DNA of 64,000 bases from Antechinus flavipes (taxonomy: Eukaryota). Position 1 is the first letter of the stretch. The number at the start of each line of letters is the position of its first letter. Shown piece by piece: positions 1 through 64,000 of this stretch. The stretch covers positions 717,650,001-717,714,000 of the forward strand of contig NC_067398.1 of assembly GCF_016432865.1 (NCBI RefSeq), in the 5' to 3' direction. Under the pieces are notes generated by a model. The model searched no databases and was not told where the DNA came from. It saw nothing but the letters and a program-made list of their open reading frames with translations. The position numbers and the translations under genes were made by a program.

Positions 1-560
1 AGAGAGACAGAGGCAGAGACAGAAGATAAATAGATGGTGAGTGAGAGAGAGAGGAATGGATAGGTGAGAGACAAAAAGAGAAATAGACCAGAGATAGAAA
101 CAAAGAGAATAGAAAGGAGGGAGACAAAGGAAGAGAAATAAGTGGTGAAAGGGACAGAGATAAAGAGAAAGACAAGAGACAGAGCCAGAAAGAAGAGAGA
201 GGAGAGAGACAGAGGGAAAAATAGATGATGAGAGAGCCAGAGCCAGAGATAAAAAGATGGTGAAAGAGACAGAGATAAAGAGAAATAGAAGAGAAAGAGA
301 GTCAGAGAGAATAGATACGAGAGAGACAGAGGGAGACAAATAGAGCATGAGAGAACCAGAGCCAGACAGAGCAAAACAGATGTGAAAGAGACAGCGATAA
401 AGAGAAATAGATGATGAGAGAGACGGAGATGGAAATAAACAGAGAGACAAAATGAGAAATAGAAATAGAGATAGAGAAATAGCCAGTGAGACAGACACAG
501 TGAGAGGACAAAGAGACTGAGGTTCAGGACAGAAGGATTAGAGAGAAAGCGGAAGGGAAG
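1..560. repeat. GA-rich low-complexity simple repeat (AGAGAC/AGAGAT-type)
   Basis: Almost pure purine tract of degenerate AGAGAC/AGATAG units; explains the S/L-rich ORF at 302-511. Confidence 0.9.
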
Positions 561-2189
561 GGGGCCAGAGCCAGAGCCAGAGAGACCCTTGGGGACGAGA
601 CACAGGGCAACTGGAGAAAAGACTAACAGCCAGGATGCATTTAGCTCCTTGAGGTTTGTCTGTTTTACAAGCATTAACTCATTTAATTTTCACAATGACT
701 CCAGGAGGGAGATGCTTTTATTATTCCCATTTCACAGAAGTGGAAACAGGCCAAGAACGCCCAGAGTCAGAAGCTAGTGAGTGCCTGATGCTGGTTCCAG
801 ACTGGGAGCTTCCTGACGCCAGGCCCATCCCGCTAAGTGTCCCCTGGGCCACCTAGTTGGCTCCAGTTAAACAGAAAGGGAACATTCTGGGAAAGAGAAG
901 CTGGGACACAGGCAGAGAGGCACGAGGAGAGTCCCAGTCTGAGTCCTCTGCCACTCACTCTCATCCAGCGGGCAAAACGATGCCATCTTTGGGGGCCCTC
1001 CCAGTTGTCTTTCCTACCTTCAGGGTAATCTGCTGCTAAGGATGAGCTGGGGAGCATATCGCACCCACCCCCACCACCCCGTCTGCTTTTGAGGGAGGAA
1101 GGAAGGTAGCACAAATGGTGGACATCCAGTCATTGAGAGAGAGAGGCAGATCCAAAAGAACCACCAAAAAGTGAGATGAACTGCCTTGGGGCCCCCGGCC
1201 TGGAAGTTCGGTAAGAGGGTCATCAATTAAGAACTGAAAGGAGATCTTAGCGATCCCCCAGCCAGCCCCCTTGGTTCACTGAAGCCTAGAGCAAATAAGG
1301 GACCCATTCACAGGATGCTAGCCCTCAAGCTGGAAAAGGCCCCAGAAGCCATCTAGCTTGTCCCCACCATTTGACTGATAAAGAAACTGGCCCTTGAGAA
1401 AGTTGTTCTTGTCCAAGACACACAGAGGCAGGATTCAAACTCGGGGCCTCTGTCTACTGTACGCTTTCCCCTGTGCCATATTTCCCAAGGTAGTAAGCAG
1501 CATATTTGAACCCAGAGCCAGCTGTCTTTTCACTGGATAATGCTGCCTCTGAGAATGGGTGATGATTGATCATTTATCAATGGGTCAATGGATGAAAGAA
1601 TGCTAGCTCTCCCTCTGAGTCCCGGCCCTCCTTCCAACCTCTGGGATGACCTTTCTTTGCCAAATCCTGTCTTGCTGGAACTGGTTTTCTCCTAGCTGGA
1701 AAACCGTCACTGAGCTGTTGGGGGAGTTGTTGGGGAGCAGACATCGTGGTCCCTTGTCTGATGTGCCCGGTGGTCCCCGGAGACCGGCTCCCTCAGCCAA
1801 AGCCCACCTCTGGCACTCGCCAGCTACTGTCCTTGGCCTAAGGTCCTTATCCCTTAAAATGTGGCATCTTGAAGCCAAAAGGCAGTCAGAGACATTTAGT
1901 CCAACCTATTCCCAAAACAAAGAGCCCGTCCCCCTCAGCCTGGCAAGACCCCATTGACCCTGTGTTTGGAGACGTCCCTTCTGGGCTAGCCCATTCCAAC
2001 TGGGGTGCCAGAAGTCGATCCTGACATGGAGCCGAAATCTGGGTCTTTTCATCCCCCCCTCTCTCCTACGCTCTGTGAAGCCGGGCAGAACGAGGGTCCT
2101 CCCTTATCTGTCTGTGACACAGGCAGCCCTTTGGATCTCTCAGAGACTCTGGGACTGAGTCAAATCGCTCCCCCTCATTCGCCTCGATC

Positions 2190-2640
2190 AATCAGTCGAG
2201 ATTTATGAAGCGCAGTAGGCCCTAAAAGCCGGGGGTACAAAAAGAAGCAGAAGAGCCTGCTCTCAAGGAACTTACCATCTAAAGGGAGGAATCGGCATGA
2301 AAACAATACATATACAAGGCGAGCTATAGCCAGGAAAAAGAGGAAATGATCAACAGAGGGCAGGTACTAGAATCGAGAGGGGTAAAGGGAAGGCTTCCTG
2401 ATGCAGTGGGATTTTTAATGGGACGTGAAGGAAGCTTAGGAGGTCAGCGATTGGAGCCGAAGAGAAAGAAGGTTCTAAGCTTAGGAGAAAGTCAGAGAAT
2501 GGTCAGAGCTGAGAGAAGGAGGGTCTCATTTGTGGGACCACAACGAGGCCGGTGTCTGGGTCAAAGGGCACAGGGAGGAGAAGAAGTGTTAGAAGACTGG
2601 AAAGGTAAGGGGGCAGGTTATGAAGGAACCTCAAATGTCA
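2190..2640 (-). mobile_element. Degenerate LINE-2 3' fragment
   Basis: Begins with a reverse-complement L2 3'-end-like string (atcaatcagtcgagatttatgaagcg) and contains gtgttagaagactggaaaggtaagggggcaggttatgaagg, resembling the L2 consensus as I recall it. Confidence 0.55.
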
Positions 2641-2930
2641 ATTCAGAACTAAAGTATGATCCTTTTCTGGAATTATGGCTCGTCCACTCACCCAGTGTTC
2701 TGCGCTGCCCCCCCCCCCTTGCCTTTGTTTCCCTCATAGCTAGAGCCCTATAAAAGTCTCTGGAATTAATTGCTCGCTGCTGGATGCTTTGAGACAAGAG
2801 TCCCATTCAGCCGGCGAGGGGTCAGCCATCTTTTGAACAAGAGTCCTGCCCGACCGGCCAGCCCAAATTCTCCTCAAGTAAAATATTAAAAAACGAATCT
2901 CTGTCTTGCCTCGGTTTCTCCGGCATTGCA
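2641..2930 (+). mobile_element. LTR-like fragment (partial solo LTR)
   Basis: TATAAAA at 2749-2755, ATTAAA at 2885-2890 followed by a T/C-rich U5-like tail ending in CA (2925 or 2930). 5' boundary uncertain. Confidence 0.45.
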
Positions 2931-3597
2931 GAAGCAAAGAACTGAGTTTGAATCTCACCTCCGATATCAGCTGTGCGATTCTCAGTACGCTGTAGAAGGC
3001 CGGCGGGTCCCTGCCCACGACGGCTTACCGTCTCCAACAGACGTAGAGCGCCAACTGGTCCGTCCCCACGTTGGCTTACCATCACCCTAATAATTGTAAA
3101 AACATACTGGGTAAAAAGCAGGATAATCTTGAGGGAGAGTGCAGACAATTGAAACAAGGCATTTTAAATATACTTTTTACCCCCTAACAATGAACTAAGT
3201 ACATACGGAGGAAAATACATTAGGGTGATCATTTCTGCTATTTACTACTCCGCATCTTGGGACTGCTAAACAAACAAGCAAGCAAACAAATAAACTAATA
3301 AGTAAACAAATAAATGGATAAATAAATAGATGAATAAATGAATGAATAAATAGAAACATTGCAGCTATTTAAAATTCTGTGGATTAGTTACAGTTCTGTG
3401 TTGATAAGTATCTCAGTATTGATGGTTGGAGTGGACACTGAAATGTCAAAGTACGAAATGTGCATATTAAACGATGTCATCATAAGAGATATATTAAGCT
3501 GGTCCTGAGATTAATAAATGGAGACTGCAAAGCACATCTTCCGCCTGGCCTTGGGTACCCACACTCTCGGTTTTCATTGGAGCTGGACTCCAACAGT

Positions 3598-3672
3598 AGG
3601 TCACTTAATCCCTCTTAGCCTCAGTATCCTCATCTGTAAAATGGGCATGCTCTATAGGGTTGTGAGATACCA
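3598..3672 (+). mobile_element. MIR/CORE-SINE fragment
   Basis: ggtcacttaa...cctcagtatcctcatctgtaaaatggg...gttgtgag, the MIR core motif. Confidence 0.7.
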
Positions 3673-3703
3673 TAATATAAAGAGCTTTGAAAATCTTAAG
3701 GTA

Positions 3704-3854
3704 GGGGCAGCTAGGCAGTGTAGCGAACAGAGCATCAGCCCTGAAGTCAGGAGGACCGGAATTCAAATCTGGCCTCAGACATTGAATACTTCTTAGCTGT
3801 GTGACCCTGGGCAAGTCACTTAACATCAGCCAAAAAGAAAAGAAAAGAAAAGAA
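3704..3854 (+). mobile_element. Marsupial tRNA-derived SINE (WSINE1/SINE1-type)
   Basis: ggggcagctagg...ccctgaagtcaggaggaccggaattcaaatctggcctcagac...tagctgtgtgaccctgggcaagtcacttaac followed by an (AAAAG)n tail. Confidence 0.85.
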
Positions 3855-3879
3855 CTGCAGACAATATAAACTACATCGG

Positions 3880-4180
3880 AGTCTCCCTGCCAAGATACAC
3901 ACAGATACTTTATGAACACGATTAAAAAACATTTTTTCACACAAATAAAGTCAGATCTAAACAACTGGAAAAATATCAATTGCTCATGGGAAGGAAGAAT
4001 AAAAAAAAATTTTTAAAAAGACAATGTGACCTAAATGAATTCATTTATTCAAATATCAAAAGATAATGAAATTTGTCCAAAGGAATAAAAGGTCAAAAAT
4101 ACCAATTAAAAGTGTGGGAAGAGAGGAGAGTTGGTAGGACCAGTTCTTACCAACTACAGAACTGTATTTAACAGGGCGAC
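3880..4180 (+). mobile_element. LINE-1 ORF2 fragment (decayed)
   Basis: ttcacacaaataaagtcagatctaaacaactggaaaaatatcaattgctcatgg translates to FTQIKSDLNNWKNINCSW, an L1 ORF2 motif; frame broken on both sides. Confidence 0.8.
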
Positions 4181-4195
4181 ATAAAACACTGGCCC

Positions 4196-4345
4196 AACAG
4201 TTCCTGAGTTCAAATCTCACCTCAGACACTTTCAAGTTGAGTGACTTTGGGGAAGTCACTGTTTGCCTCAGTTTCCTCATCTGTAAAATGAGTAAGAGAA
4301 GTAAAGATAAACCACACCAGTATCTTTGCCACAAACCCCCCCCAA
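4196..4345 (+). mobile_element. MIR/MAR1-like SINE fragment
   Basis: ttcctgagttcaaatctcacctcagacact...gtgactttggggaagtcact...gcctcagtttcctcatctgtaaaatgag...ccagtatctttgcc. Confidence 0.75.
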
Positions 4346-4745
4346 ACGGGATCGTGGAGAGTCAAACAAAGCTGAACAAAAAACGTAATCATCAAAACAA
4401 TTTGGTTGATCAGTGGAGCAGATTAAGTCCACAATATGCAGAATCAATCGATATCTATTGAGGTCCTACTAGGTGCCAGGCACTGTGCTAAGAAGCAAAT
4501 GAGCATGAGTAAATTTTGAGAAATTCAAAAATCCCGACTTTTGGCACAAGAGCTTGAGTCCCAACTTCTCAGGCTTTTCCTGCAGCATAAAATCAGCCCA
4601 GAGTTCTTCCTCCAAAGTCACCGTGAATCAAATCTGGACCAGATCCTACCAGTTATACCTAGAACCCAAAAGGACAAAGCAATTCGTGAATCGTCGTACC
4701 CAGAAATGAACACAGTCCCTCCGGTGAGGTCTGATGGTGACCATG

Positions 4746-5144
4746 TGTAGTGGTTCCCTTGCTTCTTGGCCCTGGAACTCGGCCTGATGCAACCCAAAGA
4801 GTCCTGAACTTGGTGAGCTCTCCCTTCATGCCGCCGATTTGTGTTGTTGGAGTTTGCAGTTCCCTAAAACTCCCGGAGAGTTTCCAGACCGGCTGCTCTC
4901 TAACCACTCAGCTTACCCGTGAGGCTGGTTTTTTGAATCCAAGTGTAAGACTTGACATTCATCCCTACTCAATTTCATCGATTAGATTTAATTCGGCGTT
5001 AGCCGAGCAAAATCTTGGAGGCCCGACTCTCGTGCGGGACAAAGCCCTCAGCTCACATAAATCAGATAAATCGAGGAGATTTGTCCAGGTAAAAGCAGAA
5101 AGGAATTGGACTAGGATCTTGCGAGAAAGGGCGTCTCCCTAACA
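4746..5144. mobile_element. Candidate solo LTR
   Basis: About 400-bp CpG-containing block bounded by TGTAGTGG...CCCTAACA (TG...CA). No target-site duplication found. Confidence 0.4.
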
Positions 5145-5699
5145 TTCTGCTATCCCCTGCTCCCTGTGCCGTTCCCTGAGAGCCCTGCGGAGACCCCCCC
5201 TTCTCTTCCAGTCCCAGAACAGAGCTCAGCTCTGAGGGGGGCACAGGGCCCCTCCCGGCTCGTTCCCAGCAGAAGCCGCCCCAGCCCCAGGACCTCGGAA
5301 GCCCCCTAGGTCCCCCCTGCTCCCCCGGGCTCTGCCCTTCCCTCCATAAGGCCCCTGCTCTTCCTTCTCCAGAAGAATCAACACTTCCTGAATAAGGGGC
5401 CTGAGTCCAGAAGCCCCAGGAGACCAGAGGGATTAACCCAGCTGTGTCCTCCCCTGGGGGAGCCAAGATGGCCTCCCCGAACCCCTCCTGACAGGCTCGG
5501 GGCACCCAGACTCCCTCCTGGTCCTTTCCTTATTGAAGCCATGTGTCTGGTGCTCCACCCCTCTTCACCTGCCCCGGGACTCCTTCCTGCCCCTGCCTCG
5601 GCCTCCCCTCCGCATCCCTTTGTCTCCTATTCCATCACTCGGTTTCTCCATCTCTCATTCCTACCATGTTTGCCTCCTCCCTTGCTTTGGTCCCATTTT

Positions 5700-6480
5700 C
5701 CTTTTACCTCTGTCTCTCTAACTCTGTTTCTCTATGTCTCTTTCTGTCTTTCCCTGTCTCTGTCTCTCTTTCTGTTGCTGTCTCTGTCTCTGTCTCTTTC
5801 TGTCTATCTCTGTCTCTCTGTGTCTGTCTCTGTTGGTCTGTCTTTCTGTTTCTATTGCTGTCTTTGTCTCTGTTTCCCTCTTTCTGTCTCTCTGTCTTTG
5901 TCTGTCTTTCCCTTTCTCTGTCTCTCTATCTTTCTGCCTCCCCCTCTTTGTCTCTGTCTGTTTCTCTCTGTCTCTGTTTCTTTCTGTATCTCTCTCTGTC
6001 TGTCCGTTTCTCTGTCTTTCTGTTTCTATCACTGTTTCTGTCTCTCTGTTTCCCTCTTTCTGTCTCTGTTTCTGTCTCTATTGCTGTCTCTACCTCTATC
6101 TCTTTGTCTCTGTCTCTGTTTCTGTCTCTGTCTCTCTTTTCGTGTCAGTCTCTGCTTGTCTGTCTCTCTCTGTGTCTCTCTGTCTCCCTCCCTCTCTTTG
6201 TCTCTGTCTGTCTCTGTCTCTGTCTGTCTGTTTCTCTGTCTGTTTCTATCACTGTTTCTGTCTCTGTTTTTCTCTGTGTCTCTGTTTCTGTCTATTGCTG
6301 TCTCTATCTCTATCTCTTTGTCTCTGTCGCTATGTTTCTGTCTCTGTCTTTGTCTTCTTTTCATCTGTCAGCCTCTGCTTGTCTGTCTCTGTCTTTCTCT
6401 CTGTGTCTCTCTGTCTCCCTTTCTCTCTCTCTATCTCTGTCTTTCTGTGTCTCTGTCTCTGTGTCTCTCTCACCTGTCTG
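5700..6480. repeat. TC-rich low-complexity simple repeat (TCTG/TCTC)n
   Basis: Continuous degenerate TGTCTC/TCTG units; source of the 393, 364 and 321 aa pseudo-ORFs. Confidence 0.95.
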
Positions 6481-6629
6481 CTTCGGTCCCTGCCCACCTC
6501 TTCTCTTTCCCCATCCTCCTGCACATCTCTCCTTGTCTCTGTCTCCGTGCCTCGACCTCCCCGGCAGTGGCTCTGCCCCTCCCCCGTGTCTCTGCCCCCG
6601 CGGCCCCCTCTCCCCTCCTGGCCCACGTG

Positions 6630-7080
6630 GCTATTAGCCGCTCTGGGATTGCTTTCTTTCATTGCGGGCTCCCTTTCACTGGAGAAAATGGCTCGGTAAT
6701 GCTTCTTTTATCACAGAATTAGGGGATTTAGGGCCCAGATGTGACAAAGGGACTCTCCGGGAGCCGGGCCTGGGCGCCAATCAGCCCCACATCTCGGGGC
6801 CTGGGAGCAGAGAGGGAAATCGAGGGATTACGGCCGCTGCTCGCTGAGCCTCCGGCCAGATAGCATCTCGGCCGCTCTGGGAGAAAGGGAACGAAATCCA
6901 GGAAGGGGAGGCCGGGCCCAGAACAATGTCCGCCGCCAGCCGGGGGCCGGCTCCGGCCTTTTGGGGAGAGGGATTCAAAAGCCATTAGAGAGGCTTAACG
7001 CCAAGGTTAATCTGCTTTGGCCGTTCATTTGTCAAAAGTGAATTTATAGGTTTGGAGAAATCCTGTCTTTGGGGATGAGG
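6630..7080. promoter_or_regulatory. CpG-rich candidate cis-regulatory element with K50-homeodomain and SOX-type motifs
   Basis: Unique CpG-rich sequence with GGATTA (6825-6830), GGCTTA (6992-6997), TAATCT (7008-7013) and AACAATG (6922-6928). No credible coding exon. Confidence 0.35.
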
Positions 7081-7699
7081 CCCCAGGATCGGCCCAGTCT
7101 CCCTGCCCCCCTTGGGTCCATGGTTCTGTTGTCTCCCTGTCCCCCTCCCCCTGCCCCCCAAACTCCCACCCTGCCTGTTCCCCTCCCCCTGCCCCCCAAC
7201 CTTCCACTCTGCCTGTCCCCTTCCCCCTGCCCCCCAACCTCCCATCCCGTCTATCCCCTCCCCCTGTCCCTCCTGACCTCCCAACAGCGGACCTCTTCCT
7301 CTGTGTTGTCCTAGGTCCGTCCCCTTATTGCCAGCAGCCTCCCGGCTTCCCTACCCCTCACTCTTGCCGTACCAGCCTCCTCCTGTTCTCAATCCCCTTA
7401 CCTTTCCCCACCAGCCCCTCTTTCTTCCCCAGTATCCTCACTGTGCCTACAAACAGCCTAGCTTCCTTGCCCCCTAATGCTGTCCCTTCCATACCTCTGA
7501 GTCCCAGCAGTCAGTGCTCTCCAGCCTCTTCCACCCGCCGTCCGGCCCGGCCCTTCAGCAGCCGGCCCCAGGTTTCCATATCAGAGTCCCTCGTTGTGGG
7601 CAAAGCATCCGGAGCCGGCCCTTATCCGCATCAGCTGCGTCCCCGAGACTGGACTTGCAGGGCCCGGAGCCTCTGTGTCCTTGGCAGTCCTGTGACTGA

Positions 7700-8120
7700 C
7701 ATGGTTCCGCTTCCCCGTCGGGGCGATCCTGAGGGGTGAGACGCTCCCCCAGCGCTGGGGGTCCCCAGGTCGCAGCCTCCAAGGGAGGCTGGAGAAATGG
7801 GTTTCCTTTCACTGAGCTGTCCCAGCAGCTCCTGACTAGAAGGTATGTTGGGGTACAAGGTGCAATTTTATTTAGCTTTCTGTGGCTCAGAGCTGGGAAG
7901 CAACTTCCGGATGAATCGAGGGACTGCTTTCCAGGTCAGTAATGGGCCAAGATCTCCAAGTGAATGAAGGGGGGGATTATTTTAGGAGTTTCCCAGGTCA
8001 GGTAAAAGGGCAGCAGGGAAGGGTTATCAGGAGATTCAGGGGGTCACAGAGTCCTTATGACATTAATAGCATGGGGGTATAAAAGGATGAAGTCAATGGT
8101 TCTTTTGTGACTTACCGTGT
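7700..8120 (-). mobile_element. Possible LTR-derived fragment
   Basis: Non-coding block with reverse-strand AATAAA at 7867-7872 and LTR-like composition; boundaries and family uncertain. Confidence 0.25.
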
Positions 8121-8539
8121 AACCCCAGACCCTTAACTTCCATTTGCCTCAGTTTCTCTATTTGGAAAATGCGGGCAAGCATTTATCTCCCATAGTTGTT
8201 ATGAGGATCAGATCTTAAAATACTATAGAAATGCCTCCTAATGATGATGACTCCCGGCCTCCTTCCTCTGAATGTCCTTCCTAAAATGGGGCCCTCAGAA
8301 CCAAGCTTGGTCCTTCCCATGTTGCTGGCCGAGGGCCCGTGCCCTCCCTCATTCTAGACAGCAGGCCTCTCAGGGCACCTTTTAGCCAACATATTATTGC
8401 ACTGACTCATGTGGTGGTCCACCAAGACCTTGACATCTTTTTCAGACAACTTGCTATATAATCACACCTCCACCGTCTTGTACTTAAGAAGTTGAAATGT
8501 CAAATGTAAGGGCAATGTTTTATTGTAAGAATAAAACAC

Positions 8540-8955
8540 ATATGTAAGATTGTACTATGCTTATTTCCTCCTATTAAGCTTTCTCTGAAAGTGGAGAGCA
8601 TCTTCTTTCATTAGACCAAGTTTTTTCCTGTTTTTCCAAATCAATCAGATCATTTTCTACACCACAACAGTATTCCAATTGCATCACATTCTATCTGAGA
8701 GACTGTCGAGGAAAGTGTTTTCCCCAATTTTCTCCATTCTTTCTAGTTTTGATTATGTAAGTTTTGTTTATACAAGAAAATTTTAATTTAAAGTAATCAA
8801 AATTACCCATTTTATACTTCAATGTTCTCACTTTATAATCTTTTCCCCCCACCCTGGTTTCTTTGCAATTCTTGATTTTTTGTTCTTCTAATTGAAATTT
8901 CTTATTATCTTTTTCTAACTCAGGAAGATAATTTTTTGGTAATTTAATTAAATTG
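8540..8955 (-). mobile_element. LINE-1 ORF2 3'-region fragment, antisense
   Basis: T-rich; aaaattttaatttaaagtaatcaaaattacccattttatacttc reads MGNFDYFKLKFS on the minus strand, resembling L1 ORF2. Confidence 0.65.
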
Positions 8956-8959
8956 TAGC

Positions 8960-10380
8960 TAAATTCCAGAATTAGCAGATCAAGGAAAAAATACTGCAAG
9001 CAGCCAGAAAGAAACAATTGGAGTCACAATCAGGATTACCCAGGATCAGCTTCCACTTTAAAGGATTGAAGGGCCTGGAATATAATATTCCAGAGGGCAA
9101 AGGAGCTTGTACTGCAGCCCAGAATCAACTACCCAGCAAAACTAAGCATTAGGTTGCAGGAGAAACATTCAATGAAATGGGGATTTTCAATTATTTTTGA
9201 TGAAAAGACCAGAGCTGAACAGTAAATTTGATCTTCAAATACAGGACACAAGAGAAGCATAAAAAGGATAAAAGGGAAGGGAAAAAACACTATTTTATAT
9301 GGAAAGGTGACATGTTTAACTCTTGAGAACTGTATCTTTGTTAGAGGTCTAGTTAGAGGATGTAAGTATGATTTGACTTTATTGTAATGATATAAAAAAG
9401 AAACGAGGGATAGAAAAGGGATTGTACTGGAAGAAAAGGAAGGGGGAGGGGGGTAAAATGAGGTGAATTATATCACATGAAGAGGCAAAAAAGACTTATT
9501 ACAGTTGAGGGAAAGAAGGGAGGGGGATGAGCATTGTTTGAACCTGAATCTCACTGGATTGGTTCAAAGAGAGAATATAAGACATTTTTAGTTTGATATA
9601 GAAACTTGTCTCACCTTATAGGGAAGTAGGAGGGGAAAGGGGAAAGGAAAGGGAGAGGCTAAGAGAGGGGACAACACAAGTAGAAGGGGGAAGGGATAAG
9701 AAAGGGGGAATTGCTGTAAAAGGGGGGCACTGTTTGAGGGAGGTGGTGATCAGAAGCAAAATACTGGTGAGGAGGGAAAGGGGGAAAGGAAAGAGAAAAT
9801 TATAATGGAAAAGAAGATGGTGGAAAATACAAAGTTAGTCATTTTAACTGTGAACATGAATGGGATGAACACTCCCATAAAACAGAAGCAGACAGAAGAC
9901 TGGATTAAAAGTCAAAATGTCACAATATATTGTTTTCAAGAAATACATTTTAAATACAAACAAAATGATACATAAAGAGTAAAGGTAAAAGGTTGGAGCA
10001 GAAAAAGCTGAAGTAAAACAAAACAAAACAAACAAACAAACAAAAAAAAAAAAAAACAGGGGCAACAATCCTGATCTCTGATCAAGCAAAAACAAAAATA
10101 GATCTAATTAAAAGAGATAAGGAAGGAAACTACATTTTGCCAAAGGGTACCATAGATATTGAAACAATATCAATATGCACCAAGTAGTATAGCATCCAAG
10201 TTTCTAGAGAAGTTAAAAGTCGTAAGGGGAAATAGACAACAAAGCTATTCTAGTGGGGGATCTCAACCTCACTCTATGAGAACTAGAGAAATCGAACCGC
10301 AAAATAAACAAGAAAGAAATTAAGGAGGAAAATAGAATTTTAGAAAAGTTAGATATGAGAGACCTTTGCAGTAATTTAAT
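8960..10380 (+). mobile_element. LINE-1 fragment: ORF1 C-terminus, inter-ORF region and start of ORF2 endonuclease
   Basis: KEKILQAARKKQ (8983) and QPRINYPAKLSI (ORF1); downstream LTVNMNGMNTPIKQKQTEDWIKSQNVTIYCFQEIH (APE endonuclease motif, about 9845-9950). Frameshifted. Confidence 0.9.
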
Positions 10381-10619
10381 TGAGATTAAATTAAATTGAT
10401 TACTTAAGTAAACTTTTCATTTTATATTATATTGGCTTTATCTTCCCATGAATAATAAATATTACTTTAATTACTTAAATTCTATTTTATTTGTATAAAA
10501 AGTGTCTATAAAAAATCTATATATGGTTTTCATGTCTCTTTTGGCACGTAGATGTTTAGGTATTTTATACTGTCTAGTTATCTTAAAACATTATTTTTTA
10601 ATTTTAATTTTAAAACAAT

Positions 10620-12300
10620 ATTGAATAATATTGCTGACATCATAGTTTTCCTAATTTTTCTCTCTTGATTAAATCTATTTTAACTTTGATTTTGTCTGAA
10701 ATCATGATTACTACCCCTGCTTTTTTTAGATTAAATTCTATTTCTGTCCTTTATTTTATCTTTGTGTTTATCTCTCATATGTTTCCTGAAAGCAACATAT
10801 TGTTGAATTCAGATTTTAATGTGCTATACAATTCTGCATTTTAATTATAATTATTTGTTGTGTATTTTCCTCCTTCCTCCTTTTCCTATCCTTCTCACCC
10901 TATTCCTATTCCTTCTTGTACCTTTGCTTTACTTTACCTGCTCTGCTACCTTGCCCTCCTATTCCTTAATCTATCCACCCCTTCAAGAGTCCCTCCCTTA
11001 TTCTCTCCACCGATCCCTTGCCCTCTTGTTTCTTTCTGAATTTAGGATATATAAATTCTAGATATACATGTTGTTCCATTCCTGATGAGAATAAGATTTT
11101 AGCATTACTCGGTTTCCCTCCTACTAGTTTCATCTTTATCGGTTTTTCCTTTTAGCCTCATTTGTATAATTACTTCTATTTTTCCTTCCAGTTTTTTTTT
11201 TTTAAGAATTTAAAAATTATCTCATTATACTCAGCTCACCTCAAATCTTTCTTTCAAATTACCCAAATAATGATGAGTCATAAAAGTACTGGCAAGATTT
11301 TCACAGATAAGTAAACAGTTTGATCTTGAGTATCATATAAAGGGTCTTTAATGTTTACCTTATATTTCTCCTGAATGTTATGTTTTCTTTAAATTCTGCT
11401 GTTTTTGTCAAAAATATCTGAAAGTCATTTCATTTGTTAAATATCCATTTTTTAAAAGAAAAAAATCAGGATTATATTTAACTTTGCTGGGTTCAGTTAT
11501 CTTTGCTCATGATGTCAGCTTTTTTTTTTTTTTTAAACAGTATAGTATTCCAAGATCCATAGTTCTTCAGCACAGTAGTTGATAAGTCTTGGGTAAATTT
11601 TGCCATAGCTCCTAAGGTATTTAAATTGCTTTTTTCTTCTTGTTTCTAATATTTTCTTTTTAACTAGGAAGCTTTGAAAGTTGGCTATAATATTTCTGTA
11701 CGTTTTCCTCCTGGGATCTCCTTCAAAAGGTAATCAGTGGATTTTTCTATTTTTACTTTACATTTTTGTTCTAGAAATTCAGGGCAATTTTCCTTGATAA
11801 TTTCTTGTAATATTGTGTCTTTTTTTTTTTTGATCATACTTTTCACTCCAACTATACTTATATTATTTCTCCTTTATCTGTTTTCCATGTCACTTGTTTC
11901 CGATAAGATTCATTCTCTTTTATTCTTTCATTTTTTCGATTTTGTTTTATTATTTTGTGGTGTCTTAGAACACTATTAGCTTCCTTTTGCCCATTTTTTC
12001 CTTTAAGTTTTTGATTCTCTACTTTAAGTTGTTTGATTTTTCTTTTCATGATTTTCTTAGATTGCTCTTCTTTTTTCCCCTAATTTTTCCTTGATCTCTC
12101 TCTTATTTTTTTAAATCCTTTTTAAGTTCTTGCAAGAACTCTTTTTTTGTGCTTATGCCCATTTGTTGTTTCTTATTGAAAAAAATTTTAGCTGCATTAT
12201 TTTCCTCTGAATATGAACCCAGATCTTCTCTCTCTATAGTAGTTATCTATGGTTGGGTTCTTTCTCCTTTGCTTACTCATTTTCTTTGTTTTGTTTTGTT
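10620..12300 (-). mobile_element. LINE-1 fragment (inter-ORF and ORF1), antisense
   Basis: T-rich tract; gaaattcagggcaattttccttgataatttcttg reads QEIIKENCPEFL on the minus strand, resembling the ORF1 EIIKENCP motif; K/E-rich ORF at 11858-12049. Confidence 0.8.
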
Positions 12301-13757
12301 TTGAGCAGTTATTTAAGTTTTAGTCCCCAGGTTGCCTTCCTTCTCTCTCTTCAGATGACTTGCTGCCTTAGGCTGGCTTCATCCATTCCCTGTACCTTGG
12401 AAGAACTTAAAAAGGATTTTTAAAACTTAAAGGAGCTATACCCTATTATTATCCCCTATTCGCCATCTCCCCTCAGCGGCTGAGGAAAACGACTCGGGCC
12501 CCTGCACCTGAGAGTCCTCAAACCTGCTTCCCCCAGAACCCACAGCCTCCAGCCTCCATCTGGAGGTCATTCCCGTGGCCATCCCACCAACTGCTAATCA
12601 TGATAACCAACCTCAGGTGGGTAGGTAGCCAGCCGGGCAGAAGCAGCCGGGTGTCTGGGCCAGAAAGCGTTCCTCCTCATCTCCAGTCTACACACATCTG
12701 CACGGCTATTGCCCCATACCCGAAATGCCCTCCCTCCTCTCTCTTTCCTCAGAAAATCCATCAGGACGAAGCTTAAGCACTTCTTCTGCAGGAAACCTAC
12801 ACTGGTTCCCCTCCCCCACTCCTTCCCTCTCTTCCTCCCTCCCTCTCATTTAACGACTTTGTTTAGACTTGTATTTGACAATACCTTTCCAGTCCTATGA
12901 TCTCTCCCATTGCAGATAACCAAGGAAGGATTGGTTTCTGCAGCCCCTGGCACGGGGCCTGGCACACAGCAGGCACTTAATACATGCCTGTTGACATCCC
13001 TCATCCAGCACCACTTGCCTGGGCCCTGAGAAATTAAATCGCTCCCCCTCCCCACCATGAAATTAGATTACTTAGGATGGAAAGAAATCCAGTGTAGACT
13101 AAGGAATAATTACACACTGTTAGCATATTATAAAATATATTTTTTCTGTAAATGTTCGTGCATTTCTTTCTTGTTCAAGTCAGACTTGGGGGTGGGGAGG
13201 GGGACGGGGGGCTCCGCGGGCTCTGCCTCAGCTGGCGACGACGAACCTAGGGGTGCTTGGAGGCCAGCTCGCCCAGCCCCTCCCTTCCAAGGACGGACAG
13301 CACAGGCCCCTGCCGTGTTGGGGCCGGGGAGCCCCCGGGTCACCCCCATCTCTGGAGGAGGGAAGCGCATGACGTAAGGGAGGGAAAGCTGGTTTTCAGG
13401 TGGAGACACAACCTCACTAATACAGACAAAGTGTGTGATTGTGGGCAGATGGCTGCACCCTCCTGAGCCTCTACTTCCCCATCTGCAGAGTGGGAATGAT
13501 CAGAGCAGCACAGCTAGCTGACAGACCTCCGGAGTGGTTGTGAGGTAGTAGCACATAGTAGGTGCTTAATTAATGTTTACTGAGCATGGATGGGTCACCA
13601 CTAACGATGACGCTCAGTCGCTCACCGCGCGGTCTTTTGGAGTCTCTGCCCCTCTTAAAATGAGAGGTTGGATCAGCCGGCTCCCGGGGTCCCCCTCACA
13701 CTAACATCCTGTGACCTCCAGAACCCTGACCACCTGATGATCAGTGTGTCCTGGTGG

Positions 13758-16700
13758 CTACAGAGAGAGAAGGACGTCGAAGCGGGTGGGGGAAGGGGCC
13801 CCAGGGGCTCTGTCCGTCATGCCCTTTGACCCCCCCGGCTCCCTCAGGGCCCCCCCCAGACACAGCCCCTCCGCTTCTTGGGAATCCCCCGGTGCCATCG
13901 ACAGGAGCACTTGACCTCTCGGCCAGCCCGGGTCCCTCAGCTGAGGAGCCATGCCGTGCTGGGAGAGCAGGGCCCGGGCCCGCGCCCAGGCCCGCCTCAG
14001 CTCCCGAGAGCTGGCTCCGGACTCCACGGCCTCCCCAGCCCCCCCGGCCCGCGGGACCTCCAGGGCCCGGACCACGAGCTCGGCCTCCACCAGCAGCACG
14101 GCCAGGGCCGTGTGAAGCTTGGGGCAGCCCAGGGCCTTCAGCAACAGAGCGCCGGCGTCGCCTGAAACACACGGGAGATGGGGGCGGTGACGGGAAGGCC
14201 GGGGCCCGGCCTCCGCTCTGAGAGGAAGGCGGGGGTCTGGCACGAGTGTGTGGGGGAGGGTGTGTGCACATATGTTGTTACACCCTGATGCCCCCCCACC
14301 TTGTCAGGCTCCTCCTCAGACGTAAGTGTCCCTCACACCCTCCTCCACACACAGGCACATCACATATGCAAACACAGCACACGCGTCTACACAGGTAAAC
14401 AGCATATATGTCTACACAGGCAAGCACAGCACACACTGCACACACATGTACCCCTCCCCCCCACAGACACACAATGCATTCATACACACGTGTACCACAT
14501 GCATAACACCCACATGTGCACGCACACACATACATACATGTGCAACCCATGCCCCTCCCCCCACACGTGTGCACACACATGCTAAATTCATTCCTAAAGA
14601 CCCGAGCTCCTCGGGGCCGGCCCTGCCTGTGTCCCCTGCCCCTAATCCAGGACCTTGTGCAGGACGGTCCCGAACACCTGCTACTCCCACTCAGCCAGGC
14701 CCAGGCTGGGCCCTCCCCCACGGCGAGAACTTTTCTGGCCCCCCTGGGCTGACGCCCTCGCACCCACCTTGACTCCACCAGAGGCAGCAGCGCTGGAGGC
14801 TCCGGAGGACGCCAGGGGCTCGAGCCTCTGCCCACTGCCGGGCCCGGGCCCTCAGAGGCGCCGCATCCCCCGCTCTGTCCAGCAGCCGGAGCAAGAAGGG
14901 GAGCAGGAGCTGGGCGAACACGGCCGGCTCCGCGAAGAAGTTAGCTCCGTCCTCCTCGTAGAGGCTGGGGGTCCTAGGAAGGGGCGGCCGTGTTAGCCCT
15001 GCCCTGCCCCGGCCCTGAGCGTGGCCAGTCCCGCTCACGCGGCGTGGCTGCCGGGGCGCAGGGTCCCATTCTGGGGCGGTCACGGGCCAGGCAGAAGCAA
15101 CGGCTCCCGGCCACATGCGGCTCGGGGTTTTAGCAGGCCTCTCCTTCAGTCAGTAAGTGAGGCTTCCTGAGCTGGCCGGCCCTTGCACAGGGCCCCAGGC
15201 CAGGCTTGCTAGAATCTGCAAACCCTGGCCCAGACCAGCCCCATCCTAGCGGCTGACCCAGGCTAGCCCACTTCTAGCAGTTAACCCAGGCTAGCCCCAT
15301 CCTAGCAGCTGACCCAGGCTAGACCCCTTCTAGCAGCTAACCCAGGCTAGCCCCATCCTAGCAGCTGACCCAGGCTAGCCCACTCTAGTAGTTAACCCAG
15401 GCTAGCCCCATTCTAGCAGCTAACCCAGGCTAGCCCATCCTAGTAGCTGACCCAGACCAGCCCACTTTTAGCAGCTAACCCAGGCTAGCCCATCCTAGTA
15501 GCTGACCCAGACCAGCCCACTTTTAGCAGCTGACCCAGGCTAGACCCCTTCAACAGCTGATCCAGGTTAGCCCACTTTTAGCAGCTGACCCAGGCTAGAC
15601 CCCTTCTAGCAGCTGACCCAGGCTAGACCCCTTCTAGCAGCTGACCCAGACCAACCCACTTTTAGCAGCTGACCCAGGCTAGACCCCTTCAACAGCTGAT
15701 CCAGATTAGCTCACTTTTAGCAGCTAACCCAGGCTACCCCCATCCTAGCAGCTGACACAGGATAGCCCACTTCTAGAGCTCACCAAGGCCAGCCCACTTC
15801 TAGCAGCTAACTCAGGTTAGCCCCACCCTAGCAGCTGACTCAGGCTAGTCCCCTTCTAACAGCTGACCCAGACCAGCTCACTTTTAGCAGCTGACCCAGG
15901 ATAGCCCACTTCTAGAGCTGACTAAGGCCAGCCCACTTCTAGCAACTGTCCCAGGCTAGCCCCATCCTAGCAGCTGACCCAGACCAGCTCACTTTTAGCA
16001 GTTGACCCAGGTCAGCCCCCTTCAACAGCTGACTCAGGTTAGCCCCATCCTAGTAGCTGACCCAAGGCTAGCCCCATCCTAGCAGCTGATCCAGGATAGC
16101 CCACTTTTAGCAGCTGACCCAGGATAGCCCACTTTTAGCAGCTGACCCAGGATAGCCCACTTCTAAAGCTGACCCAGGCTAGTCCCCTTCTAGCACCTGA
16201 CCTAGGCCAGCCCTCTTCTAGCAGCTTACCCAGGCTAGNNNNNNNNNNNNNNNNNNNNNNNNNNNNNNNNNNNNNNNNNNNNNNNNNNNNNNNNNNNNNN
16301 NNNNNNNNNNNNNNNNNNNNNNNNNNNNNNNNNNNNNNNNNNNNNNNNNNNNNNNNNNNNNNNNNNNNNNNNNNNNNNNNNNNNNNNNNNNNNNNNNNNN
16401 NNNNNNNNNNNNNTGAGGAGGGGTCCTCCTGCCCCCAGCAAATTGATCTGAGGAGCACTGGGATACATAGGGGGAGAGCCTTACCGATTAGCGCCCATCT
16501 CTTCCAGGAGACCCTCCAGATCACACTGGGGAAGATGGAGCATCAGAAGTGGCCAGGTGTCCTCACAGGCCCCAAAGTGTGTCTCAATGGCCTGTAGCAC
16601 CAAGAGCAGCCCCTGGTGGGCCTGCAGTGTTGTGCCAGCCTCCCAGGGCCCGGCTCCCGCCTGCTGGGCCAGCAGACTGGCGAACATGGCTGCTTCCAGT

Positions 16701-19700
16701 CTCACTGCCTGGTCCTCGTCCTGCAGCAGGAAAATGCCAGCGTTCAGAAGCCTGAGGGGAGAGGCACAGTCAGGGAAACCGAGGCACGTTCAGGCCAGGG
16801 GGCGTCAGCCGAGCTATGGAAGAGGAGGGCAGGTGTGACCGAGACACTGCCAAAGGCGCCAGCCTCTCCCCTCGGGCAGCCCATGAGAGCAGCACTTCTC
16901 CCAGCCCCTGGTCTGCACTAGAACTCAAATGGGCCTTCATTATTACAGAGGAAAGGGGACTCCCACATCTGACAAGTGGTGGGGGAACCAGACGGCCCGG
17001 GGTTCCTTCCAGTTCTAGCAATAAGAACCACGGATTTCCATCTTACAGATTAAAAGACTGAGGCCCAGGGAGCGTTCACGATCACACAGCCAGCAAGACG
17101 CAAACCTAGTTCCCGTGACTCCTCGCCCAGCTATCCTGAGTCACCAGGCCCACTGGTGCCCCCCCAATATCCTCACCAGGCCACTGGTGCCCCCCATATC
17201 CTCGCCAGGCCACTGGTACCCCCACCACAACAGCCTCGCCAGCCCATGACCCTGCCACTTCTCCCTTGAGAACCAGTCACATCACCAGTCCTGTGACCCT
17301 CAGAGAGGTCAGGTCTATGGCCTTGGCCGCCCTGCGCTCCCCTCCCCCAAAAGCCCCGCCCTGACCACCCTTTCCCACAAGGAGCCCTCTTCTCCATGAG
17401 AACACAAGGCTCCTTAAAGTCAGCTCTAAACACCTGGAAGAGTAGGGGAAGCTCATGGACGGCCTGGGAAGGCCCTTCAAGGCCCTGGAGTCCCAGCCCC
17501 TCATTTCAGAGAAGAGGCAAGGAGACCCAGAGAGATGAAGCCGAAACGGGACTCGAACCCGGGCCGGGACTCCACCTGGAGCGTTCCTCCCGCTGCCCTA
17601 GGCGACCTTCCCTCCAGCGCACCTGGTTCTTCCTTCTGGGGCCCAGACTAATCCACCTGCTGGGAAACACCTCTCCAGGGTCCCCCAACCCACGCCCCCC
17701 CGGGCTTCCCTGCCAGCCCTGCTCGGGGCCGGGCCCACCGAGTCAGCTTACCGGAGAGCCAGGGCTGCTGGGGAGGGCCCGGAGGCTGCGCAGGCTCCGA
17801 CCACCACCGGGACCCCAGCCAGGCACAGGGACTGCGCTGCCGCCAGTCTCAGCTCCTCACAGGCACGGGGCTCACTCCAGCGCTGGAGAACCAGGCTCCA
17901 GCGGCCCAGGGCAGGAAGGTCCTCGGGCCTGGGGTGGGCACAAAGACAGAAGGGGGGAGGCCGTCACGCCGAGAGCAAAGCCCAGAGACCCCGGCCCGGG
18001 CCACCCCCACCAGCCCCGAGTAGGAAAGCGGAAAGGGCCGAGGGGGAGTTGCGGGGTCTGTGTTCGAGTCCTGACCTGCTGATAAGGAAGGGGGAACAAA
18101 AGGAGGTTACGATGGAAAGGAAAGGTCGTCCTGGACACGGACGGCGTGAGGGTGGAGGGCGTCAGCAGCACGAACAGAGTCCAGCCCAATGGCTGCGGGC
18201 GGCCCCCGGCCCACTTGGACCCTCCATTTCTCCCTCTCTCCAGCAGGGTTGTGAGCCTGCTCCCCGCCATTTACGGGAGCTTAAAGGAGAGAACCTGCTG
18301 CCCCCAAAGCGCCATAGTCTGCGTTGTGTTCTCACTCTTTGCCCATGCCCGTGATTTCCGGGGTGAGGGAACTCCCGTCCGGAACCTCTGGCCCCAGAGA
18401 GAGAGCAGGACCTTAGGGGGGCCGCTTGGACCCGGGGCCATGTGGATTCTCTCTCGACCACAGCCCTCCTGTCCCCGGGCCCCTTCCACCACCCCCTTCC
18501 CCCGAGGGGGCCCCATGGCCAGCCCCGGAGGTCCCGAGGACGGGCAGCGACCTGCCCAAGTGCCCCCGGGGCCCTCCCGTCACTCATCCGGACAGCAATG
18601 GATCCCACCTCAGGCCCCTCTGGACGCCAGGGCTGGCCTCCGTGGCCTCTGCAAAATGGGCATGGGAACAGTGCTCGCCTCCCAAACTGCTGGGGGCCCG
18701 GAGATATGGGAACAGCGCTTTGTAAACTGAAATGCCACAGAAACGCCAGCGAGTCCAGCTGCCGGGTCCAGGGCGGGGTCAGGGGGCGCCCACAAACCCT
18801 TTGTGCATCCTCGGGGCTTGGCAGAATGCATGCAGGAGGTGCTTAATAAAAGTGCCTTTCCTGTGCCAGGGGCCCTCACCCTCTCTCCAAGCTCCCGGAG
18901 ATGGCAGAGACGCTGGGCTCTCCCTGAGTGGGGAGGCCCTCCCCGGCACCTCTGCCCAGAGACCCCGAAGAGGGAGGGTGGCCGCCCTGACCATGGGGGG
19001 TGGCTGCCCTGAGGCTCACAAAACCCATTACAGACAAATGCCCGGGGAGGGGGGCACAGAGAGAGACGTGACTCCCAGTGGCCCAGGCAGCCTTCACACA
19101 CCTTGACTGACCCACCTAATTTATAGGGGGGGCCGAGGGCAGATGGCTGAAGGGGCAAGGACACAGGGTCACAGCCTGGAAGTGACCAAGAGGTCACTTC
19201 ACCCCACATTTACAGATAAGTAAACTGAGGCACAGGAAAGAAAGGTCATCCCGGTTATACGGGGCAGGTGACCCCAAGGTCACTAACTGCCCACCCCCAC
19301 CCCCAGCAGAGCTGAGGAGTATGGGGGAGGGGAGAGGAGACCTTACCCCAATGCCAGGAGCAGGCTGAGGGCGCGCAGTGCCCGGCCCAGGAGGGTGGGG
19401 CTGGTGCCCGCCTTCTCCACCAGTGAGAGCAGCTGGTCCCTGCAGGCTGGGGGCGGGGCAGGTGAGAGTGGGTGGGCACGGGCAGAGGGCGCCTGGTGCA
19501 GGTGCGCCAAGGCCTCCAGGTGCAGCTTCAGGCCTTCCGGGCAGCCCCCGTCCCGCAGCAGCGGCCACAGGGTGTCCTGAGGGAGAAGGCCCCGTCGGAG
19601 GCTGGCCCGCCTCGCTCTGCCCCGCCAGCCCCGGGCCCCCCTCGGGAGCCCCGCCACGGGCTCGGGCCAAGCACGGGCCGGGGCTGCTCCTTCCCTGCCC

Positions 19701-22700
19701 CTCCCCCTCCCCGGGGCTGAGCGGCCCAGACCGGGCAGAAACGTGTTAGGCTGACAGGGGCAGAGAGGCCGGACAGGGGCTCACCAGCAGCAGGGCCCAG
19801 AGGACGCCGGCCACGGGCTCGGGGAGCTCGCCCTCCTCCAGCACCCAGGCCAGGGCGGCCCGATGCACCTCCGGGTCCGCGCCTCGCAGCAGGGAGCCCA
19901 GGGCCCGGGTCCGGGCGGGATCGGCCAGCCTCCCCGCCTCCCTGCAGAGGAAGCGGGCGCACTCCTGGCGCAGCGCGCTGGCGCCCACCTGAGAACCAAG
20001 CCGAGCTGTCAGAGGCACAGCCGCCGGGCCCCGCGGGCAGGGAGCGGTCCCTGGGGCGGGGGGCCCAAGGAGCTGCCTCTGGGGGCCCGTCCCTCCCAGC
20101 CTCAGTCTCCCTCTCTGTAAAGGGGGCATTAACAGCGCTCCCCTTGTTCTGAATCAGGGCCTTCCCTGGCTCCCCTGCCCTCCTCCGCTGCTGCCCCCTG
20201 GTGGGCACTTGGTGGTGGAGCCACCCTGGGCCCTGGATGCCGCCCCCCCTCCCCCCTTCATGGCACCAGGATGTGAATCTGAGTTGGGGCCGCGTACGGG
20301 GCCCCTACCTGTGTGTCCGGCCCAGGAGGGTCCAGCTCCTGGGTCACAGCGGCCTCGACCCGCTCCAGGAAGCCCTGGCTGCAGCCACTGGTCAGCAGGG
20401 AGAGAAGCCGCAGGTAGGCCGCGCGCATCAGCGGGCAGCGCTGGGCGGGCGTGAGCAGCCAGAACATGGCCTCCGCCTTCTGCGCAACAGCCTCCAGACC
20501 GGGGGGGGCCCGGCTGCCGACAGAGAACAGCACGGGCTCAGCCTGTGCCCCCCCCCCCCGGCCCACAGGCCTCTGGTCCCAGACCCCCCCCAGCCTGAAG
20601 TCCAGGCCCCGAAGGGCCTCCCCGGGGGGAGGGGGCGGCTCCCGGGATTGGCTCACCGGGCGCCGTCCTGGGCCACGAGGGCGTGGGCCTGCAGCAGCCG
20701 CCCGTGCAGCGCATTGTGGGGGCCGGGCTCCAGCAGTCCCTGCAGCAGGCGGAGCAGGACGTCCTCCAGTTCCGCCAGAGGCACAAAGGGCACCAGGGCC
20801 CGGGCAGCCATCGCCCGCGTGGCGTAGACCGGGCTCTCTGAGAGACGGAGCAAACACTCCTGGAACCGCGCCGCAGAGCTACGGAGAGACCCCCCGCACG
20901 GTGAGCCCCCGGAGTGGGCCTGGGCCAGAGGGTCGCGCCCCCAGAGAAGGCCAGGCTTGAGTGAGCTCAGGCCCTCCCTGGCTGCCCTTGGTCCGGCTGG
21001 CGCCTGCAGCCCCCTCCCCATCTCCGGTACGCTGGCACAGAAACCAAACATGCGGCAGGGGCCGGGGACCGGGGTCTCCAAGGGGACAAGCGGGAGCCAG
21101 AGAGGGGACCCCGGACGCCCCCTTTTCTCCATCCGGTGGCGGCCGCTGTTCTCTATCGCTTCTCCGGGAGATGTGGGACCTTGTGTTTCCACAGAAACTA
21201 ATGCAAGTAACATATATTGTATCTAGGATATACTGCAACATATCCAACATGTAAAGGACTGCTTGCCATCTGGGGGAGGGGGTGAAGGGAGGGAGGGAGG
21301 GGAAAAATCGGAACAGAAGCGAGTGCAAGAGATAATGTTGTAAAAAATTACCCTGGCCTGGGTTCTGGCAATAAAAAGTTATTATTAAATAAAAATTAAA
21401 AAAAAAAAAAAAGAGACTAATGCAAGTAAGAAACGTTCTGGGAAACCGAGTCTGGTTGGGGACAGATCTGGAGTCCGGACTAAAGCCGAGAGCCCCGAAG
21501 GGCAAGGAAGTGGCTCAGCTGGAGCGTGTGCCCAAGGGCTGGGGGGGCGTTAACCTGCCCCCCAGGAGGAGCTAGGACTCACAGTAGTGATCCCCCCAGC
21601 CCCCCTGCGGGGCCCGGCCTCCCTCCCCCCCACGGGGCCCGGCCTCCCTCCCCCTCCCCCCCCCACGGGGCCCGGCCTCCCTCCCCCCCCCCCCACGGGG
21701 CCCGGCCTCCCTCCCCCTCCCCCCCACGGGGCCCGGCCTCCCTCCCTCCCCCTCCCCCCCCCCGCAGGCCCGCCCCCCCCCCCCCTGCGGGGCCCGGCCT
21801 CCCTCCCTCCCCCTCCCCCCCACGGGGCCCGGCCTCCCTCCCCCTCCCCCCCCAAGCCCCGGCTCCCAGGAGCCCCCGGGCCCAGCACCTGCTCAGGCAC
21901 TCCGTGCCGGGCTGCAGCTTGGCCAGCAGGGTCAGGACGGCGTGGAGGTCGGGCCGGAGGCGGCTCTCCCCCCGGCGTCCCAGGGACGAGAGCAGCGGGG
22001 CCAGGAGAACGGCCTCCAGCGCGGGGAACAGGGTGAAAAAAGCTTGCGGGCTCAGGCCCTTGTGGGCGCCGCTGCCCTCGCGGCTCAGGCTCTGACCCAG
22101 CAGCCGGCCCTCGAGGGCGCCTGGGGAGGCAGAACCGGCCCATAAGCCCCGGCTCAGCCCGAGCCCCGGCCCCCGCGAGGGGGAGAAGTGGCCGCAGAGC
22201 CCCCCACTCACCGAAGAGCTGGCTGCCGGCGTTCCTCATGGCCCAGCACGGGGAGCCCAGAGCCCCCAGACACAGCGCGAGCAGCGGGCCGGCCCAGGCG
22301 AGCATCGGGGCCCCCAGGCCGGCCCCCCGCACCAGGGCTTGGAGCACGTGCAGAGCGGAGACCTGCCGGAGAGCGGGCGGCCCATCACCACTGGGGCTCC
22401 TGACCCACCGCCCGCGTCCCAGACCCCGGGGCCCCTCGCAGGGAGGGGAGCTAAGGGTCCGCGACCCACGGCCTCCAATGGGGACGGACCAGCCCCCGCC
22501 ACGCTCAGAGCAAGGGCTTCACACGCTGATGATGAAACGGGGTGGGGGGAGGGGCCTGAGAATGGGGGGTGGGAGGGGCCTGAGAATGGGGGGATGGGAG
22601 GCGCCTGAGAATGGGGGGTGGGAGGGGCCTGAGAATGGGGGGATGGGAGGGGCCTGAGAATGGGGGGTGGGAGGGGCCTGAGAATGGGGGGTGGGAGGGG

Positions 22701-25700
22701 CCTGAGAATGGGGGGTGGGAGGGGCCTGAGAATGGGGGGTGGGAGGGGCCTGAGAAGCGAGGTCCCGCTCACAGAAGGGCCTTGTGGGGGGCGGCGGCCG
22801 GGGCGTGCCCAGCTCTGCCTGTGGCTGAGGAGCCCCGACAGCCAACAGGAGCGACCCCCGGGGAGTCGAGGCCGGGCCCAGCCAGAGGAACAAACGCGGC
22901 CGCCCGGAGCTCCTACGTGGGGTCCTGTCAGGCTGAGGGAAGGGTCCTCCCCGGGGACCCTCATCCGACTCTAGCCCCCGGACCTCTGCAGGGCCCTCCC
23001 AGGCCGGGGAAGGAGGCTCCCGGGCTCCCTCCTCACCTGCGGCAGGTCCAGAGTCTGGTCCCAGACCTGAGGCAGGGGCCTCTGGGCCAGGTCCAGCAGC
23101 GTCCCCACACAGCGGGTCAGCAGGGGCCGGGCGCCCGTCGGCGGCTCGCCCGCCACGATGCACTGGATGAAGAGGGGGAATCCCGCCGCCCGGCGCGTCA
23201 CGGAGCTGTTCCGGGGACCCCTCAGCAACTCCAGGCCCTGGGAGCAGACCAGTGTGGGCGGGGCTGGGCCCGCCCCCTCCCTCTGCCCCAAGCCCCCCGA
23301 GAAGCTGAGCCCGAGCCGGGGTGTCCTCTGCCCTACCCCCCCCCGGGGGCAGCTACCTGGGCCAGCAGCTTCTGGGGCAGCTCCTGCAGCTCGGGGGCGG
23401 CCTGGCCCAGCAAGGCTCTGCAGGCCGACGTGAGGCCCGAGGCGCAGCCCTCCAGGGCTCCCTGGTGGAAGGAGGAAGGGGGGGGGGGGTGAGAAGGTGG
23501 GGGGAGGGGGAGAGAGAGGAGTGGGGAAGGGGGGAGGGGAGTGTGGATGGTGGGGGAGAGGGGATGGGGGGCGCTGAGCCTTGGGCCCGGCTGTACAAGC
23601 ACGGAGGGGACACGGGGAGGCCACGGGGTGCCTGAGCCCCCCCAGCCCTCCTTCCTGGAGGGCCCCGCCCCGGCCGGTCACTCACCCAGTGCCGGCACCT
23701 GAGCAGCAGCCCCTGCAGGGTGGCCACGATGGTCCGCAGGCCCTCCAGGGGCACGAGCGGCGGCCCCGAGCCGGCGACCGGCGGGGCCAGCAGGAGGGTC
23801 TTCTCCGCCAGGCCTCCCAGAAGCAGCCCGGTCTCCTAGGCGTGAGCGCGGGGCGTGAGCCAGGCTGCGGACCCCAGGGCCCAGAGCCCTGCTGGGGACC
23901 CGAGAACTTTGCCCCGAAGGGCCTCCCGCCCAGGTCAGGAGGAAAGGCCCAAGCCAGTTCCCCTCCGCAGCCCGGCCTGCCCAGGGGCAGCTCAGAGCAG
24001 GCAGGGCCCACAGGGGCGGAGGGGGTCAGGGGCCTGGTGGGGCAGGGGGCGAAGGGCACACGCAGCAGCCTCCAGCCCCCACCCGGCCCCACAAGGGGGC
24101 AGCCAAGGCCCACGGGCACACTGCCAAGCATGGCGCCCCCAGCCCACTCCCCTTCAGAGCGGCTCCCAACGTGCTCCAGGCCTGACCCCGCCCCTGCAGC
24201 TTCTCTGGGGGTCCTGGTTCCGGGTACTCGGGGATGACTAAGAAGCCCCCCGGCCTTCTCTTCCCCACACTCGACATCCCCAGTTCCTTCGCCCAATCCA
24301 CGCCGGCCCCGGACCCTCCCCCTCGGGCTGCCCTCCCCCCCAATGCTCCCCGTGGGCCCCCCCCCCCCGCCTCAGGGAGGGTCTCCCTCCTTCAGCAGGT
24401 GGGGGGAAGGGCAGCCCTGCCCCCAGCTCAGCGACTCACTCTTACCTTTGCAGAGATCCAGCAACAGGTCAGGATGCGTCCCTGCTCCTCGGACAGCAGG
24501 AGGGGCGGCTCTCCCTCCTCCCCCGCCTCGGGCCCCAGGCCCCCGGCCCGGCTTTGCCACACTGCGGCATTGATGGCCGAGCCCATGGCAGCCAGGGAGG
24601 GTGCAGCAGCTGCCAAGGCAAGGGCGGGGTGAGGGCAGCCGTGGGGGGGGCTGGGAGGGGGTCGTGGGCGGCAGGCCCGGGGGCATCCGGGGGGGCTTCC
24701 CCGAGGGAGGGGCCGATGGGGTCCCAGAGATGCCGTCTCTGCTGCGGGGGCCGGGGCGGGGGCCCACCTGGCTGCAGTTCTTCGGCAGAGCCTTGCAGGA
24801 CGGCCAGGAGGAAGGAGGCGACCTCGGCCAGCGTCGCCACGGCAGCCAGGAGCAGCTCCCGCCAGGAGCCCTGCAGAGGGGCCCGCCGCATGGACGGCTC
24901 TGTGCAGGGGGCCTCCAGCAGGCAGCGGCGCAGGGCACACAGAGGTCCTGGGGGAGGAACACGGCTCGTCAGCTCCTCCGTCCCTCCTGGGCCCGCCCGG
25001 CTCCAGGCCTAGCCTGGTGAGTGCCCCCAACCTCCCCCCCCAGCAGCGGCTGCCTTCGGAGGGGGCGGGGAGTGGGCAGGGCCAAGGCAGCAGGGAGGGG
25101 CAGAGAGGGGGAGGGGAGGGAGGAAGGAGGCTGGAGGGGGCGGCAAGCAGAGGCACAGTGGGGATGATGGGAAGGAAGAGAGAGCATGGGGGGGGGGGGA
25201 GGGAGGATGCCCTGGGGAAGGAAATCAAGGAGACAAGGAGGGAAAGGATCAAGCTGGGGCACAGTCCTGAGAGAGAGAAGCGGGGGGACACCGGGAGGGA
25301 GCACTCAGCCAAACAAGAGGGGGGACGCTGTGAAAAAGAGAACCGGGGCACGTAGTGAGGGACAAAGGGGGACCTAGAGCAAGCCTGGGAAAAGGGAAGG
25401 AGGGCTCGGCCCTTTGTGTGAAGGCACACAAAGGGAAGGGATGGGAGAAGCAGGTGCCCAAGGCCAGGAGGGAGAACAGAGGGCACACACTGGTGAGAAG
25501 TGAGGGCGCCCAAAGTGGGGAGAGAGAAGCGAGAGCGCACCGAGGAGAGAAATGGGGGCGCCCAAAGTGAGGCGAGCCCCAGGGGCTGCAGGGGGATGCA
25601 CGGGGGGACGGGCAGGTTAGAGCTCCCACCGTGGAGCGGCTGGGCACAGGCAGCCTGAAGCAGGTCGTGCCGGGCGGCAGCGAGACGCTCTTGCAGCAGC

Positions 25701-28700
25701 CGGAGCAGGAAGGAGTTGAGAATGAGGCTGGGGCAGCCCGGGGCCGGGCCCTCCTCTTTGGGCCTGGGGACTATGTTCTGGAGGGTATCACTGTCCACTC
25801 TGACAAAGAGAAGGCACGTTGCCGGCCTGAGCCCCAGAGCTCGGGACAGAGAAAATGTCCTGGTCCCCTCCAGCTTCAGGGAGCCAAGACCCCCGAGCCC
25901 CGCCGCCTCCTTTTCCCCCAGTGGGCCTCAGGGGCAGGTGGTGGAGAGTGACCCCAAAGGGAGACCCTCAGGACTGAGGAGGGCAGGAGAAGGGAGGGAG
26001 GGAAGTCTGTCTCTGCCCACCCCGCCCCCACTCTCCAGCCCAAGGCCTTACTTCTGCAGCAGAGTCTGCATCATGAGGGCCCCTGCTTCCACCTCCTGCC
26101 CGCGGGCACTGCTCAGGGCCTGACACGCCCGCTCCAACAGGGCTCCGGCCAAATCCACGGGCAGGGCAGGGGGGAAGTAGAGGTGCAGAAGGTGGGTGGC
26201 CGGCTCCCGGATCTGGGGGGGGGGGGGGAGCAGAGGTCGGAGGCTTGAGGGGCCTGGCTCAGGCTCTGCACCTGCACCCCGCGTTAGGACAGCACCCTCC
26301 GACCCATCTCCCTGCTTCTAACCCAAATGTGGACGGGCCGCAGACCTGCCCAGAGTCCTGTCGTCCTGGCTCTCATCCCCAGCCGCCTCTTAGACCTCCT
26401 GAAGCATCCCAGACCCCTCGGGCCCTCCCCTTTCTGAAGATATTTCTCTGGGAGGGGAGTCCTCATTCCTCCCCCCCCCAGGCTCACAGAGTGAAGGTCA
26501 TTCTCAGCTCCTCCCCTGCTCATCACCACCCCCATAGCCAAGCTTTGCAGCAGAGGGAATCTCCGTGCAGGGAGGTTTTTGCCTCAGTGACCTCACAGTC
26601 TGGACTAACTGACCCCCGCCCCCGTCCTAGGACGTCATCTAGCTCCTAGCACTAGAGCCGGGCGGGATCCCGGAGGCCCCCGAGTCCAGAGGAGGAGACA
26701 GGCCCAGGATCTGAACCCTGGGCTTGGACTCCACGGCCGGGGCTGCCGGGACAGGAAGGCTCTGCAAACACTCAGCTCCCCTAGACATGTCACAGATTCA
26801 TCAGACCTGGGGGGTGGGGGGGAGGTCACTCCTAAAGCCGAGGGTGGGGCCCCATCCGCTCCTCCCCGCCTCCCCGGCACCCCCTGCCTTCCCGGTCTCA
26901 CCTCACTGGTGCTGTCCTGAAGGCAACTGAGCAAGGCCAGCAAGGTGGCCCTTGAGGTGAAGTCCCAGCGGCCGCTGCGCCTGGCCCAGCTCAGCAAAGC
27001 CGCCATGTTGGCTGTGGGGCGATGGAGAGGGCCGGGGTCAGCGGGGAGGGGGTGGAGGTGGCAGGAGGAGGGTGAGAACAAGGTCGGAGGGGGGGAACTC
27101 ACGGGGAGGCTGGCCCTTCTTCCTCTCGGGGCTCCAGCTGTCCGTGCACGTGGCCAGCAGGGCCTCCAGCAGGAGCAGGGAAGTCCTTCGGCGCTGGAAG
27201 CCCGAGGCCGGGCCCAGCTGGGAGACACTGAGCTGCAGGAGCCACTCCACGAAGTCTGCGGGTGACAAGAGGAGGCTGGAAAGGCCCCACACGGGGGCCT
27301 CCCCCAGGAGCCCACATTCTCCCCCAGGGGGCCCACAAAGCCCGCCGGGAGTCCACGTCTCAGGCGCCTGCGGCCCCCAGCCCACCTCCTTAAGCCCCGG
27401 TCAGAGTCCACTCCCTCAGGTCCCACCCCCAAGGTCTCCAGGGTCTCCAGGTCTCCAGCTCCCTCCCCAGCCCAGCAGGGCCCCAGCAGCAGCCCAGGGA
27501 GCAGGCGTGGGCTCACCTCCGGTGAGCAGGAGAGGCTCCGGGCTGGGCCTGAGCCTGCTTCCCCCTGGCCGCGGAGCACAGCCAGGGCACTGTCCCGAAG
27601 CCGGCCTAGGAGCCTGCTCACGGTCGCCTGCAGCAGCTGCCGGAAAGAGGCCGAGGAGCCACTGAGGTTCAGCCAGAGGAAGCCCTGGAGGACGGCCAGC
27701 TCCTCGGGGCCGGGGGCCTGGGCAGAGCCAGGCCCCCCACACAAGAGGCTCGCCCCCGCCAGGCGCACGGCCTCGTCGCCACACGCCAAGCACGCGGCCA
27801 CGCGGGCCGGGAGCTGGCCGGCTGCCCAGGGGGCCTGGCCCAGAGCCTTGCGAGTCTTCTGCAGGGCTGCCCAGCCCCGAAGGCGGGCCAAGCCCGGGCC
27901 TGCAAAAGCCTTCTCCAGGAGGCCGGCGGAGGCCGGGAAGAGCTGGAGGGTGTGGGGGAGCAGGGAGCTGGCTGCCCGGCCCTGCAGGGCCGCCACTGGG
28001 GACTGCAGGGCCTCCGCCACGGGGGGCAGCCAGTGCCGGGCCCACCGCTCAGCCAGGGCCTCCTCGCCGGCCCCGGCCCCTGGGACGGCCCACTCCCCCC
28101 GCTGGGCTTGCAGGAAGCAGCGGTAGGTGTCCACGGCCGGGGGGCTCAGGGGATTGGTGGAGAGGCAGAGCAGGAGCTGCTGCGGGAGCTCAGGGAGCGC
28201 AGCCAGGACCTGGAGGGACAGGGCCACGTCAGCCACGGCGCCCGCCTGCCAGGCTACCCCCTCCGACCACAGGCCCACCCGGAAGCCCAGGAAAGGGGCA
28301 CCGTGCCCTCTGCCCGCTCCAGTCGGGTCCCGCTGGCCATGGGCCACGGGCCACGGGAGCTGTGGCCGAGAACCGCCCAGGGCTGGGAACGCCCTGCTCC
28401 CCCTTCCTGAAGCCCCAGTGCACCCTGGGTCAGTTGCCTTGCCCCCTCTACCAGGCACTAGCAGGGAGCTCCAACATCCTTCAGTCTGGCCCAGGAAGGC
28501 CACAGGGCCCCTGCTCGGCCCTGGCCATGGTGCTGAAATGCTGCCCACCAGGACTGGGGCTCCCCCCCGCCCCCCAGCCCTCCGCTGCCCAGAGCAGCCG
28601 CTAAAACCTGGCTCTGGGAGCCCCTCATCTCCTCCCCCTTGTCCCCCCCCACTGTTCTGAGCCCTGAGGGAGGGCGCTCACCCTTTCCGAGCCCAGGAAG

Positions 28701-31700
28701 GGAAGCAAGGCGCAGAGGACGGGGTAGCGGGCCTTGGTCGGCCAGGGCAGGCCCCGGACCCTCTCTAGGAGCTCCTCATAGAGGGGCCGCTCTGCTCCAT
28801 CCCCGAGGTGCTCGCACTCCTTCCCATAGAGCTCCAGAAAGAGGCTGAAGGCGCGCAGAGTCGCCTCGGACAGGCCTTCCAGCTGTGGGGAGGCACAAGC
28901 CCCATGTGCCAGAGAAGGGCTGCCTCCTCCCCCTCCCTCCCCCTCGCTCCCCTCCCCATGTGCCAGGGAAGGGCTGCCTCCTCCCCCTCCCTCTCGCTCC
29001 CTCCCCCTCCCCGTGTGCCAGGGAAGGGCTGCCTCCTTCCTGCCCCTCCCCCACGCAGGCTTTGGCACTTCTCCTCTCTCTCCCTCCCTCTCTCAGCCGC
29101 GCTGCCGCTGGTGGAGACGCCTCCGCCTGCTCTGGGACTTGGGGCTCGCGCCTGGGACTGCTTATCACTCCCCCCCACCCCGTTACAGACCCGGGGCTGC
29201 CCCCGAGCTCCCAGCTGGAGATCGGAGCAGGAGTTTGGGGGCCCAAGCCGCGGGTGTTTCCGCCATCATGGTGTCAGACCAGCCCCCGCAGTGTGCCCAG
29301 GGCCACATCCCTGGCTCCATCTTCCCGGGCCCTTCCAGGGGCCTCGCCGCCCACTCTGCACAAGGGACTCCGACACCGGGAGGAGAGGGAGGCCCAGCCT
29401 GGCCTAGGGGGAGTCTCCTACCGGGCTCTCGGTGTTGCTCCAGATGAACTGAGTCAGCCGCAGGGCCCCCTGGGAGGTCCCGCTCAGGAGTCGCCCCATC
29501 CAGATGCCGGGGGTGCTTTCGTGGAGCCGTCGCAGCCACAGCAAAAAAGCTGGGAAGGGGCAGCGGACACTGTCAGGCCCCTGGCCCTGGGGGTCTGTCT
29601 GAGACCCCCTGTGTGCCCAAGGCCTTCCGGTGAGGCCCCCAGGCCAGGAGCTTCATCCCACTTCCCAGGGCCCGGCCCTCGCTCGGCCAGAACCACTGTC
29701 CAGTATCAGGGCCGCCTGTGGCCTCCTCCCCTCCCACCCAAGGCCAAGACTGTTGCTGTGTGGGGACTCTGGCTTCTCCCCAGAGGAAACCTATCCCCAG
29801 AAGCTCTGCTCCCAAACGCCAACCTAGGCCTGGAAATTCTCCTCCTGCCCCAGGCCCCCAGCCCCAGCAGGCCCCAGGTCCCAGGCCCCCAGCCCTAGCA
29901 GGCCCCAGGCTCCAAGCCCCCAGCCCCAGCAGGCCCCGGGTCCCAGGCCCCCAGCCCCAGCAGGCCCTGCCCCCATCATCCATTCCCACTGGCCCCAAGA
30001 GTCCTCACCCTGCAGGAGGAAGGCACGGTAGTCCATGTTCTTCTCGCTCCAGCCTGGGCCAACGGGGGGTATCAGGGCCCCCAGCAGCAGACAGGCCTGG
30101 GATTTGGGGGGAAACGCTATGAAGAAAGTGGCCAGCGTGGCCCCAAGGCTCGGGAGCAGAGGAGGGGGCCCTCGGGGACAGCCTCGCCCAGGCAGGGCAG
30201 ACGCCCCTGGCAAATCCCTGGGCTGACATGAGGATGTGAGGGCCGAGTGGGGCCCCTCAGCCCCTCTGCCTCCTCATTCCTCGGTTCAGGGCACCCTTGC
30301 CACCAGGGCCTCCTCCAGGCCCCCCAAGTCCAGGCCAGGACTCACCTTCCCCCCAGGGGGCCTGAAGGTCAGGATGTCCTTCCTGCAGGAGGTCAGAAGG
30401 CCTCGGCTCAGCACCAGGTCCTCCAGCCCATCGGGGTTCATGGGGGGCACAGCCACCCGGAGCCCCCCAAGCCTCTGCTCCCCAGGGTCTAAGGACAAAC
30501 CAACCCGCTCAGAGGAGCCTCCTCCCTTCCCCTGACCGCTCCCTCCGGGCCGAGGCCGCCCAGACCGGCTCCGCTTTCGGCCAGAGGCTCCCTGAGGTTC
30601 GGCTCAGGGCCCACTAGTGACACCCCGACTTCCCGAGGAGGCTCCTGCGCCCTGAGTGAGAGTCCCGAGGGCAGCCCCGGGAGTCCGGCCGACGGCCCGC
30701 ACTGAGTGCAGGGACACTGCTCGGCTCGGGCCCGGGGCCCGGGAGAGGCCGGGAAGGGCTGGCCTCCGGCTCGTCTCTCGCAGCCTCACCTGGGCCGAGC
30801 AGCCGCAGCAGCTGAGACACCGCGCCGGCCCCCGCCTCCGGCGTGGGGGCCGCGTTCACCAGCATGCCCAGGGCTGTGCCAGCCAGAAGCCGGGCATCCT
30901 TGCTGGCCACCTGCAGAAGGGCAAGAGCTGAAGCAGGCGGGCTCCCCTGGGGGCGGTCAGCAGGCCCCGCCCCCTTGGCCCGGGCCACAGGGCTGGCTCT
31001 CAGCCTCAGAAAAGTCTCCTCACCTTTCCCAGGACCACTTGCACCAGGGACTGAAGGATGCTTGCCAGGGGCTCCCCGCCCCCTGCTGGGCTCCAGGTCC
31101 GGGCCCCCACCTCCTCGGGCATGCTCTGGAAAAGCTGGAGGACTAGCTGTGGGCAGAGATCGGGCCCATCCCCCGGTGTGACCGCCAGCCGGCCCCGCCC
31201 CCCTCCCACGGGCCCCCGGAGGGCTTTGGGGCTCTGGGGGCGGCCCTGAGCCCCCCGGGGGCCGCCATCAGGCAGCGCACTCATTGGGGCTCTTGGCCGT
31301 GACCGCTCGGGCCCAGCTTTCCCGGGTGGGGATCCAGGGAGAAAAGGGGGCCCACCTTCACCGCGTGGCAGGCCCGCTCCCCGGCCCCGGCGGCGGGGTC
31401 CCGTAGCACGGAGGCCAGGGTGGAGGCCGCGCGGCCCAGCAGGCTGCCCAGGGCGTGTCTCCAGTGTTCTCGCGCCAGGCTGCTCTCCTCCAGGAACAGA
31501 CACACTGGGCAGAGGGGCCCGCGGGGTCAGGCGGTGGGCACGACGAGGGATCCCCCACCCCAAGGAGCCCCGCCAAGCATGGCCCCCCCTCCCGGGCCTC
31601 CCAGCTCGAGGTCGGAAGGTGGGCGGCCAGAGCTGTGGCCCCGGTTCCCAGGACAAAGGCCTGGCCTCTGCCCATTCTCTGGCCCCGTCCCTAGGGACGG

Positions 31701-34086
31701 GACCCAGTCTCAGAATGGGGGAGGAGCGGGGCAGGGGAGGAACTGACCTGTGCGAAGCTCTCCCAGAGTCAAGGCCTAGAAGGGAAGGGAAGGGAGGGGC
31801 AGGCGTCAGCCCCCACAGAGGGCCCGGGCCCGTCACTGCCCACCCCACCCCCACTCCCAGCCCCCCTCACCTGCTGGCCCTGGGTCAAATGGCCCAGCAT
31901 CCCGGCCACTTCCTCGGACGCCACGCTCTCCCTCCCTGCAGCCAATGTGGCCACAATCTGCAGGAAGGGCAAAGGGGGTGAAATGCAACCAAAAGGGGGC
32001 CAGAGCTCGAGCTGGGGGGGGGGCTCTGTCAATCTGTGGGTCCTTGAGTGGGCTCCAGACCCAGAAAGCTCCTCTGCTGGAGGCCCCCAGTGTCGCTGTC
32101 ATGATATCAGCTCCCTGGGAGCAGCTTCCCAACTGGGACCAACCTTTCTTCCTCCTTTCTTCCCTTCTTTCTTCTTTCCTTCCTTCCTCCTTCTTTCGCT
32201 ACTTCCTCGGTCCCTCCAGCCCTCCTTGCTTCTTTCCTTCCTTCTCTTCCTTCCCTCCCTTCTTCTCTCCTCCATCGCTCTCTTCCTTCCTTATTCTTTT
32301 TCTCCCCCTTTTCTTCCTTCATCCTTTTCTTCCTTCCTCCCTCCTTTCTTTCCTTCCCTCCCTCCTTTCTTTCCTTCCTTCTACCTTTCCCACCTCCTTT
32401 TTTTCCTTCTCTCCATCCCCTTCCTTTTCTCCTTCCTTCCCTCCCTTCTTGCCCTCCTTTATCCCTTCTTCCCTTCCTCCTACCCCCTTCCTTTTTCTTC
32501 TTTCCTTCCCTCTCTCCCTCCCCTTCCTTCCTTCCCTCCTGTTCTTCCTCTCCCTCACTTCTTCCTTTTACTCTTCCCCTCCTTTCTTTTTTTCTTCCTT
32601 CCTTCGTTCCCTCTCCTCCTTGTTTCTCTCCCTCCTTTTTTCCTCCCTCCCCCCTTCCTTCCTTCCTCCTCCTGTCATTGAAGGTTCTCCCCATCTACGT
32701 TCCCATCTCTGGCTCTCTCTTTACCCCCCCCCCATGCACCGTGGGTTCCCCGCCCCCCTTCAGGGCACTTGCTCGTGCTGGTCCCCCCTCACTCAGACTC
32801 TCAGAGCTTTGGACTCAGTTTGCCCCTTCCCCTGACCCGGGCACAGCCCCTCTAGGAGGAAGCTGTACAGCTATCAGCAACCCATTTGACAGATGATGAA
32901 ACTGAGGGTCTGAGAGACTGGGGGTGACGGGGTCCCAGCCGGGAAAGGACGCACTCCAACTCCGAGACGCCCCCTCCCGGCCAGGCCGGCAAGTTCAGGG
33001 TTATGGGGTCTCCCAGCCTGACCGGGGGAGCTGGCTCTGAATCCGGGCCCTGCCCTCAGTGTCACTGGGCGCCCCTCCCCCCTCCGGGGCCCGGGGCAGG
33101 GGAGGGCGGTCTGGGCGGGCACCCACCTTCTCCAGCTTGCGGAAGGCCCCCAGGCTGCCCGTGGCCTCGAGCTGGCAGCTCAGGAGGCAGCGCAGGAAGG
33201 GCTGGGCCTCGGGGGCCGCCAGCTGGGCCCAGGCCTGGCTCAGAGCGGGCAAGAGGCTCCCGGCCTGCGCCAGGCTCTGCTCCTGGCACCGGCGGCCAGA
33301 GGCCCTGCAGGGATAGGACGGTGCGCTGGTCAGTGACCCCCCTGGGGGAAGGGCGCCCCCACCCACCAAACCAGCTGGCACTGAGCCCCTCCCCCCGCAC
33401 TGGGCTCAGTCCCGCCTCGGCCCCAGCTTAGCCCAAACCCAAAACCGAAGGTTTCATCGGCCCCCCCCTCACCCCCCCCTAACATCCACGTGCGCCCCCC
33501 CCCCCCACAGCGAGTGACCTGGGGTGGGGGTGGGGCTCTCGGGGAGCCCGACCTTGCTGGGGCGGGGCGGGCCATGCTCGCAGTGCTCTCCCTCCCCCGT
33601 GCAAGGGCGGGGGGCCCGAGGTGACGCGGGCTCAGGGGGCCTCAGGCAGGAGCCATGAAGGGAGACAAAGGGAAGGGCAGACTTTGCACACGGTCAGTGC
33701 TTCATAAATGTTTGAATGACAGGGATATGGAGGACTCTGGGAGAGACAGGTTTGCGCAAAGAGGCAGAGAGACGCAGGGCCCGAGCCCCAAACCTAGACA
33801 AGCCCAGAAGTCAGAGATGGAAGTCGGCTCCATCCCTTAGGCGTCCGGCGCCCCCTGGAGGCGGAAAATATCTCGGCACGGGAAGGACAGAGGTGGGCGG
33901 GGCCTCGCTGAAGGGCGGGGAGATTGAGGGAGGGATCCATTCTAGAGGGAAAGAAGCCGAGGCTCGGGGGCGGGGCCCGGCTCACCCGGCGAATCGTTGG
34001 AGCATGCGCAGCAGTTCTAGCAGGGCAGGCGGCGTGGCAGGGCCGCAGCTGGCCAGGCAGAGGCGGGTCTGGTGCTCGGCGCCCAT
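13758..34086 (-). CDS. THADA/Trm732-family armadillo/HEAT-repeat protein paralog (DUF2428 region), 31 exons, about 1910 aa, one apparent 1-nt frameshift in exon 12
   Basis: Exons 5'->3' on minus, all GT-AG: 34086-33986, 33304-33127, 31957-31871, 31775-31748, 31504-31356, 31146-31024, 30910-30790, 30488-30346, 30096-30009, 29549-29422, 28882-28682, 28209-27517, 27255-27103, 27011-26902, 26212-26052, 25799-25630, 24947-24768, 24609-24446, 23835-23686, 23461-23357, 23237-23037, 22362-22212, 22120-21889, 20878-20657, 20513-20309, 19988-19785, 19576-19347, 17928-17752, 16751-16485, 14973-14768, 14161-13758 (TAG). 29 of 30 junctions are phase-compatible; total 5732 nt is 1 short of a multiple of 3. 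Strong Kozak GCCACCGCCTCCATGG. THADA-family motifs: LPWPTKARY, ILTCCWISAKE, RCRHWGALE, VTRRAAGFP, DLPQVSALHVL, CWAMRNA, LLQDEDQAVR, LYEEDGANFFAE. Confidence 0.85.
14330..14582. repeat. CA-rich low-complexity repeat (intron 30 of THADA-like gene)
   Basis: Degenerate (CA)n/(CACAT)n tract; gives H/T-rich and C/V-rich pseudo-ORFs. Confidence 0.85.
15228..16238. repeat. Minisatellite, about 27-28 bp unit (ctagcagctgacccaggctagccccatc), about 35 visible copies, running into an assembly gap
   Basis: Visible tandem units with variant ends (cccactt/gacccctt/ccccatc); abuts the N-run. Confidence 0.95.
16239..16413. other. Assembly gap (175 N)
   Basis: Run of n characters. Confidence 1.
21211..21415 (+). 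mobile_element. 5'-truncated young LINE-1 3' end with poly(A) tail and 14-bp target-site duplication
   Basis: ACTAATGCAAGTAA at 21197-21210 and 21416-21429; internal G-rich L1 3' UTR, AATAAA 21370-21375 and an A-tail. Antisense to the host gene, intron 23. Confidence 0.9.
21605..21850. repeat. GC-rich minisatellite (about 30 bp, ggggcccggcctccctccccctccccccccac); G-run rich on the minus strand
   Basis: About 8 tandem copies in intron 23. Confidence 0.9.
22545..22755. repeat. Minisatellite, 24-25 bp unit (gggaggggcctgagaatggggggt), about 9 copies
   Basis: Visible tandem units; GWEGPENG repeats in the ORF track. Intron 21. Confidence 0.95.
28900..29050. repeat. Short tandem repeat, about 55 bp x3 (cccatgtgccagggaagggctgcctcctcc...)
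   Basis: Copies begin near 28901, 28955 and 29011, just upstream of the exon 11 acceptor. Confidence 0.8.
29850..29968. repeat. Short tandem repeat, about 31 bp x4 (ccaggcccccagccccagcaggccccaggtc)
   Basis: Visible tandem copies in intron 9. Confidence 0.8.
32140..32670. repeat. TC-rich (TTCC)n low-complexity tract
   Basis: Polypyrimidine tract in intron 2; gives F/S/P/L-rich and E/R/K/G-rich pseudo-ORFs. Confidence 0.95.
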
Positions 34087-34400
34087 GGAGGCGGTGGCGA
34101 CGGCCCCTGGCTGTCGAGAGGTTTCCGGCGGGTCCGTGATTCGCGGGGAGCGAGCCTCCGGCGTGCACTCCCGGCTCCGTGCCGGCTTCCGGGCCACCGA
34201 GCGCGGCCTTTCCCCCCCGCTGGCGCCTGTACGCGTACGCGATACCGGACAGCGCCCCCAGCGGCTCGGAGGGCTGTTACCCGGGGAGGGGCGGGGAGCC
34301 GAGGCTGCGAGAAGGGAGGAGGTAGAGGGAGGAGCTAGAGCGCCGGGAGGGCGGGCTGCCGGAGGCCCGAAGCCGACTGGGACCCTGTCAGAGATCTGGG
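33900..34400 (-). promoter_or_regulatory. CpG island/promoter and first exon of the THADA-like gene
   Basis: Dense CpG and GC boxes around the ATG at 34086; palindrome GTACGCGTAC at 34229-34238. Confidence 0.65.
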
Positions 34401-35939
34401 ACCAGCCTGACCACTAGTGAAGACACGGGGATGGGGAGGGACAGGGCTCGGAGACCGGAAAACGGTCCGAGACAGAGTCACCGAGCTTTGAAGAAGCCTG
34501 CGCCTAGCGGGTGCCAGTGCTGGGGAAGGAGGGACAGGGACCCCGGAGGGAGGCCGAGGCTCCGGGAGGGCTCCTCCTGCGGTTGACCGGCTACACCTTG
34601 TTTGCACGTAATTGTTTGCCGTTAGATCGGCGCTCCGTGTCCGAAGAGATCGTTTTCCTCTTTCCTGGTTTTTAATGCACTTAATCACACTGCCTGGCAT
34701 ACAGCAGACACAATAAATGCTGACGGCAGCTGAAAGAGTCCGGGAGAACGGAAGGCAAACTGAGAAGGGACAGCGTCTCGGCCGTGTCATGTCCTGCTCC
34801 AGTCATGGCCGGTTTTATTCTTTGCTAGCACATAGGATTTGGTCCACCCACCATGTGGAAGAAACGCTGCAAGGTGCTGGGGATTCAGAATGAAAAGAAA
34901 CTGTCCCTGGCCTCCAGAAGCTTCCCTTCTACCGGGAGGAGGGCACAATGTATACATAGATAAGGAAATAGAAAGTAATTCTGGTCCCTTTCGCTGCTTT
35001 GCCCCTCACTACAGGACCCCGTTTCTCCCTTCCACCTGATCTCCCTGTCAGGTAGGATCTCCAAACTGAATATTCCCGGGTTGATTTATTCAGGCCTGAA
35101 TTCTGCTGAAGTCGGGATTCACGTCCCTAATTGCCTACCTTGACTTGGGGTCCTCCACCATCTTAAACCCAGCAAGGCCAAAACGGAAGGCGTCTAGTTT
35201 TCTCCGAAAGTTCTCTCTTCCTCCTAACTTTTCCTCCAGCTCACAGCCTAGGGGGCAGCCTATTACCAAGTCCCGTTAATTCAAAACATTTTCCATACGT
35301 AGGGCTATGGATTTGTCCATACGTACATATTTGCATGTATCTGTAGCTATTTACATAAAGTTATATTCACTCCTGACTCTTGGCAATAGCTTTGTGCTTG
35401 GTCCTCCCCTCAGCTCTGTCCCCGGTCCGATCCAACTCACCCCCCGAAACCCCCCCTCCCCCCACACACATGTCAAAGTGACCTTCCTTAAGCACAGACT
35501 TGACCCTGTCACCCTCTACTCAGTCAACGCCAGGGACGGCCTGTCACCTCCGGGGTCAGACACGAACTGCTCTGGTTGGTGCTGACAGCCCCCTCCTCAC
35601 GCCTCACTCCCCACCCCATCCTCTTCCGCCCAGTGCCCTCGCCACCCGGCTGCTCCACCAGCAAGACCCTCCATCTCTGGGCTCCGGCCATTGGGCGACC
35701 ACCGCCGCAGCTGGACCTCTCTGCTCTGCCCTCCCAGCTAACCTACGGAAGCTTCCCTATTTCCCACAATTCCAGCGCCTCCTTCTGGGGCTTATGTCCA
35801 AAGCTGCTCTGAACGGGTCTGATTTGCAGGTGCTCTCTCCCATTAGACTGGGGACTCCCCAAGGGCAGGGTCCGTCTTTGCCTCCCGGGGCTTCACATAG
35901 TTTGTGTCAGTGTTTAATAAATGCGGGTCTGATCCGACA

Positions 35940-36340
35940 GACTAGGAGGGCGTCGCGGGGAGGAGGAGGCGTGGCCTACAGGCCCGGTGCGCCCGGCCGC
36001 GGGCCCACGGGAATGAGAGATTGGCTCCGGGGAGCCGCCGTCGCCGCTCGGGAGCACGTGACCTCCGGCCACGCCTCCCCGTTCCCCGGGCAACCGCGCC
36101 CGCCCCGCCCTGTACCCGGAGGTCGTTGGCGCAGAGCGATGGCGTCGCCGTGACGTCACCGTCGCGCGCAGCCCGGACACCGGCTGGGAGCGCGCCGGCC
36201 GCCGCCGCGGCCACTGGTGGGGGCGGGTATCCTGGCCTCGGGTGGGTTGGGAGGGCGCGCGCCGTCTGCGCGGCGGGGCCCTGCCCGGCCACCGACGGAG
36301 GCCCGGCGCCGCACCCCCGAGGGAGGGCTTAGCCGGCCTC
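35940..36340 (+). promoter_or_regulatory. CpG-island promoter, probable non-coding first exon of the Myb/SANT gene
   Basis: Dense CpG; perfect CRE palindrome GTGACGTCAC 36150-36159, E-box CACGTGAC 36055-36062, reverse CCAAT (ATTGG) 36020-36024; the downstream coding exon starts at an acceptor and needs an upstream exon. Confidence 0.6.
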
Positions 36341-36344
36341 GTTC

Positions 36345-36490
36345 TGTTCTTATGCGACCCTCACAACCACCCTGGGAGGTAGGTGCCGTTGTGGCCCCCA
36401 TTTTACAGATGAGGAAACTGAGGCGCCAACAGGCTTGCTCGGGATCCCACAGCCCGCAAGTGTCAGAGGTTGGATTGGAACTCGGGTCTG
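36345..36490 (-). mobile_element. MIR fragment
   Basis: cccattttacagatgaggaaactgaggc, the reverse MIR core. Confidence 0.7.
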
Positions 36491-36786
36491 GGGCCCAGTG
36501 CCCCACCCACCCCATCCCGCCCCGCCCTCCTGGCCCCGCCCTCCCGTCCCCCTTCCCCGGCCTGAGAGGAGAGGAAGCCGCCCGGCGCACGGGCTAAGTA
36601 GATGTCAGCCGTGCCCCAAACACCAAAGGGAAACCCCGTGCGCCCCGAGAGATGAGATTGGGGAGGGGGCGGGCAGGCCCATCCCCAGAGGCTCCCCATT
36701 GGAACATTGGGGGACCCGCCCATAGGCATGGCCAAAAACAGGTTCCAGGAGAGGTAGGGGAGGCAATCAGGGACGGCTTAGAGCAG

Positions 36787-37200
36787 GGAGTGTGACCTCC
36801 AGGGAACCCCCCCAGTCTGGGGATCCCAGGGGACCCCAACCCCTGCAAGGGGGCAGGGAGTGTGACCTCCAGGGAACCGCCTCCCCCCCAGTCTGAGGAT
36901 CCCAGGGGACCCCAACTCCTGCAAGGGGGCAGGAGTGTGACCTCCAGGGAACCTCCCCAGTCTGGGGATCCCAGGGGACCCCAACCCCTGCAAGGGGGCA
37001 GGAGTGTGACCTCCAGGGAACCTCCCCAGTCTGGGGATCCCAGGGGACCCCAACCCCTGCAAGGGGGCAGGAGTGTGACCTCCAGGGAACCTCCCCAGTC
37101 TGGGGATCCCAGGGGACCCCAACTCCTGCAAGGGGGCAGGAGTGTGACCTCCAGGGAACCCCCCCAGTCTGGGGATCCCAGGGGACCCCAACCCCTCCAG
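36787..37200. repeat. Minisatellite, about 69 bp x6 (ggagtgtgacctccagggaacctccccagtctggggatcccaggggaccccaacccctgcaagggggca)
   Basis: Six near-identical copies; 23-aa periodicity in the ORF track (VTSREPPQSGDPRGPQPLQGGRS). Confidence 0.95.
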
Positions 37201-37477
37201 GATGCCCTGGAGGCAGGGAGTGCACTGGGGGTGGGAGATGGACAGGGCAGCTAGGAGGGCTGGAGGCTTAGGAGGGAGGCCAGGAAGGAGGCCGGGAAGG
37301 AGACCCAATGGCCACGGGGGCTGCCGCTTCCCGAGGTTTCAGGGAGAGGCTGGGCGTCCACCCCGGCCGGGCCAGGAGGTTGGTCCTCGGGCCTTCGGGC
37401 TCTGGGGTTCCCCGGGCGGCCATTTGTGGGGCGGCGAGTGCTCCGGCATGACCGGCTGGGTTTTTTTCAGGGTCACC

Positions 37478-40400
37478 ATGATGACATCCAAGCCAAAGAG
37501 AATTAAGTTTTCTGAAGAAGAGAAGATTGTGATCCTGGAAGAGTTCAGCCTGCGCAAGGACATCCTCATCCCCAAGACCGGCCGCTACCGCAACACGTCG
37601 GACCGGCAGCAAGCCTGGGAGGAGATCACGATGGCCGTGAACTCGCTGAACCCCCTCGTCCAGCGCACGCCCGAAGAGGTCCGCAAGAAGTGGAAGAACA
37701 TGATCCTGGACGCCCGCAAGGAGCTGGCCACCGCCAAGCACCCCCTGCTGCGGCGGCGCCCCCAGGAGCGCCTCTTCCATAACATCTTTGCCCTGTTCAA
37801 CAAGACGGGCTCCGAGCTCCCCGAGCCGCTGTACGCGACGGGCCCCGGCTTTCGGACTAAAGGTCCCCCCAGCCCCTCCGAGCCCGCCTGCAAGGTGGAA
37901 GGCTTTCTGGACCCCGGCCTGGTGCTCCGGCCCCAGGGCGTCGCCGTGGAGCCCGGCCAGGAGAGGGAGGGTCTCTGTCAGATTGAGGTGAGCAGGAAAC
38001 TGGACTCTTGGCCCGAGGTCTCGGGGAAGAGCCTCCTCCCATCCCCCGTGGACGTTCAGGCCCGATTCAAGGAGGACGCTCTGACCGAAGATGCCTCCGA
38101 CTACAGTGAGAAGAGGCTGCTTGACCCACTGAAGGACTTGCCCCTGCACTGTGAGCCCGTGGCCCAGGTGCACCCCGCCGCGGCCGGCGGGGCCGTCTCG
38201 CCCGAGGGTCCGCCCGGGGACCTGCCCCACCTCTGCACGCTGCCGGTCCCGGCGAGCCCGTCCCCGGACCCGGCTCTGACTTATAAGATTAAATGCCCCG
38301 TCAGCCCCTTGCTAGACTGGCCCTGCTTGGCAGTGAGCGCCAGCCCCGTCACGCCCAGTGGCCGCTTGGACCCTCTGAGCACGGAAGGAATCCACACCGC
38401 CATGACCGACAACGGTGAGCATCCCGCGCTCTCTCTGGCCTTATTTAAGCCTAGCGAGGTCCGTTAGAAATGGGGCCCCCAGAGGAGGTCCCTCGGCTCT
38501 TGGGTCCTTTAGGGTTATCCCTTGGTCTGACAGATGAGGAAACTGAGGCTGTGGATCGCCCGAGGTCACCCTGCAAAGTGTCGGAGCCCAGGTCTTCTCC
38601 CTCTGGGATCATTGCCATTTCCACTTCTCGCCAAACTGGTTTGATAGAAACAAACGTAGAGTTAGACACGAAACAATAATTCCCCATGTTTCTTGCCGTT
38701 GTACAAGTTGGCCACCAGGAGAGGGATCCTCCTTTTACATCAGCGGTCTGAAAACTGGGCTGTCGGGGGTGGAGCGTTTGGGGTTTGCGATGATGGAAAA
38801 AGGAGAGGCTAAAGAAATTTCCTTGAGGAAGCTTTTTAAAACTCTCTCGTTTCAAATAAAGATTCTTTTTGTCCGTATCCTGCCCTTCTTGGTGATCGCT
38901 GCTCAGGTTTGACACAGGCCGCGTTTGGGGGGAAGCTGTGACGTTCAGCCCCATCGCTAAGTGCTGTGAGCTCCCCCCGGCCCCATCGCTCTCGCCAGTC
39001 TCCCTGTCGGTGATCCTGGCCTTGTCTGAGAAAATCCTGGCGTTGACACTTTGTAGCTCGGTGACCCAGCCAGAGCGGGCTCCGGGACCACTCTGACCCT
39101 CAGTTTTCTCACCAAAAAGAATACGCTCTAATTCTGATGCCATCGGCGAAAGCTTTGGCAGTGCTCTAGAGCGAGCCCTTTCTTGGAGAGGGTGCCCTGG
39201 GCATCTGAGCCGCACAATTATCAATGACCTGGATGGAGGCAGGCCAGCCATGCTTACTAGCCTCCCTTCATGGGTCAAAGCCAGGAGAGAGAGAACATTT
39301 TGCATGATGGGAAGGATCAGAAGGCATCTCCATGGGCTAAGGATTGGAAGGGGAGGGAATAAGCTTTTCAATAGCACCACTGTGTACCAGGCTCTGTGCT
39401 CGGCACTTTACAGATAGCTCGGGCCTTGTGCTCCTTGCCCCCGGGGTGCAGAACGTGGAGGGGGTGAGTCAGCTTCTGTAAAGCAGAATTTGACAAGATT
39501 AGAAGAGGCATTAATTAAGGCTGTGGGATACGAGAGAGAGGGATTATGGATTTTTCTCCCATAGTGCTCTCTGGCCCTAAGAGCTTCAAGGGAGGCGTGA
39601 ATTCCGATATCTCATACTAAACCCTGAAATTTCCCAAACGTGTGAACTCCAATGAGTAAGGGTGTGAACACAAGCATTGTATTAATTAGTTCTACTTAGT
39701 ACCTTGTTTCAGGTTCTGGCCCAAAACATCTTCTTGTAAGAGCAGATCAATAATCTATCAGCTCTAATGAGTTAGCAGCTTCTAAAGATTCCAACAGGCT
39801 AAGGATTGGAAGGGGAGGGAATAAGCGTTTAAATAGCACCACTGTGTACCAGGCTCTGTGCTTGGCACTTTACAGATAGCTCGGGCCTTGTGCTCCTTGC
39901 CCCCGGGGGACAGAACATGGAGGGGGTGAGAGGAAAAGCTCCCTAAGGATCAGAGCTGTCCCAGGCAGGCGGGAGCTCCCCCTTCCCGCAGGTCTTAAGT
40001 CAGGATGTTTGGGAAAGGATTCCTGTCGAAGCAGGATCAGGTTCAAGGTTGGATTATTCTCTCCCGGCAGTCATTTTTCAGTTGCGTCCGACTCTTCACG
40101 ATCCCATTTGGGGTTCTCTTGGCAGAAATTGCAAATGGGGTTGGGGATTAGCCGGCGTCACATGGCTGGTGAGTGTCTAAGGCAGGATTTGAACTCGGGA
40201 AGAGGAGTCTTCAGTCTGGCATGTGGTGCCCCCGGCTTCCTTTGGCTTCTCTGCTGCCTCCAACTCGGCGACCCTGGTTCACGTGCCTTGGGAATCACCG
40301 TCCACTCTCTGCTGCTCCCGTGACAGGCTCGGGCCGTCCCTAGCGGCCCCCGAGGGGCCGGTGTTGCAGAATCAGGGAACGGAGCTGGACGAGGAGGGGA

Positions 40401-43400
40401 CCGTTGAGAGGGAGGAAGCCCCACTGTTACACGTAGCATTAATCGGTGGCGCCCACCGCCTCCCTGGCACGTCCGGCTCCCATGTGGCACAGCTGTGATT
40501 GTGAGGGGACATTTCTCTCCAGCCAGCTGACTTGAGCTTTACAAAGCACAGCCCTTCGGGTACCGGAGCTCCACGCATATGCCCTATCCCGAGTCTTTGT
40601 TGGGGAAAACCTGCCCAGTTCCTTCAGCTGATCCTTCCGTGACACGGAGCCCAGGCCCTCCACCATCCCGGCCGTCCCCTCTGGACTCTGAGCTTCTCGG
40701 TGCCTTTCTTAAACCGAGGGGCACTTGATGAAGGCTGAGGATCCCAGCCGGACGATCACCTCCTCTTCCTGGAAGCGGCTCCTCTCTTGGGCTGAATGAA
40801 CACCCTCCATTCCGAGATGGAACGATCAGTCCATCAGCCAGCATTTATTAAGCACCACTAAGGGTCAGGCGCTGTCCCGGCTCCCAGGGATACGAAAAGA
40901 GCCCAGTTCCTTCCTTGGGGAGCTTGTGATGTGATGGAGGAGGCAAACAAATGTATACCGGGCATGCTGCAGACTGGATAAAGAGGAGATAATTAGCTGA
41001 GGGAGGGTGCCAGAATTAAGGGGGACTTAAGCATGTGGAACTAAAGGAAGCCAGAGAGATCAGTGTTTTAGCCTGGGGGATGGCCTGAGAAAATGCTCAG
41101 AGCCCACAGATGGAGGGTCCTGTGTGTGGACCAGCTGGGAGGGGAACAAGGCAGGAGAAGACAGGAGATAGCTTAGGAGGCCTTCGAGTGCCAACCAGAG
41201 CATCTCGTTTTTGCTCCTGGAGCCAATGGGGTGATGAGATCAGACTTGGGCCCGAAGGATGGTCTGGATGGGGGGAGACCTAAGGCAACAGAGCCCCCAG
41301 CAGCCACTGCAGGAGGCCTGGTAGAGGGAATGAGCTCTGGCAGAGAAGAAAAGGGGGAAAAAAGGAGATAGAATGGAGGTGACATGGACAGGCAGAAGTG
41401 GGGAGGAGATCAGGGTGACCTCTCAGGTGTGAACCTGGGGGAGCCAAGAGGGGTGGTGCCCTCAGCTATGAAAGGGAAGGGAATGATGATGAGTCGTGTT
41501 CAGACATCTTATCACTCCATCCTGTCTGACCTTCCTGGACCATAACCCATCAGGCCTTTCTGTCCTCCCCCATCTTCCAGAATCTGTCCACGCTCCTGCG
41601 TGTTCTTCTCTGATCCTGTCTCCACCTCATTCTCTGGCGCCCCTTCTCCTTTTGTTCAGTCTTTCCCGACGTCGGGGTCCTTTCCAATGAGTCCCATCTT
41701 CTCACTATGTGGCCTAAGGGTTTCAGCTTTTGACCTTCCAGTGAACAGTCTGAATCGATTTCTTTGAGGACGCACCGATTTGCTCTCCTTGCCGTCTGGG
41801 GGACTCGGACATTTCCTCCGGCACCACAGTTTGAAAGCCTCGGTTCTGCGGCGCTCAGCGTTGCCGTCTCGTCGCCCAATGCTCACAGCCATACGTCGCT
41901 GCTGGGAAAATCCTAGTTTTGACTTCACAGATTCTGCAGGCAAGCGATGTGTCTGCTTTTTAGCACGCCGTCCAGAGCTTTCTTCCTGAGGAGAAGCGGC
42001 TTTTGATTTCCTGGCTACAGTCACTGTCTCCAGTGATCCTCGAGCCCGAGAGCATAAAACCTGACCCTGCTTCCATTTCTTCTGCCCCTGTTTGCCAGGA
42101 AGTGATGGGACCAGTTGCCAAGATCTTGGGTTTTTTGATATTAAGCTTCAAGCCAGCTTCTGTACCCTCATCTTTCACCCACACCTTCACTTTCTGCCAT
42201 CAGAGTGTATCCCCTGCGCATCTGAGATTGGCGATATTTCCTCCAGTAATCTTCGTTGCCGCTTTTGATTCACACAACCCGGCCTGTCACCTGATGTTCG
42301 CCGCATAGAAGTTAAATAAGGTAACGACGTACGGCCACGTTATTGGCCTTTCCGGTATTAAACCAGTCGGTTGTTCCACATTCAGTTCTCACTGCTGCTT
42401 TTTGGCCCGGGTACAGGCTCCTCGGGAGACAAATGTAATGGTCTAGTACTCCCTGTTGGAGGGCTTGCCCCATTTTATGTGATCCACACAGTCAAAGGCT
42501 TTCGTATAGTCTTTCGGGAACTCCCTCGCTTTCTCCGTTATCCAGCAAGCGTCGGCAGTTTGGTCTCTAGTTCCTTTGCCTCTTTAAAACCCTAAATGCG
42601 CTTGTGATTCTTGTGTCACAGACTGCTGACCCTAACCCAACCCTAACTTCGCGCCAAACCTAGCTTGCAGAACCTTGAGTACGATTTTGGCAGTGTGGGA
42701 AATGAGCACGATTGATGGATAATTGGAAAGTTTCTGGGCGTTGACCTTCTTTAGGGACGTGACCTAAACTGATCGTTTCCCATCCAGCGGCCGCTGTGGA
42801 GTTTTCCAAATTTGCTGGGTATTAAGTGCGGCATTTTAAGAGCCTTAAAAGGCTCAGCTGGAATTCCATCCCCACCACTCGCTTGATTGTCTGCCGGCTT
42901 CCTGAGGCGCACTTGACTTCTCTCTCCAGGATGTCTGGCTCTCTCTAGATCAGGAACCACACCATGGTGGTTATCGGGTTATCAGGTTATCACGGTTCTC
43001 TCTTTTCTTGCCACTTAATCTCTTCTGCTTTTGTTAAATTCCTCTTGTTATCTCACCCATTTTTGCACAAGATATTTTTGTATCTTAAAAGGATCTCTTG
43101 GCTTTTCTATTGTTTTTTTTTTTCCTGTTTCTTTGCATTGTTCATTTAAGAAAACCCTCCTCTCTCCTTAGTATTCTCTGGAATTCTACATCCTGTTGTA
43201 GTTATCTTTCCCTTTCCCTTTCCCTCTTTCCTCGGCTGTTTGCCAAGCCTCACGGAAGTCAGTTTGCTTTCTGGCTCTTTTCCTTGGAATATTTTTTGTT
43301 GCTGTGGCCTGCACGATATTGCAACCCCCTGTCCGTAGTTCTTCGGGCCCTCTAGCTACCGGATCTATTCCCTTAAATGTATTCATAATGCAGTCGTCGT

Positions 43401-46400
43401 TTCCACTTCATATTCAGGTGAAATGTTGTTTAGGTCTGATAATTTCTCCTACTTTCTTCAATTTAAGTCAGGATTTGTCACTAAGAAGCTCATGCTCAGG
43501 GCCACTGCCAGCTCTAGGTCTTGTTTTAGCTGACTCCACCTTTGCCTGTAAAGAATATACATAATCTGTCTGATTTTAATATTGGCCATCTGGTGGTGTC
43601 CACGTGTGGAGGCACCTCCTAGTGGTCGAAAAAGGATGTTTGCCGTGACCAGAGAGTTATCTTGCTCAAACTCTATTGCTGTCCGCCCTTCTTCATTTTG
43701 TCCTGGGAGAGCAAGGGTTAAGATGTCTCCTAAACATACACCGGGAGATGGGTGAAAGACAAGAGAGATTGGAGGTCAGCAGAGAGATTGAGGCTCGAAA
43801 GGCAGATTTGAATCGGTAGGAGCTGGTGAGATGCCAAATCAGAGGGAGAAAGGAAATGGACGGAGCCCTAAAGGACCCCTCTGGTGGAGGGCACCATCTG
43901 GACAGCAAAGGGGGCAGAGGAGGAACGGTCAGAGATGGAGGAGAACAAGGAGAGCCAGCGTCCCGAGCACCCGGATAGAAGAGAGGCTCAGGGAGGAGAG
44001 AGTGAGGGATGCGTCATTACCTGCACAGAGGCCAGGGAGCAGGAGGGTGGGGAAAAGGCTACTGGCTGTAGCACCTAAGGGATCCCTTTGGGGAACGGTG
44101 ATGTCGGAAACTGGAACTGTCCGAGAGCGTGAGAGAATCCAGAGGCCTTTTCCAGGAGTTTGGCTCCAGAGACATAAGGATGTGGTGCAGAAGGAAGGAC
44201 AGTACATTTTAAATGAGATAAAATCTCCAAAAATTTTCAAAGTGCTTAGGTCAAAGACCGGCACATGGCCGGTGCAGTTCGGGTGCTCGGTCTCTTTTTC
44301 CCTTTTTCCCATCTGCTCCGTGACCAGGCCACTCCCACTTTGTTCCAGAGAAGTCGAGCGTTCAGTCCCCGACCAAGGCTGGATATTCCTCTGCCGAATT
44401 TCAGCTTCCATCCCAGACCCTTGGGGGTCTGATTCGGTCTCCCTCCCGTCGGTGTGGCGTGCCGTCTATGCCTTCGTCCAAGTCCCTGAGAAAACTGTTG
44501 GGAAGTTCACGGGAGGGCCTGGGTCTCAGCACTGCGGACAGCTCTTCCTTGCCTGGGAGGGAGCTCGGGGAGCTGGGAGTCACCAAGGAAGAGAAAGGGG
44601 ATTAAGGGGAAGGAAGCCTGAGGAGAGGCTTGGAGGCAGGAGGAGGATTGCGTGACCTCGGGCCCCGCTTCTCATTGGTGGGTGAAAAACATGGGCCTGT
44701 GGGGAAGGCTTAGCCAGAGCCACAAAGCCACAAGCACAAAGCCTTCTTCAAACACAGTTAAGAAATCTGAGGCTCTCTGGGAGGGCGGAGAGCCTCGGGC
44801 GAGGGGGCAAAGGAAGACTCCACGGGTCTTGCCCAATCCCTGCTCCTTCCCCTACCTTCCTGCTGCTCCCCCGTGACCCCAGCCTGGTACCGCCCACAGC
44901 TGCAGCTCCTCTCTGTGGTGGGGCCCAGCAGGGATGCCCTGAGCTCATGGGCTTGATTTCCTCCCCGCCCCAACAAGCCAGTGAGTGCCTCTGGCACCCC
45001 GGCTGAGGTGCACCTTGACCTCTGGCCTTGGACTTGAGGATGGGGTGGGAGGAATCCGTGAGGGAGACCAGAGTTCAGTTACAGACCCTGTTCTTGCCTT
45101 GAACAGCAGCCACCCAGTCAGGGAAAACTAGATTCATCCTTTGTGGAACTCAGCACCAGATAGTTTGGGATTAACCTTTAACCTCAGGCCAAAAGCAGAG
45201 CTGGGGCGGCCTCTGGAACTGGGCAGAGCTGGCAGGGGCCCTGGAGGCCCCCACGCCCATACCCAGTGAATCGGCCTCTGCCACCCCTTACTTCCCTGGT
45301 AACGGATGTTCCTGATTTCCCTCCTGTGCCTTTGCCTGGCTCTTGGGTTTCCTTCCCCCAAGGGCAAGTGTATTTCCCAGAGTTCTGTCTGGTGCCTCCT
45401 CCTGTCCCCTCCCTCCCCAGGGTGCCATCGCAGGTCCCCCAAAGGTCAGGCTCTCCCGAGAGTCCTCGGGTCTCCTGCCCAGCGTCCGGCCAGCCGAAGC
45501 AGCTCCATCCCCCGGCCCGGCTGCCTTAGTCTAGGTATCCTCCCCCACCCCATCATGCCTCTGGTCTCTGGCCCCGCTCCCCCCTGTGCCAGCTATGGTG
45601 GCCCCCATAGCCCCGCCCAGACTTGGGAGAGGTTGCCAGAGTGGCCGAGGAGGGCGGCGAAAAGCCTTGCCCTCTTCCACGTTCTGGGCCGGGCCGGGAG
45701 ACTCCCGAGGCACCTGTAGTGAGGAGGGAGGGATGGGGAGAAAGGTTCAGAATCAGCAGCAGAAAGGAGGGATGCAGGTGAGGGAGGCCAGGCTCAGAGG
45801 CCTCCCCCAGGACAGGGAGGAAGAGGCCCCTGCAGAGGAGGCAGGGGAAGGAAGGGGTGGCCCCAGCCCGGGGCACACACAGGCCCCGAGTGAGCGGGAG
45901 CCGCCGAGGGACCTGGGAGGGAGAGTACTGGGTGTGCAGAGGCCCCGCGCGCGGGCTGGAGTCCTGCTGCTGCTGCTGCTCCCAGCCCGCTGTGGCCTGG
46001 GGAACGAGTGTTCCCCGCCGGGCCCCGGTTTCTGGAAGACGGGGGGTTAGCCTGGCTGTTCCCATTCTCCCAGGCTCCGGGCCAAATTAGCAGCTGTCCT
46101 GGGGCGGAGGGAGGCGGGGCAGCTTCGGGATCACCTCCGATCGGCTTCTCAGCTGGCAGGTAGGGGGCAGGGAGTCGGGAGGCCGGGGCTGAACCCCACG
46201 GCCTTCCACGCTTATTCTGCGGGTCTCCGACCTCGCCCCCATTCCAAATGGATACTAGAAGTGGGAGAGGGAGAAAGGTCAGAACTCCTCTTCCCCACGG
46301 AATCAGGCTGGTGCACACTGGGAACCTTGGGTGTGGGCACGTGGAGCCGGGCGATCTCACCACTTCGGGGTGCTTTAGTGCAGTGGAGCGGGCCAGGCGG

Positions 46401-49400
46401 GGTCTGCACGGGAGGGCCGGGGCAGGGGGGCGGGCCAGAAACGGGGCGTCTTCCCTCCAGACGCACTGAAATCTGGCCAGTGCGTGGCTGTGCACTTCCA
46501 GCAGAGGCAGGTTTGGGAGACCCCTTTAAAAAAAAGGAAAGAATTAGAGTCAGAGATCGTCAGAGCTTGAAAGGTGAGAGTTCAAAGGCATCTTACCAGA
46601 ATGTTCCAGCTACTGCAGAATTTAGCTTGTCTAAGTTGGGACAGAGGTCAGAGGCTGTCAGTTTGAGAGAGTCCTTAGAACAGGGGAGGTCAGGGCTGGG
46701 AGGGGGCTTAGAACAGGGGATGTCAGGGCTGGGAGGGACCTTAGAACAGGGAATGTCAGGGCTGGGAGGGGGCTTAGAACAGGGAATATCAGGGCTGGGA
46801 GGGAGCTTAGAACTGGAGATGTCAGGGCTGGGAGGGGGCTTAGAACAGGGGAGGTCAGGGCTGGGAGGGGGCTTAGAAGAGGGAATGTCAGGGCTGGGAG
46901 GGGGCTTAGAACAGGGGGTGTCAGAGCTGGGAGGGGCCTTAGAACATGTCAGAGCTGGGAGGGGCCTGAGTTTAAGGAGGATCAGAATCAGGAGATAAAC
47001 CTGAAAACCATACTCAGTTGGAAGAGATTTTGTAGCGTTGGGTAGGAAGTGCAGGGAAGCCTTCCCCACCAATGAGAGTGTCCCCAGGGGAGGGGACCCC
47101 CCCACCCCCCGACGAGTGCTGGTTTCCCTCCACCAGGTGGCGGATGCCCCCTTGCCACCTGTTGGGAAGGAGATTCACGTGCAGTTGTGAAAGGCAGTGG
47201 ATGCCTCCTGTCCAGAGAGCCCAGCATTCCTGCTCCACTTGGAGTCACTCCCGGCCTCGGGGGTGGGGAAGAAGGAATGGTACAACACAGAGGAGGCGGG
47301 GGCTGGACAGATCCGGGACAAGCCAGGGCCGGCAGAGTGGCCTGGGCTGGACTCCAGGCGGGCTGATTCTGGGCCATTGGAAGGGGTCGCCCTGGTGGAT
47401 CCCCAAGGACAGGCTGGGGGGGGGGGCACGTCCGCCCACTCTGGTTCGCGCTCTCCACAAGCATTGGCCGTCCCTGCCCGCGCCCCGCGCCTGCGATTTG
47501 TCTGGAACATCGTGTGGAAGCGGGAAGCAGAGCGCGGGGCGCCCTGGGCTGGCTGGCTCTGTCCGAGGTGCTGGGGGTGCCAGGGAGAGGGCCCAGGTGG
47601 GGAGACACCGGCCACGGGAAGGCCCATCCCAGGGACCTTAAAGGGCAAGACCGGTAATTTGGGGAGCCGTGGGGGGTTCAGGCTGGGAGAGAGAGACTTT
47701 AGTAGGCAGAGATGAGGAGGGGGCAGTCAGGGCCCAGGGACAGCACGAGGCCAGTGCAAATGGCCTGGAGACTGCTGAGGGGCCACCTGAAGCACATTAT
47801 TCCCAAAGGGCTTCGTGCGATGCTGGGGGCAGTGGGCGCCCTGGGAGGTTGTTGAGCAGGGATGGTGATAGTTACCTGCCATCTCAGGGGGATGGACTGG
47901 AGTGTGAGGAGAGAGGAGGCCGGGAGGCCGTGGCAGTGGCCGAGCCGGCCGGGACATCCCCCCTCCTCTCAGTGATTTTGGTCTGCTCTCCTTCCAAGAG
48001 GACCGACTTTCCCCTCTAGAGGACTTGCCCGTGATGGCGGAGGCACCAAAGATGGAACATTGGGACCTCAGAGGCCTCGTCCGATGCTAATGAAGTCCTC
48101 TGACTCCCAGCGTTCCTGGGGAGCCCAGGGGGATCACAAACACCTGGGGCCATAGAAACGGTGTTGGGGGCCTGATGCCCATCACCAGTGGGCTAGACTC
48201 CCTCCGGACAGGGCTGGCAGGAACCACAGGGCCCGGGCACGGGCCAGCTCTCCACAGGGCGGTGACAGATAACTCTGGTCCCTTTGCAGGGAGGGAGGGA
48301 GACCTGGGCCAGAAGCCAAGTAGAGCCATCACTGAGTGTCTGAAGAGAGGAGGGAGGGGACGGTCGGGCACGGGAGCCACAGAGCTCCTTTGTCTGCCAC
48401 CCCCAGCCTGTGGTTTTCCCTGATTGGACAAGCACTTAGAGCAGGCCCCGCCCACAGATGGAGCCCAGGGTGGGCGTGTGCCGGAGCCCCAGCCTCCAGC
48501 CTCATCCCTTCTGGGGCCATTTGTTTGGTCCATTCTGCCTGCCTGGGAACTGGTGACCTTGAGCCTGTCACCTGCCGGGGCTTACTGACTCACTGGGATC
48601 CCAGATTTAGAGTTGGAAAGCATCTGAGAGCCAATGGAGTTCAGGGCTGACATCCTGTGGAGGAGGGAACCGAGGCCCAGCATTGCAGTGTGGGGGAGAG
48701 GCAGGGAATCTGAATCCAGATGTTGTGACTCCAAGGAGAGGGAGGTTTTCTCACTGTACCATCCTGCGAGTGACAAGAGGAAAAGTGCTGGACCTGGGGC
48801 TTGAACCCAGATTCTCTGCTTCCAGCTCTAGTGCTTGCTGCAGGGCTGCAAATGTGGCCAGAATCCAAGCATCTTCCGGTCCAGGGTCCCAGCATCCTCA
48901 GGGCCAGAATCCAAGCATCTTCCGGTCCAGGGTCCCAGCATCCTCAGGGCCAGAATCCAAGCATCCTCTGGTCCAGGGTCCCAGCATCCTCAGGGCCAGA
49001 ATCCAAGCATCCTCCGGTCCAGGGTCCCAGCATCCTCAGGGCCAGAATCCAAGCATCCTCCGGTCCAGGGTCCCAGCATCCTCTGGTCCGATCTGCTGCT
49101 TCTCCCATGTCCCCTTATATCCCATGCTCTCCTCAGTGAGGCCGGCCAGGCTCCCCTCCTCTTTGACTTCCTTGTCTCTCCTCCCCCTTTTCCTTTGTTC
49201 TCCTTCAGTGAGCGCCTCGGTGGTGACCGCGGAGGAGGACTTGCTGCCCGGCCCCCGGCCCGGCGAGGAGGGGCTGCCAGAGAAGGATTCTGGGGAAGTG
49301 GCCAAGCAGAGTCGCCTCCAGACGGAGATACTGGAGCTGCAAAAGGAAACGCTGCAACTGCAGAAAGAGAAGATTCTCCTGGAAAAGGAGAAACTGGTCC

Positions 49401-49438
49401 TGGAGATCGTCAAGCTGCGGCGGGAGCTGGGCACCTGA
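37478..49438 (+). CDS. Myb/SANT-like DNA-binding domain protein with C-terminal coiled coil (MSANTD/NAIF1-type, Harbinger-derived), 2 coding exons, 388 aa
   Basis: Acceptor tttttttcag at 37470, ATG 37478, exon to 38414 (AAC G|GTGAG, phase 1); 10.8-kb intron; acceptor ccttcag|49209, phase-compatible, TGA 49436-49438; 937+230=1167 nt. N-terminus KRIKFSEEEKIVILEEFSLRKDIL...RQQAWEEITMAVNSLNPLVQRTPEEVRKKWKNM matches the Myb_DNA-bind_5 pattern; C-terminus LQTEILELQKETLQLQKEKILLEKEKLVLEIVKLRRE is a heptad coiled coil. Extra internal exons are not excluded. Confidence 0.82.
39335..39930. repeat. 134-bp direct duplication (39335-39468 and 39797-39930) flanking a 328-bp LTR-like insert
   Basis: Both copies run ggctaaggattggaagggg...ggagggggtgag with about 6 mismatches; the insert ends in ...ttccaaCA. 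Confidence 0.85.
40826..41480 (-). mobile_element. LINE-2 fragment (3' part), interrupted by BovB
   Basis: gcatttattaagcacc is the reverse L2 3' terminus; L2-like purine-rich sequence resumes at about 43740-44400 after the BovB copy. Confidence 0.65.
41485..43720 (-). mobile_element. RTE-BovB LINE, decayed reverse-transcriptase/3' portion
   Basis: Minus-strand peptides AGLKLNIKKPKILATGPITSWQ...SRITGDSDCSQEIK (41960-42190) and RVPQTARRANRCVLKEIDSDCSLEGQKLK...GRQRMRW (41550-41879) match BovB ORF C-terminal motifs; many frameshifts. Confidence 0.88.
43740..44400 (-). mobile_element. LINE-2 fragment (continuation)
   Basis: gagagattgaggctcgaaaggcagatttg...gagaaaggaaatggacggagccctaaaggacccct, L2-like as recalled; decayed. 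Confidence 0.5.
46675..46966 (+). repeat. Minisatellite, 33 bp x about 9 (ttagaacaggggatgtcagggctgggagggggc)
   Basis: Visible tandem units (LEQGMSGLGGG periodicity); reverse complement of the array at 50798-51231. Confidence 0.95.
48856..49090. repeat. Minisatellite, 46 bp x about 5 (ggccagaatccaagcatcttccggtccagggtcccagcatcctcag)
   Basis: Visible tandem copies ending about 120 bp upstream of the 49208 acceptor. Confidence 0.95.
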
Positions 49439-50384
49439 GCTGCCCGCGGCCCACAGCCTGAACTGCTGGGGGGAGATCCCAGAGCTTCCCGGCTGCCCAC
49501 GCCCAGGGGTCTTTTCCTCCACGGCGCCTGGCTGGGCCCACCCCAGGCCAAGCCGCCTCCTCTTGCTCCTCTGATGTCACTCAGCAGTTGTGCCCTGACT
49601 CGGGGGGCGGGGGGCTGGGGGCTGGCTCCCTGTGGCCTGCCCCTGGAAAGGAGCCCTGAGGATCCCTTTTGAGTTGGGCCGGGAAGGGGGTAAGAGGCTC
49701 CCAGCCCAGACTTTGCCCCTTGGGGCTCTGCCTGGGCAGGGTGGGGTCAGGGACCTGAAGCGAGAGGTCCTGGGGGTGGGGAGGAGGGCGGAGACCCAGG
49801 CTTCCAGCCAGCACTCTGTCGTCCCCCCCCAATTTCGGGACAGGCCCCTCCACTGGTCAAAGGTCAAATCAACAAGGATCGATTTCTCAGGCCCCATCCA
49901 AGGGGACTGTCTGGGATCCCTGTGCCAGAAACCTTTGCCTGTGGGCTCTCTCTGTTCTCTGCCGTCAGAGGAGTAAAAGCACCCGGGTTTCCTTCTCGTT
50001 GCGCCCGCCTCCCCGTCTCTTCTTCCGATTCAGCCTCTGTTTTCATGGGAGGACCAGTGGGTGGGCAGCCTTGGCAGGCCCCCTGCGGGGCGCCTCATGT
50101 GCACACAGGAAAGGTAGCTTGGCCCGGAGGTTCGGAGAACACTGGGAGCCCAAGCCCCTGTGGGACGGAGAAAGGGAGCCAGGGAGGAGAAGGGGCCCGG
50201 CACGCTCAGCTTGTCTCCCATCCAGGAGATTGGTCTGTCCCATACAGAACTGCCCGGAAGAGCTGGGCCCCCCGGGGAGGAAGCCCGCCGGCAGCAGGGT
50301 TCCCAGGACCGGGCCGAGACTCCCAGCCCACTCCGCCTGTGACTTGCGCTCAACACTGGCTGAAGGCCCCAACTGGCCACTAGG

Positions 50385-50530
50385 AAAAAGGGCCCCATTT
50401 CACCCACGGCCAGGGTCCTGCCACAGACACCAGCACCTGTGAGACCTTCTGTCTGCCTCAGTTTCCTGTTTGTGATAGCATCTCCCTCCCAGGTGGTCAT
50501 CAGGATCAAATAATCATTGTAACGCTCTTT
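50385..50530 (+). mobile_element. MIR fragment
   Basis: gcctcagtttcctgtttgtg...ggtggtcatcaggatcaaat...ctttgcaaagcttaaagtgc. Confidence 0.6.
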
Positions 50531-50797
50531 GCAAAGCTTAAAGTGCATCAGCTGTTAAAATTAGCCAGCCCGGCTCAGCGCGCCCCCCCCCCCTTCCTCC
50601 CCCAACAAGTTCTTTAATAGCCCATGGGGGGCCCTTGATTAATGGCAGAGAATATTCAGCTTAAGTGCTAGGAGCTGATAACGGCTCCAGAAATACCTCC
50701 CAGAGGCCACTGCTGGGGACTGGCTCCTGGGGATCGCCTTCCCTTTGTTCCTGGGCACCTCCTATAGAAAACGGGGTGAAGGCCATGGGATCTGACT

Positions 50798-51231
50798 TGT
50801 TCTAGAACCCCTCCCAGCCCTGACACCCCCTGTTCTAAACCCCTCCCAGCCCTGACACCCCTTGTTCTAAACCCCTCCCAGCCCTGACACCCCCTGTTCT
50901 AAACCCCTCCCAGCCCTGACACCCCCTGTTCTAAACCCCTCCCAGCCCTGACACCCCCTGTTCTAAACCCCTCCCAGCCCTGACACCCCCTGTTCTAGGC
51001 CCCTCCCAGCCCTGACACCCCCTGTTCTAAGCCCCTCCCAGCCCTGACACCCCCTGTTCTAAACCCCTCCCAGCCCTGACACCCCCTGTTCTAGGCCCCT
51101 CCCAGCCCTGACACCCCCTGTTCTAAGCCCCTCCCAGCCCTGACACCCCCTGTTCTAAACCCCTCCCAGCCCTGATATCCCCTGTTCTAGGCCCCTCCCA
51201 GCCCTGACACCCCCTGTTCTAGGCCCCTCCC
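50798..51231 (-). repeat. Minisatellite, 32 bp x13 (cccctcccagccctgacaccccctgttctaaa), highly homogeneous
   Basis: 13 counted units; inverted homolog of the 46675-46966 array. Confidence 0.95.
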
Positions 51232-52873
51232 CAAGTCTGTTTTTAAAAAATTGGCTGTTTTCCCTCCCCTGCAAACCCTCCAGGATGGGGGGCTTTGGCC
51301 TCTGCCCCCTGCCTGCCCCCAGACTCTCCTACTTCTGCCGTAGGAGGCCCGCTCCCTGTCAGGAGGGAAGAAGGAAAATGGCTTGCGGGGGATGTTCCCC
51401 AGCCTCCCCCTCCCCGCCCAGGTCGGCCTCCTGCAGTAAATTGTTCCTCCAGTCATGCGGCCAGGAGTGCTTTCGCCTGGTGAACGAGAAAAGGGCCCTC
51501 AAACCAAGCCCAGGAGTCTCCTCTAAGAGATGAGCTGCAAATGTTTAATACGCACCTACTGTGTGCGGCCCTGGGGGGGAGGGGGCGCCCGCAGCCTGTG
51601 ATTGAGCTCCGGGTGGGGAAAGTCCCTCTATCCAAAGGAGCGTCTCCGAGCACAGCCTCGTGTCCACGTGTCCGTGGCCAGGTCATTCCCCTGTGGGAGG
51701 GGGAGGGGCTCGCACCCGGCAGCGGCTGTTAATGCCGTGGGGGCAGCAGGAGGCTACGGAGGCCAAGTGGAGGCAGCTGGGCAGGGGCGGCCCCTCTGTG
51801 TTCAGCGCAAACTCCGGGCTTCGGTCCCGGGACGTGGAGCTCGAGTGTGGCCTCCGTGGAGCCAGCGAGAAGCGCCCCTGGTCCCCATGCCGCCCCCGGA
51901 AGCTCTGTCCGCAATCCCCCTTGGCTTGGAGCCCCGGGCTCTCATGGGCCTCTGTGGAGGCCCTGACTCAGCAGGAGGCTCCCAGTCCTTCCGTCTCCTC
52001 TAGGGAGGCTTGGGCTCATTTCTCCTCCTGAGCTTCAGACTAAGTGCAGTCACGTGCACACAGTAGGTGTGTGAGACTTGGGACACCCTCATGCCCCCTG
52101 AGGCCGTTAAGGAGGATGCTCCGGGGCATGGAGCACTCCCTGTGGTGCTCAGTCTCTCCAGCGCTGCTGCTTCCCAAAGCTCCCCCCCCAGGCTCCCTCC
52201 CATGCTTGCTCTCTGCTGCTTCTGGAGCCAAAACCAGCCACTGAGGCAGAGCTTTCTCAGGTCCCTCTTCCCGAGTCGGCCTCCCCCGGGGTGTGACATT
52301 CAAGGCCCCATTTACTGCCCAATTTCTAAAGCGCTTCGATCCTAAGCCACGGCTCCTCAGAAAAACCATCAAATCAATGACCAACGAGCATTTATTATGC
52401 ACCCACTGTATGCCAGACACCCGGCTAAGTGCTGGGCACACCCCCCCCCCCAAGGTGTCCCTGCTCCCAGGGAGCTTACACTCTACGGGGCGGAGGGCGC
52501 CCCCTCCGCTGCGGCCGAGGAACCGCATTCTCCTGCACATATACCAGAGGCGGCAGAGCCGGCTCCCCGGGCTCCCCTCGGCCTCCCGGCCCCCACAGTC
52601 AGGGAGCTGCTGGGAAGCTTCCGGGCCCACCCGGCTCTAGGCCCCGGTTTCTTGCTCTGTGAAGCCGGCCCGGCCTAACAGCCTCCGGGTCCAAGTCCTG
52701 TGGCCCCGCGCTGCCTGAAGCCTCCTGGGCCCATCTGGGCCCTGCCCCCCCTTTCCTGAGGGATTCTGGGGGGGGGGTCACTGTCCACCAACGGTCACCC
52801 CGGCAGTGACCCCGGCCTGCCCGGCCCCTCCACATCTCACACAGACAAAACGGCCGTTGATACCAGCTTGTGG

Positions 52874-52879
52874 TTTATT
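52874..52879 (-). terminator. Polyadenylation signal AATAAA of SLC25A1
   Basis: TTTATT on plus, about 750 nt past the SLC25A1 stop codon. Confidence 0.75.
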
Positions 52880-53628
52880 GTCATCGGGGGTGAGGCAGGA
52901 AGAGATCTGGGGTGAAGGCCCAGGCCCGGGGAGGGAGGCCAGCCCAGGCAGGAGGCGGAGGCCCGTCCGGCCCAGGCCGGGCCCGACCCACTTCCCCTCC
53001 GCCCCCACCACCACACAGACGTTGGTCCCATGACTTGTGGTTCGCCCCAGCCCCCACCAGCCCAGAGTGCCGGGAGCCCCCCAGGCCCGGGCTAAGGGCA
53101 CCGATGGCTTTGGGGGCCGAGGCCGGCCCCCCCGAGGCAGCTTTGGTGTGTGGCGGGGCGGGGGCCGGGCTCTCTCCTGGAAAAGAGGATTTGGTCCTGG
53201 GGAGCGTCCCCGCCCCCCGCCAGGCGCAGGAGTCTGGGGGGCCCTGCCCCCCCAGGGAGGCCTGTGGCTTAGAAGGCACGGGGGCGGAGCCGGCAGTGAC
53301 AGACACGTACGACAGACACGAGGATACACACAGACCGTGGAACGCAGCAGACACGACACAGAAAACACAGGACAAGATCTGTTTGGCACAAGTCACACTG
53401 GAATGGGGGCTCCGGGGGCCGGGGCGGGGGCCGGGCCCCCCTCCCCCCACATCTCGGAGAAGGACGGGAAGGAGGCGGGGCAGAGGCCAAAGGTCACACC
53501 CAGAGGCCGCCACTGCCATCTGCCCGCTCACAGTGGGGGGGGACACGGCCCCCTCGCGGCCGGGGCCCCAAGGAGCGGGGGCCGAAGCGGGGCCCCGGGC
53601 CCCGGGCTGTCCAGCAGCGGCGCCCCCT

Positions 53629-56600
53629 TCAGTCCGTCTTCCACACCTTGTTGAGCAGCTTCACGACTTCGTCATAGATGATGAAGACGATGGCCACGTC
53701 CAAGCAGACTCGGCCCAGGCGGGGCACGGTGCCCTTGTAGAAGCTGGGGGGGGAGGAGCGCGGGTGAGGGGGGCCGCTCTCCCGGGCTGGGGCCGCCCCC
53801 TCCCCCCAGAACGACCCCCAACTCACGCCTTGAGGCCCTCGTGCTTCATGATCTGGTAGCCGCAGTCCCACGTGCTCTTGTACTTGTGAGCCTCCAAGCC
53901 CTGGGGGGGAAGGAGGAGCTGGAGGCCTCGGGGACCCCGTGCCTTTGGGCGCATCCCCTCCCCCCAGGCGCTGGGCTCATGGGCATCTGGGGTCCTCCAG
54001 TGCTGGGCTCTGCCCGCTGCGCCCCCCCCCCCCAGCCCAGCGTGCAGGAGGGGCTTAGGCTCATTGTGAGGAGGCTTTCCCGATGGCAGCAGGGTCTGTG
54101 ACGCCCCCCGGAGGCCGGGGCCCACCCCGAGCCATCACTGCTCCTGGCTGCAAACAAGAGGAGCCAGGCCGGCTGGGGAACCTGCCGCTTCTCCCGGGGC
54201 CTCGGTTTCCTCCGCTGCCCTCTCTCCTCCATTACTTCTTACCTCTCCCGGCCTCCGGAGCCTCCACTCTACTGGACTTCCCCCCTTCCCCTCCCCCATG
54301 GCCTCCCTGCCCCTCCCTGGCTGCTGGCGCCCTTTCCTGATCTCGGAGGCAGCCGCTCCCGGCCCCAGGGGAGTCTCAGTGCTCCGGAAGAAGCGACAGG
54401 AGTCGGGGGCATTCAAGGCCACACAACAAACCTGGCGGCCTCGGTGCCCCCGGGACCCACCCCTACCCCAGGCAGGGCACGCAACAGGTGTTTAATGTGT
54501 GGAGGAAGAAGTGGCGGGAGATGGGTTTGGAGGGGGGGGGGGGGGGCCGGGGTTTGGGCCCATTGTACAGGTCACAGAGGGAAGAGAGAGGGAAGGCTCC
54601 CGGCGCTCACCTGCATGCGGGTCTTAATCACGTCCAGCGGCGTGTTCCCGAAGACGCTGGCGGCCCCCGCGATGGCTCCGAACGCCCCCGTCACCACCGG
54701 GTTCATGGGCTTGTTGGGGTCGTCCCCTGCGGAGGGCAAGCCCGGCGTGAGCCCGCGAGGGGGCAGGGGCGGCGGCGGGGCCGCGGCGACGGGCGCGGGC
54801 GCTTACCTCGGTACCAGTTGCGCAGGGAGGTCATGACGAAGAAGCGGATGGCCTGGTTGGAGCCTTGTTTCAGCACGGTGGCGGTGAGACCCTGGTAGGT
54901 GCCCTTCAGACCTGGCGGCCCCAAGCAGAGGTCACGGCGGGAAGGCTCCCCCCTCACCGGGTCCCCCCGCCTCCAGGAAGCCGGCCCCGATTCCCTCTGC
55001 TAACGGCCGCCCCAGCCTCCGGGCGGGCTTCTGAACCCCCCTCCCCCAAGGAGTCCCCTTAACCGTGGAGGGCCGAGCGCCCCGTTCCCGGCACTGACCT
55101 TGCTCCCGGACGATCTCCCTCACCCCGTGGAAGAAGCCGCGGTACTTGGGGTTGGGGGAGCACTGGTCGTGGATGAACTTCACCTGCAGGTGGAGAACGG
55201 GGTGGCGGGGAGGGGTCAACCCAAGCGGGGGCCCCGAGACCCGCCCCCTCCCCCCTGCCCAGCAGCACCATGGGAGAGAGGGGAAAGGTCAGCTGGGGGC
55301 AGATAAGGTGAACCCGGGCTGTGAAGGAACAGGAGAGGGGAAAAGGGGTGTGTGTGTGTGAGTACGTGTACATGCGTGTGTCAGACACCGGCCTGAGAAG
55401 CTGCAGAAGGGGCCTCAGGTGAGACCGCCGCCTGGAGTCTCCCGGAGGGGGGGAAGCTGCCTGGGCCCCTTGGGCCCCGGGGGTGGGGAGAAGGCGGGAG
55501 GGGGGACGGCGGGGGCAGGGAGGCCGCAGGGCCCGGGCCCCACCTTGATGGTCTCCATGGGGCACACGACCACCACGGCCTCGGCCACGCCGGCCCCCAG
55601 CCCGCAGAGCAGCCCTCGAGTGCTGTCCAGCCGGCCCTGGGCGTCCCGCATCTGGTTACTGAGAAACTCGAACATCCCGAACCTGGGGGCAGGGGTTAGG
55701 GGTGAGCGTGACGCGGCCAGAACCGACTCCCACGGCCCCACTGCCACCCTCCCCCACTGAGGCTAGAAGACGGATTATTTCCAAAGACTTATTTTGGGCT
55801 AATTTGGAAAAGATAATAGCGCCCAAAGCAATCCCATTTAACAGATAGAGAAACTGAGGCTGAGAAAATGAGAAAATGAGCCTCATGAGAGGCTGAGTGT
55901 TTGAGGAACAAGTAGAAAGAAGCCCCGGCTCTAGCACACTCTAGCTGGATGATTGCTCGGCGCATCACTTCCCCTCGGAGCCTCAGCTCCCACATCTGTA
56001 AAATGGGCTCATAAGCTTGTGTGCTACAGCGCCTGAGGGCTGCGGTGAGGAACCCAGGGCAGACTCAAAGCTCCTGGCAGCCAGGTAGAGCCCCTCCCCC
56101 CCCTCAGCCAGAGGCTCACCTGACGGCCGCTTTGGGGATGGAGCCGTAGAGCAGAGAGCTGAGGCCGCGGTAGAGGCCCAGGACGCCATGGCTGCGCACA
56201 GTCTGCTTCACGCAGTCCCCTGGGGAGGAGGCCCCGAGCCGCTCAGCCGGGCAAAGGGGCCCCCACCCACTGGCGCCCCCCGCCCGGCTGCATGAAGGGG
56301 AGAACCGTATTCCCCCTCCCTGGGGGGGGCAGAGCCCCAATCTCCCAGAGTTCAGCTCCTCAGGAGGCAAGCCGTCCTCAGTCCTGCCCTCCACCCCTCA
56401 GGGCCGGGTCTCCGTGACCCAGGCTGCCTCCGGGTCCACAGAATCCTGGAGCCAGAGACCACGCAGCCCCATCCCCGACCCTACAGCCGGGGAAACTGAG
56501 GCCAGGGCCGTGCCCACGGTTCTGTCCTCAGCTTTGGGTCCCCACCCTCTCGCTTCTGCCACGGGGCTGGGGGTGTCCTGCTGCTGCTCAGGAGCATCGG

Positions 56601-59055
56601 GGGCTCCCCATCACCCCACAATCAAAGGCTCCTCTGCTGATGGGCTGGTCTCTCCACCCCCTTCAGCCTGGGGGCGCCGCAGGACAAGGGCTGCCATCCC
56701 AGAAGCCTCCACTCTGGCCTCTGCTCCCACTGCTGCCCTGGGCCCTTGCCCCTCCCTCCCCGGCTCCTGGCTCCTAATCTGGCTCCCTTCCATCCCATCT
56801 CAAAGGTCTTTCCCCTCCCCAGGATCCCGGTTCCCTCCTGCCCCCTCCCCCACTGTCCCCCTCCAGCACCTTGCCCCCCCTTGTCCCCCTCCCGCGCCCT
56901 GCCCCCCCTCACCGATGCCCCGGTAGCGAGGGGGGTTGGCTTTCTCGTCCAGCTGCAGCTGCGTCTTCACGTACTCGGTGGGGAAGGTGATGCAGATCTC
57001 GATGCCCCCGGCCAGGCCGCCTGGGATGGGGGACAGCGGGGTTTGGGGGGGCTGGCTCCTGGGGGGAGGGGCGGCCCCCCCACGGGCTCCCGCACCCCTC
57101 CCCCGGCCGCCACTAGGGGGCGGGGTAGAGGCCGGTCTCGGGGCTGGGATGCGGACTGTCGATCCCCACTAGGTGACCCTACAACAGCCCCCCTCCCCCA
57201 GGCTCCCCCTCCACCAGGGGCGGGGCTGGGGCGCCAGAGCCCCCCTCTACCTGCCCTTCCCCCTTCCCCAAAGGGGCATCCCGTCCAGGCAGGTCTCGAG
57301 GTATTGAACCCAAAGTCCCTTCTTCTTCCCCTCCCCCCATTGGACAGCGCCAGGAGCCCCAGATGCCCGGGACACGCCCCCTCTACTGGGGATATTCCAA
57401 GACCCTCCCCCACCCCAGCCTGGGGAAACATGACTCAGCAAGGTGGAGGGGGGGGAGAGAGAGAGCTGGTCCGGAGCCATTTGAGGGATTTCAAAGACCC
57501 AACTCGCCCATTCTGCAGAGTGGGAAACTGAGGCCCATGGAGGGCAAGGGGCTGGTCTAAGGCCTCCCAGGAAGAAAGAAGCAGAGCGATTAAAGCCCAC
57601 ACCTCTTTAATTCCTCCACAGTTGCCCAGTGTGTGCCCCTCAAGGAGAGTCCCTCCCCTCCCTGAATCCGTGGACACCCCTCCCCGGAGGCTGCCTAGCC
57701 CGGGGATTGACACATTGGGAAGGAGGGGGCGCTCCCTGGAACTCGGGCTCCGCTGCTGGGCTGGACTGCCTCAGTTTCCCCTTTACCCAAGTCCTGGCCC
57801 AGACCCGTTCTCTGGGAGGGAGGGGAGAGAAGAGGCCTGTTGGCCAGGACTCCGCCCCCGTGAGTGTCTGCTCTCGGTCCGAGTGGGGACCCAGCCCAAG
57901 CCCCCCTCACCGGAGGCCCCCTTCCCCCTCCCCCCCCCCCACGAGCCCAGGGGCCTGGTTCCAAGCCAGCCCCTCCCCCAGGCCCGGAGCTCCGTAGGGA
58001 TGAATAAAAGGCGCCTAATCCGGGCACAAGCTCCGGCCCCCGGCACCAGCCACTCTTCCTTTTGCAGACAAGGAAACTGAGGCTCGGGGAGAAGAAAGCG
58101 GACCACGGCTTAGGAGCACCGCTCCAAGATCCTCGCGAGGGGGGTCCGGCAGGCTCTCCCTGCGGCCAAAACTCTTGCCCCAGGACCTGGCGGCCCCCTC
58201 ACCGACAGGGAAAGAAACTGAGGCCGCAAGAGGGCCCGGCTCCGGCTCTGGGACGAGGGGGCGGCTTCGGAGCCGCAGAGGGCCGGGGCGCCCGGGACCG
58301 AGGCAGACAAAGCCGCGGCCCCCGCAGTCTCGTGGGCCCGCCCCCACCCGGGGGAGGCCGGGGTCCCCCAAGACCACGGAAGGCGGGACAAGGGTCGGTG
58401 GGAATCCAGGGGAAAGGGTGCGTGGGGGAGGCGTCTGGCCCCGCCCCCACCCCGGGAGGGGGGTCCCCCAGAACGAGAGTTGGTGGGAGTTCGGGGGTGC
58501 ACGGAGGAGGCATCCGGCCCCGCCCCCACCCCGGGAGGGAGGTCCCCCAGAAAGGGTCGGTGGGAGTCCGGGGGTGCCCGGAGGAGGCATCCGGCCCCGC
58601 CCCCAGGCGATCCTGCGGACCCTCCCCCACCCCGGGGAGGCAGGCCCCCCCAACAAGGTACAACTGGCCGAGGGTCAATGGGAGTCCGAGAAGAGGGGGG
58701 AGCGCAGGGTGCGTGCGGGAGCCCCCAGCCTCTTCCCCAAACAATCCCGTCGGCCCCACCCCCATCCCGGGGAGGCCGGGGTCCCTCGGGTCCAGAGCAG
58801 GAGCCGTGGGGAGCCCGAAGGAGGGAGGCCCCCCGATCTCCCGGGGAACTTCCGGGGGGCGCCCCTTCCTCTGGGCCCCCGCTCCGCCCCCGGGTAGCGG
58901 GGCCCGGAAGCGGCCGGCGGCAGGGGGCTGGCGGGGATGGCGGCGGCGTGCTCACCTGCCAGGATGGCCTTCCCGGGGTGCGTGAGCTTGGCTTTGCCGG
59001 CCGGGGCGGCGGCGGCCAGCGAGCGGCCGGGGAGCGGGGCGGGGGCCAGAGCCAT
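53629..59055 (-). CDS. SLC25A1: Mitochondrial tricarboxylate (citrate) carrier, 9 exons, 313 aa
   Basis: Exons 59055-58956, 57020-56913, 56219-56120, 55682-55544, 55183-55099, 54911-54807, 54726-54611, 53900-53827, 53743-53629; total 942 nt, all GT-AG and in phase. Peptides [101 protein letters not shown]. Confidence 0.99.
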
Positions 59056-59500
59056 GATCGCGGGGGGCTCCGGGCTGACTCTCGCCTCGGCGTTCTGTGC
59101 TCCCGGGGCCAGCGGCTGGCGGACTGGCCGACTGAACCGACCAGGGGCGGCGGCGGCGGCGGGTTCTGGGGGGTAGGGGGCGGGGTCTCGGCGTCAGGGC
59201 CTCGCTCCGCCCCCTCCCGCCCCCCGCCTGAGGTCGGACGGCTCCGGCTCCGCCCCGCCGCCTGACCCAGGCTCCTCCCCGGCCTTCCCTCGGGGGCCCG
59301 GGTCCGAGGCCCGCCCCGCGCCCGGGCCCTGGGCCCGGCGGCCTCTGGGCGGGCTGCTGGCGGGGGCGGGGCTGGCCGGCGCCGCTCTGCTTCTCCCTTT
59401 CTGCTGGTAGCTGAGCCCCCATTTCTCCTCATTCCCCGCCCCCCTCCCCCCCGGCTGAGGGCGGTCCCCGGGGCCCCCACGCCTGTTTATGTCCCTTCCC
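58100..59500 (-). promoter_or_regulatory. CpG island and GC-box promoter of SLC25A1
   Basis: Very high GC/CpG spanning exon 1; multiple GGGGCGGGG/CCGCCC boxes at 59170-59320. Confidence 0.75.
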
Positions 59501-61050
59501 AGGCCTTCACGTCCCCAGGAAGAGACAAAAGATCCGGGTTTCGGGGCTGAGGCTGCCGCGTCCTGGAATCTGTAACCTCCAATTGCTCCGCCTCCGCGGG
59601 CCTCAGTTTCCCCGCCCGTCCAATCTGGCCTGACCCCCGTAAGACCGCTTCCAGGTTCTGCCGGGGTCTGCTCTGAGGCCCCCAGCCCCGCATTCCTTGC
59701 TCCTCGGGCTCAGTCTCGTCCTGTTCTAAGGCCCTGGGGCCGCCCTGCCCGGCTCCGAGCTCTCCCCTCCAGCCCTCAGGGATCTTTCCTTTGGGCCGGG
59801 GTCCTGAGGGGGGAGGGGATGCTGCTGGGGAGCAGGGCCTCAGTGGGCCTTGGAGGACCCGGGGACCAGTAGGCAGGTGGGCCACCGCGGAGTGTGCCGG
59901 GATCTAGGCACCGAGGGGGGACCCCTTTCCTGCAGGCCCTCAGCCGGGCTTTTTCCATCCTCAGCTCAGCCTGTGACCCCCGGCCCCAGCCTGTGACTCA
60001 TCCAGCCCAGCCTTGGCTAGGAGCCATTGCCAGACTTTACCTCTTCTGCTCGGGCTGCCGGAGCCCTCCCTCCTCCCGGGCTCCTCCTTTCTGCCCGGCC
60101 CCTCCTCTCACTTATTTATCTTCCTGACTCCGAGCTCTGCTGTGCTCTCCCCAAGGCCTCCCTTCTGTGTCCCAATCCCAGAGGTCCCCGAGACGTGGGC
60201 GGAATAGCCTACGGCCCTCAGCATTTCCTCCATCCCTGCCAGAGGGGGCGCTGGTCCCCTCCCCATTCCCCTTGGGGACAGCGCGTCCCTCCGGGCCCCC
60301 TGGGAAGACCCCACCCTCCAGGGCCAAGCTGTCCTCCGGGTCACCGGCCTGAATTGCTGGAAGACCCTAATGTTCCCCCCTTTCCCCCTCCTTTGTGGAA
60401 GCCTGGGTCTCCCCATCTTGCCCAGGCTGCCGTGCAGGGTTCCTTGCAGCCAGCATGAGAGATGCATCCTGGGAATTTTCCCCCAGGGGTTCACCATGTG
60501 ACATCTGCTCCCCGGAGCTCACCCTGTGCCCGAGCCAGCCCTCATCTCCCACAGAGCTGGGGTCACACGTGTCCAACCACTGCACCTTCCGGCTACACTC
60601 TGTTCCCTCACTGGGCCTCCTGCTCTCCAGCCTGGTTATCTTCCCTTGGCCTCCTACATCTCCCATCATCCCCGGCCTCCCTCTTCTCCCTCCCACTGCT
60701 CACACAGCTGCCAAAGGGGTCTCTCCAAAGTCCAGCTCTTGCTTGTTGCCATCAGGAAGCTCTCGGGCTTCCCATTATCCCGAGCAGCAGATCCACACTC
60801 TCGTGTTTAGCATTGCAAATGCTTCCCAGCAGCACCTGCGAGCCTGCCTGCGGACCCCTCCTTTCTAGCCGTGCAGGCCTAATAGTGGCTGTTCGTACAC
60901 CTCCCCCCTGCTCCCTGCACAGGCTGCCCCTCTGCTTGCGGCGACCCCTGCCTCGTCTCTGAGGCCCCTCGGTCTGTTGAAATTCAGCCCGATGCCAGCT
61001 CCTGCAGGAAGCTCCCTTGTGGGGCCGGAGCCTCTGGGCCCTCTCTGGCA

Positions 61051-61340
61051 GTGACATTGCATCTACCTGGGTAAAAGGTTACACTGTATCTGCCTGGACA
61101 GAAGGGAAGGAAAGTTACATTGTATCTGCCTGAGCACAGGCAGGGTAGTTACATTGTATTGGGGGGGAGAAAGGAGATAACAGTTACATTGTATCTGCAT
61201 GTGTATACATGGAGTGGTTACATTGTATCTATCCAGTTGTGGCTGGGTATGCATGGGGAAAGTTACATTGTATCTACATAGGTATGTGGGGAGAGAATGG
61301 TTACATTGTATCCATCCAGGATAAAAACCAGTTGTATCTC
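61051..61340. promoter_or_regulatory. Homotypic cluster of 8 DMRT/Doublesex-type motifs GTTACATTGTATCT with variable spacers
   Basis: Copies start at 61051, 61078, 61114, 61148, 61183, 61217, 61262 and 61300; six have the exact core GTTACATTGTAT (reverse complement ATACAATGTAAC). Confidence 0.55.
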
Positions 61341-61534
61341 CCCAGGATGTACAATCCTACTTTCACTTCTGGGTAACTTTCCCTCCAAGATAATGTAAAT
61401 TGGGGAATGGGACTATTTTCTGTCCCCTGCAGAGAGCAATGTGTTGGGTTCACAGTCAAAGTCCCCCTTTTTTCTTTCTCCTGACCATGTGACTCCTCAG
61501 CCCAGGCGCGGAGGCACCAATGGGGATGAATGGG

Positions 61535-61705
61535 GGAAAGTACACAGAACTTGGAGTCAGGGAAAAGGAGCTTGAATTGTGCCCCAGACACTTGAATGTC
61601 TGTGACCTCTCAGTTTCTCTATCTGTAAAATGGGAGTAACAATAGCACCTACTTCCCAAGGTTGTGAGGATCAAATGAGAATATGCAGGGTTTGGTAAAG
61701 TCTTG
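61535..61705 (+). mobile_element. MIR fragment
   Basis: ggagtcagg...tgtgacctctcagtttctctatctgtaaaatgggagtaacaatagcacctacttcccaaggttgtgaggatcaaatgag. Confidence 0.8.
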
Positions 61706-64000
61706 GAATTCGTCACACCCAAGGAGGAGATTTTCCTCACGGGCCAGGCCCCGGACCTTCCTTTACCTCAGTTGTGTGATGTCCAACCTCCCTTCTATCT
61801 AGTCTTAACTCTTCTCTCCGGCTCTGCTATGTGTGTGTGTCCTCAGGGATCACCCAGACGAGGCACAGAGACGCAGAAATGCTGAACCCCCAAATATATC
61901 GGGGTCCCGGACACTCCTCATTGACCGTCCACCCAATGTTGGGAGGAGGGGACGAACCCCCAAATATATTAGTGTTTCAGGCCCTTGTCACAAGGAGGCC
62001 ATTGCCAAATGGAGGCAAAGATGTCATCATGCTGCTGGCAATGGGCTAATTATGCTAATTAGCAAGGGGAGGGACTGGGGTGGTCAGTTCCCTTGGGAAT
62101 TCACAACTAACAGGGCGGCCAACCACAAGGCAGCCTAAGTGAGTTAAGGGAGGGCCGGCCATCGCCTGCCAGGCTGACCCCAGGAGGAGTTACTGCATCC
62201 ACAGGCAGACGCCATAAGAGGGCCAAAGTTCCTAAAGAACTCGCTGGGGTGTTCCCATAGGGTGGGCGGTTTCTAACGAGCCCACCGCGGTGACGCTCAG
62301 GGAGCGGAGCCGACCCTAAGGGAGGGGGACTGGGGTACAGTAGGTGGAGAAAACGGGGAAATGGCGGGTGACAGATCGGCCTGATGGGAAATAGCAAGGG
62401 GTGGAGAGAACTTTGTCAAAGCCCGGCATCTGACCTGGGATCCCGAGGCAATCCGGCCAAAGCTGCTCCCTGCTCCCTCGGGAATGGCCTGGGAATCCCA
62501 GGGGGCCCTGGGAACTTCACCAGAACTGCCCTCCCTAAGGCCCGCCTGGAACGGGCGCCCAGGGGCTCGGCCCTTTGTCACCCCAACACACAGGCCGCTC
62601 CTCCCAGTGTGCTCAATTCCACCCGCCCTTCAGGGTCCCCCAATCTGGGGTCCGAGTGTCCCAGGGGTATTGCTATCCAAAAGCTGGTAGGGAGCCCAGA
62701 CCGGAATCTGGTGACTGGGAGGGGCTGAAAAGTCTGGGCCCCGGTGGGGCTGCCGGCCAGAAAAGCTGTGTGACCTGGGGGGAAAAATGCCTTCTCTGGA
62801 GCTATTCTCTAAAAGGAGTCCTGGGCCATGGGAAGCCCCTTTCCCCCCCTCATGGGTCTGAGGCAGGAAGGAATCCTTTGAGCCCCGTGCCAGCCGGAGC
62901 AGGCCTCGAGGGCCAGGGAACCCTCGGTCCAAGCTCTTCCTTTGGAATGGGGTGAGGGGCGGCCCAGGCCCACCCCCCCAGGTTGGTGGCTACCCCTCCC
63001 CGCCAAGGCAGAGACTTCCTGGTTTGTCTCCCAGACAAAGTTCAGAAGGCGGTCCCTTCCTCTTCTGCAAGTCCTGGAACAATCTTTTCCTAAGGGCGCG
63101 TGGGGCCCCAACTTGGCTTGTGGCCGGGGCAGCTCCCGAGGAACTGGATGTTCTGTTTCCGGAGGCCCCGGGCTTGGAGGGAGCCCGGGCAGGATTTGCA
63201 CATGGGGCCTCCCCCTCGGGCTCTGGGGGCGGACTCCCAGCAGGCCCTGCACCAGCCCTCCCCACCCGGGAAGTAGGCCGGAGGGCGCTGGGCCTTTGTC
63301 TCCCCAGGCCCGCTTGGAGTGCCTGGCTATTAGGACACCGCAGCCCCCGGGGAGACCGGGAGCGTGGGCTAGCTCAGTCTCTCTGGCCCTGGCAACGCCC
63401 AAGAGACTTATCCCTGGGGCCGCCCCCATGTCCCCCAAGCCGCGGCCCTTCCAGCAAGGGGAGCCTGCCCAGTCGGGTGCTCGGCTCCTGCAGAACTTTC
63501 TCCCCCTTCTCACTCGTTGTGACTGAGGGAGGCAGGGAGGCCGGAGGATGTCTGAGAGGCCGGAGGATGTCTGAGAGGCCTAAGGTCCTTCTGAAAGCCC
63601 GAGCCTGTGTGTGCTCGGGGCCACTCCCGGGCTGCAGCTGCTCCCTCTGGTCCCTCGGCTCACTGGCGGCTTCGCGGGCCGAGCTCCCGTGCCCGGCGGG
63701 CAGCCTGGGCGTCTCTGCCACGGGGACACGCCGGGAGGAGTCCAGAGTCCAGCTCTGGCCCCCTCCCCCCATGGGAGCTCCCCGGGACCAGCTCCGGCCC
63801 TAAGCCAGTCTGCCCTTCTAGAACACCGGAGAACAATCCGAGCCCTGCTCCCTCCCTGGGTGTGAGATCAGGCGGGGACAAGAAAGCGCTGATCCCCCCC
63901 CCCCCAATCTTGGCCAAAAGAGCTTTTAAATGCAAAACCCCTGCAATGCCATGGAAACTGATTAAAGAGAGTCATTTTCTGGCACCAAAAGGAGCATTAA

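What the first reader, a model, noticed from the sequence alone, without database searches (positions are those of the whole stretch)
13758..34086. Near-intact second THADA-family gene: compact 31-exon paralog beside SLC25A1
Seen: 31 GT-AG exons giving about 1910 aa, with THADA/DUF2428 motifs in the expected order and no in-frame stops apart from one phase break. Established: THADA (yeast Trm732) partners FTSJ1/Trm7 for tRNA Nm32 methylation and regulates SERCA; the canonical human gene is very large and lies at 2p21, not near SLC25A1. Inference: this is an ancient, largely uncharacterised paralog kept in this lineage, perhaps a second or tissue-specific tRNA-modification adaptor or scaffold.
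Basis: partly seen in the sequence, partly recalled or inferred. Interest (0 to 1): 0.8.

Follow-up and report, generated by a model that had tools for sequence, protein, structure and literature searches.

The report
Ancient second THADA-family gene in marsupial
The window holds a real 31-exon gene for a second, very old relative of the tRNA-methylation helper THADA; most animals keep it, it did not turn up in placental mammals, and its function has never been studied.

Summary
On the minus strand, 34086 to 13758, lie 31 exons, all GT-AG. They total 5732 nt and encode about 1910 aa, with Pfam TPR_Trm732, DUF2428 and TPR_Trm732_C in order. There is one 1-nt frame break, in exon 12 near 27540-27549. 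The N gap (16239-16413) sits inside intron 29 and removes no coding sequence.

The window matches the Antechinus flavipes reference. RefSeq already annotates this gene as "thyroid adenoma-associated protein homolog", with a model that works around the frame break.

It is not the canonical THADA ortholog. Trees place it in a separate clade L with the "THADA-like" genes of marsupials, birds, reptiles, amphibians, fish, lamprey and hagfish, and also amphioxus, echinoderms, molluscs and some arthropods. Canonical THADA forms clade C. Abalone and several fish and a shark carry both, and an AU test rejects a vertebrate-only duplication (p 1.2e-5). No placental or monotreme copy appeared among the listed hits.

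Marsupial copies are under purifying selection. The predicted fold best matches human THADA. THADA motifs 1-3 are kept, but only some FTSJ1- and tRNA-contact residues. A role as a tRNA 2'-O-methylation adaptor with different specificity is plausible but untested. A canonical THADA in this genome could not be checked.

The parts
13758..34086 (-). Whole coding span of the THADA-like (clade L) gene: 31 exons, about 1910 aa
   Evidence: Gene model. Identical to RefSeq protein P0093 of Antechinus flavipes over shared exons.
33986..34086 (-). Exon 1 (ATG at 34086)
   Evidence: The Sarcophilus and Trichosurus proteins start here. The Dromiciops X1 model extends further upstream.
33127..33304 (-). Exon 2
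31871..31957 (-). Exon 3
31748..31775 (-). Exon 4, a 28-nt microexon (ALTLGELRT)
   Evidence: It matches Dromiciops ALALGDLRT.
31356..31504 (-). Exon 5
31024..31146 (-). Exon 6
30790..30910 (-). Exon 7
30346..30488 (-). Exon 8
30009..30096 (-). Exon 9
29422..29549 (-). Exon 10
28682..28882 (-). Exon 11
27517..28209 (-). Exon 12, the largest (693 nt). It carries the TPR_Trm732 match, the Gln equivalent to human Q680, and the frame break.
27540..27549 (-). Site of the single 1-nt frame break (two CCC runs), in a length-variable loop of the protein
   Evidence: Sarcophilus reads GPAPEPLLLTG at this point.
27103..27255 (-). Exon 13
26902..27011 (-). Exon 14
26052..26212 (-). Exon 15
25630..25799 (-). 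Exon 16
24768..24947 (-). Exon 17
24446..24609 (-). Exon 18 (CCW motif; the Trp is equivalent to human W1054)
23686..23835 (-). Exon 19 (ends with the R-H-W of motif 1, CRHWG; the Gly is at the start of exon 20)
23357..23461 (-). Exon 20
23037..23237 (-). Exon 21 (DUF2428 core, motif 2 TRRAAGFP)
22212..22362 (-). Exon 22 (WAMRNAG)
21889..22120 (-). Exon 23, after a 91-nt intron
20657..20878 (-). Exon 24 (TPR_Trm732_C; helix SPVYATRAMAARALVPFV and motif 3 NALHGRLL)
20309..20513 (-). Exon 25
19785..19988 (-). Exon 26
19347..19576 (-). Exon 27
17752..17928 (-). Exon 28
16485..16751 (-). Exon 29
16239..16413 (.). Assembly gap (N), inside intron 29 (16484-14974). No coding sequence is affected.
14768..14973 (-). 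Exon 30
13758..14161 (-). Exon 31 with the stop codon (ends at 13758)
37202..49438 (+). Neighbour: a Myb/SANT (Myb_DNA-bind_5) gene, head-to-head with the THADA-like gene. The same neighbour is found in Trichosurus and Vombatus.
53632..59055 (-). Neighbour: a mitochondrial-carrier gene (SLC25A1-like exons)

Best explanation
This is a genuine protein-coding gene kept by selection. It is the Antechinus ortholog of the 'THADA-like' lineage, here called clade L (zebrafish si:ch211-225b11.4; RefSeq 'thyroid adenoma-associated protein homolog').

Shown: clade L is a paralog of canonical THADA/Trm732 that separated before protostomes and deuterostomes diverged. It persists in cyclostomes, fish, amphibians, sauropsids, marsupials and many invertebrates. 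No placental or monotreme copy was retrieved.

Shown: it encodes a roughly 1910-aa all-helical solenoid whose C-terminal 1160 residues are predicted to adopt the THADA core fold.

Inferred (about 0.35-0.4): like THADA, it holds a tRNA in its basic cylinder and presents it to an FtsJ-type 2'-O-methyltransferase, most likely FTSJ1. Because the aromatic residues that stack on anticodon-loop bases in THADA are replaced throughout clade L, it would serve a different tRNA set or position.

The single frame break in exon 12 is most likely a homopolymer error of the PacBio CLR assembly in this very GC-rich locus (about 0.7), and otherwise a very recent lesion.
For: Gene structure:
- 31 GT-AG exons, collinear with three other marsupial proteins.
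- Strong codon-position GC periodicity.

Family membership:
- Pfam domains in order.
- P0093 against human THADA 8y2o_A gives E 8.9e-48.
- AF2 model: pLDDT 82, pTM 0.78.
- Foldseek top hit is 8y2o_A, E 1.4e-23, TMq 0.66. Generic HEAT proteins score TM 0.33 or less.

Paralogy:
- Clade L (support 100) and clade C (support 99) are separate in a tree built under LG+C20 and rooted on Balamuthia; an earlier LG+G4 tree gave the same split.
- Clade-specific sequence signatures agree with the tree.
- Haliotis rufescens and H. cracherodii each carry one gene of each clade.
- Cetorhinus, Scleropages, Diretmus, Larimichthys and Nerophis also carry both.
- The AU test rejects vertebrate L plus C as one clade: lnL difference 358, p 1.2e-5.

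Constraint:
- At 311 columns conserved in non-mammalian L orthologs, only 5.8% vary among four marsupials, against 29.5% of the other columns (p 3e-22).
- Antechinus and Sarcophilus differ at 1 of 311 conserved columns and at 109 of 1399 other columns (p 5e-9).

Functional residues (with PMC12145424 and PMC9088939):
- Motif 1 R-H is kept. Motif 2 RR-AG-P is kept with S to A; the matching yeast S750A variant complements. Motif 3 N..HG.LL is kept.
- W1054, Q680 and a basic residue at the R199 position are kept.
- FTSJ1 contacts P1358, R1363, R1368 and N1401 are kept.

Assembly: PacBio CLR with wtdbg2 and Pilon; genome GC is 36% against 66-72% at this locus.
Against: - No transcript, protein or interaction data could be reached.
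- dN/dS could not be computed because no ortholog DNA was obtainable.
- Five of the nine FTSJ1-contact residues of THADA are not kept: F1321 is H, F1398 is G, Q1400 is H, Q1449 is A, and C1393 falls in a gap.
- F799 is T and Y843 is Q. Mutation of Y843 abolishes human THADA activity. E1225 is A.
- FTSJ1 partnership and tRNA binding are therefore not assured.
- The frame break is present in the reference, and RefSeq kept it, routing its model around it.
- The tree root rests on a single long amoebozoan outgroup.
- The clade for the AU test was named after a first tree had been seen.
Confidence: 0.8

Rival explanations
1. The gene is, or is becoming, a pseudogene in Antechinus flavipes. On this reading the 1-nt deletion in exon 12 is real and truncates the protein after about 737 codons.
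For: The frame break is in the reference sequence. With the conserved splice sites the raw reading stops at codon 737. The RefSeq model needs intron read-through plus an inferred 56-nt GC-AG mini-intron (27311-27256) to stay in frame.
Against: - It is the only lesion in 5.7 kb of coding sequence and 60 splice sites.
- Substitutions since the split from Sarcophilus avoid conserved columns almost completely: 1 of 311 against 109 of 1399.
- The break is in a C homopolymer in a 70% GC locus of a CLR-based assembly.
- It falls in the most length-variable loop of the protein, so even an in-frame bypass would leave the folded core unchanged.
Confidence: 0.15
2. It is simply the fast-evolving canonical THADA ortholog of this marsupial, moved next to SLC25A1.
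For: It has the same Pfam architecture and about the same length as THADA.
Against: - It groups with clade L with full support, away from clade C.
- It carries the clade L signatures CRHWG, TRRAAGFP and WAMRNA, not SRHRGAFE, ATRRSAGIP and WAVRNSS.
- It is only about 21% identical to human THADA over the structural alignment.
- The Myb-gene neighbour is shared with other marsupial THADA-like genes.
Confidence: 0.01
3. The paralog arose in the vertebrate whole-genome duplications (an ohnolog of THADA), not earlier.
For: Both copies are present in sharks, teleosts and tetrapods, and lamprey and hagfish have a clade L copy. That distribution is what an ohnolog would show.
Against: - Invertebrate sequences split between the two clades, following sequence signatures.
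- Two abalone species each have one gene of each clade.
- Two different crinoid species, Anneissia and Antedon, fall in clades C and L respectively.
- The AU test rejects vertebrate monophyly, p 1.2e-5.
Confidence: 0.03
4. Clade L proteins have left tRNA methylation and act as a different kind of solenoid scaffold, with another partner or substrate. Non-tRNA roles have been ascribed to THADA itself, for example in SERCA regulation and thermogenesis.
For: Aromatic anticodon-loop contacts (F799, Y843) and several FTSJ1-contact side chains are replaced in the whole clade. The two paralogs have coexisted for more than 500 million years, which argues for distinct functions. PMC9088939 notes proposed non-tRNA roles of THADA and Trm732.
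Against: The three motifs defined by tRNA-modification work, W1054, Q680 and the helix carrying P1358, R1363 and R1368 are conserved across clade L from molluscs to marsupials. That conservation is hard to explain without a THADA-like nucleic-acid and partner interface.
Confidence: 0.35

Closest known systems
Human THADA (tRNA (32-2'-O)-methyltransferase regulator; PDB 8Y2O with FTSJ1 and tRNA)
   Same: - Same Pfam architecture and similar length.
- It is the best sequence match in the PDB (E 8.9e-48) and the best structural match (TMq 0.66).
- Motifs 1-3, W1054 and Q680 are kept, as are FTSJ1 contacts P1358, R1363, R1368 and N1401.
   Different: - It belongs to a different ancient clade, with about 21% identity over the structural alignment.
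- F799 is T, Y843 is Q, E1225 is A, Q1400 is H, F1398 and F1321 are not kept, and the motif 2 Ser is Ala.
- The gene is compact: 20 kb with a median intron of 320 nt.
- No placental ortholog was retrieved.
Yeast Trm732 (partner of Trm7 for Nm32)
   Same: The DUF2428 domain carries the RRSAGLP-type motif. The natural Ala at the Ser position corresponds to the S750A variant, which still complements in yeast (PMC9088939).
   Different: Trm732 is shorter (1420 aa). According to PMC12145424 it lacks the N-terminal tail domain of human THADA. Its relation to clades C and L was not tested here.
RefSeq and Ensembl predicted 'THADA-like' / 'thyroid adenoma-associated protein homolog' / zebrafish si:ch211-225b11.4
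   Same: These are orthologs of this gene. Identity to the model is 92% for Sarcophilus, 81-83% for Dromiciops and Trichosurus, 46-50% for sauropsids and about 40% for Callorhinchus; fish are 35-40% identical to the Dromiciops ortholog. The Antechinus flavipes RefSeq protein P0093 is encoded by this very sequence.
   Different: These are automatic predictions without functional study. No paper in the searched library names the zebrafish gene. The RefSeq model for this species differs from the model here: it has an alternative start, a retained 50-aa intron segment, and a read-through past the frame break.

Membership tests
THADA/Trm732 family (Pfam DUF2428 superfamily) | Domain order TPR_Trm732, then DUF2428, then TPR_Trm732_C | tested here: met
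   One search tested single exons: 24.8 bits (below the 27-bit cut-off), 45.1 and 52.7 bits, in order. The whole orthologs, including P0093, carry PF25150, PF10350 and PF25151.
THADA/Trm732 family (Pfam DUF2428 superfamily) | Conserved motif 1 (human L1100-G1107, with its R-H) | tested here: met
   The motif reads LLLRCRHWG, with R-H invariant in both clades. Motif definition is from PMC12145424 and PMC9088939.
THADA/Trm732 family (Pfam DUF2428 superfamily) | Conserved motif 2, RRSAGLP, required for Nm32 activity | tested here: met
   The motif reads TRRAAGFP. R, R, A, G and P are kept. Ser is Ala in all gnathostome clade L proteins. Yeast S750A retains function.
THADA/Trm732 family (Pfam DUF2428 superfamily) | Conserved motif 3 (human N1401-L1408) | tested here: met
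   NALHGRLL against human NHIHGTLL.
THADA/Trm732 family (Pfam DUF2428 superfamily) | Alpha-solenoid fold of the THADA cylindrical core | tested here: met
   AF2 model of P0093:500-1663 has pLDDT 82 and is all helical. The Foldseek top hit is 8y2o_A, E 1.4e-23, TMq 0.66 over 1134 columns. Cavity shape and charge were not analysed.
THADA/Trm732 family (Pfam DUF2428 superfamily) | Residues of THADA that contact FTSJ1 | tested here: inconclusive
   Four of nine are kept: P1358, R1363, R1368 and N1401. Not kept: F1321, C1393, F1398, Q1400 and Q1449.
THADA/Trm732 family (Pfam DUF2428 superfamily) | Residues of THADA that read tRNA bases | tested here: inconclusive
   Kept: Q680, W1054, the motif 1 R-H, and a basic residue at the R199 position. 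T798 is Ser, as it also is in canonical Ambystoma. Replaced: F799 is T, Y843 is Q, E1225 is A.
THADA/Trm732 family (Pfam DUF2428 superfamily) | Binds FTSJ1/Trm7 and supports tRNA Nm32 formation | not testable with these tools
   This needs co-IP, yeast complementation or tRNA modification mapping.
Canonical THADA orthogroup (clade C) | Groups with vertebrate THADA in a phylogeny | tested here: not met
   It falls in clade L (support 100) and is excluded from clade C (support 99).
Canonical THADA orthogroup (clade C) | Clade C signatures: CCWRSMKE, SRHRGAFELAY, ATRRSAGIPF and WAVRNSSTLLF | tested here: not met
   The window protein has CCWISAKE, CRHWGALEGC, VTRRAAGFPL and WAMRNAGSQLF.
THADA-like orthogroup (clade L; si:ch211-225b11.4) | Groups with the vertebrate THADA-like proteins, and the branching follows the species tree | tested here: met
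   The marsupial group has support 100, inside tetrapods, gnathostomes and then vertebrates. Invertebrate L sequences lie outside that in species order.
THADA-like orthogroup (clade L; si:ch211-225b11.4) | Conserved neighbourhood in marsupials | tested here: met
   A Myb_DNA-bind_5 gene lies head-to-head upstream in the window, in Trichosurus and in Vombatus.
THADA-like orthogroup (clade L; si:ch211-225b11.4) | Coexists with a canonical THADA in the same genome | not testable with these tools
   Coexistence was shown for abalone, a shark and four teleosts. The scan's notes hold nothing on THADA.

The most novel reading that the evidence does not exclude
Animals ancestrally carry two THADA-type adaptors. 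Clade L is a bilaterian-wide, unstudied second lineage. On this reading it directs FTSJ1, or another ribose methyltransferase, to a tRNA set or position that canonical THADA does not serve. Placental mammals would then have lost this arm of anticodon-loop methylation, which would explain why it has been overlooked in human and mouse work.
Probability: 0.3. Interest if true: 0.7.

Novelty: new member of a known kind. Interest (0 to 1): 0.5.

Why it matters
THADA is studied as the FTSJ1 partner for tRNA Nm32 and as a locus linked to diabetes, thermogenesis and cancer. That work rests almost entirely on human, mouse, fly and yeast.

This window shows that a marsupial keeps a second THADA-type gene under constraint. 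Following it outwards shows that the gene belongs to a lineage as old as bilaterians. That lineage coexists with THADA in abalone, sharks and teleosts. It did not turn up in any placental mammal. It retains the family's functional motifs but has systematically different tRNA-contact residues.

This gives a concrete, testable question in organisms that are easy to work with (zebrafish, frogs, chicken): is there a third FTSJ1 adaptor, or another THADA-like pathway, that placentals gave up?

For genome annotation, it also flags a RefSeq model distorted by a probable homopolymer error in an extremely GC-rich locus.

Tried and rejected
- dN/dS: DNA of orthologous loci could not be obtained. A protein-level constraint test was used instead.
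- Canonical THADA in a marsupial or in this genome: the scan's notes have no THADA entry. The protein searches list only the best 120 hits, so marsupial clade C proteins never surfaced. This was left as untestable.
- Arthropod distribution of clade L: the search with Strigamia P0056 returned only itself and one amphioxus hit, which is uninformative.
- AU test on the full 39-row mixture-model data set did not finish. It was rerun on 20 rows and 1407 columns.
- Expression data: no supplementary files of the Antechinus genome paper are held.
- A single exon against the PDB gave only E 0.1 to THADA. The full RefSeq protein was needed.
- No AATAAA or ATTAAA within 1 kb downstream of the stop, so the 3' end is undefined.
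- Rejected readings: canonical THADA ortholog and vertebrate-only ohnolog (see rivals).
- An alternative in-frame splice (donor 27517 to acceptor 27298) has a poor acceptor and no ortholog support.
Full report
**Observation**

The region is very GC-rich, 0.57-0.74 per 2 kb. Minus-strand ORF fragments gave Pfam hits in the order expected for THADA/Trm732: TPR_Trm732 at 26635-28548, DUF2428 at 22971-23681 and TPR_Trm732_C at 20653-21213.

An HMMER search of the largest exon against 1.8 billion representative proteins found 66 relatives. The best was a Dromiciops gliroides protein at 80% identity. Its 1920-aa isoform was used as a guide for tblastn and for a splice-junction optimiser.

The resulting model has these features:
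- 31 exons on the minus strand, from ATG 34086 to the stop at 13758.
- All 30 introns are GT-AG, with a median length of 320 nt.
- The exons total 5732 nt.
- One exon is a 28-nt microexon, at 31775-31748.

The model is collinear with the Sarcophilus, Dromiciops and Trichosurus proteins, with only small internal indels and divergent ends. Codon-position GC is 0.757, 0.533 and 0.857, against 0.662 in introns.

**The gap and the frame break**

The N run at 16239-16413 begins 71 nt downstream of the exon-29 donor (16485|GTAAGG) and lies inside intron 29. The exon 29/30 junction reproduces the ortholog sequence without any missing residue. Nothing about the reading frame depends on the gap.

The one break is in exon 12. 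Up to ...GEAGSG the reading frame is the one shared with the orthologs. From the two CCC runs at 27547-27540 onwards, the conserved peptide (...PEPLLLTG, then splice, then DFVEW) is in the frame shifted by one base. Read literally with the conserved splice sites, translation stops at codon 737.

The window is the Antechinus flavipes reference, or is indistinguishable from it. RefSeq protein P0093 is letter-for-letter the window's translation, including intron-encoded residues. That model keeps the frame by reading on through the true donor and then, as inferred from its sequence, removing a 56-nt GC-AG mini-intron (27311-27256). This looks like a work-around rather than biology.

The assembly was made from PacBio CLR reads with wtdbg2 and Pilon. 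The genome averages 36% GC (PMC9290055), whereas this locus is 66-72% GC. A residual homopolymer indel is therefore plausible. The break also falls in the most length-variable loop of the family.

**What the gene is**

Named orthologs are annotated as 'THADA-like' or 'thyroid adenoma-associated protein homolog'. They occur in eight marsupials, turtles, crocodilians, many birds, squamates, amphibians, teleosts, bichirs, chimaera and sharks, plus hagfish and lamprey. The zebrafish-derived name si:ch211-225b11.4 appears on UniRef entries. No placental or monotreme protein is among the 120 best hits, although these reach down to fish at 35-38% identity.

A second search retrieved canonical THADA of sharks, teleosts and amphibians. 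Several species appear in both lists: Cetorhinus, Scleropages, Diretmus, Larimichthys and Nerophis.

The first tree used 45 proteins and 1865 columns. It separated the THADA-like group (support 99) from canonical THADA (support 100) and placed the window's protein with Sarcophilus inside marsupials.

**An older duplication than expected**

In that first tree a grasshopper and an abalone protein sat with canonical THADA, while amphioxus, echinoderms, a hemichordate, Lingula and a scallop did not. Short signatures agree with this split:
- Clade C: CCWRS.KE, [ST][RK]HRGAFE.AY, ATRRSAG.PF and WAVRNSSTLL.
- Clade L: CCW[VL]..KE, CRH.GA.EGC, [SV]TRR[SA]AG.P and WA[MI]RNAA.

Cluster look-ups then showed that Haliotis rufescens and H. 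cracherodii each have one protein of each type (P0053/P0210 and P0052/P0338). Two crinoid species also split, with Anneissia in C and Antedon in L. Lamprey, a tick, a centipede and a millipede have L-type proteins.

A 39-protein tree under LG+C20, rooted on the amoebozoan Balamuthia, recovers clade C (support 99) and clade L (support 100). Within L, the order Ecdysozoa, Lophotrochozoa, Deuterostomia follows the species tree. An AU test on 20 proteins and 1407 columns rejects uniting the two vertebrate groups (lnL difference 358, p 1.2e-5).

There are three caveats. The tree has a single long outgroup. Composition is heterogeneous. The tested grouping was named after a first tree had been seen. 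The co-occurrence in abalone does not depend on the rooting.

**Is it maintained?**

Ortholog DNA could not be fetched, so dN/dS was not possible. A protein-level test was used instead, on 311 alignment columns that are at least 94% conserved among 18 non-mammalian clade L proteins:
- All four marsupials keep the consensus residue at 89% of these columns.
- Only 5.8% of these columns vary among marsupials, against 29.5% of the other columns (odds ratio 0.15, p 3e-22).
- Antechinus and Sarcophilus differ at 1 of 311 conserved columns and at 109 of 1399 others (p 5e-9).

The gene has thus been under purifying selection up to the recent past. If the frame break is real, it is very young.

The long marsupial stem branch (0.7) goes with a strong GC-driven shift in amino-acid content. 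The share of G, A, R and P is 0.39, against 0.23-0.26 in reptiles and fish.

**How it may work**

The RefSeq protein matches human THADA (PDB 8Y2O) with E 8.9e-48 over the DUF2428 and C-terminal region. An AlphaFold2 model of residues 500-1663, built with 34 clade L sequences, is confident (pLDDT 82, pTM 0.78) and all helical. Its best PDB match by far is 8y2o_A (E 1.4e-23, TMq 0.66); generic HEAT and karyopherin folds score TM 0.33 or less.

Human residue numbers were mapped through the printed alignments and an amphibian THADA. They were compared with the structural and mutational papers (PMC12145424; PMC9088939).

Kept in the window protein and across clade L:
- The motif 1 R-H.
- Motif 2, as RRAAG[FL]P. 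The Ser to Ala change equals the yeast S750A variant, which still complements.
- Motif 3, N..HG.LL.
- W1054 and Q680, and a basic residue at the R199 position.
- The FTSJ1-contacting helix, with P1358, R1363 and R1368, plus N1401.

Replaced throughout clade L:
- F799 (to T) and Y843 (to Q), which stack on A38 and A36 of tRNA-Phe. Mutation of Y843 abolishes human activity.
- E1225, Q1400, F1398 and F1321.

The most economical reading is a THADA-like tRNA-holding adaptor for an FtsJ-type methyltransferase, with a different anticodon-loop specificity. I put this at about 0.35-0.4. A diverged scaffold function is about equally possible.

**Comparison with what is known, and novelty**

The gene is already predicted in RefSeq for this species and many others. 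A published synteny figure lists a 'THADA' among 22q11-type genes such as SLC25A1, ESS2, GSC2 and TSSK2 (PMC9614664).

No paper in the searchable library names the zebrafish gene or discusses a second THADA lineage. The gene call is therefore not new. What appears undescribed is that it belongs to a bilaterian-wide sister lineage of THADA for which no placental copy was retrieved.

**Context in the window**

A Myb/SANT (Myb_DNA-bind_5) gene lies head-to-head about 3 kb upstream. The same arrangement is found in Trichosurus and Vombatus. A mitochondrial-carrier gene with SLC25A1-like exons lies at about 53.6-59 kb on the minus strand. Earlier notes of the scan place ESS2 about 24 kb before the window.

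**Verdict**

- The function is untested.
- The gene is already annotated.
- Interest is moderate.

Noticed in passing
window 27256-27517 and 28210-28360: The RefSeq protein for this gene (P0093, 1663 aa) differs from the ortholog-guided model. It starts inside intron 10 and retains 50 intron-encoded residues before exon 12. It also reads about 70 residues through the exon-12 donor and rejoins by an inferred 56-nt GC-AG intron. This is probably an annotation work-around for the frame break.
   Followed up: partly
window 37202-38467 (+), extending to about 49438: A gene with a Myb_DNA-bind_5 domain (E 9.7e-17) lies head-to-head with the THADA-like gene. The same neighbour occurs in Trichosurus and Vombatus. 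The two genes may share a bidirectional GC-rich promoter region at about 34.1-37.2 kb.
   Followed up: partly
window 21580-21850 and 22400-22900 (introns 23 and 21): GC-rich short tandem repeats lie inside introns. They translate as runs such as GGRGREAGPRGG and PPILRPLPP and create long spurious ORFs on both strands.
   Followed up: no
window 13758-34086 compared with the genome average: Composition is extreme. Exons are 71.5% GC, GC3 is 0.857 and introns are 66%, in a genome reported at 36% GC. The share of G, A, R and P amino acids is 0.39, against 0.23-0.26 in reptile and fish orthologs. This would fit GC-biased gene conversion on the marsupial lineage.
   Followed up: partly
window 5541-6722: A CT-rich, low-complexity stretch of about 1.2 kb gives 320-390-aa pseudo-ORFs rich in L, S, C and F on the plus strand and R, E, K and D on the minus strand. 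It is probably a simple repeat, not a gene.
   Followed up: no
window 12700-13757: There is no AATAAA or ATTAAA signal within 1 kb downstream of the THADA-like stop codon. The 3' UTR end is undefined. An AT-rich block (GC 0.29-0.38) follows at 8-12 kb.
   Followed up: no
proteins P0052/P0053 (Haliotis rufescens), P0062 and P0025 (crinoids): Invertebrates carry two distinct THADA-type genes. The RefSeq names 'THADA-like' and 'homolog' are applied to both without distinction.
   Followed up: yes

What the first reader, a model, noticed from the sequence alone, without database searches (positions are those of the whole stretch)
37478..49438. Unnamed domesticated Harbinger-type Myb/SANT plus coiled-coil gene
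Seen: intact 388-aa two-exon CDS with an N-terminal tri-helical Myb/SANT-like domain, a P/S-rich linker and a terminal coiled coil. There is no DDE transposase or terminal inverted repeat in the window. Established: PIF/Harbinger transposons encode a Myb/SANT protein, repeatedly domesticated (NAIF1, MSANTD family) and able to partner HARBI1. Inference: a further vertebrate domestication event, likely a nuclear DNA-binding or chromatin factor of unknown function.
Basis: partly seen in the sequence, partly recalled or inferred. Interest (0 to 1): 0.7.

Follow-up and report, generated by a model that had tools for sequence, protein, structure and literature searches.

The report
Unnamed tamed Harbinger Myb gene
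This marsupial window holds an intact, expressed, strongly conserved gene descended from the DNA-binding helper protein of a Harbinger jumping gene. Marsupials, birds, turtles and lizards keep it at the same chromosomal spot, no placental mammal protein matches it, and it has no name or publication.

Summary
A 388-aa protein is encoded by 37478-38414 and 49209-49438 (+), split by a phase-1 intron. RNA contigs from public runs end exactly at the 38414 donor and reveal an extra non-coding 5' exon ending at 36378.

Both exon peptides are 100% identical to Antechinus flavipes LOC127548778, so the window is a dasyurid marsupial. Orthologues, all "uncharacterized", occur in marsupials, turtles, birds and squamates. 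They share the same two coding exons and lie between a THADA-like gene and SLC25A1. An exhaustive HMMER search of 1.8 billion representatives found no orthologue-level eutherian, monotreme, crocodilian, amphibian or fish protein.

- **Selection:** purifying. Myb-domain dN/dS is 0.00-0.07 among marsupials, and the coiled coil shows 0 non-synonymous against 9-11 synonymous changes.
- **Fold:** the N-terminus folds as a tri-helix closest to the Drosophila Zeste DNA-binding domain. Residues 340-386 form one confident long helix with two leucine stripes.
- **Ancestry:** a close relative sits in a 3.2-kb fish element with 31-nt terminal inverted repeats (TIRs) and a DDE_Tnp_4 transposase. It shares both the Myb domain (39%) and the coiled-coil motif (17/24).

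A tree with the named paralogues could not be built.

The parts
36000..36400 (+). CpG-island promoter region. It lies between the Myb gene (+) and the THADA-like gene, whose matched exons on the minus strand reach 30.5 kb.
   Evidence: GC 0.76-0.77 and CpG o/e 0.83-1.15. Conserved with koala and Dromiciops at 72-73% over about 35.7-36.5 kb.
36119..36378 (+). Non-coding 5' exon, with donor AG|GTAGGT after 36378. Its 5' limit is uncertain.
   Evidence: The X16 RNA contig overhang maps to 36354-36376. The X24 contig carries 100 letters upstream of the acceptor. The N-terminal extension of the RefSeq Antechinus model maps to 36119-36379 and 35521-35847.
37471..38414 (+). First coding exon: acceptor ag at 37469-37470, ATG at 37478, donor GT at 38415.
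   Evidence: Sequence. RNA contigs of X24 and X16 are bounded at 37469 and 38414. The peptide is 100% identical to P0041 residues 198-509.
37505..37738 (+). Myb/SANT-like tri-helix DNA-binding domain (residues 10-87).
   Evidence: PF13873 E = 5.8e-17. The model has pLDDT above 90 in the core. The best PDB match is the Zeste DNA-binding domain on DNA, 5cqq, TM 0.72-0.74 normalised to the target (0.46 to the query). dN/dS is 0.00-0.07 among marsupials.
37736..37801 (+). Conserved post-Myb segment (KHP...LFHNIFALF; predicted helix at residues 95-108). It aligns with the 'KTGGGPP + helix' block of transposon Myb-like proteins.
   Evidence: Alignment A3; invariant columns in A2 and A4; helix 95-108 in both models.
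38282..38365 (+). Conserved short motif inside the disordered linker (residues 269-296; consensus KIKCPLSPxLxWPCLGV..SP). Function unknown.
   Evidence: Invariant or nearly invariant P, S, L and W columns across marsupials, turtles, birds and squamates.
38415..49208 (+). Phase-1 intron of 10.8 kb. It holds a polymorphic 462-bp insertion at 39402-39863 and tandem arrays at 46674-46946 and 48856-49089.
   Evidence: An intron separates the same two coding blocks in duck, turtle, lizard, koala and Dromiciops, with 0.65 to 12.7 kb between them. DNA contigs of X19 and X21 skip 39402-39863. Tandem arrays.
49209..49438 (+). Last coding exon, including the stop codon. The 3' UTR runs on to at least about 49528.
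   Evidence: Sequence. 95% identical to the koala protein's C-terminus and 100% to P0041 residues 511-585. The X24 contig has 320 letters beyond the donor. Marsupial conservation continues to about 50090.
49310..49435 (+). C-terminal coiled-coil helix (residues 347-388) with two leucine stripes of exact 7-residue spacing.
   Evidence: Helix 340-386 at pLDDT about 98. Nearly invariant across amniotes. 0 non-synonymous against 9-11 synonymous differences among marsupials. Heptad analysis. 17/24 identical to the coiled coil of a fish Harbinger Myb-like protein.

Best explanation
**What it is.** This is a bona fide, single-locus host gene of a dasyurid marsupial, the orthologue of Antechinus flavipes LOC127548778. 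It descends from the Myb-like helper gene of a PIF/Harbinger DNA transposon.

**Shown here:**
- It is transcribed and spliced.
- It sits at the same place (THADA-like gene - this gene - SLC25A1) and has the same two coding exons in marsupials, turtles, birds and squamates.
- It evolves under strong purifying selection.
- It has no orthologue-level match among annotated proteins of eutherians or any other vertebrate group.

**Inferred mechanism:**
- The N-terminal Zeste-type tri-helix binds DNA.
- The basic KPKRIK stretch in front of it may act as a nuclear localisation signal.
- The invariant C-terminal helix has two hydrophobic faces. It would make the protein self-associate, or dock a partner, so that it acts as a multivalent DNA-bound transcription or chromatin regulator.
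- The long disordered proline-rich linker carries one conserved short motif that probably recruits a further partner.
- The whole layout, Myb domain plus this coiled coil, is inherited from the transposon protein. In such proteins the C-terminal part contacts the transposase. The domesticated transposase HARBI1 is therefore a plausible partner, as it is for NAIF1.
For: **Gene model and expression:**. X24 contig: no mismatches, bounded at the acceptor and at the 38414 donor, with 100 and 320 extra letters. X16 shows the same bounds in a sister species at 97% identity.

**Identity:** both exon peptides are 100% identical to P0041.

**Distribution:**. The orthologue group ends at E about 1e-26. 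The next hit scores 96 bits and is a fish protein.

**Synteny and exon structure:**

**Selection:**

**Fold:**

**Harbinger ancestry:**
- P0186 is present as three copies, 98-99% identical, of a 3.2-kb unit.
- The unit has 31-nt TIRs that are 97% complementary.
- It carries a DDE_Tnp_4 ORF, E = 5e-25.
- P0186 matches the Antechinus protein at 39% over the Myb domain and 17/24 over the coiled coil.

**Family tree:** the amniote family is one clade (100/100) on a long stem, among transposon-like Myb proteins.

**Literature:**
- Harbinger Myb-like proteins and NAIF1 bind DNA and the transposase or HARBI1 (PMC9392472, section 14).
- The nuclease-binding region is C-terminal in NAIF1, HDP2 and Ping Myb (PMC7282668).
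Against: - No DNA-binding, oligomerisation or partner data exist for this protein. All functional steps are inferred from fold and ancestry.
- The RNA contigs show that the 38414 donor is used. The letters beyond it were not displayed, so the join to 49209 rests on length (320 = 230 + about 90) and on the annotated proteins of other species.
- A weaker contig at 38416-38871 suggests that some transcripts keep the intron. Reading through the donor would give a 329-aa product without the coiled coil.
- Absence from eutherians, monotremes and crocodilians rests on annotated proteins only, not on genome searches.
- Independence from MSANTD4, FSBP and NAIF1 was not tested with a tree that includes them.
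Confidence: 0.72

Rival explanations
1. It is simply the marsupial orthologue of an already named vertebrate Myb/SANT gene (MSANTD3, MSANTD4, NAIF1, FSBP, MYPOP or a newer MSANTD symbol) that annotation pipelines failed to name.
For: It has the same overall layout as MSANTD4 and FSBP, from my knowledge of those proteins: PF13873 domain plus C-terminal coiled coil. The protein atlas lists FSBP clusters as the next most similar named clusters (0.91 and 0.90). One short Pogona fragment and several mollusc relatives are labelled 'MSANTD4' by NCBI.
Against: - More than 40 orthologue clusters in species with RefSeq annotation are 'uncharacterized'.
- No eutherian protein reaches orthologue level in an exhaustive search that includes NCBI and UniRef.
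- None of the 30 relatives looked up outside the family is a named vertebrate gene.
- Short motifs recalled for the named genes hit only invertebrate sequences (a weak test).
- The named genes lie on human chromosomes 4, 9 and 11 at conserved positions (PMC9392472). This gene is beside SLC25A1.
Confidence: 0.06
2. It is not domesticated. It is a remnant or still-mobile Harbinger element copy whose Myb-like ORF happens to be intact.
For: Close relatives are transposon-borne, and both domains are shared with them.
Against: - Same flanking genes and the same coding-exon split from duck to marsupials, spanning the bird-mammal split.
- The locus is collinear among three marsupials, including promoter and intron.
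- dN/dS is far below 1.
- One copy in the window and no DDE transposase.
- A CpG-island promoter and a spliced 5' UTR.
Confidence: 0.02
3. The real product is the long isoform (585 aa in the Antechinus RefSeq model) with about 197 extra N-terminal residues, and the 388-aa model is truncated.
For: The upstream reading frame is open. The RefSeq models of Antechinus, Trichosurus, Sarcophilus and wallaby carry N-terminal extensions.
Against: - The extensions differ completely between species, apart from nucleotide-level similarity among dasyurids.
- They are translations of the GC-rich 5' UTR and CpG island.
- Koala, Dromiciops, opossum, turtles, birds and lizards all start at the conserved M(M)T.KPKRIKF.
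Confidence: 0.08
4. Same gene, different mechanism. The coiled coil does not self-associate but serves only as the docking site for HARBI1, so the protein is a NAIF1-like targeting and nuclear-import subunit of a HARBI1 nuclease complex rather than a transcription factor.
For: C-terminal parts of NAIF1, HDP2 and Ping Myb bind their nucleases (PMC7282668). The coiled-coil motif is shared with a protein from a transposon that encodes a transposase. It is near-invariant over the bird-mammal split.
Against: No interaction data exist. The helix has two leucine stripes, which suits self-association as well. HARBI1 itself was not examined here.
Confidence: 0.25

Closest known systems
NAIF1, MSANTD3 and MSANTD4 (Harbinger Myb-like-derived vertebrate genes; Etchegaray et al. 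2022, PMC9392472)
   Same: Myb/SANT-like tri-helix of the PF13873 type, similar to Harbinger Myb-like proteins. [quoted passage not shown] No transposase or TIR.
   Different: - Different locus, beside SLC25A1.
- Found only in marsupials and sauropsids, and not among proteins of eutherians, amphibians or fishes. The named genes are reported from cartilaginous fishes or sarcopterygians through to mammals.
- Not retrieved together with any of them in sequence searches.
- It was missed by a survey that started from human genes.
Myb-like protein of an active-looking fish Harbinger element (P0186/P0053, Siphateles boraxobius; L007:5726-8917)
   Same: 39% identity over the Myb domain and 17/24 identical residues in the coiled-coil motif. 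Same order of parts: Myb domain, linker, C-terminal coiled coil.
   Different: The fish protein is 235 aa, multi-copy, and flanked by 31-nt TIRs with a DDE_Tnp_4 ORF. It keeps the 'KTGGGPPP' block, which in the amniote gene has become 'KHPLLRRRPQE'. The amniote gene has a linker of roughly 230 residues with its own conserved motif.
Drosophila Zeste
   Same: Best structural match of the DNA-binding domain (5cqq; TM 0.72-0.74 normalised to the 75-residue target, 0.46 to the 125-residue query; 27-29% identity). From my own knowledge, Zeste also combines an N-terminal DNA-binding domain with C-terminal heptad repeats that drive multimerisation.
   Different: No detectable sequence orthology beyond the domain family. 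Foldseek E is only 4e-3. Zeste's function in transvection and PcG/trxG regulation cannot be transferred.
FSBP (fibrinogen silencer-binding protein)
   Same: Nearest named cluster by language-model features (0.91). It has a PF13873 domain.
   Different: The atlas score is a lead only. FSBP is present in eutherians at another locus, overlapping RAD54B (from my knowledge). It was not among the best 150 HMMER hits by motif check.

Membership tests
Pfam PF13873 (Myb_DNA-bind_5) Myb/SANT-like proteins | Significant match to the family HMM above the gathering score | tested here: met
   61.8 bits against a cut-off of 21.7, residues 10-84.
Pfam PF13873 (Myb_DNA-bind_5) Myb/SANT-like proteins | Tri-helical fold with a long third (recognition) helix | tested here: met
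   Helices 13-30, 40-57 and 65-87, with pLDDT above 90 in the core. Best PDB matches are the Zeste and GT-1 trihelix DNA-binding domains.
Domesticated Harbinger Myb-like genes (NAIF1/MSANTD kind) | Sequence similarity to a Myb-like protein encoded by a real Harbinger element (TIRs plus DDE_Tnp_4 transposase) | tested here: met
   The P0186 element has three copies at 98-99%, 31-nt TIRs and a DDE_Tnp_4 ORF at E = 5e-25. BLASTP gives 2e-16 for the Myb domain and 3e-6 for the coiled coil.
Domesticated Harbinger Myb-like genes (NAIF1/MSANTD kind) | Single gene at a conserved syntenic position in divergent species, without TIRs or a transposase | tested here: met
   THADA-like gene - this gene - Mito_carr (SLC25A1) in duck, koala, opossum, Dromiciops and the window. 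THADA-like upstream in turtle and lizard. No DDE hit in the window. TIRs were not specifically searched for in the window.
Domesticated Harbinger Myb-like genes (NAIF1/MSANTD kind) | Purifying selection on the coding sequence | tested here: met
   Pairwise NG86: exon 1 omega is 0.13-0.14 among marsupials, the Myb domain 0.00-0.07, and the coiled coil has no non-synonymous changes.
Domesticated Harbinger Myb-like genes (NAIF1/MSANTD kind) | Expression as a spliced host mRNA | tested here: met
   RNA contigs are bounded by the splice sites in two species. The tissue is unknown because the runs are coded.
1:1 orthologue of a named MSANTD, NAIF1, FSBP or MYPOP gene | Groups with the named gene's orthologues (including eutherian ones) and shares their synteny | tested here: not met
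   No eutherian or named protein is in the orthologue group of an exhaustive search. The locus is beside SLC25A1, unlike the loci given in PMC9392472. A joint tree with the named genes could not be built because no sequences were available by reference.
NAIF1-like partner of HARBI1 | Physical interaction with HARBI1 or a Harbinger transposase through the C-terminal part | not testable with these tools
   Only ancestry and the cited literature (PMC7282668, PMC9392472) suggest it.
Zeste-like multimerising DNA-binding proteins | Self-association through C-terminal heptad repeats | not testable with these tools
   A confident single helix at 340-386 with two leucine stripes. The oligomeric state was not predicted.

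The most novel reading that the evidence does not exclude
The invariant, two-faced C-terminal helix is the preserved transposase-docking surface of the ancestral Harbinger helper protein. On this reading the protein is a second, NAIF1-independent DNA-targeting subunit for the domesticated nuclease HARBI1 in non-eutherian amniotes. Its loss, together with its THADA-like neighbour, in the eutherian stem would mark a rewiring of that complex.
Probability: 0.12. Interest if true: 0.7.

Novelty: new member of a known kind. Interest (0 to 1): 0.5.

Why it matters
The catalogue of vertebrate genes tamed from Harbinger transposons (HARBI1, NAIF1, MSANTD1-4) was built starting from the human genome. 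A member missing from placental mammals would therefore have been overlooked. This gene is such a member.

- It is kept by both the bird and the mammal lineage, so it dates back at least to their common ancestor.
- Its coiled coil is nearly unchanged over that time and is still recognisable in a transposon-borne relative.
- It is absent from the annotated proteins of placentals.

It adds a lineage-restricted regulator to look at in marsupial, bird and reptile biology. It also offers a clean case for asking which transposon-era interfaces (DNA binding, transposase docking, self-association) are retained after domestication. The effect on the field is incremental, not a new principle.

Tried and rejected
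1. **Word-index protein searches for named paralogues.** Three searches (exon 1, orthologue profile, Myb region at E up to 10) returned only orthologues. Sequences recalled from memory were not used, except as short motifs for a weak grep.
2. **Joined CDS.** Searches were done exon by exon. Full-length work used the public proteins P0041:198-585 (identical in both exon peptides) and koala P0001.
3. **PDB sequence search.** It found nothing but a chance coiled-coil match.
4. **P0051 locus.** P0051 is the weakly supported sister of the family in the tree. Its locus (L006) shows no transposase ORF and no convincing TIRs, so it was uninformative.
5. **Read laying.** The call could not span both coding exons under the 6,000-letter limit, so the 38414-to-49209 joint was not seen as a joint.
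6. **NCBIfam.** It has no model for this protein, as expected for a library of bacterial and archaeal families.
7. **Literature.** A search for six LOC identifiers of the orthologues gave 0 papers. MSANTD5 and MSANTD7 occur in none of the 15 listed hits of a combined search. Sinzelle et al. 2008 is not held.
8. **Long N-terminal extensions.** I treat them as probably translated 5' UTR, not real protein.
Full report
**Observation**

The + strand carries an ATG at 37478 in an open frame that runs to a consensus donor (G|GTGAGC) after 38414. A polypyrimidine tract and acceptor (TCTCCTTCAG|) precede 49209. The split codon G+TG encodes Val, and the frame ends at TGA 49436-49438. That gives 937 + 230 nt, or 388 codons.

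Pfam places PF13873 (Myb_DNA-bind_5) at residues 10-84, E = 5.8e-17, with weaker hits to the related Myb_DNA-bind_4, MADF and Myb_DNA-bind_6 models. The exon-2 peptide has no family hit of note.

Every search used the exons separately by reference. Full-length analyses used public proteins that a tool returned.

**Whose gene it is**

The exon-1 peptide finds marsupial proteins at 78-90% identity: koala LOC110215291, Dromiciops LOC122751964, sugar glider, Tasmanian devil, opossum LOC103091946 and tammar wallaby. It then finds turtles at 55-58%, birds at 43-50% and squamates at 39-44% over near-full-length alignments. All are 'uncharacterized' or carry names that look assigned by similarity alone.

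A profile of 15 orthologues adds Trichosurus LOC118849724 and Antechinus flavipes LOC127548778. Both window peptides are 100% identical to the Antechinus protein (P0041 residues 198-509 and 511-585). The window is therefore from A. flavipes or a very close relative. The upstream non-coding region differs slightly from the RefSeq model, at 95-99%.

The koala protein's C-terminus matches exon 2 at 95%. The public models therefore join the same two exons.

**Expression and gene structure**

Of the runs laid on 37300-41500, X19 and X21 are DNA. Their contigs run straight through the intron and lack a 462-bp insertion at 39402-39863.

X24 behaves as RNA:
- One 1366-nt contig covers exactly 37469-38414 with no mismatch.
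- It carries 100 further letters on the 5' side and 320 on the 3' side that do not align to the adjacent genomic sequence.
- 320 letters fit 230 nt of exon 3 plus about 90 nt of 3' UTR.

X16, an RNA library of a sister species at 97% identity, shows contigs with the same two boundaries. Its 5' overhang maps to 36354-36376. There the sequence reads ...CTGGGAG|GTAGGT, and the acceptor is TTTTTTTCAG|GGTCACCATG at 37470/37471.

The gene therefore has at least one non-coding 5' exon inside a CpG island (GC 0.77, CpG o/e up to 1.15).

A weaker X24 contig at 38416-38871 suggests some retained intron or pre-mRNA. Reading through the donor would end the protein at 38467 without the coiled coil.

The join to 49209 therefore rests on the length match and on the orthologous models.

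**Conservation**

The alignments show three conserved parts:
- The first 108 or so residues are invariant or nearly so.
- A short island sits in the linker (KIKCPLSPxLxWPCLGV..SP).
- The last 40 residues (LQTEILELQKETLQLQKEKILLEKEKLLLEIVKLRRELGT) are almost unchanged between marsupials, turtles, birds and lizards.

Coding DNA from koala, Dromiciops, turtle, lizard and duck loci has the same two coding blocks. The gap between them ranges from 0.65 kb in duck to 12.7 kb in marsupials.

Pairwise Nei-Gojobori estimates:

| Region | Result among marsupials |
|---|---|
| Exon 1 overall | omega 0.13-0.14 |
| Myb domain | omega 0.00-0.07 |
| Linker | omega 0.15-0.18 |
| Coiled coil | 0 non-synonymous against 9-11 synonymous differences |

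**Synteny**

- In duck the gene lies between a THADA-like gene (TPR_Trm732, DUF2428, TPR_Trm732_C) and, downstream, an SBSPON-like gene and a Mito_carr gene.
- Koala, opossum and Dromiciops have THADA-like (about 1,600-1,900 aa, minus strand), then this gene, then Mito_carr on the minus strand.
- Turtle and lizard have THADA-like upstream on the plus strand.
- In the window, duck ORFs map the THADA-like gene to about 14.7-30.5 kb on the minus strand and the Mito_carr gene to 53.6-57.0 kb on the minus strand.
- The THADA-like gene is thus inverted in marsupials relative to sauropsids. No SBSPON-like match is present in the window.
- The locus is collinear with koala and Dromiciops through promoter, intron and 3' flank.

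**Distribution and nearest relatives**

An exhaustive HMMER search of 1.84 billion representatives with the orthologue profile gave 216 hits at E up to 1e-3. The orthologue group stops at about 1e-26 and contains only marsupials and sauropsids wherever a name is on record.

The next hits are:
- a fish protein at 96 bits;
- mollusc proteins that NCBI labels 'MSANTD4';
- echinoderm proteins, one of which aligns over its full length;
- a nematode 'zeste' and unnamed metagenomic or Logan proteins.

None of the 30 hits looked up outside the family is a named vertebrate gene.

Many of these relatives end in the same kind of (L/I)EKEKL coiled coil and carry a 'KTGGGPP' block after the Myb domain. In a tree of 89 Myb domains the amniote family is one clade (100/100). 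It has a long stem and very short internal branches, and its weakly supported sister is a transposon-like protein.

The atlas search lists the protein's own cluster (51 chordate members, 'hypothetical') at 0.98, then FSBP clusters at 0.90-0.91.

**Direct evidence of Harbinger ancestry**

One relative, P0053/P0186 of the fish Siphateles boraxobius, is encoded at three places with an identical product.
- The shared unit is 3.2 kb and 98-99% identical between copies.
- It is bounded by 31-nt TIRs that are 97% complementary.
- It holds a DDE_Tnp_4 (PF13359) ORF on the other strand, E = 5e-25.

It is therefore a Harbinger element.

Its Myb-like protein matches the Antechinus protein at 39% over 84 residues of the Myb domain. 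It also matches at 17 of 24 residues in the coiled coil, ILELQKETLQLQKEKILLEKEKL against VLELQREVLQLQKEKLQLEIEKL. Both functional modules of the amniote gene thus come from the transposon protein.

The window itself has one copy of the Myb exon and no DDE similarity.

**Structure**

- The first 125 residues fold with pLDDT above 90 in the core into helices 13-30, 40-57 and 65-87, plus a less certain helix 95-108.
- The best PDB matches are the Drosophila Zeste DNA-binding domain bound to DNA (5cqq; TM 0.72-0.74 by target, 0.46 by query; 27-29% identity; probability 1.0; E = 4e-3), then the Arabidopsis GT-1 trihelix domain.
- The full-length public protein has a disordered 120-335 stretch and a single helix 340-386 at pLDDT about 98.
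- That helix has two series of five Leu/Ile positions at exact 7-residue spacing, offset by five residues. This gives two hydrophobic faces.

**Mechanism (inferred)**

This is a DNA-binding protein, presumably nuclear. Its Zeste-type tri-helix contacts DNA. Its C-terminal helix drives self-association, docks a partner, or does both.

In Harbinger Myb-like proteins, NAIF1, HDP2 and Ping Myb, the C-terminal part binds the nuclease (PMC7282668). NAIF1 binds HARBI1 (PMC9392472, citing Sinzelle 2008, which I could not read). HARBI1 is therefore the obvious candidate partner.

A Zeste-like multimer that bridges DNA sites is the alternative. The conserved linker motif suggests one more, unknown, interaction.

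**Comparison with what is known**

The survey that defined the family (PMC9392472) started from human genes. It lists MSANTD1-4 and NAIF1 at other loci, present from fishes or sarcopterygians through to mammals. It mentions neither marsupials nor this locus.

No paper in the library cites any of six LOC identifiers of the orthologues.

I therefore rate this as a new, unnamed member of a known kind. It is already predicted by RefSeq as a LOC gene but is undescribed.

**Limits**

- Absence from eutherians and other groups is absence from annotated proteins, not from genomes.
- Independent domestication against ancient paralogy is unresolved.
- All functional statements are inferred.

Noticed in passing
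window 14700-30500 (minus strand); L001:1-9039, L002:1-511, L004:1-5219, L005:1-4308: A compact gene of about 1,600-1,900 aa in the THADA/Trm732 family (TPR_Trm732, DUF2428, TPR_Trm732_C) is the constant upstream neighbour. It is tail-to-head with the Myb gene in duck, turtle and lizard but inverted (head-to-head) in koala, opossum, Dromiciops and this window. Whether it is THADA itself or a paralogue missing from placentals was not resolved.
   Followed up: partly
window 46674-46946 and 50798-51231: Two minisatellite arrays of the same 32-33-bp unit lie in opposite orientation on either side of the last exon, one in the intron and one about 1.4 kb past the stop. Koala and Dromiciops have matching arrays at the corresponding places.
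   Followed up: partly
window 36787-37196: A 69-bp tandem repeat (5.8 copies, 93% matches) fills most of the intron between the 5' UTR exon and the coding exon. It produces long spurious ORFs on both strands.
   Followed up: no
window 39402-39863: A 462-bp insertion, probably a SINE-like repeat given very high k-mer depth at 39415-39837, is present in the window but skipped by the DNA contigs of two other samples, X19 and X21. It is an insertion polymorphism or a species difference inside the intron.
   Followed up: no
window 36352-36378 continuing at 37471: The 5' UTR exon contains an ATG (36352). After splicing it would open a short out-of-frame upstream ORF that overlaps the main start codon. 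The same ATG is present in the sister species' RNA overhang.
   Followed up: no
P0045, P0067 (penguin and other bird fragments): Some bird copies of the Myb domain show many Arg-to-Trp or Arg-to-Cys replacements and truncation. This looks like CpG decay of a pseudogenised copy.
   Followed up: no
L002:2097-4964 (koala, minus strand); window about 31700-34300: Koala annotation places a 285-aa gene without any Pfam family between the THADA-like gene and the Myb gene. Parts of it are conserved with the window at 83-87% (33120-33318, 33962-34312).
   Followed up: no
L001:12522-14540 (duck): An SBSPON-like gene (TSP1_spondin, SBSPON_C) lies between the Myb gene and SLC25A1 in duck. It has no match in the marsupial window.
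   Followed up: partly
L007:5726-8917 (Siphateles boraxobius): An apparently young Harbinger element: three copies at 98-99%, 31-nt TIRs, repeated CTTAAGG-like subterminal motifs, a Myb-like gene with a coiled coil, and a DDE_Tnp_4 ORF.
   Followed up: yes

What the first reader, a model, noticed from the sequence alone, without database searches (positions are those of the whole stretch)
61051..61340. Repeat-spacer array of 8 DMRT-type sites about 2 kb upstream of SLC25A1: candidate testis/sex-regulated enhancer
Seen: a 14-bp motif recurs 8 times with start-to-start spacings 27, 36, 34, 35, 34, 45 and 38. The cores are nearly invariant while the spacers differ greatly, unlike the homogeneous VNTRs elsewhere in the window. 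Established: DM-domain factors bind the pseudo-palindrome ACA(A/T)TGT; the reverse complement TAGATACAATGTAAC fits the DMRT1 consensus as I recall it (TWGHWACAWTGTWDC). Inference: an old minisatellite in which selection kept only the binding sites, giving a homotypic DMRT enhancer for SLC25A1 or a neighbour.
Basis: partly seen in the sequence, partly recalled or inferred. Interest (0 to 1): 0.72.

Follow-up and report, generated by a model that had tools for sequence, protein, structure and literature searches.

The report
Array of DMRT-type sites upstream of SLC25A1
About 2 kb upstream of the citrate-carrier gene SLC25A1 in a marsupial genome, a worn-out 35-bp tandem repeat keeps eight nearly identical copies of a 14-bp word that matches the binding site of the DMRT sex-development factors. 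This suggests, but does not prove, a conserved docking array for such a factor.

Summary
The word GTTACATTGTATCT occurs eight times (two or fewer mismatches) at exactly the stated positions and spacings, against 0.04 expected, and nowhere else in the 64 kb.

The cores differ from their consensus at 6 of 112 positions. The spacer positions next to them differ at 42 of 104 (Fisher p = 2e-10), and the spacers vary in length from 13 to 31 nt. Other VNTRs in the window, and an unrelated minisatellite that carries the same 13-mer, show no such protected block.

The DM-domain reading of the word also holds in silico. One published DMRT1 SELEX winner is letter-for-letter the 15-mer at two cores. Six cores score 17.4-20.9 of 25.5 bits on a matrix built from the 22 SELEX sites. 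The 11 best matrix hits in the window all lie in the array.

Three things are not shown:
- Conservation in other marsupials.
- Any binding.
- Any link to testis or to SLC25A1 expression.

SLC25A1 lies on the minus strand, and the array sits in the CLTCL1-SLC25A1 spacer.

Best reading (about 0.4): a homotypic cluster of DM-type sites kept by selection. The scan noted a similar core-and-spacer array (ZNF143-type, JOSD2) elsewhere in this genome.

The parts
61051..61344 (+). The whole array: 8 full units plus a ninth unit that lacks the first five core letters. The period is 27-45 nt (mostly 34-38). GC is 43% with no CpG, inside 62-75% GC flanks.
61051..61064 (+). Core 1, degenerate (2 changes, including TGT to TGC). 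DMRT1 matrix score 9.6 bits.
61078..61091 (+). Core 2, with 1 change at the central position (T to C, a base never selected in SELEX). 12.1 bits.
61114..61127 (+). Core 3, exact. 17.4 bits.
61148..61161 (+). Core 4, changed only at positions 13-14. 19.0 bits.
61183..61196 (+). Core 5, exact. 18.3 bits.
61217..61230 (+). Core 6, exact. With its two preceding bases (61215-61229) it is identical to a published DMRT1 SELEX winner. 20.9 bits.
61262..61275 (+). Core 7, exact. 17.9 bits on the minus-strand reading.
61300..61313 (+). Core 8, with 1 change at position 14. The 15-mer 61298-61312 is again identical to the SELEX winner. 20.9 bits.
61331..61344 (+). Ninth unit: the core lacks its first five letters (GTTGTATCT, followed by CCCCA).
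   Evidence: (family D3)
61345..61386 (-). Inverted, disrupted unit. 61373-61383 is a perfect reverse complement of the spacer-tail and core-head junction at 61256-61266.
   Evidence: I1, I2
58954..59055 (-). Coding part of SLC25A1 exon 1: 34 codons from the ATG at about 59055 down to about 58954 (the 3' end is approximate). It lies about 2.0 kb from the array. The rest of the gene runs down to about 53.7 kb on the minus strand.

Best explanation
This is the remnant of an old tandem repeat of about 35 bp, in the spacer between the clathrin heavy-chain gene (CLTCL1 type) and SLC25A1 of a marsupial close to the Tasmanian devil. The spacers have drifted almost to randomness and changed length. 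A 13-14 bp AT-rich pseudo-palindrome, G-TTACA-T-TGTAT-C, has stayed nearly invariant in six to eight units. That word is a high-scoring site for DM-domain factors (the DMRT family). The most likely mechanism is that each core is bound by a DMRT dimer or higher oligomer. Six strong sites about 35 bp apart would then form a homotypic cluster that holds the factor at high occupancy and acts as a DMRT-responsive regulatory element for a nearby promoter; SLC25A1 is the nearest, at 2 kb. Shown here: the array, the uneven decay, and the motif match. Inferred: purifying selection, binding, and regulatory output. Open: which DMRT paralogue, which tissue and which target gene.
For: The array and its spacing are far beyond chance. 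Cores differ at 6 of 112 positions against 42 of 104 for adjacent spacer positions, p = 2e-10, and the spacers are barely more alike than shuffles. Low variation covers all 14 positions: 4 of 48 at the outer positions 1-3 and 12-14, and 2 of 64 at the inner positions. The footprint is therefore longer than a 7-bp monomer site. The cores are 32% GC in a 62-75% GC neighbourhood, and five of the six core changes are T to C or G, which fits a drift toward GC that most cores have resisted. The 13-mer is not an intrinsic mutational cold spot: in an unrelated 30-bp minisatellite carrying the same word it varies as much as the rest of the unit, 9.3% against 7.5%. Other VNTRs in this window show no protected block. 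For the motif, the Murphy 2007 SELEX data (PMC1931443) describe a 13-bp inverted repeat around a central A/T with G at -6. One of the 22 DMRT1 winners equals two cores with their flanks. The matrix gives 17.4-20.9 of 25.5 bits for six cores, and the 11 best hits in 64 kb are all in the array. The base after the core is a purine in 8 of 8 units; read on the other strand this gives the pyrimidine that 20 of the 22 SELEX winners carry at -8. DMRT1 is described as a pioneer-type factor that opens chromatin (PMC8216462).
Against: I obtained no sequence from another species, so selection rests on one sequence and on the assumption that the units started out identical. There is no binding, chromatin or expression evidence. 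The array has no CpG and is not part of the promoter CpG island. Position -7 on the minus-strand reading is A, which is rare in SELEX (2 of 22). The two edge cores are impaired. The matrix rests on only 22 sites, one of which is identical to the word being scored. The literature search found no link between DMRT1 and SLC25A1.
Confidence: 0.4

Rival explanations
1. A neutral relic. The array is a decaying minisatellite with no function. The cores look conserved because of uneven mutation or slippage in the purine-rich spacers, because the units were built by duplications of unequal extent, or by luck. The DM-type match is a coincidence of an AT-rich palindrome.
For: There is no cross-species evidence. 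Spacer length changes (13-31 nt) show that indels and slippage act there. There are traces of higher-order duplication: a 69-nt offset at 74% identity and an offset of about 132-152 nt at 65%. The same 13-mer occurs by chance in two unrelated eukaryotic minisatellites. The array has no CpG and lies outside the CpG island.
Against: A roughly eightfold lower change rate over a contiguous 14-bp block, p = 2e-10. The block is AT-rich in a GC-rich region. The same word is not protected in the control array L002. No comparable pattern appears in the window's other VNTRs. Even between the most similar unit pairs the spacers are only about 53% identical (my arithmetic on family D2, with the cores taken out), while the cores are about 90-100% identical.
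Confidence: 0.25
2. The array is under selection, but the binder is not a DMRT. It could be a SOX factor, since every core contains ACAATG (CATTGT on the other strand), or another factor that recognises a palindrome. The array would then be a SOX-type or mixed SOX/DMRT cluster.
For: The cores contain the SOX core word (own knowledge of the WWCAAWG consensus). [quoted passage not shown]
Against: Conservation extends over 13-14 bp, including the outer G..C pair, which is longer than a SOX monomer site. The word is a pseudo-palindrome with a one-base centre, which is the DM-domain signature. I had no SOX matrix to score.
Confidence: 0.2
3. The array is part of a mobile element. Either it is an internally expanded 3' region of an old LINE-2-type element, or it is the subterminal repeats of a DNA transposon. 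In that case the repeated word would reflect the element's own biology and the same structure would occur at many loci.
For: By eye, and from my own recollection of the LINE-2 3' end, the flanks at about 60480-61050 and 61345-61480 resemble that element. Six family copies exist in the window, and some carry a similar word (ATACATTGT, ATACATTTGT) just before the conserved CCTCC...TAGA..GTAAGCT block. An inverted partial unit closes the array.
Against: A profile built from the six window copies gives no hit at all on 60400-61520, even with filters off. The best pairwise flank alignment has z = 2.2 and the others are 1.3 or below. I found no terminal inverted repeats or target-site duplication. 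An old element would have decayed evenly after insertion. There is no second array in the 64 kb.
Confidence: 0.1

Closest known systems
DM-domain binding sites (DMRT1-7, DSX, MAB-3) as defined by SELEX in Murphy et al. 2007 (PMC1931443)
   Same: A 13-bp inverted repeat around a central A/T, with ACA(A/T)TGT at the centre, G at -6 and C at +6. One DMRT1 winner is identical to two cores, and near-identical winners exist for DSX, DMRT2, 3, 5 and 7.
   Different: Known functional sites are single or few. A tandem array of 6-8 sites has not been described: searches for DMRT1 with 'minisatellite' and with 'SLC25A1' found nothing relevant. Binding was not tested here.
Transposable-element-borne Dmrt1 site in medaka dmrt1bY (Herpin et al. 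2010, PMC2820524)
   Same: A repeat-derived sequence supplies a DM-type site to a regulatory region (title and abstract).
   Different: That case is one site inside a transposon copy, and it was tested functionally. Here there is a tandem array, the mobile-element origin is unproven and function is untested.
Homotypic clusters of transcription-factor sites derived from tandem repeats, including the ZNF143-type array at JOSD2 that this scan noted in the same genome (s1-196623)
   Same: Short invariant words at a regular period with drifted spacers near a gene's 5' end. Selection is inferred on the words only.
   Different: A different word and factor family. This array is 2 kb from the start codon, outside the CpG island. 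The JOSD2 note reports conservation across marsupial orders, which I could not test here.
Ordinary minisatellites (VNTRs)
   Same: Head-to-tail units of about 35 bp, degenerate edge units, and traces of higher-order duplication.
   Different: The units are not homogeneous. Tandem Repeats Finder detects only 2.3 copies, and variation is concentrated entirely outside a 14-bp block.

Membership tests
DM-domain (DMRT/DSX) binding site | A pseudo-palindrome of six-base half-sites around a central A/T, with ACA(A/T)TGT at the centre | tested here: met
   Seven of the eight cores carry ACA-T-TGT or a one-base variant. Six are intact. The definition comes from PMC1931443.
DM-domain (DMRT/DSX) binding site | G at -6 (invariant for DMRT1) and C preferred at +6 | tested here: met
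   G at position 1 in 8 of 8 cores and C at position 13 in 7 of 8. SELEX counts are 22 of 22 and 14 of 22.
DM-domain (DMRT/DSX) binding site | A score within the range of experimentally selected sites | tested here: met
   Six cores score 17.4-20.9 of 25.5 bits, and two 15-mers are identical to a SELEX winner. Caveat: the matrix has 22 sites, I counted it by hand, and it includes that winner.
DM-domain (DMRT/DSX) binding site | The preferred pyrimidine (mostly T) at -8 | tested here: inconclusive
   On the minus-strand reading, -8 is C or T in 8 of 8 units, but -7 is A, which is rare in SELEX. On the plus-strand reading, -8 varies.
DM-domain (DMRT/DSX) binding site | Actual binding by a DM-domain protein | not testable with these tools
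   Needs EMSA, DAP-seq or CUT&Tag.
Conserved homotypic enhancer cluster | Several sites for one factor within a few hundred bp | tested here: met
   Six strong and two weak sites within 263 bp.
Conserved homotypic enhancer cluster | Sites conserved between species while the spacers drift | not testable with these tools
Orthologous loci in Trichosurus and Petaurus were found but came without DNA. No ORF-based relatives turned up.
Conserved homotypic enhancer cluster | Open chromatin, enhancer marks or reporter activity | not testable with these tools
   No such data could be reached.
Minisatellite / VNTR | Head-to-tail units that are alike over their whole length | tested here: not met
   Only 2.3 copies pass Tandem Repeats Finder. 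Spacer identity is 0.437 against 0.425 for shuffles.
LINE-2-type 3' end (origin of the unit) | Flanks align significantly with other family copies | tested here: inconclusive
   The profile of six window copies gives no hit. The best pairwise z is 2.2. The resemblance is by eye and from memory only.
DNA transposon with subterminal repeats | Terminal inverted repeats, a target-site duplication, and motif copies inverted at the two ends | tested here: not met
   There is only one inverted partial unit at the 3' side, and no TIR or TSD.

The most novel reading that the evidence does not exclude
A marsupial-lineage landing pad for DM-domain factors. The tandem repeat would have been kept for tens of millions of years only for its six to eight high-affinity DMRT sites. 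It would recruit a pioneer-type DMRT (DMRT1 in the gonad, or a neural or somitic paralogue) to switch the CLTCL1-SLC25A1 interval in a sex-specific or tissue-specific way. No DM-site tandem array of this kind has been described.
Probability: 0.15. Interest if true: 0.7.

Novelty: new member of a known kind. Interest (0 to 1): 0.45.

Why it matters
DMRT factors are the most widely conserved regulators of sexual development, yet few of their direct cis-elements are understood, and none is known in marsupials. If the cores are conserved across species, this array would be a clean natural experiment: one word, six to eight copies, neutral spacers as an internal control. It could be used to measure selection on DM-type sites, and it would make an easy reporter or EMSA substrate. 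It would also add to the evidence, already noted once in this genome at JOSD2, that decayed tandem repeats can survive as arrays of transcription-factor sites. If the array turns out to be species-specific or unbound, it is an ordinary decaying minisatellite.

Tried and rejected
**Sequencing reads**
I therefore went on with other tools. From that stretch I sent out only the two-core pattern (one collection scan), one ORF translation (one protein word search) and one Rfam scan of 59500-64000.

**Orthologous DNA**
- One exon-bearing ORF, given by reference, went into the large protein search.
- An emu protein from that search seeded the word search. This found marsupial SLC25A1 proteins from Trichosurus, Petaurus, koala, opossum and Tasmanian devil.
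- Their genomic loci came back without DNA because the files are too large. Only gene order was returned.
- Exact look-up of ten ORFs beside the array found nothing. The word search with the 166-aa ORF next to the array also found nothing.

**LINE-2 origin**
- Iterative nhmmer searches from these found six family copies in all.
- Neither the profile nor the pairwise alignments link the array flanks to the family significantly.

**Other checks**
- Rfam scan of 59500-64000 gave only a sub-threshold SNORA73-like hit.
- The array is not coding: the ORFs across it are 41-63 aa and the period is not a multiple of three.
- By eye I compared the core with glucocorticoid/androgen response elements (ACA and TGT are one base apart here, not three), HNF1, forkhead, TEAD, PAR-bZIP and POU consensus sites. 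None fits; this rests on my own knowledge.
- One script holding typed protein letters came back unrun. I rewrote it by reference.
- One literature search timed out.

Full report
**What is there**

GTTACATTGTATCT, with at most two mismatches, occurs at 61051, 61078, 61114, 61148, 61183, 61217, 61262 and 61300. All hits are on the + strand, with spacings of 27, 36, 34, 35, 34, 45 and 38.
- Dinucleotide-preserving shuffles give 0.04 hits on average, and the remaining 63.7 kb has none.
- Four cores are exact. The two edge cores at the 5' side are the most damaged.
- A ninth unit that lacks the first five core letters starts at 61331.
- An inverted, disrupted unit follows at 61345-61386. Its arm 61373-61383 is a perfect reverse complement of the junction at 61256-61266.

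**Cores against spacers**

Cut at the cores, the spacers are 13-31 nt long and purine-rich, and MAFFT can barely align them.
- Cores differ from their consensus at 6 of 112 positions. The first 13 spacer positions differ from their own column majority at 42 of 104, which understates their divergence. Fisher p = 2.4e-10.
- Pairwise aligned spacer identity is 0.437 against 0.425 (sd 0.013) for shuffled spacers. A little residual similarity remains, concentrated just after the core (GCCTG, ATCCAG).
- Tandem Repeats Finder recognises only 61078-61159 (2.3 copies, 81% matches).
- Traces of higher-order duplication remain: an offset of 69 nt at 74% identity and an offset of about 132-152 nt at 65%.
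- This is what an old minisatellite looks like when one 14-bp block has been spared.
- The sparing covers the whole block. The outer positions 1-3 and 12-14 show 4 changes in 48 and the inner positions show 2 in 64.
- Five of the six changes are T to C or G. The cores are 32% GC, the spacers 50% and the flanks 62-75%. The array has no CpG.

**Controls**
- The window's other VNTRs (15225-16238, 21621-21852, 22540-22756, 36787-37196) vary at 2-13% per column, with variable columns scattered along the unit. None shows a saturated part next to an invariant block.
- A scan of metagenome contigs for two exact 13-mers 15-35 nt apart found three unrelated loci:
  - L003 is a young, homogeneous 35-bp minisatellite in an unknown eukaryote. 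Its core shows 0 of 169 changes and the rest 10 of 286.
  - L002 is an older 30-bp minisatellite. There the same 13-mer varies as much as the rest of the unit (35 of 377 against 37 of 493).
  - L004 is a bacterial two-copy site.
- L002 shows that the word is not intrinsically slow to mutate, at least in that organism.

**What the word is**

Murphy et al. 2007 (PMC1931443) describe the DMRT1 site as two six-base inverted repeats around a central A/T. G is invariant at -6 and -8 is strongly preferred. All DMRT paralogues bind similar sites.
- Their supplementary list of selected oligonucleotides contains, among the 22 DMRT1 winners, TGGTTACATTGTATC. This is exactly window 61215-61229 and 61298-61312.
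- Near-identical winners occur for DSX, DMRT2, DMRT3, DMRT5 and DMRT7.
- I hand-counted the 22 sites into a matrix. Six cores score 17.4-20.9 bits of a possible 25.5. The 11 best-scoring positions on either strand of the window are all in the array. The best hit elsewhere scores 15.3.
- The base after the core is a purine in all eight units. Read on the other strand, this gives the pyrimidine that 20 of the 22 SELEX winners carry at -8.
- The match cannot name a paralogue. Each core also contains the SOX core ACAATG. Lindeman et al. 2021 (PMC8216462) note that the in vivo SOX9 and DMRT1 motifs overlap and may share elements.

**Genomic setting**
- SLC25A1 is on the minus strand. Exon 1 starts at the ATG near 59055, exon 2 lies at about 56850-56960, and further exons run down to about 53.7 kb. 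They match marsupial SLC25A1 proteins.
- The array is therefore about 2.0 kb upstream of the start codon. It lies beyond the promoter CpG island (75% GC at 58.0-59.5 kb).
- In Trichosurus and Petaurus the clathrin heavy-chain gene ends 7.5 and 6.4 kb upstream of SLC25A1 on the same strand, and a Myb_DNA-bind_5 gene lies downstream.
- No clathrin coding sequence is seen up to 64000, so the array lies in the intergenic spacer.
- The 5' region translates to 63 of 66 identities with a mis-predicted Tasmanian devil protein. This points to a close relative of Sarcophilus.
- An old MIR-like element follows at about 61540-61760 (identified from my own knowledge).

**Origin of the unit**

From memory, the flanks resemble the 3' end of a LINE-2-type element, and the core resembles a word that lies just before that element's CCTCC...TAGAATGTAAGCTCC block.
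- Copies at about 34950 and 40950 do read ATACATTGT and ATACATTTGT at that place.
- The test itself fails, however. The six-copy profile gives no hit on 60400-61520. The best pairwise flank alignment reaches only z = 2.2 (10 of 400 shuffles).
- I keep this as an unproven lead.

**What could not be done**

The decisive test is core against spacer conservation between species, and I could not reach it.
Instead, an exon-bearing ORF given by reference seeded the large search, and a word search followed.
- The marsupial loci found this way came back without DNA.
- ORF-based look-ups beside and next to the array found nothing.
- No paper links DMRT1 with SLC25A1 or with minisatellite arrays.

**Verdict**

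Selection on the cores is strongly suggested by internal statistics and controls, but it is not demonstrated. Binding, tissue and target are open.

| Reading | Probability |
|---|---|
| DM-type site array kept by selection, acting as a DMRT-responsive element | about 0.4 |
| Neutral relic | 0.25 |
| Selected array bound by another factor | 0.2 |
| Mobile-element feature | 0.1 |

Noticed in passing
window 2187-2620 (-), 12600-13010 (+), 34838-34985 (-), 35600-35940 (+), 40820-41260 (-), 52370-52700 (-): Six diverged copies of one old interspersed repeat. By my recollection it is a LINE-2-type 3' end, closing with the TAGA..GTAAGCTCC..GGCAGGGA and ..CCTGGCACA.AGT.GG..AATAAATG blocks. I found them by iterative nhmmer within the window.
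   Followed up: partly
L003 868-1336 (metagenome contig Ga0256844_10057095): A homogeneous 35-bp minisatellite of at least 13 units, each containing the same 13-mer GTTACATTGTATC. It begins about 40 bp after the apparent end of a dienelactone-hydrolase-like coding stretch, in an AT-rich eukaryotic contig of unknown origin.
   Followed up: partly
L002 about 750-1710 (metagenome contig Ga0099364_10242169, minus strand): A 30-bp minisatellite of about 29-32 units that also contains GTTACATTGTATC. Here the word varies as much as the rest of the unit, so I used it as a neutral control.
   Followed up: yes
L004 5993-6038 (QWCV01000251.1): A bacterial contig with two exact copies of the 13-mer, each preceded by GAATCAG, lying between two coding regions. 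It looks like an operator-type direct repeat and is unrelated to the marsupial array.
   Followed up: no
proteins P0024 and P0189 (Equus asinus): Predicted eutherian proteins that fuse the clathrin heavy-chain C-terminus to full-length SLC25A1. These are read-through models across the short CLTCL1-SLC25A1 spacer.
   Followed up: no
window 63010-63219 (-): A weak SNORA73-like Rfam match: 18.6 bits against a gathering score of 74, E = 0.16. Most likely chance.
   Followed up: no
window 63538-63575: An exact tandem duplication of a 19-nt stretch (GGCCGGAGGATGTCTGAGA, two copies) in the GC-rich region beyond the array.
   Followed up: no
window 16239-16413: A run of 175 N directly after the 28-bp VNTR at 15225-16238.
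   Followed up: no
window 61540-61760: An old MIR-like SINE fragment (..CTGTAAAATGGGAGTAACAATAGCACCTAC..GGATCAAATGAG..) about 200 bp downstream of the array. Identified from my own knowledge only.
   Followed up: no
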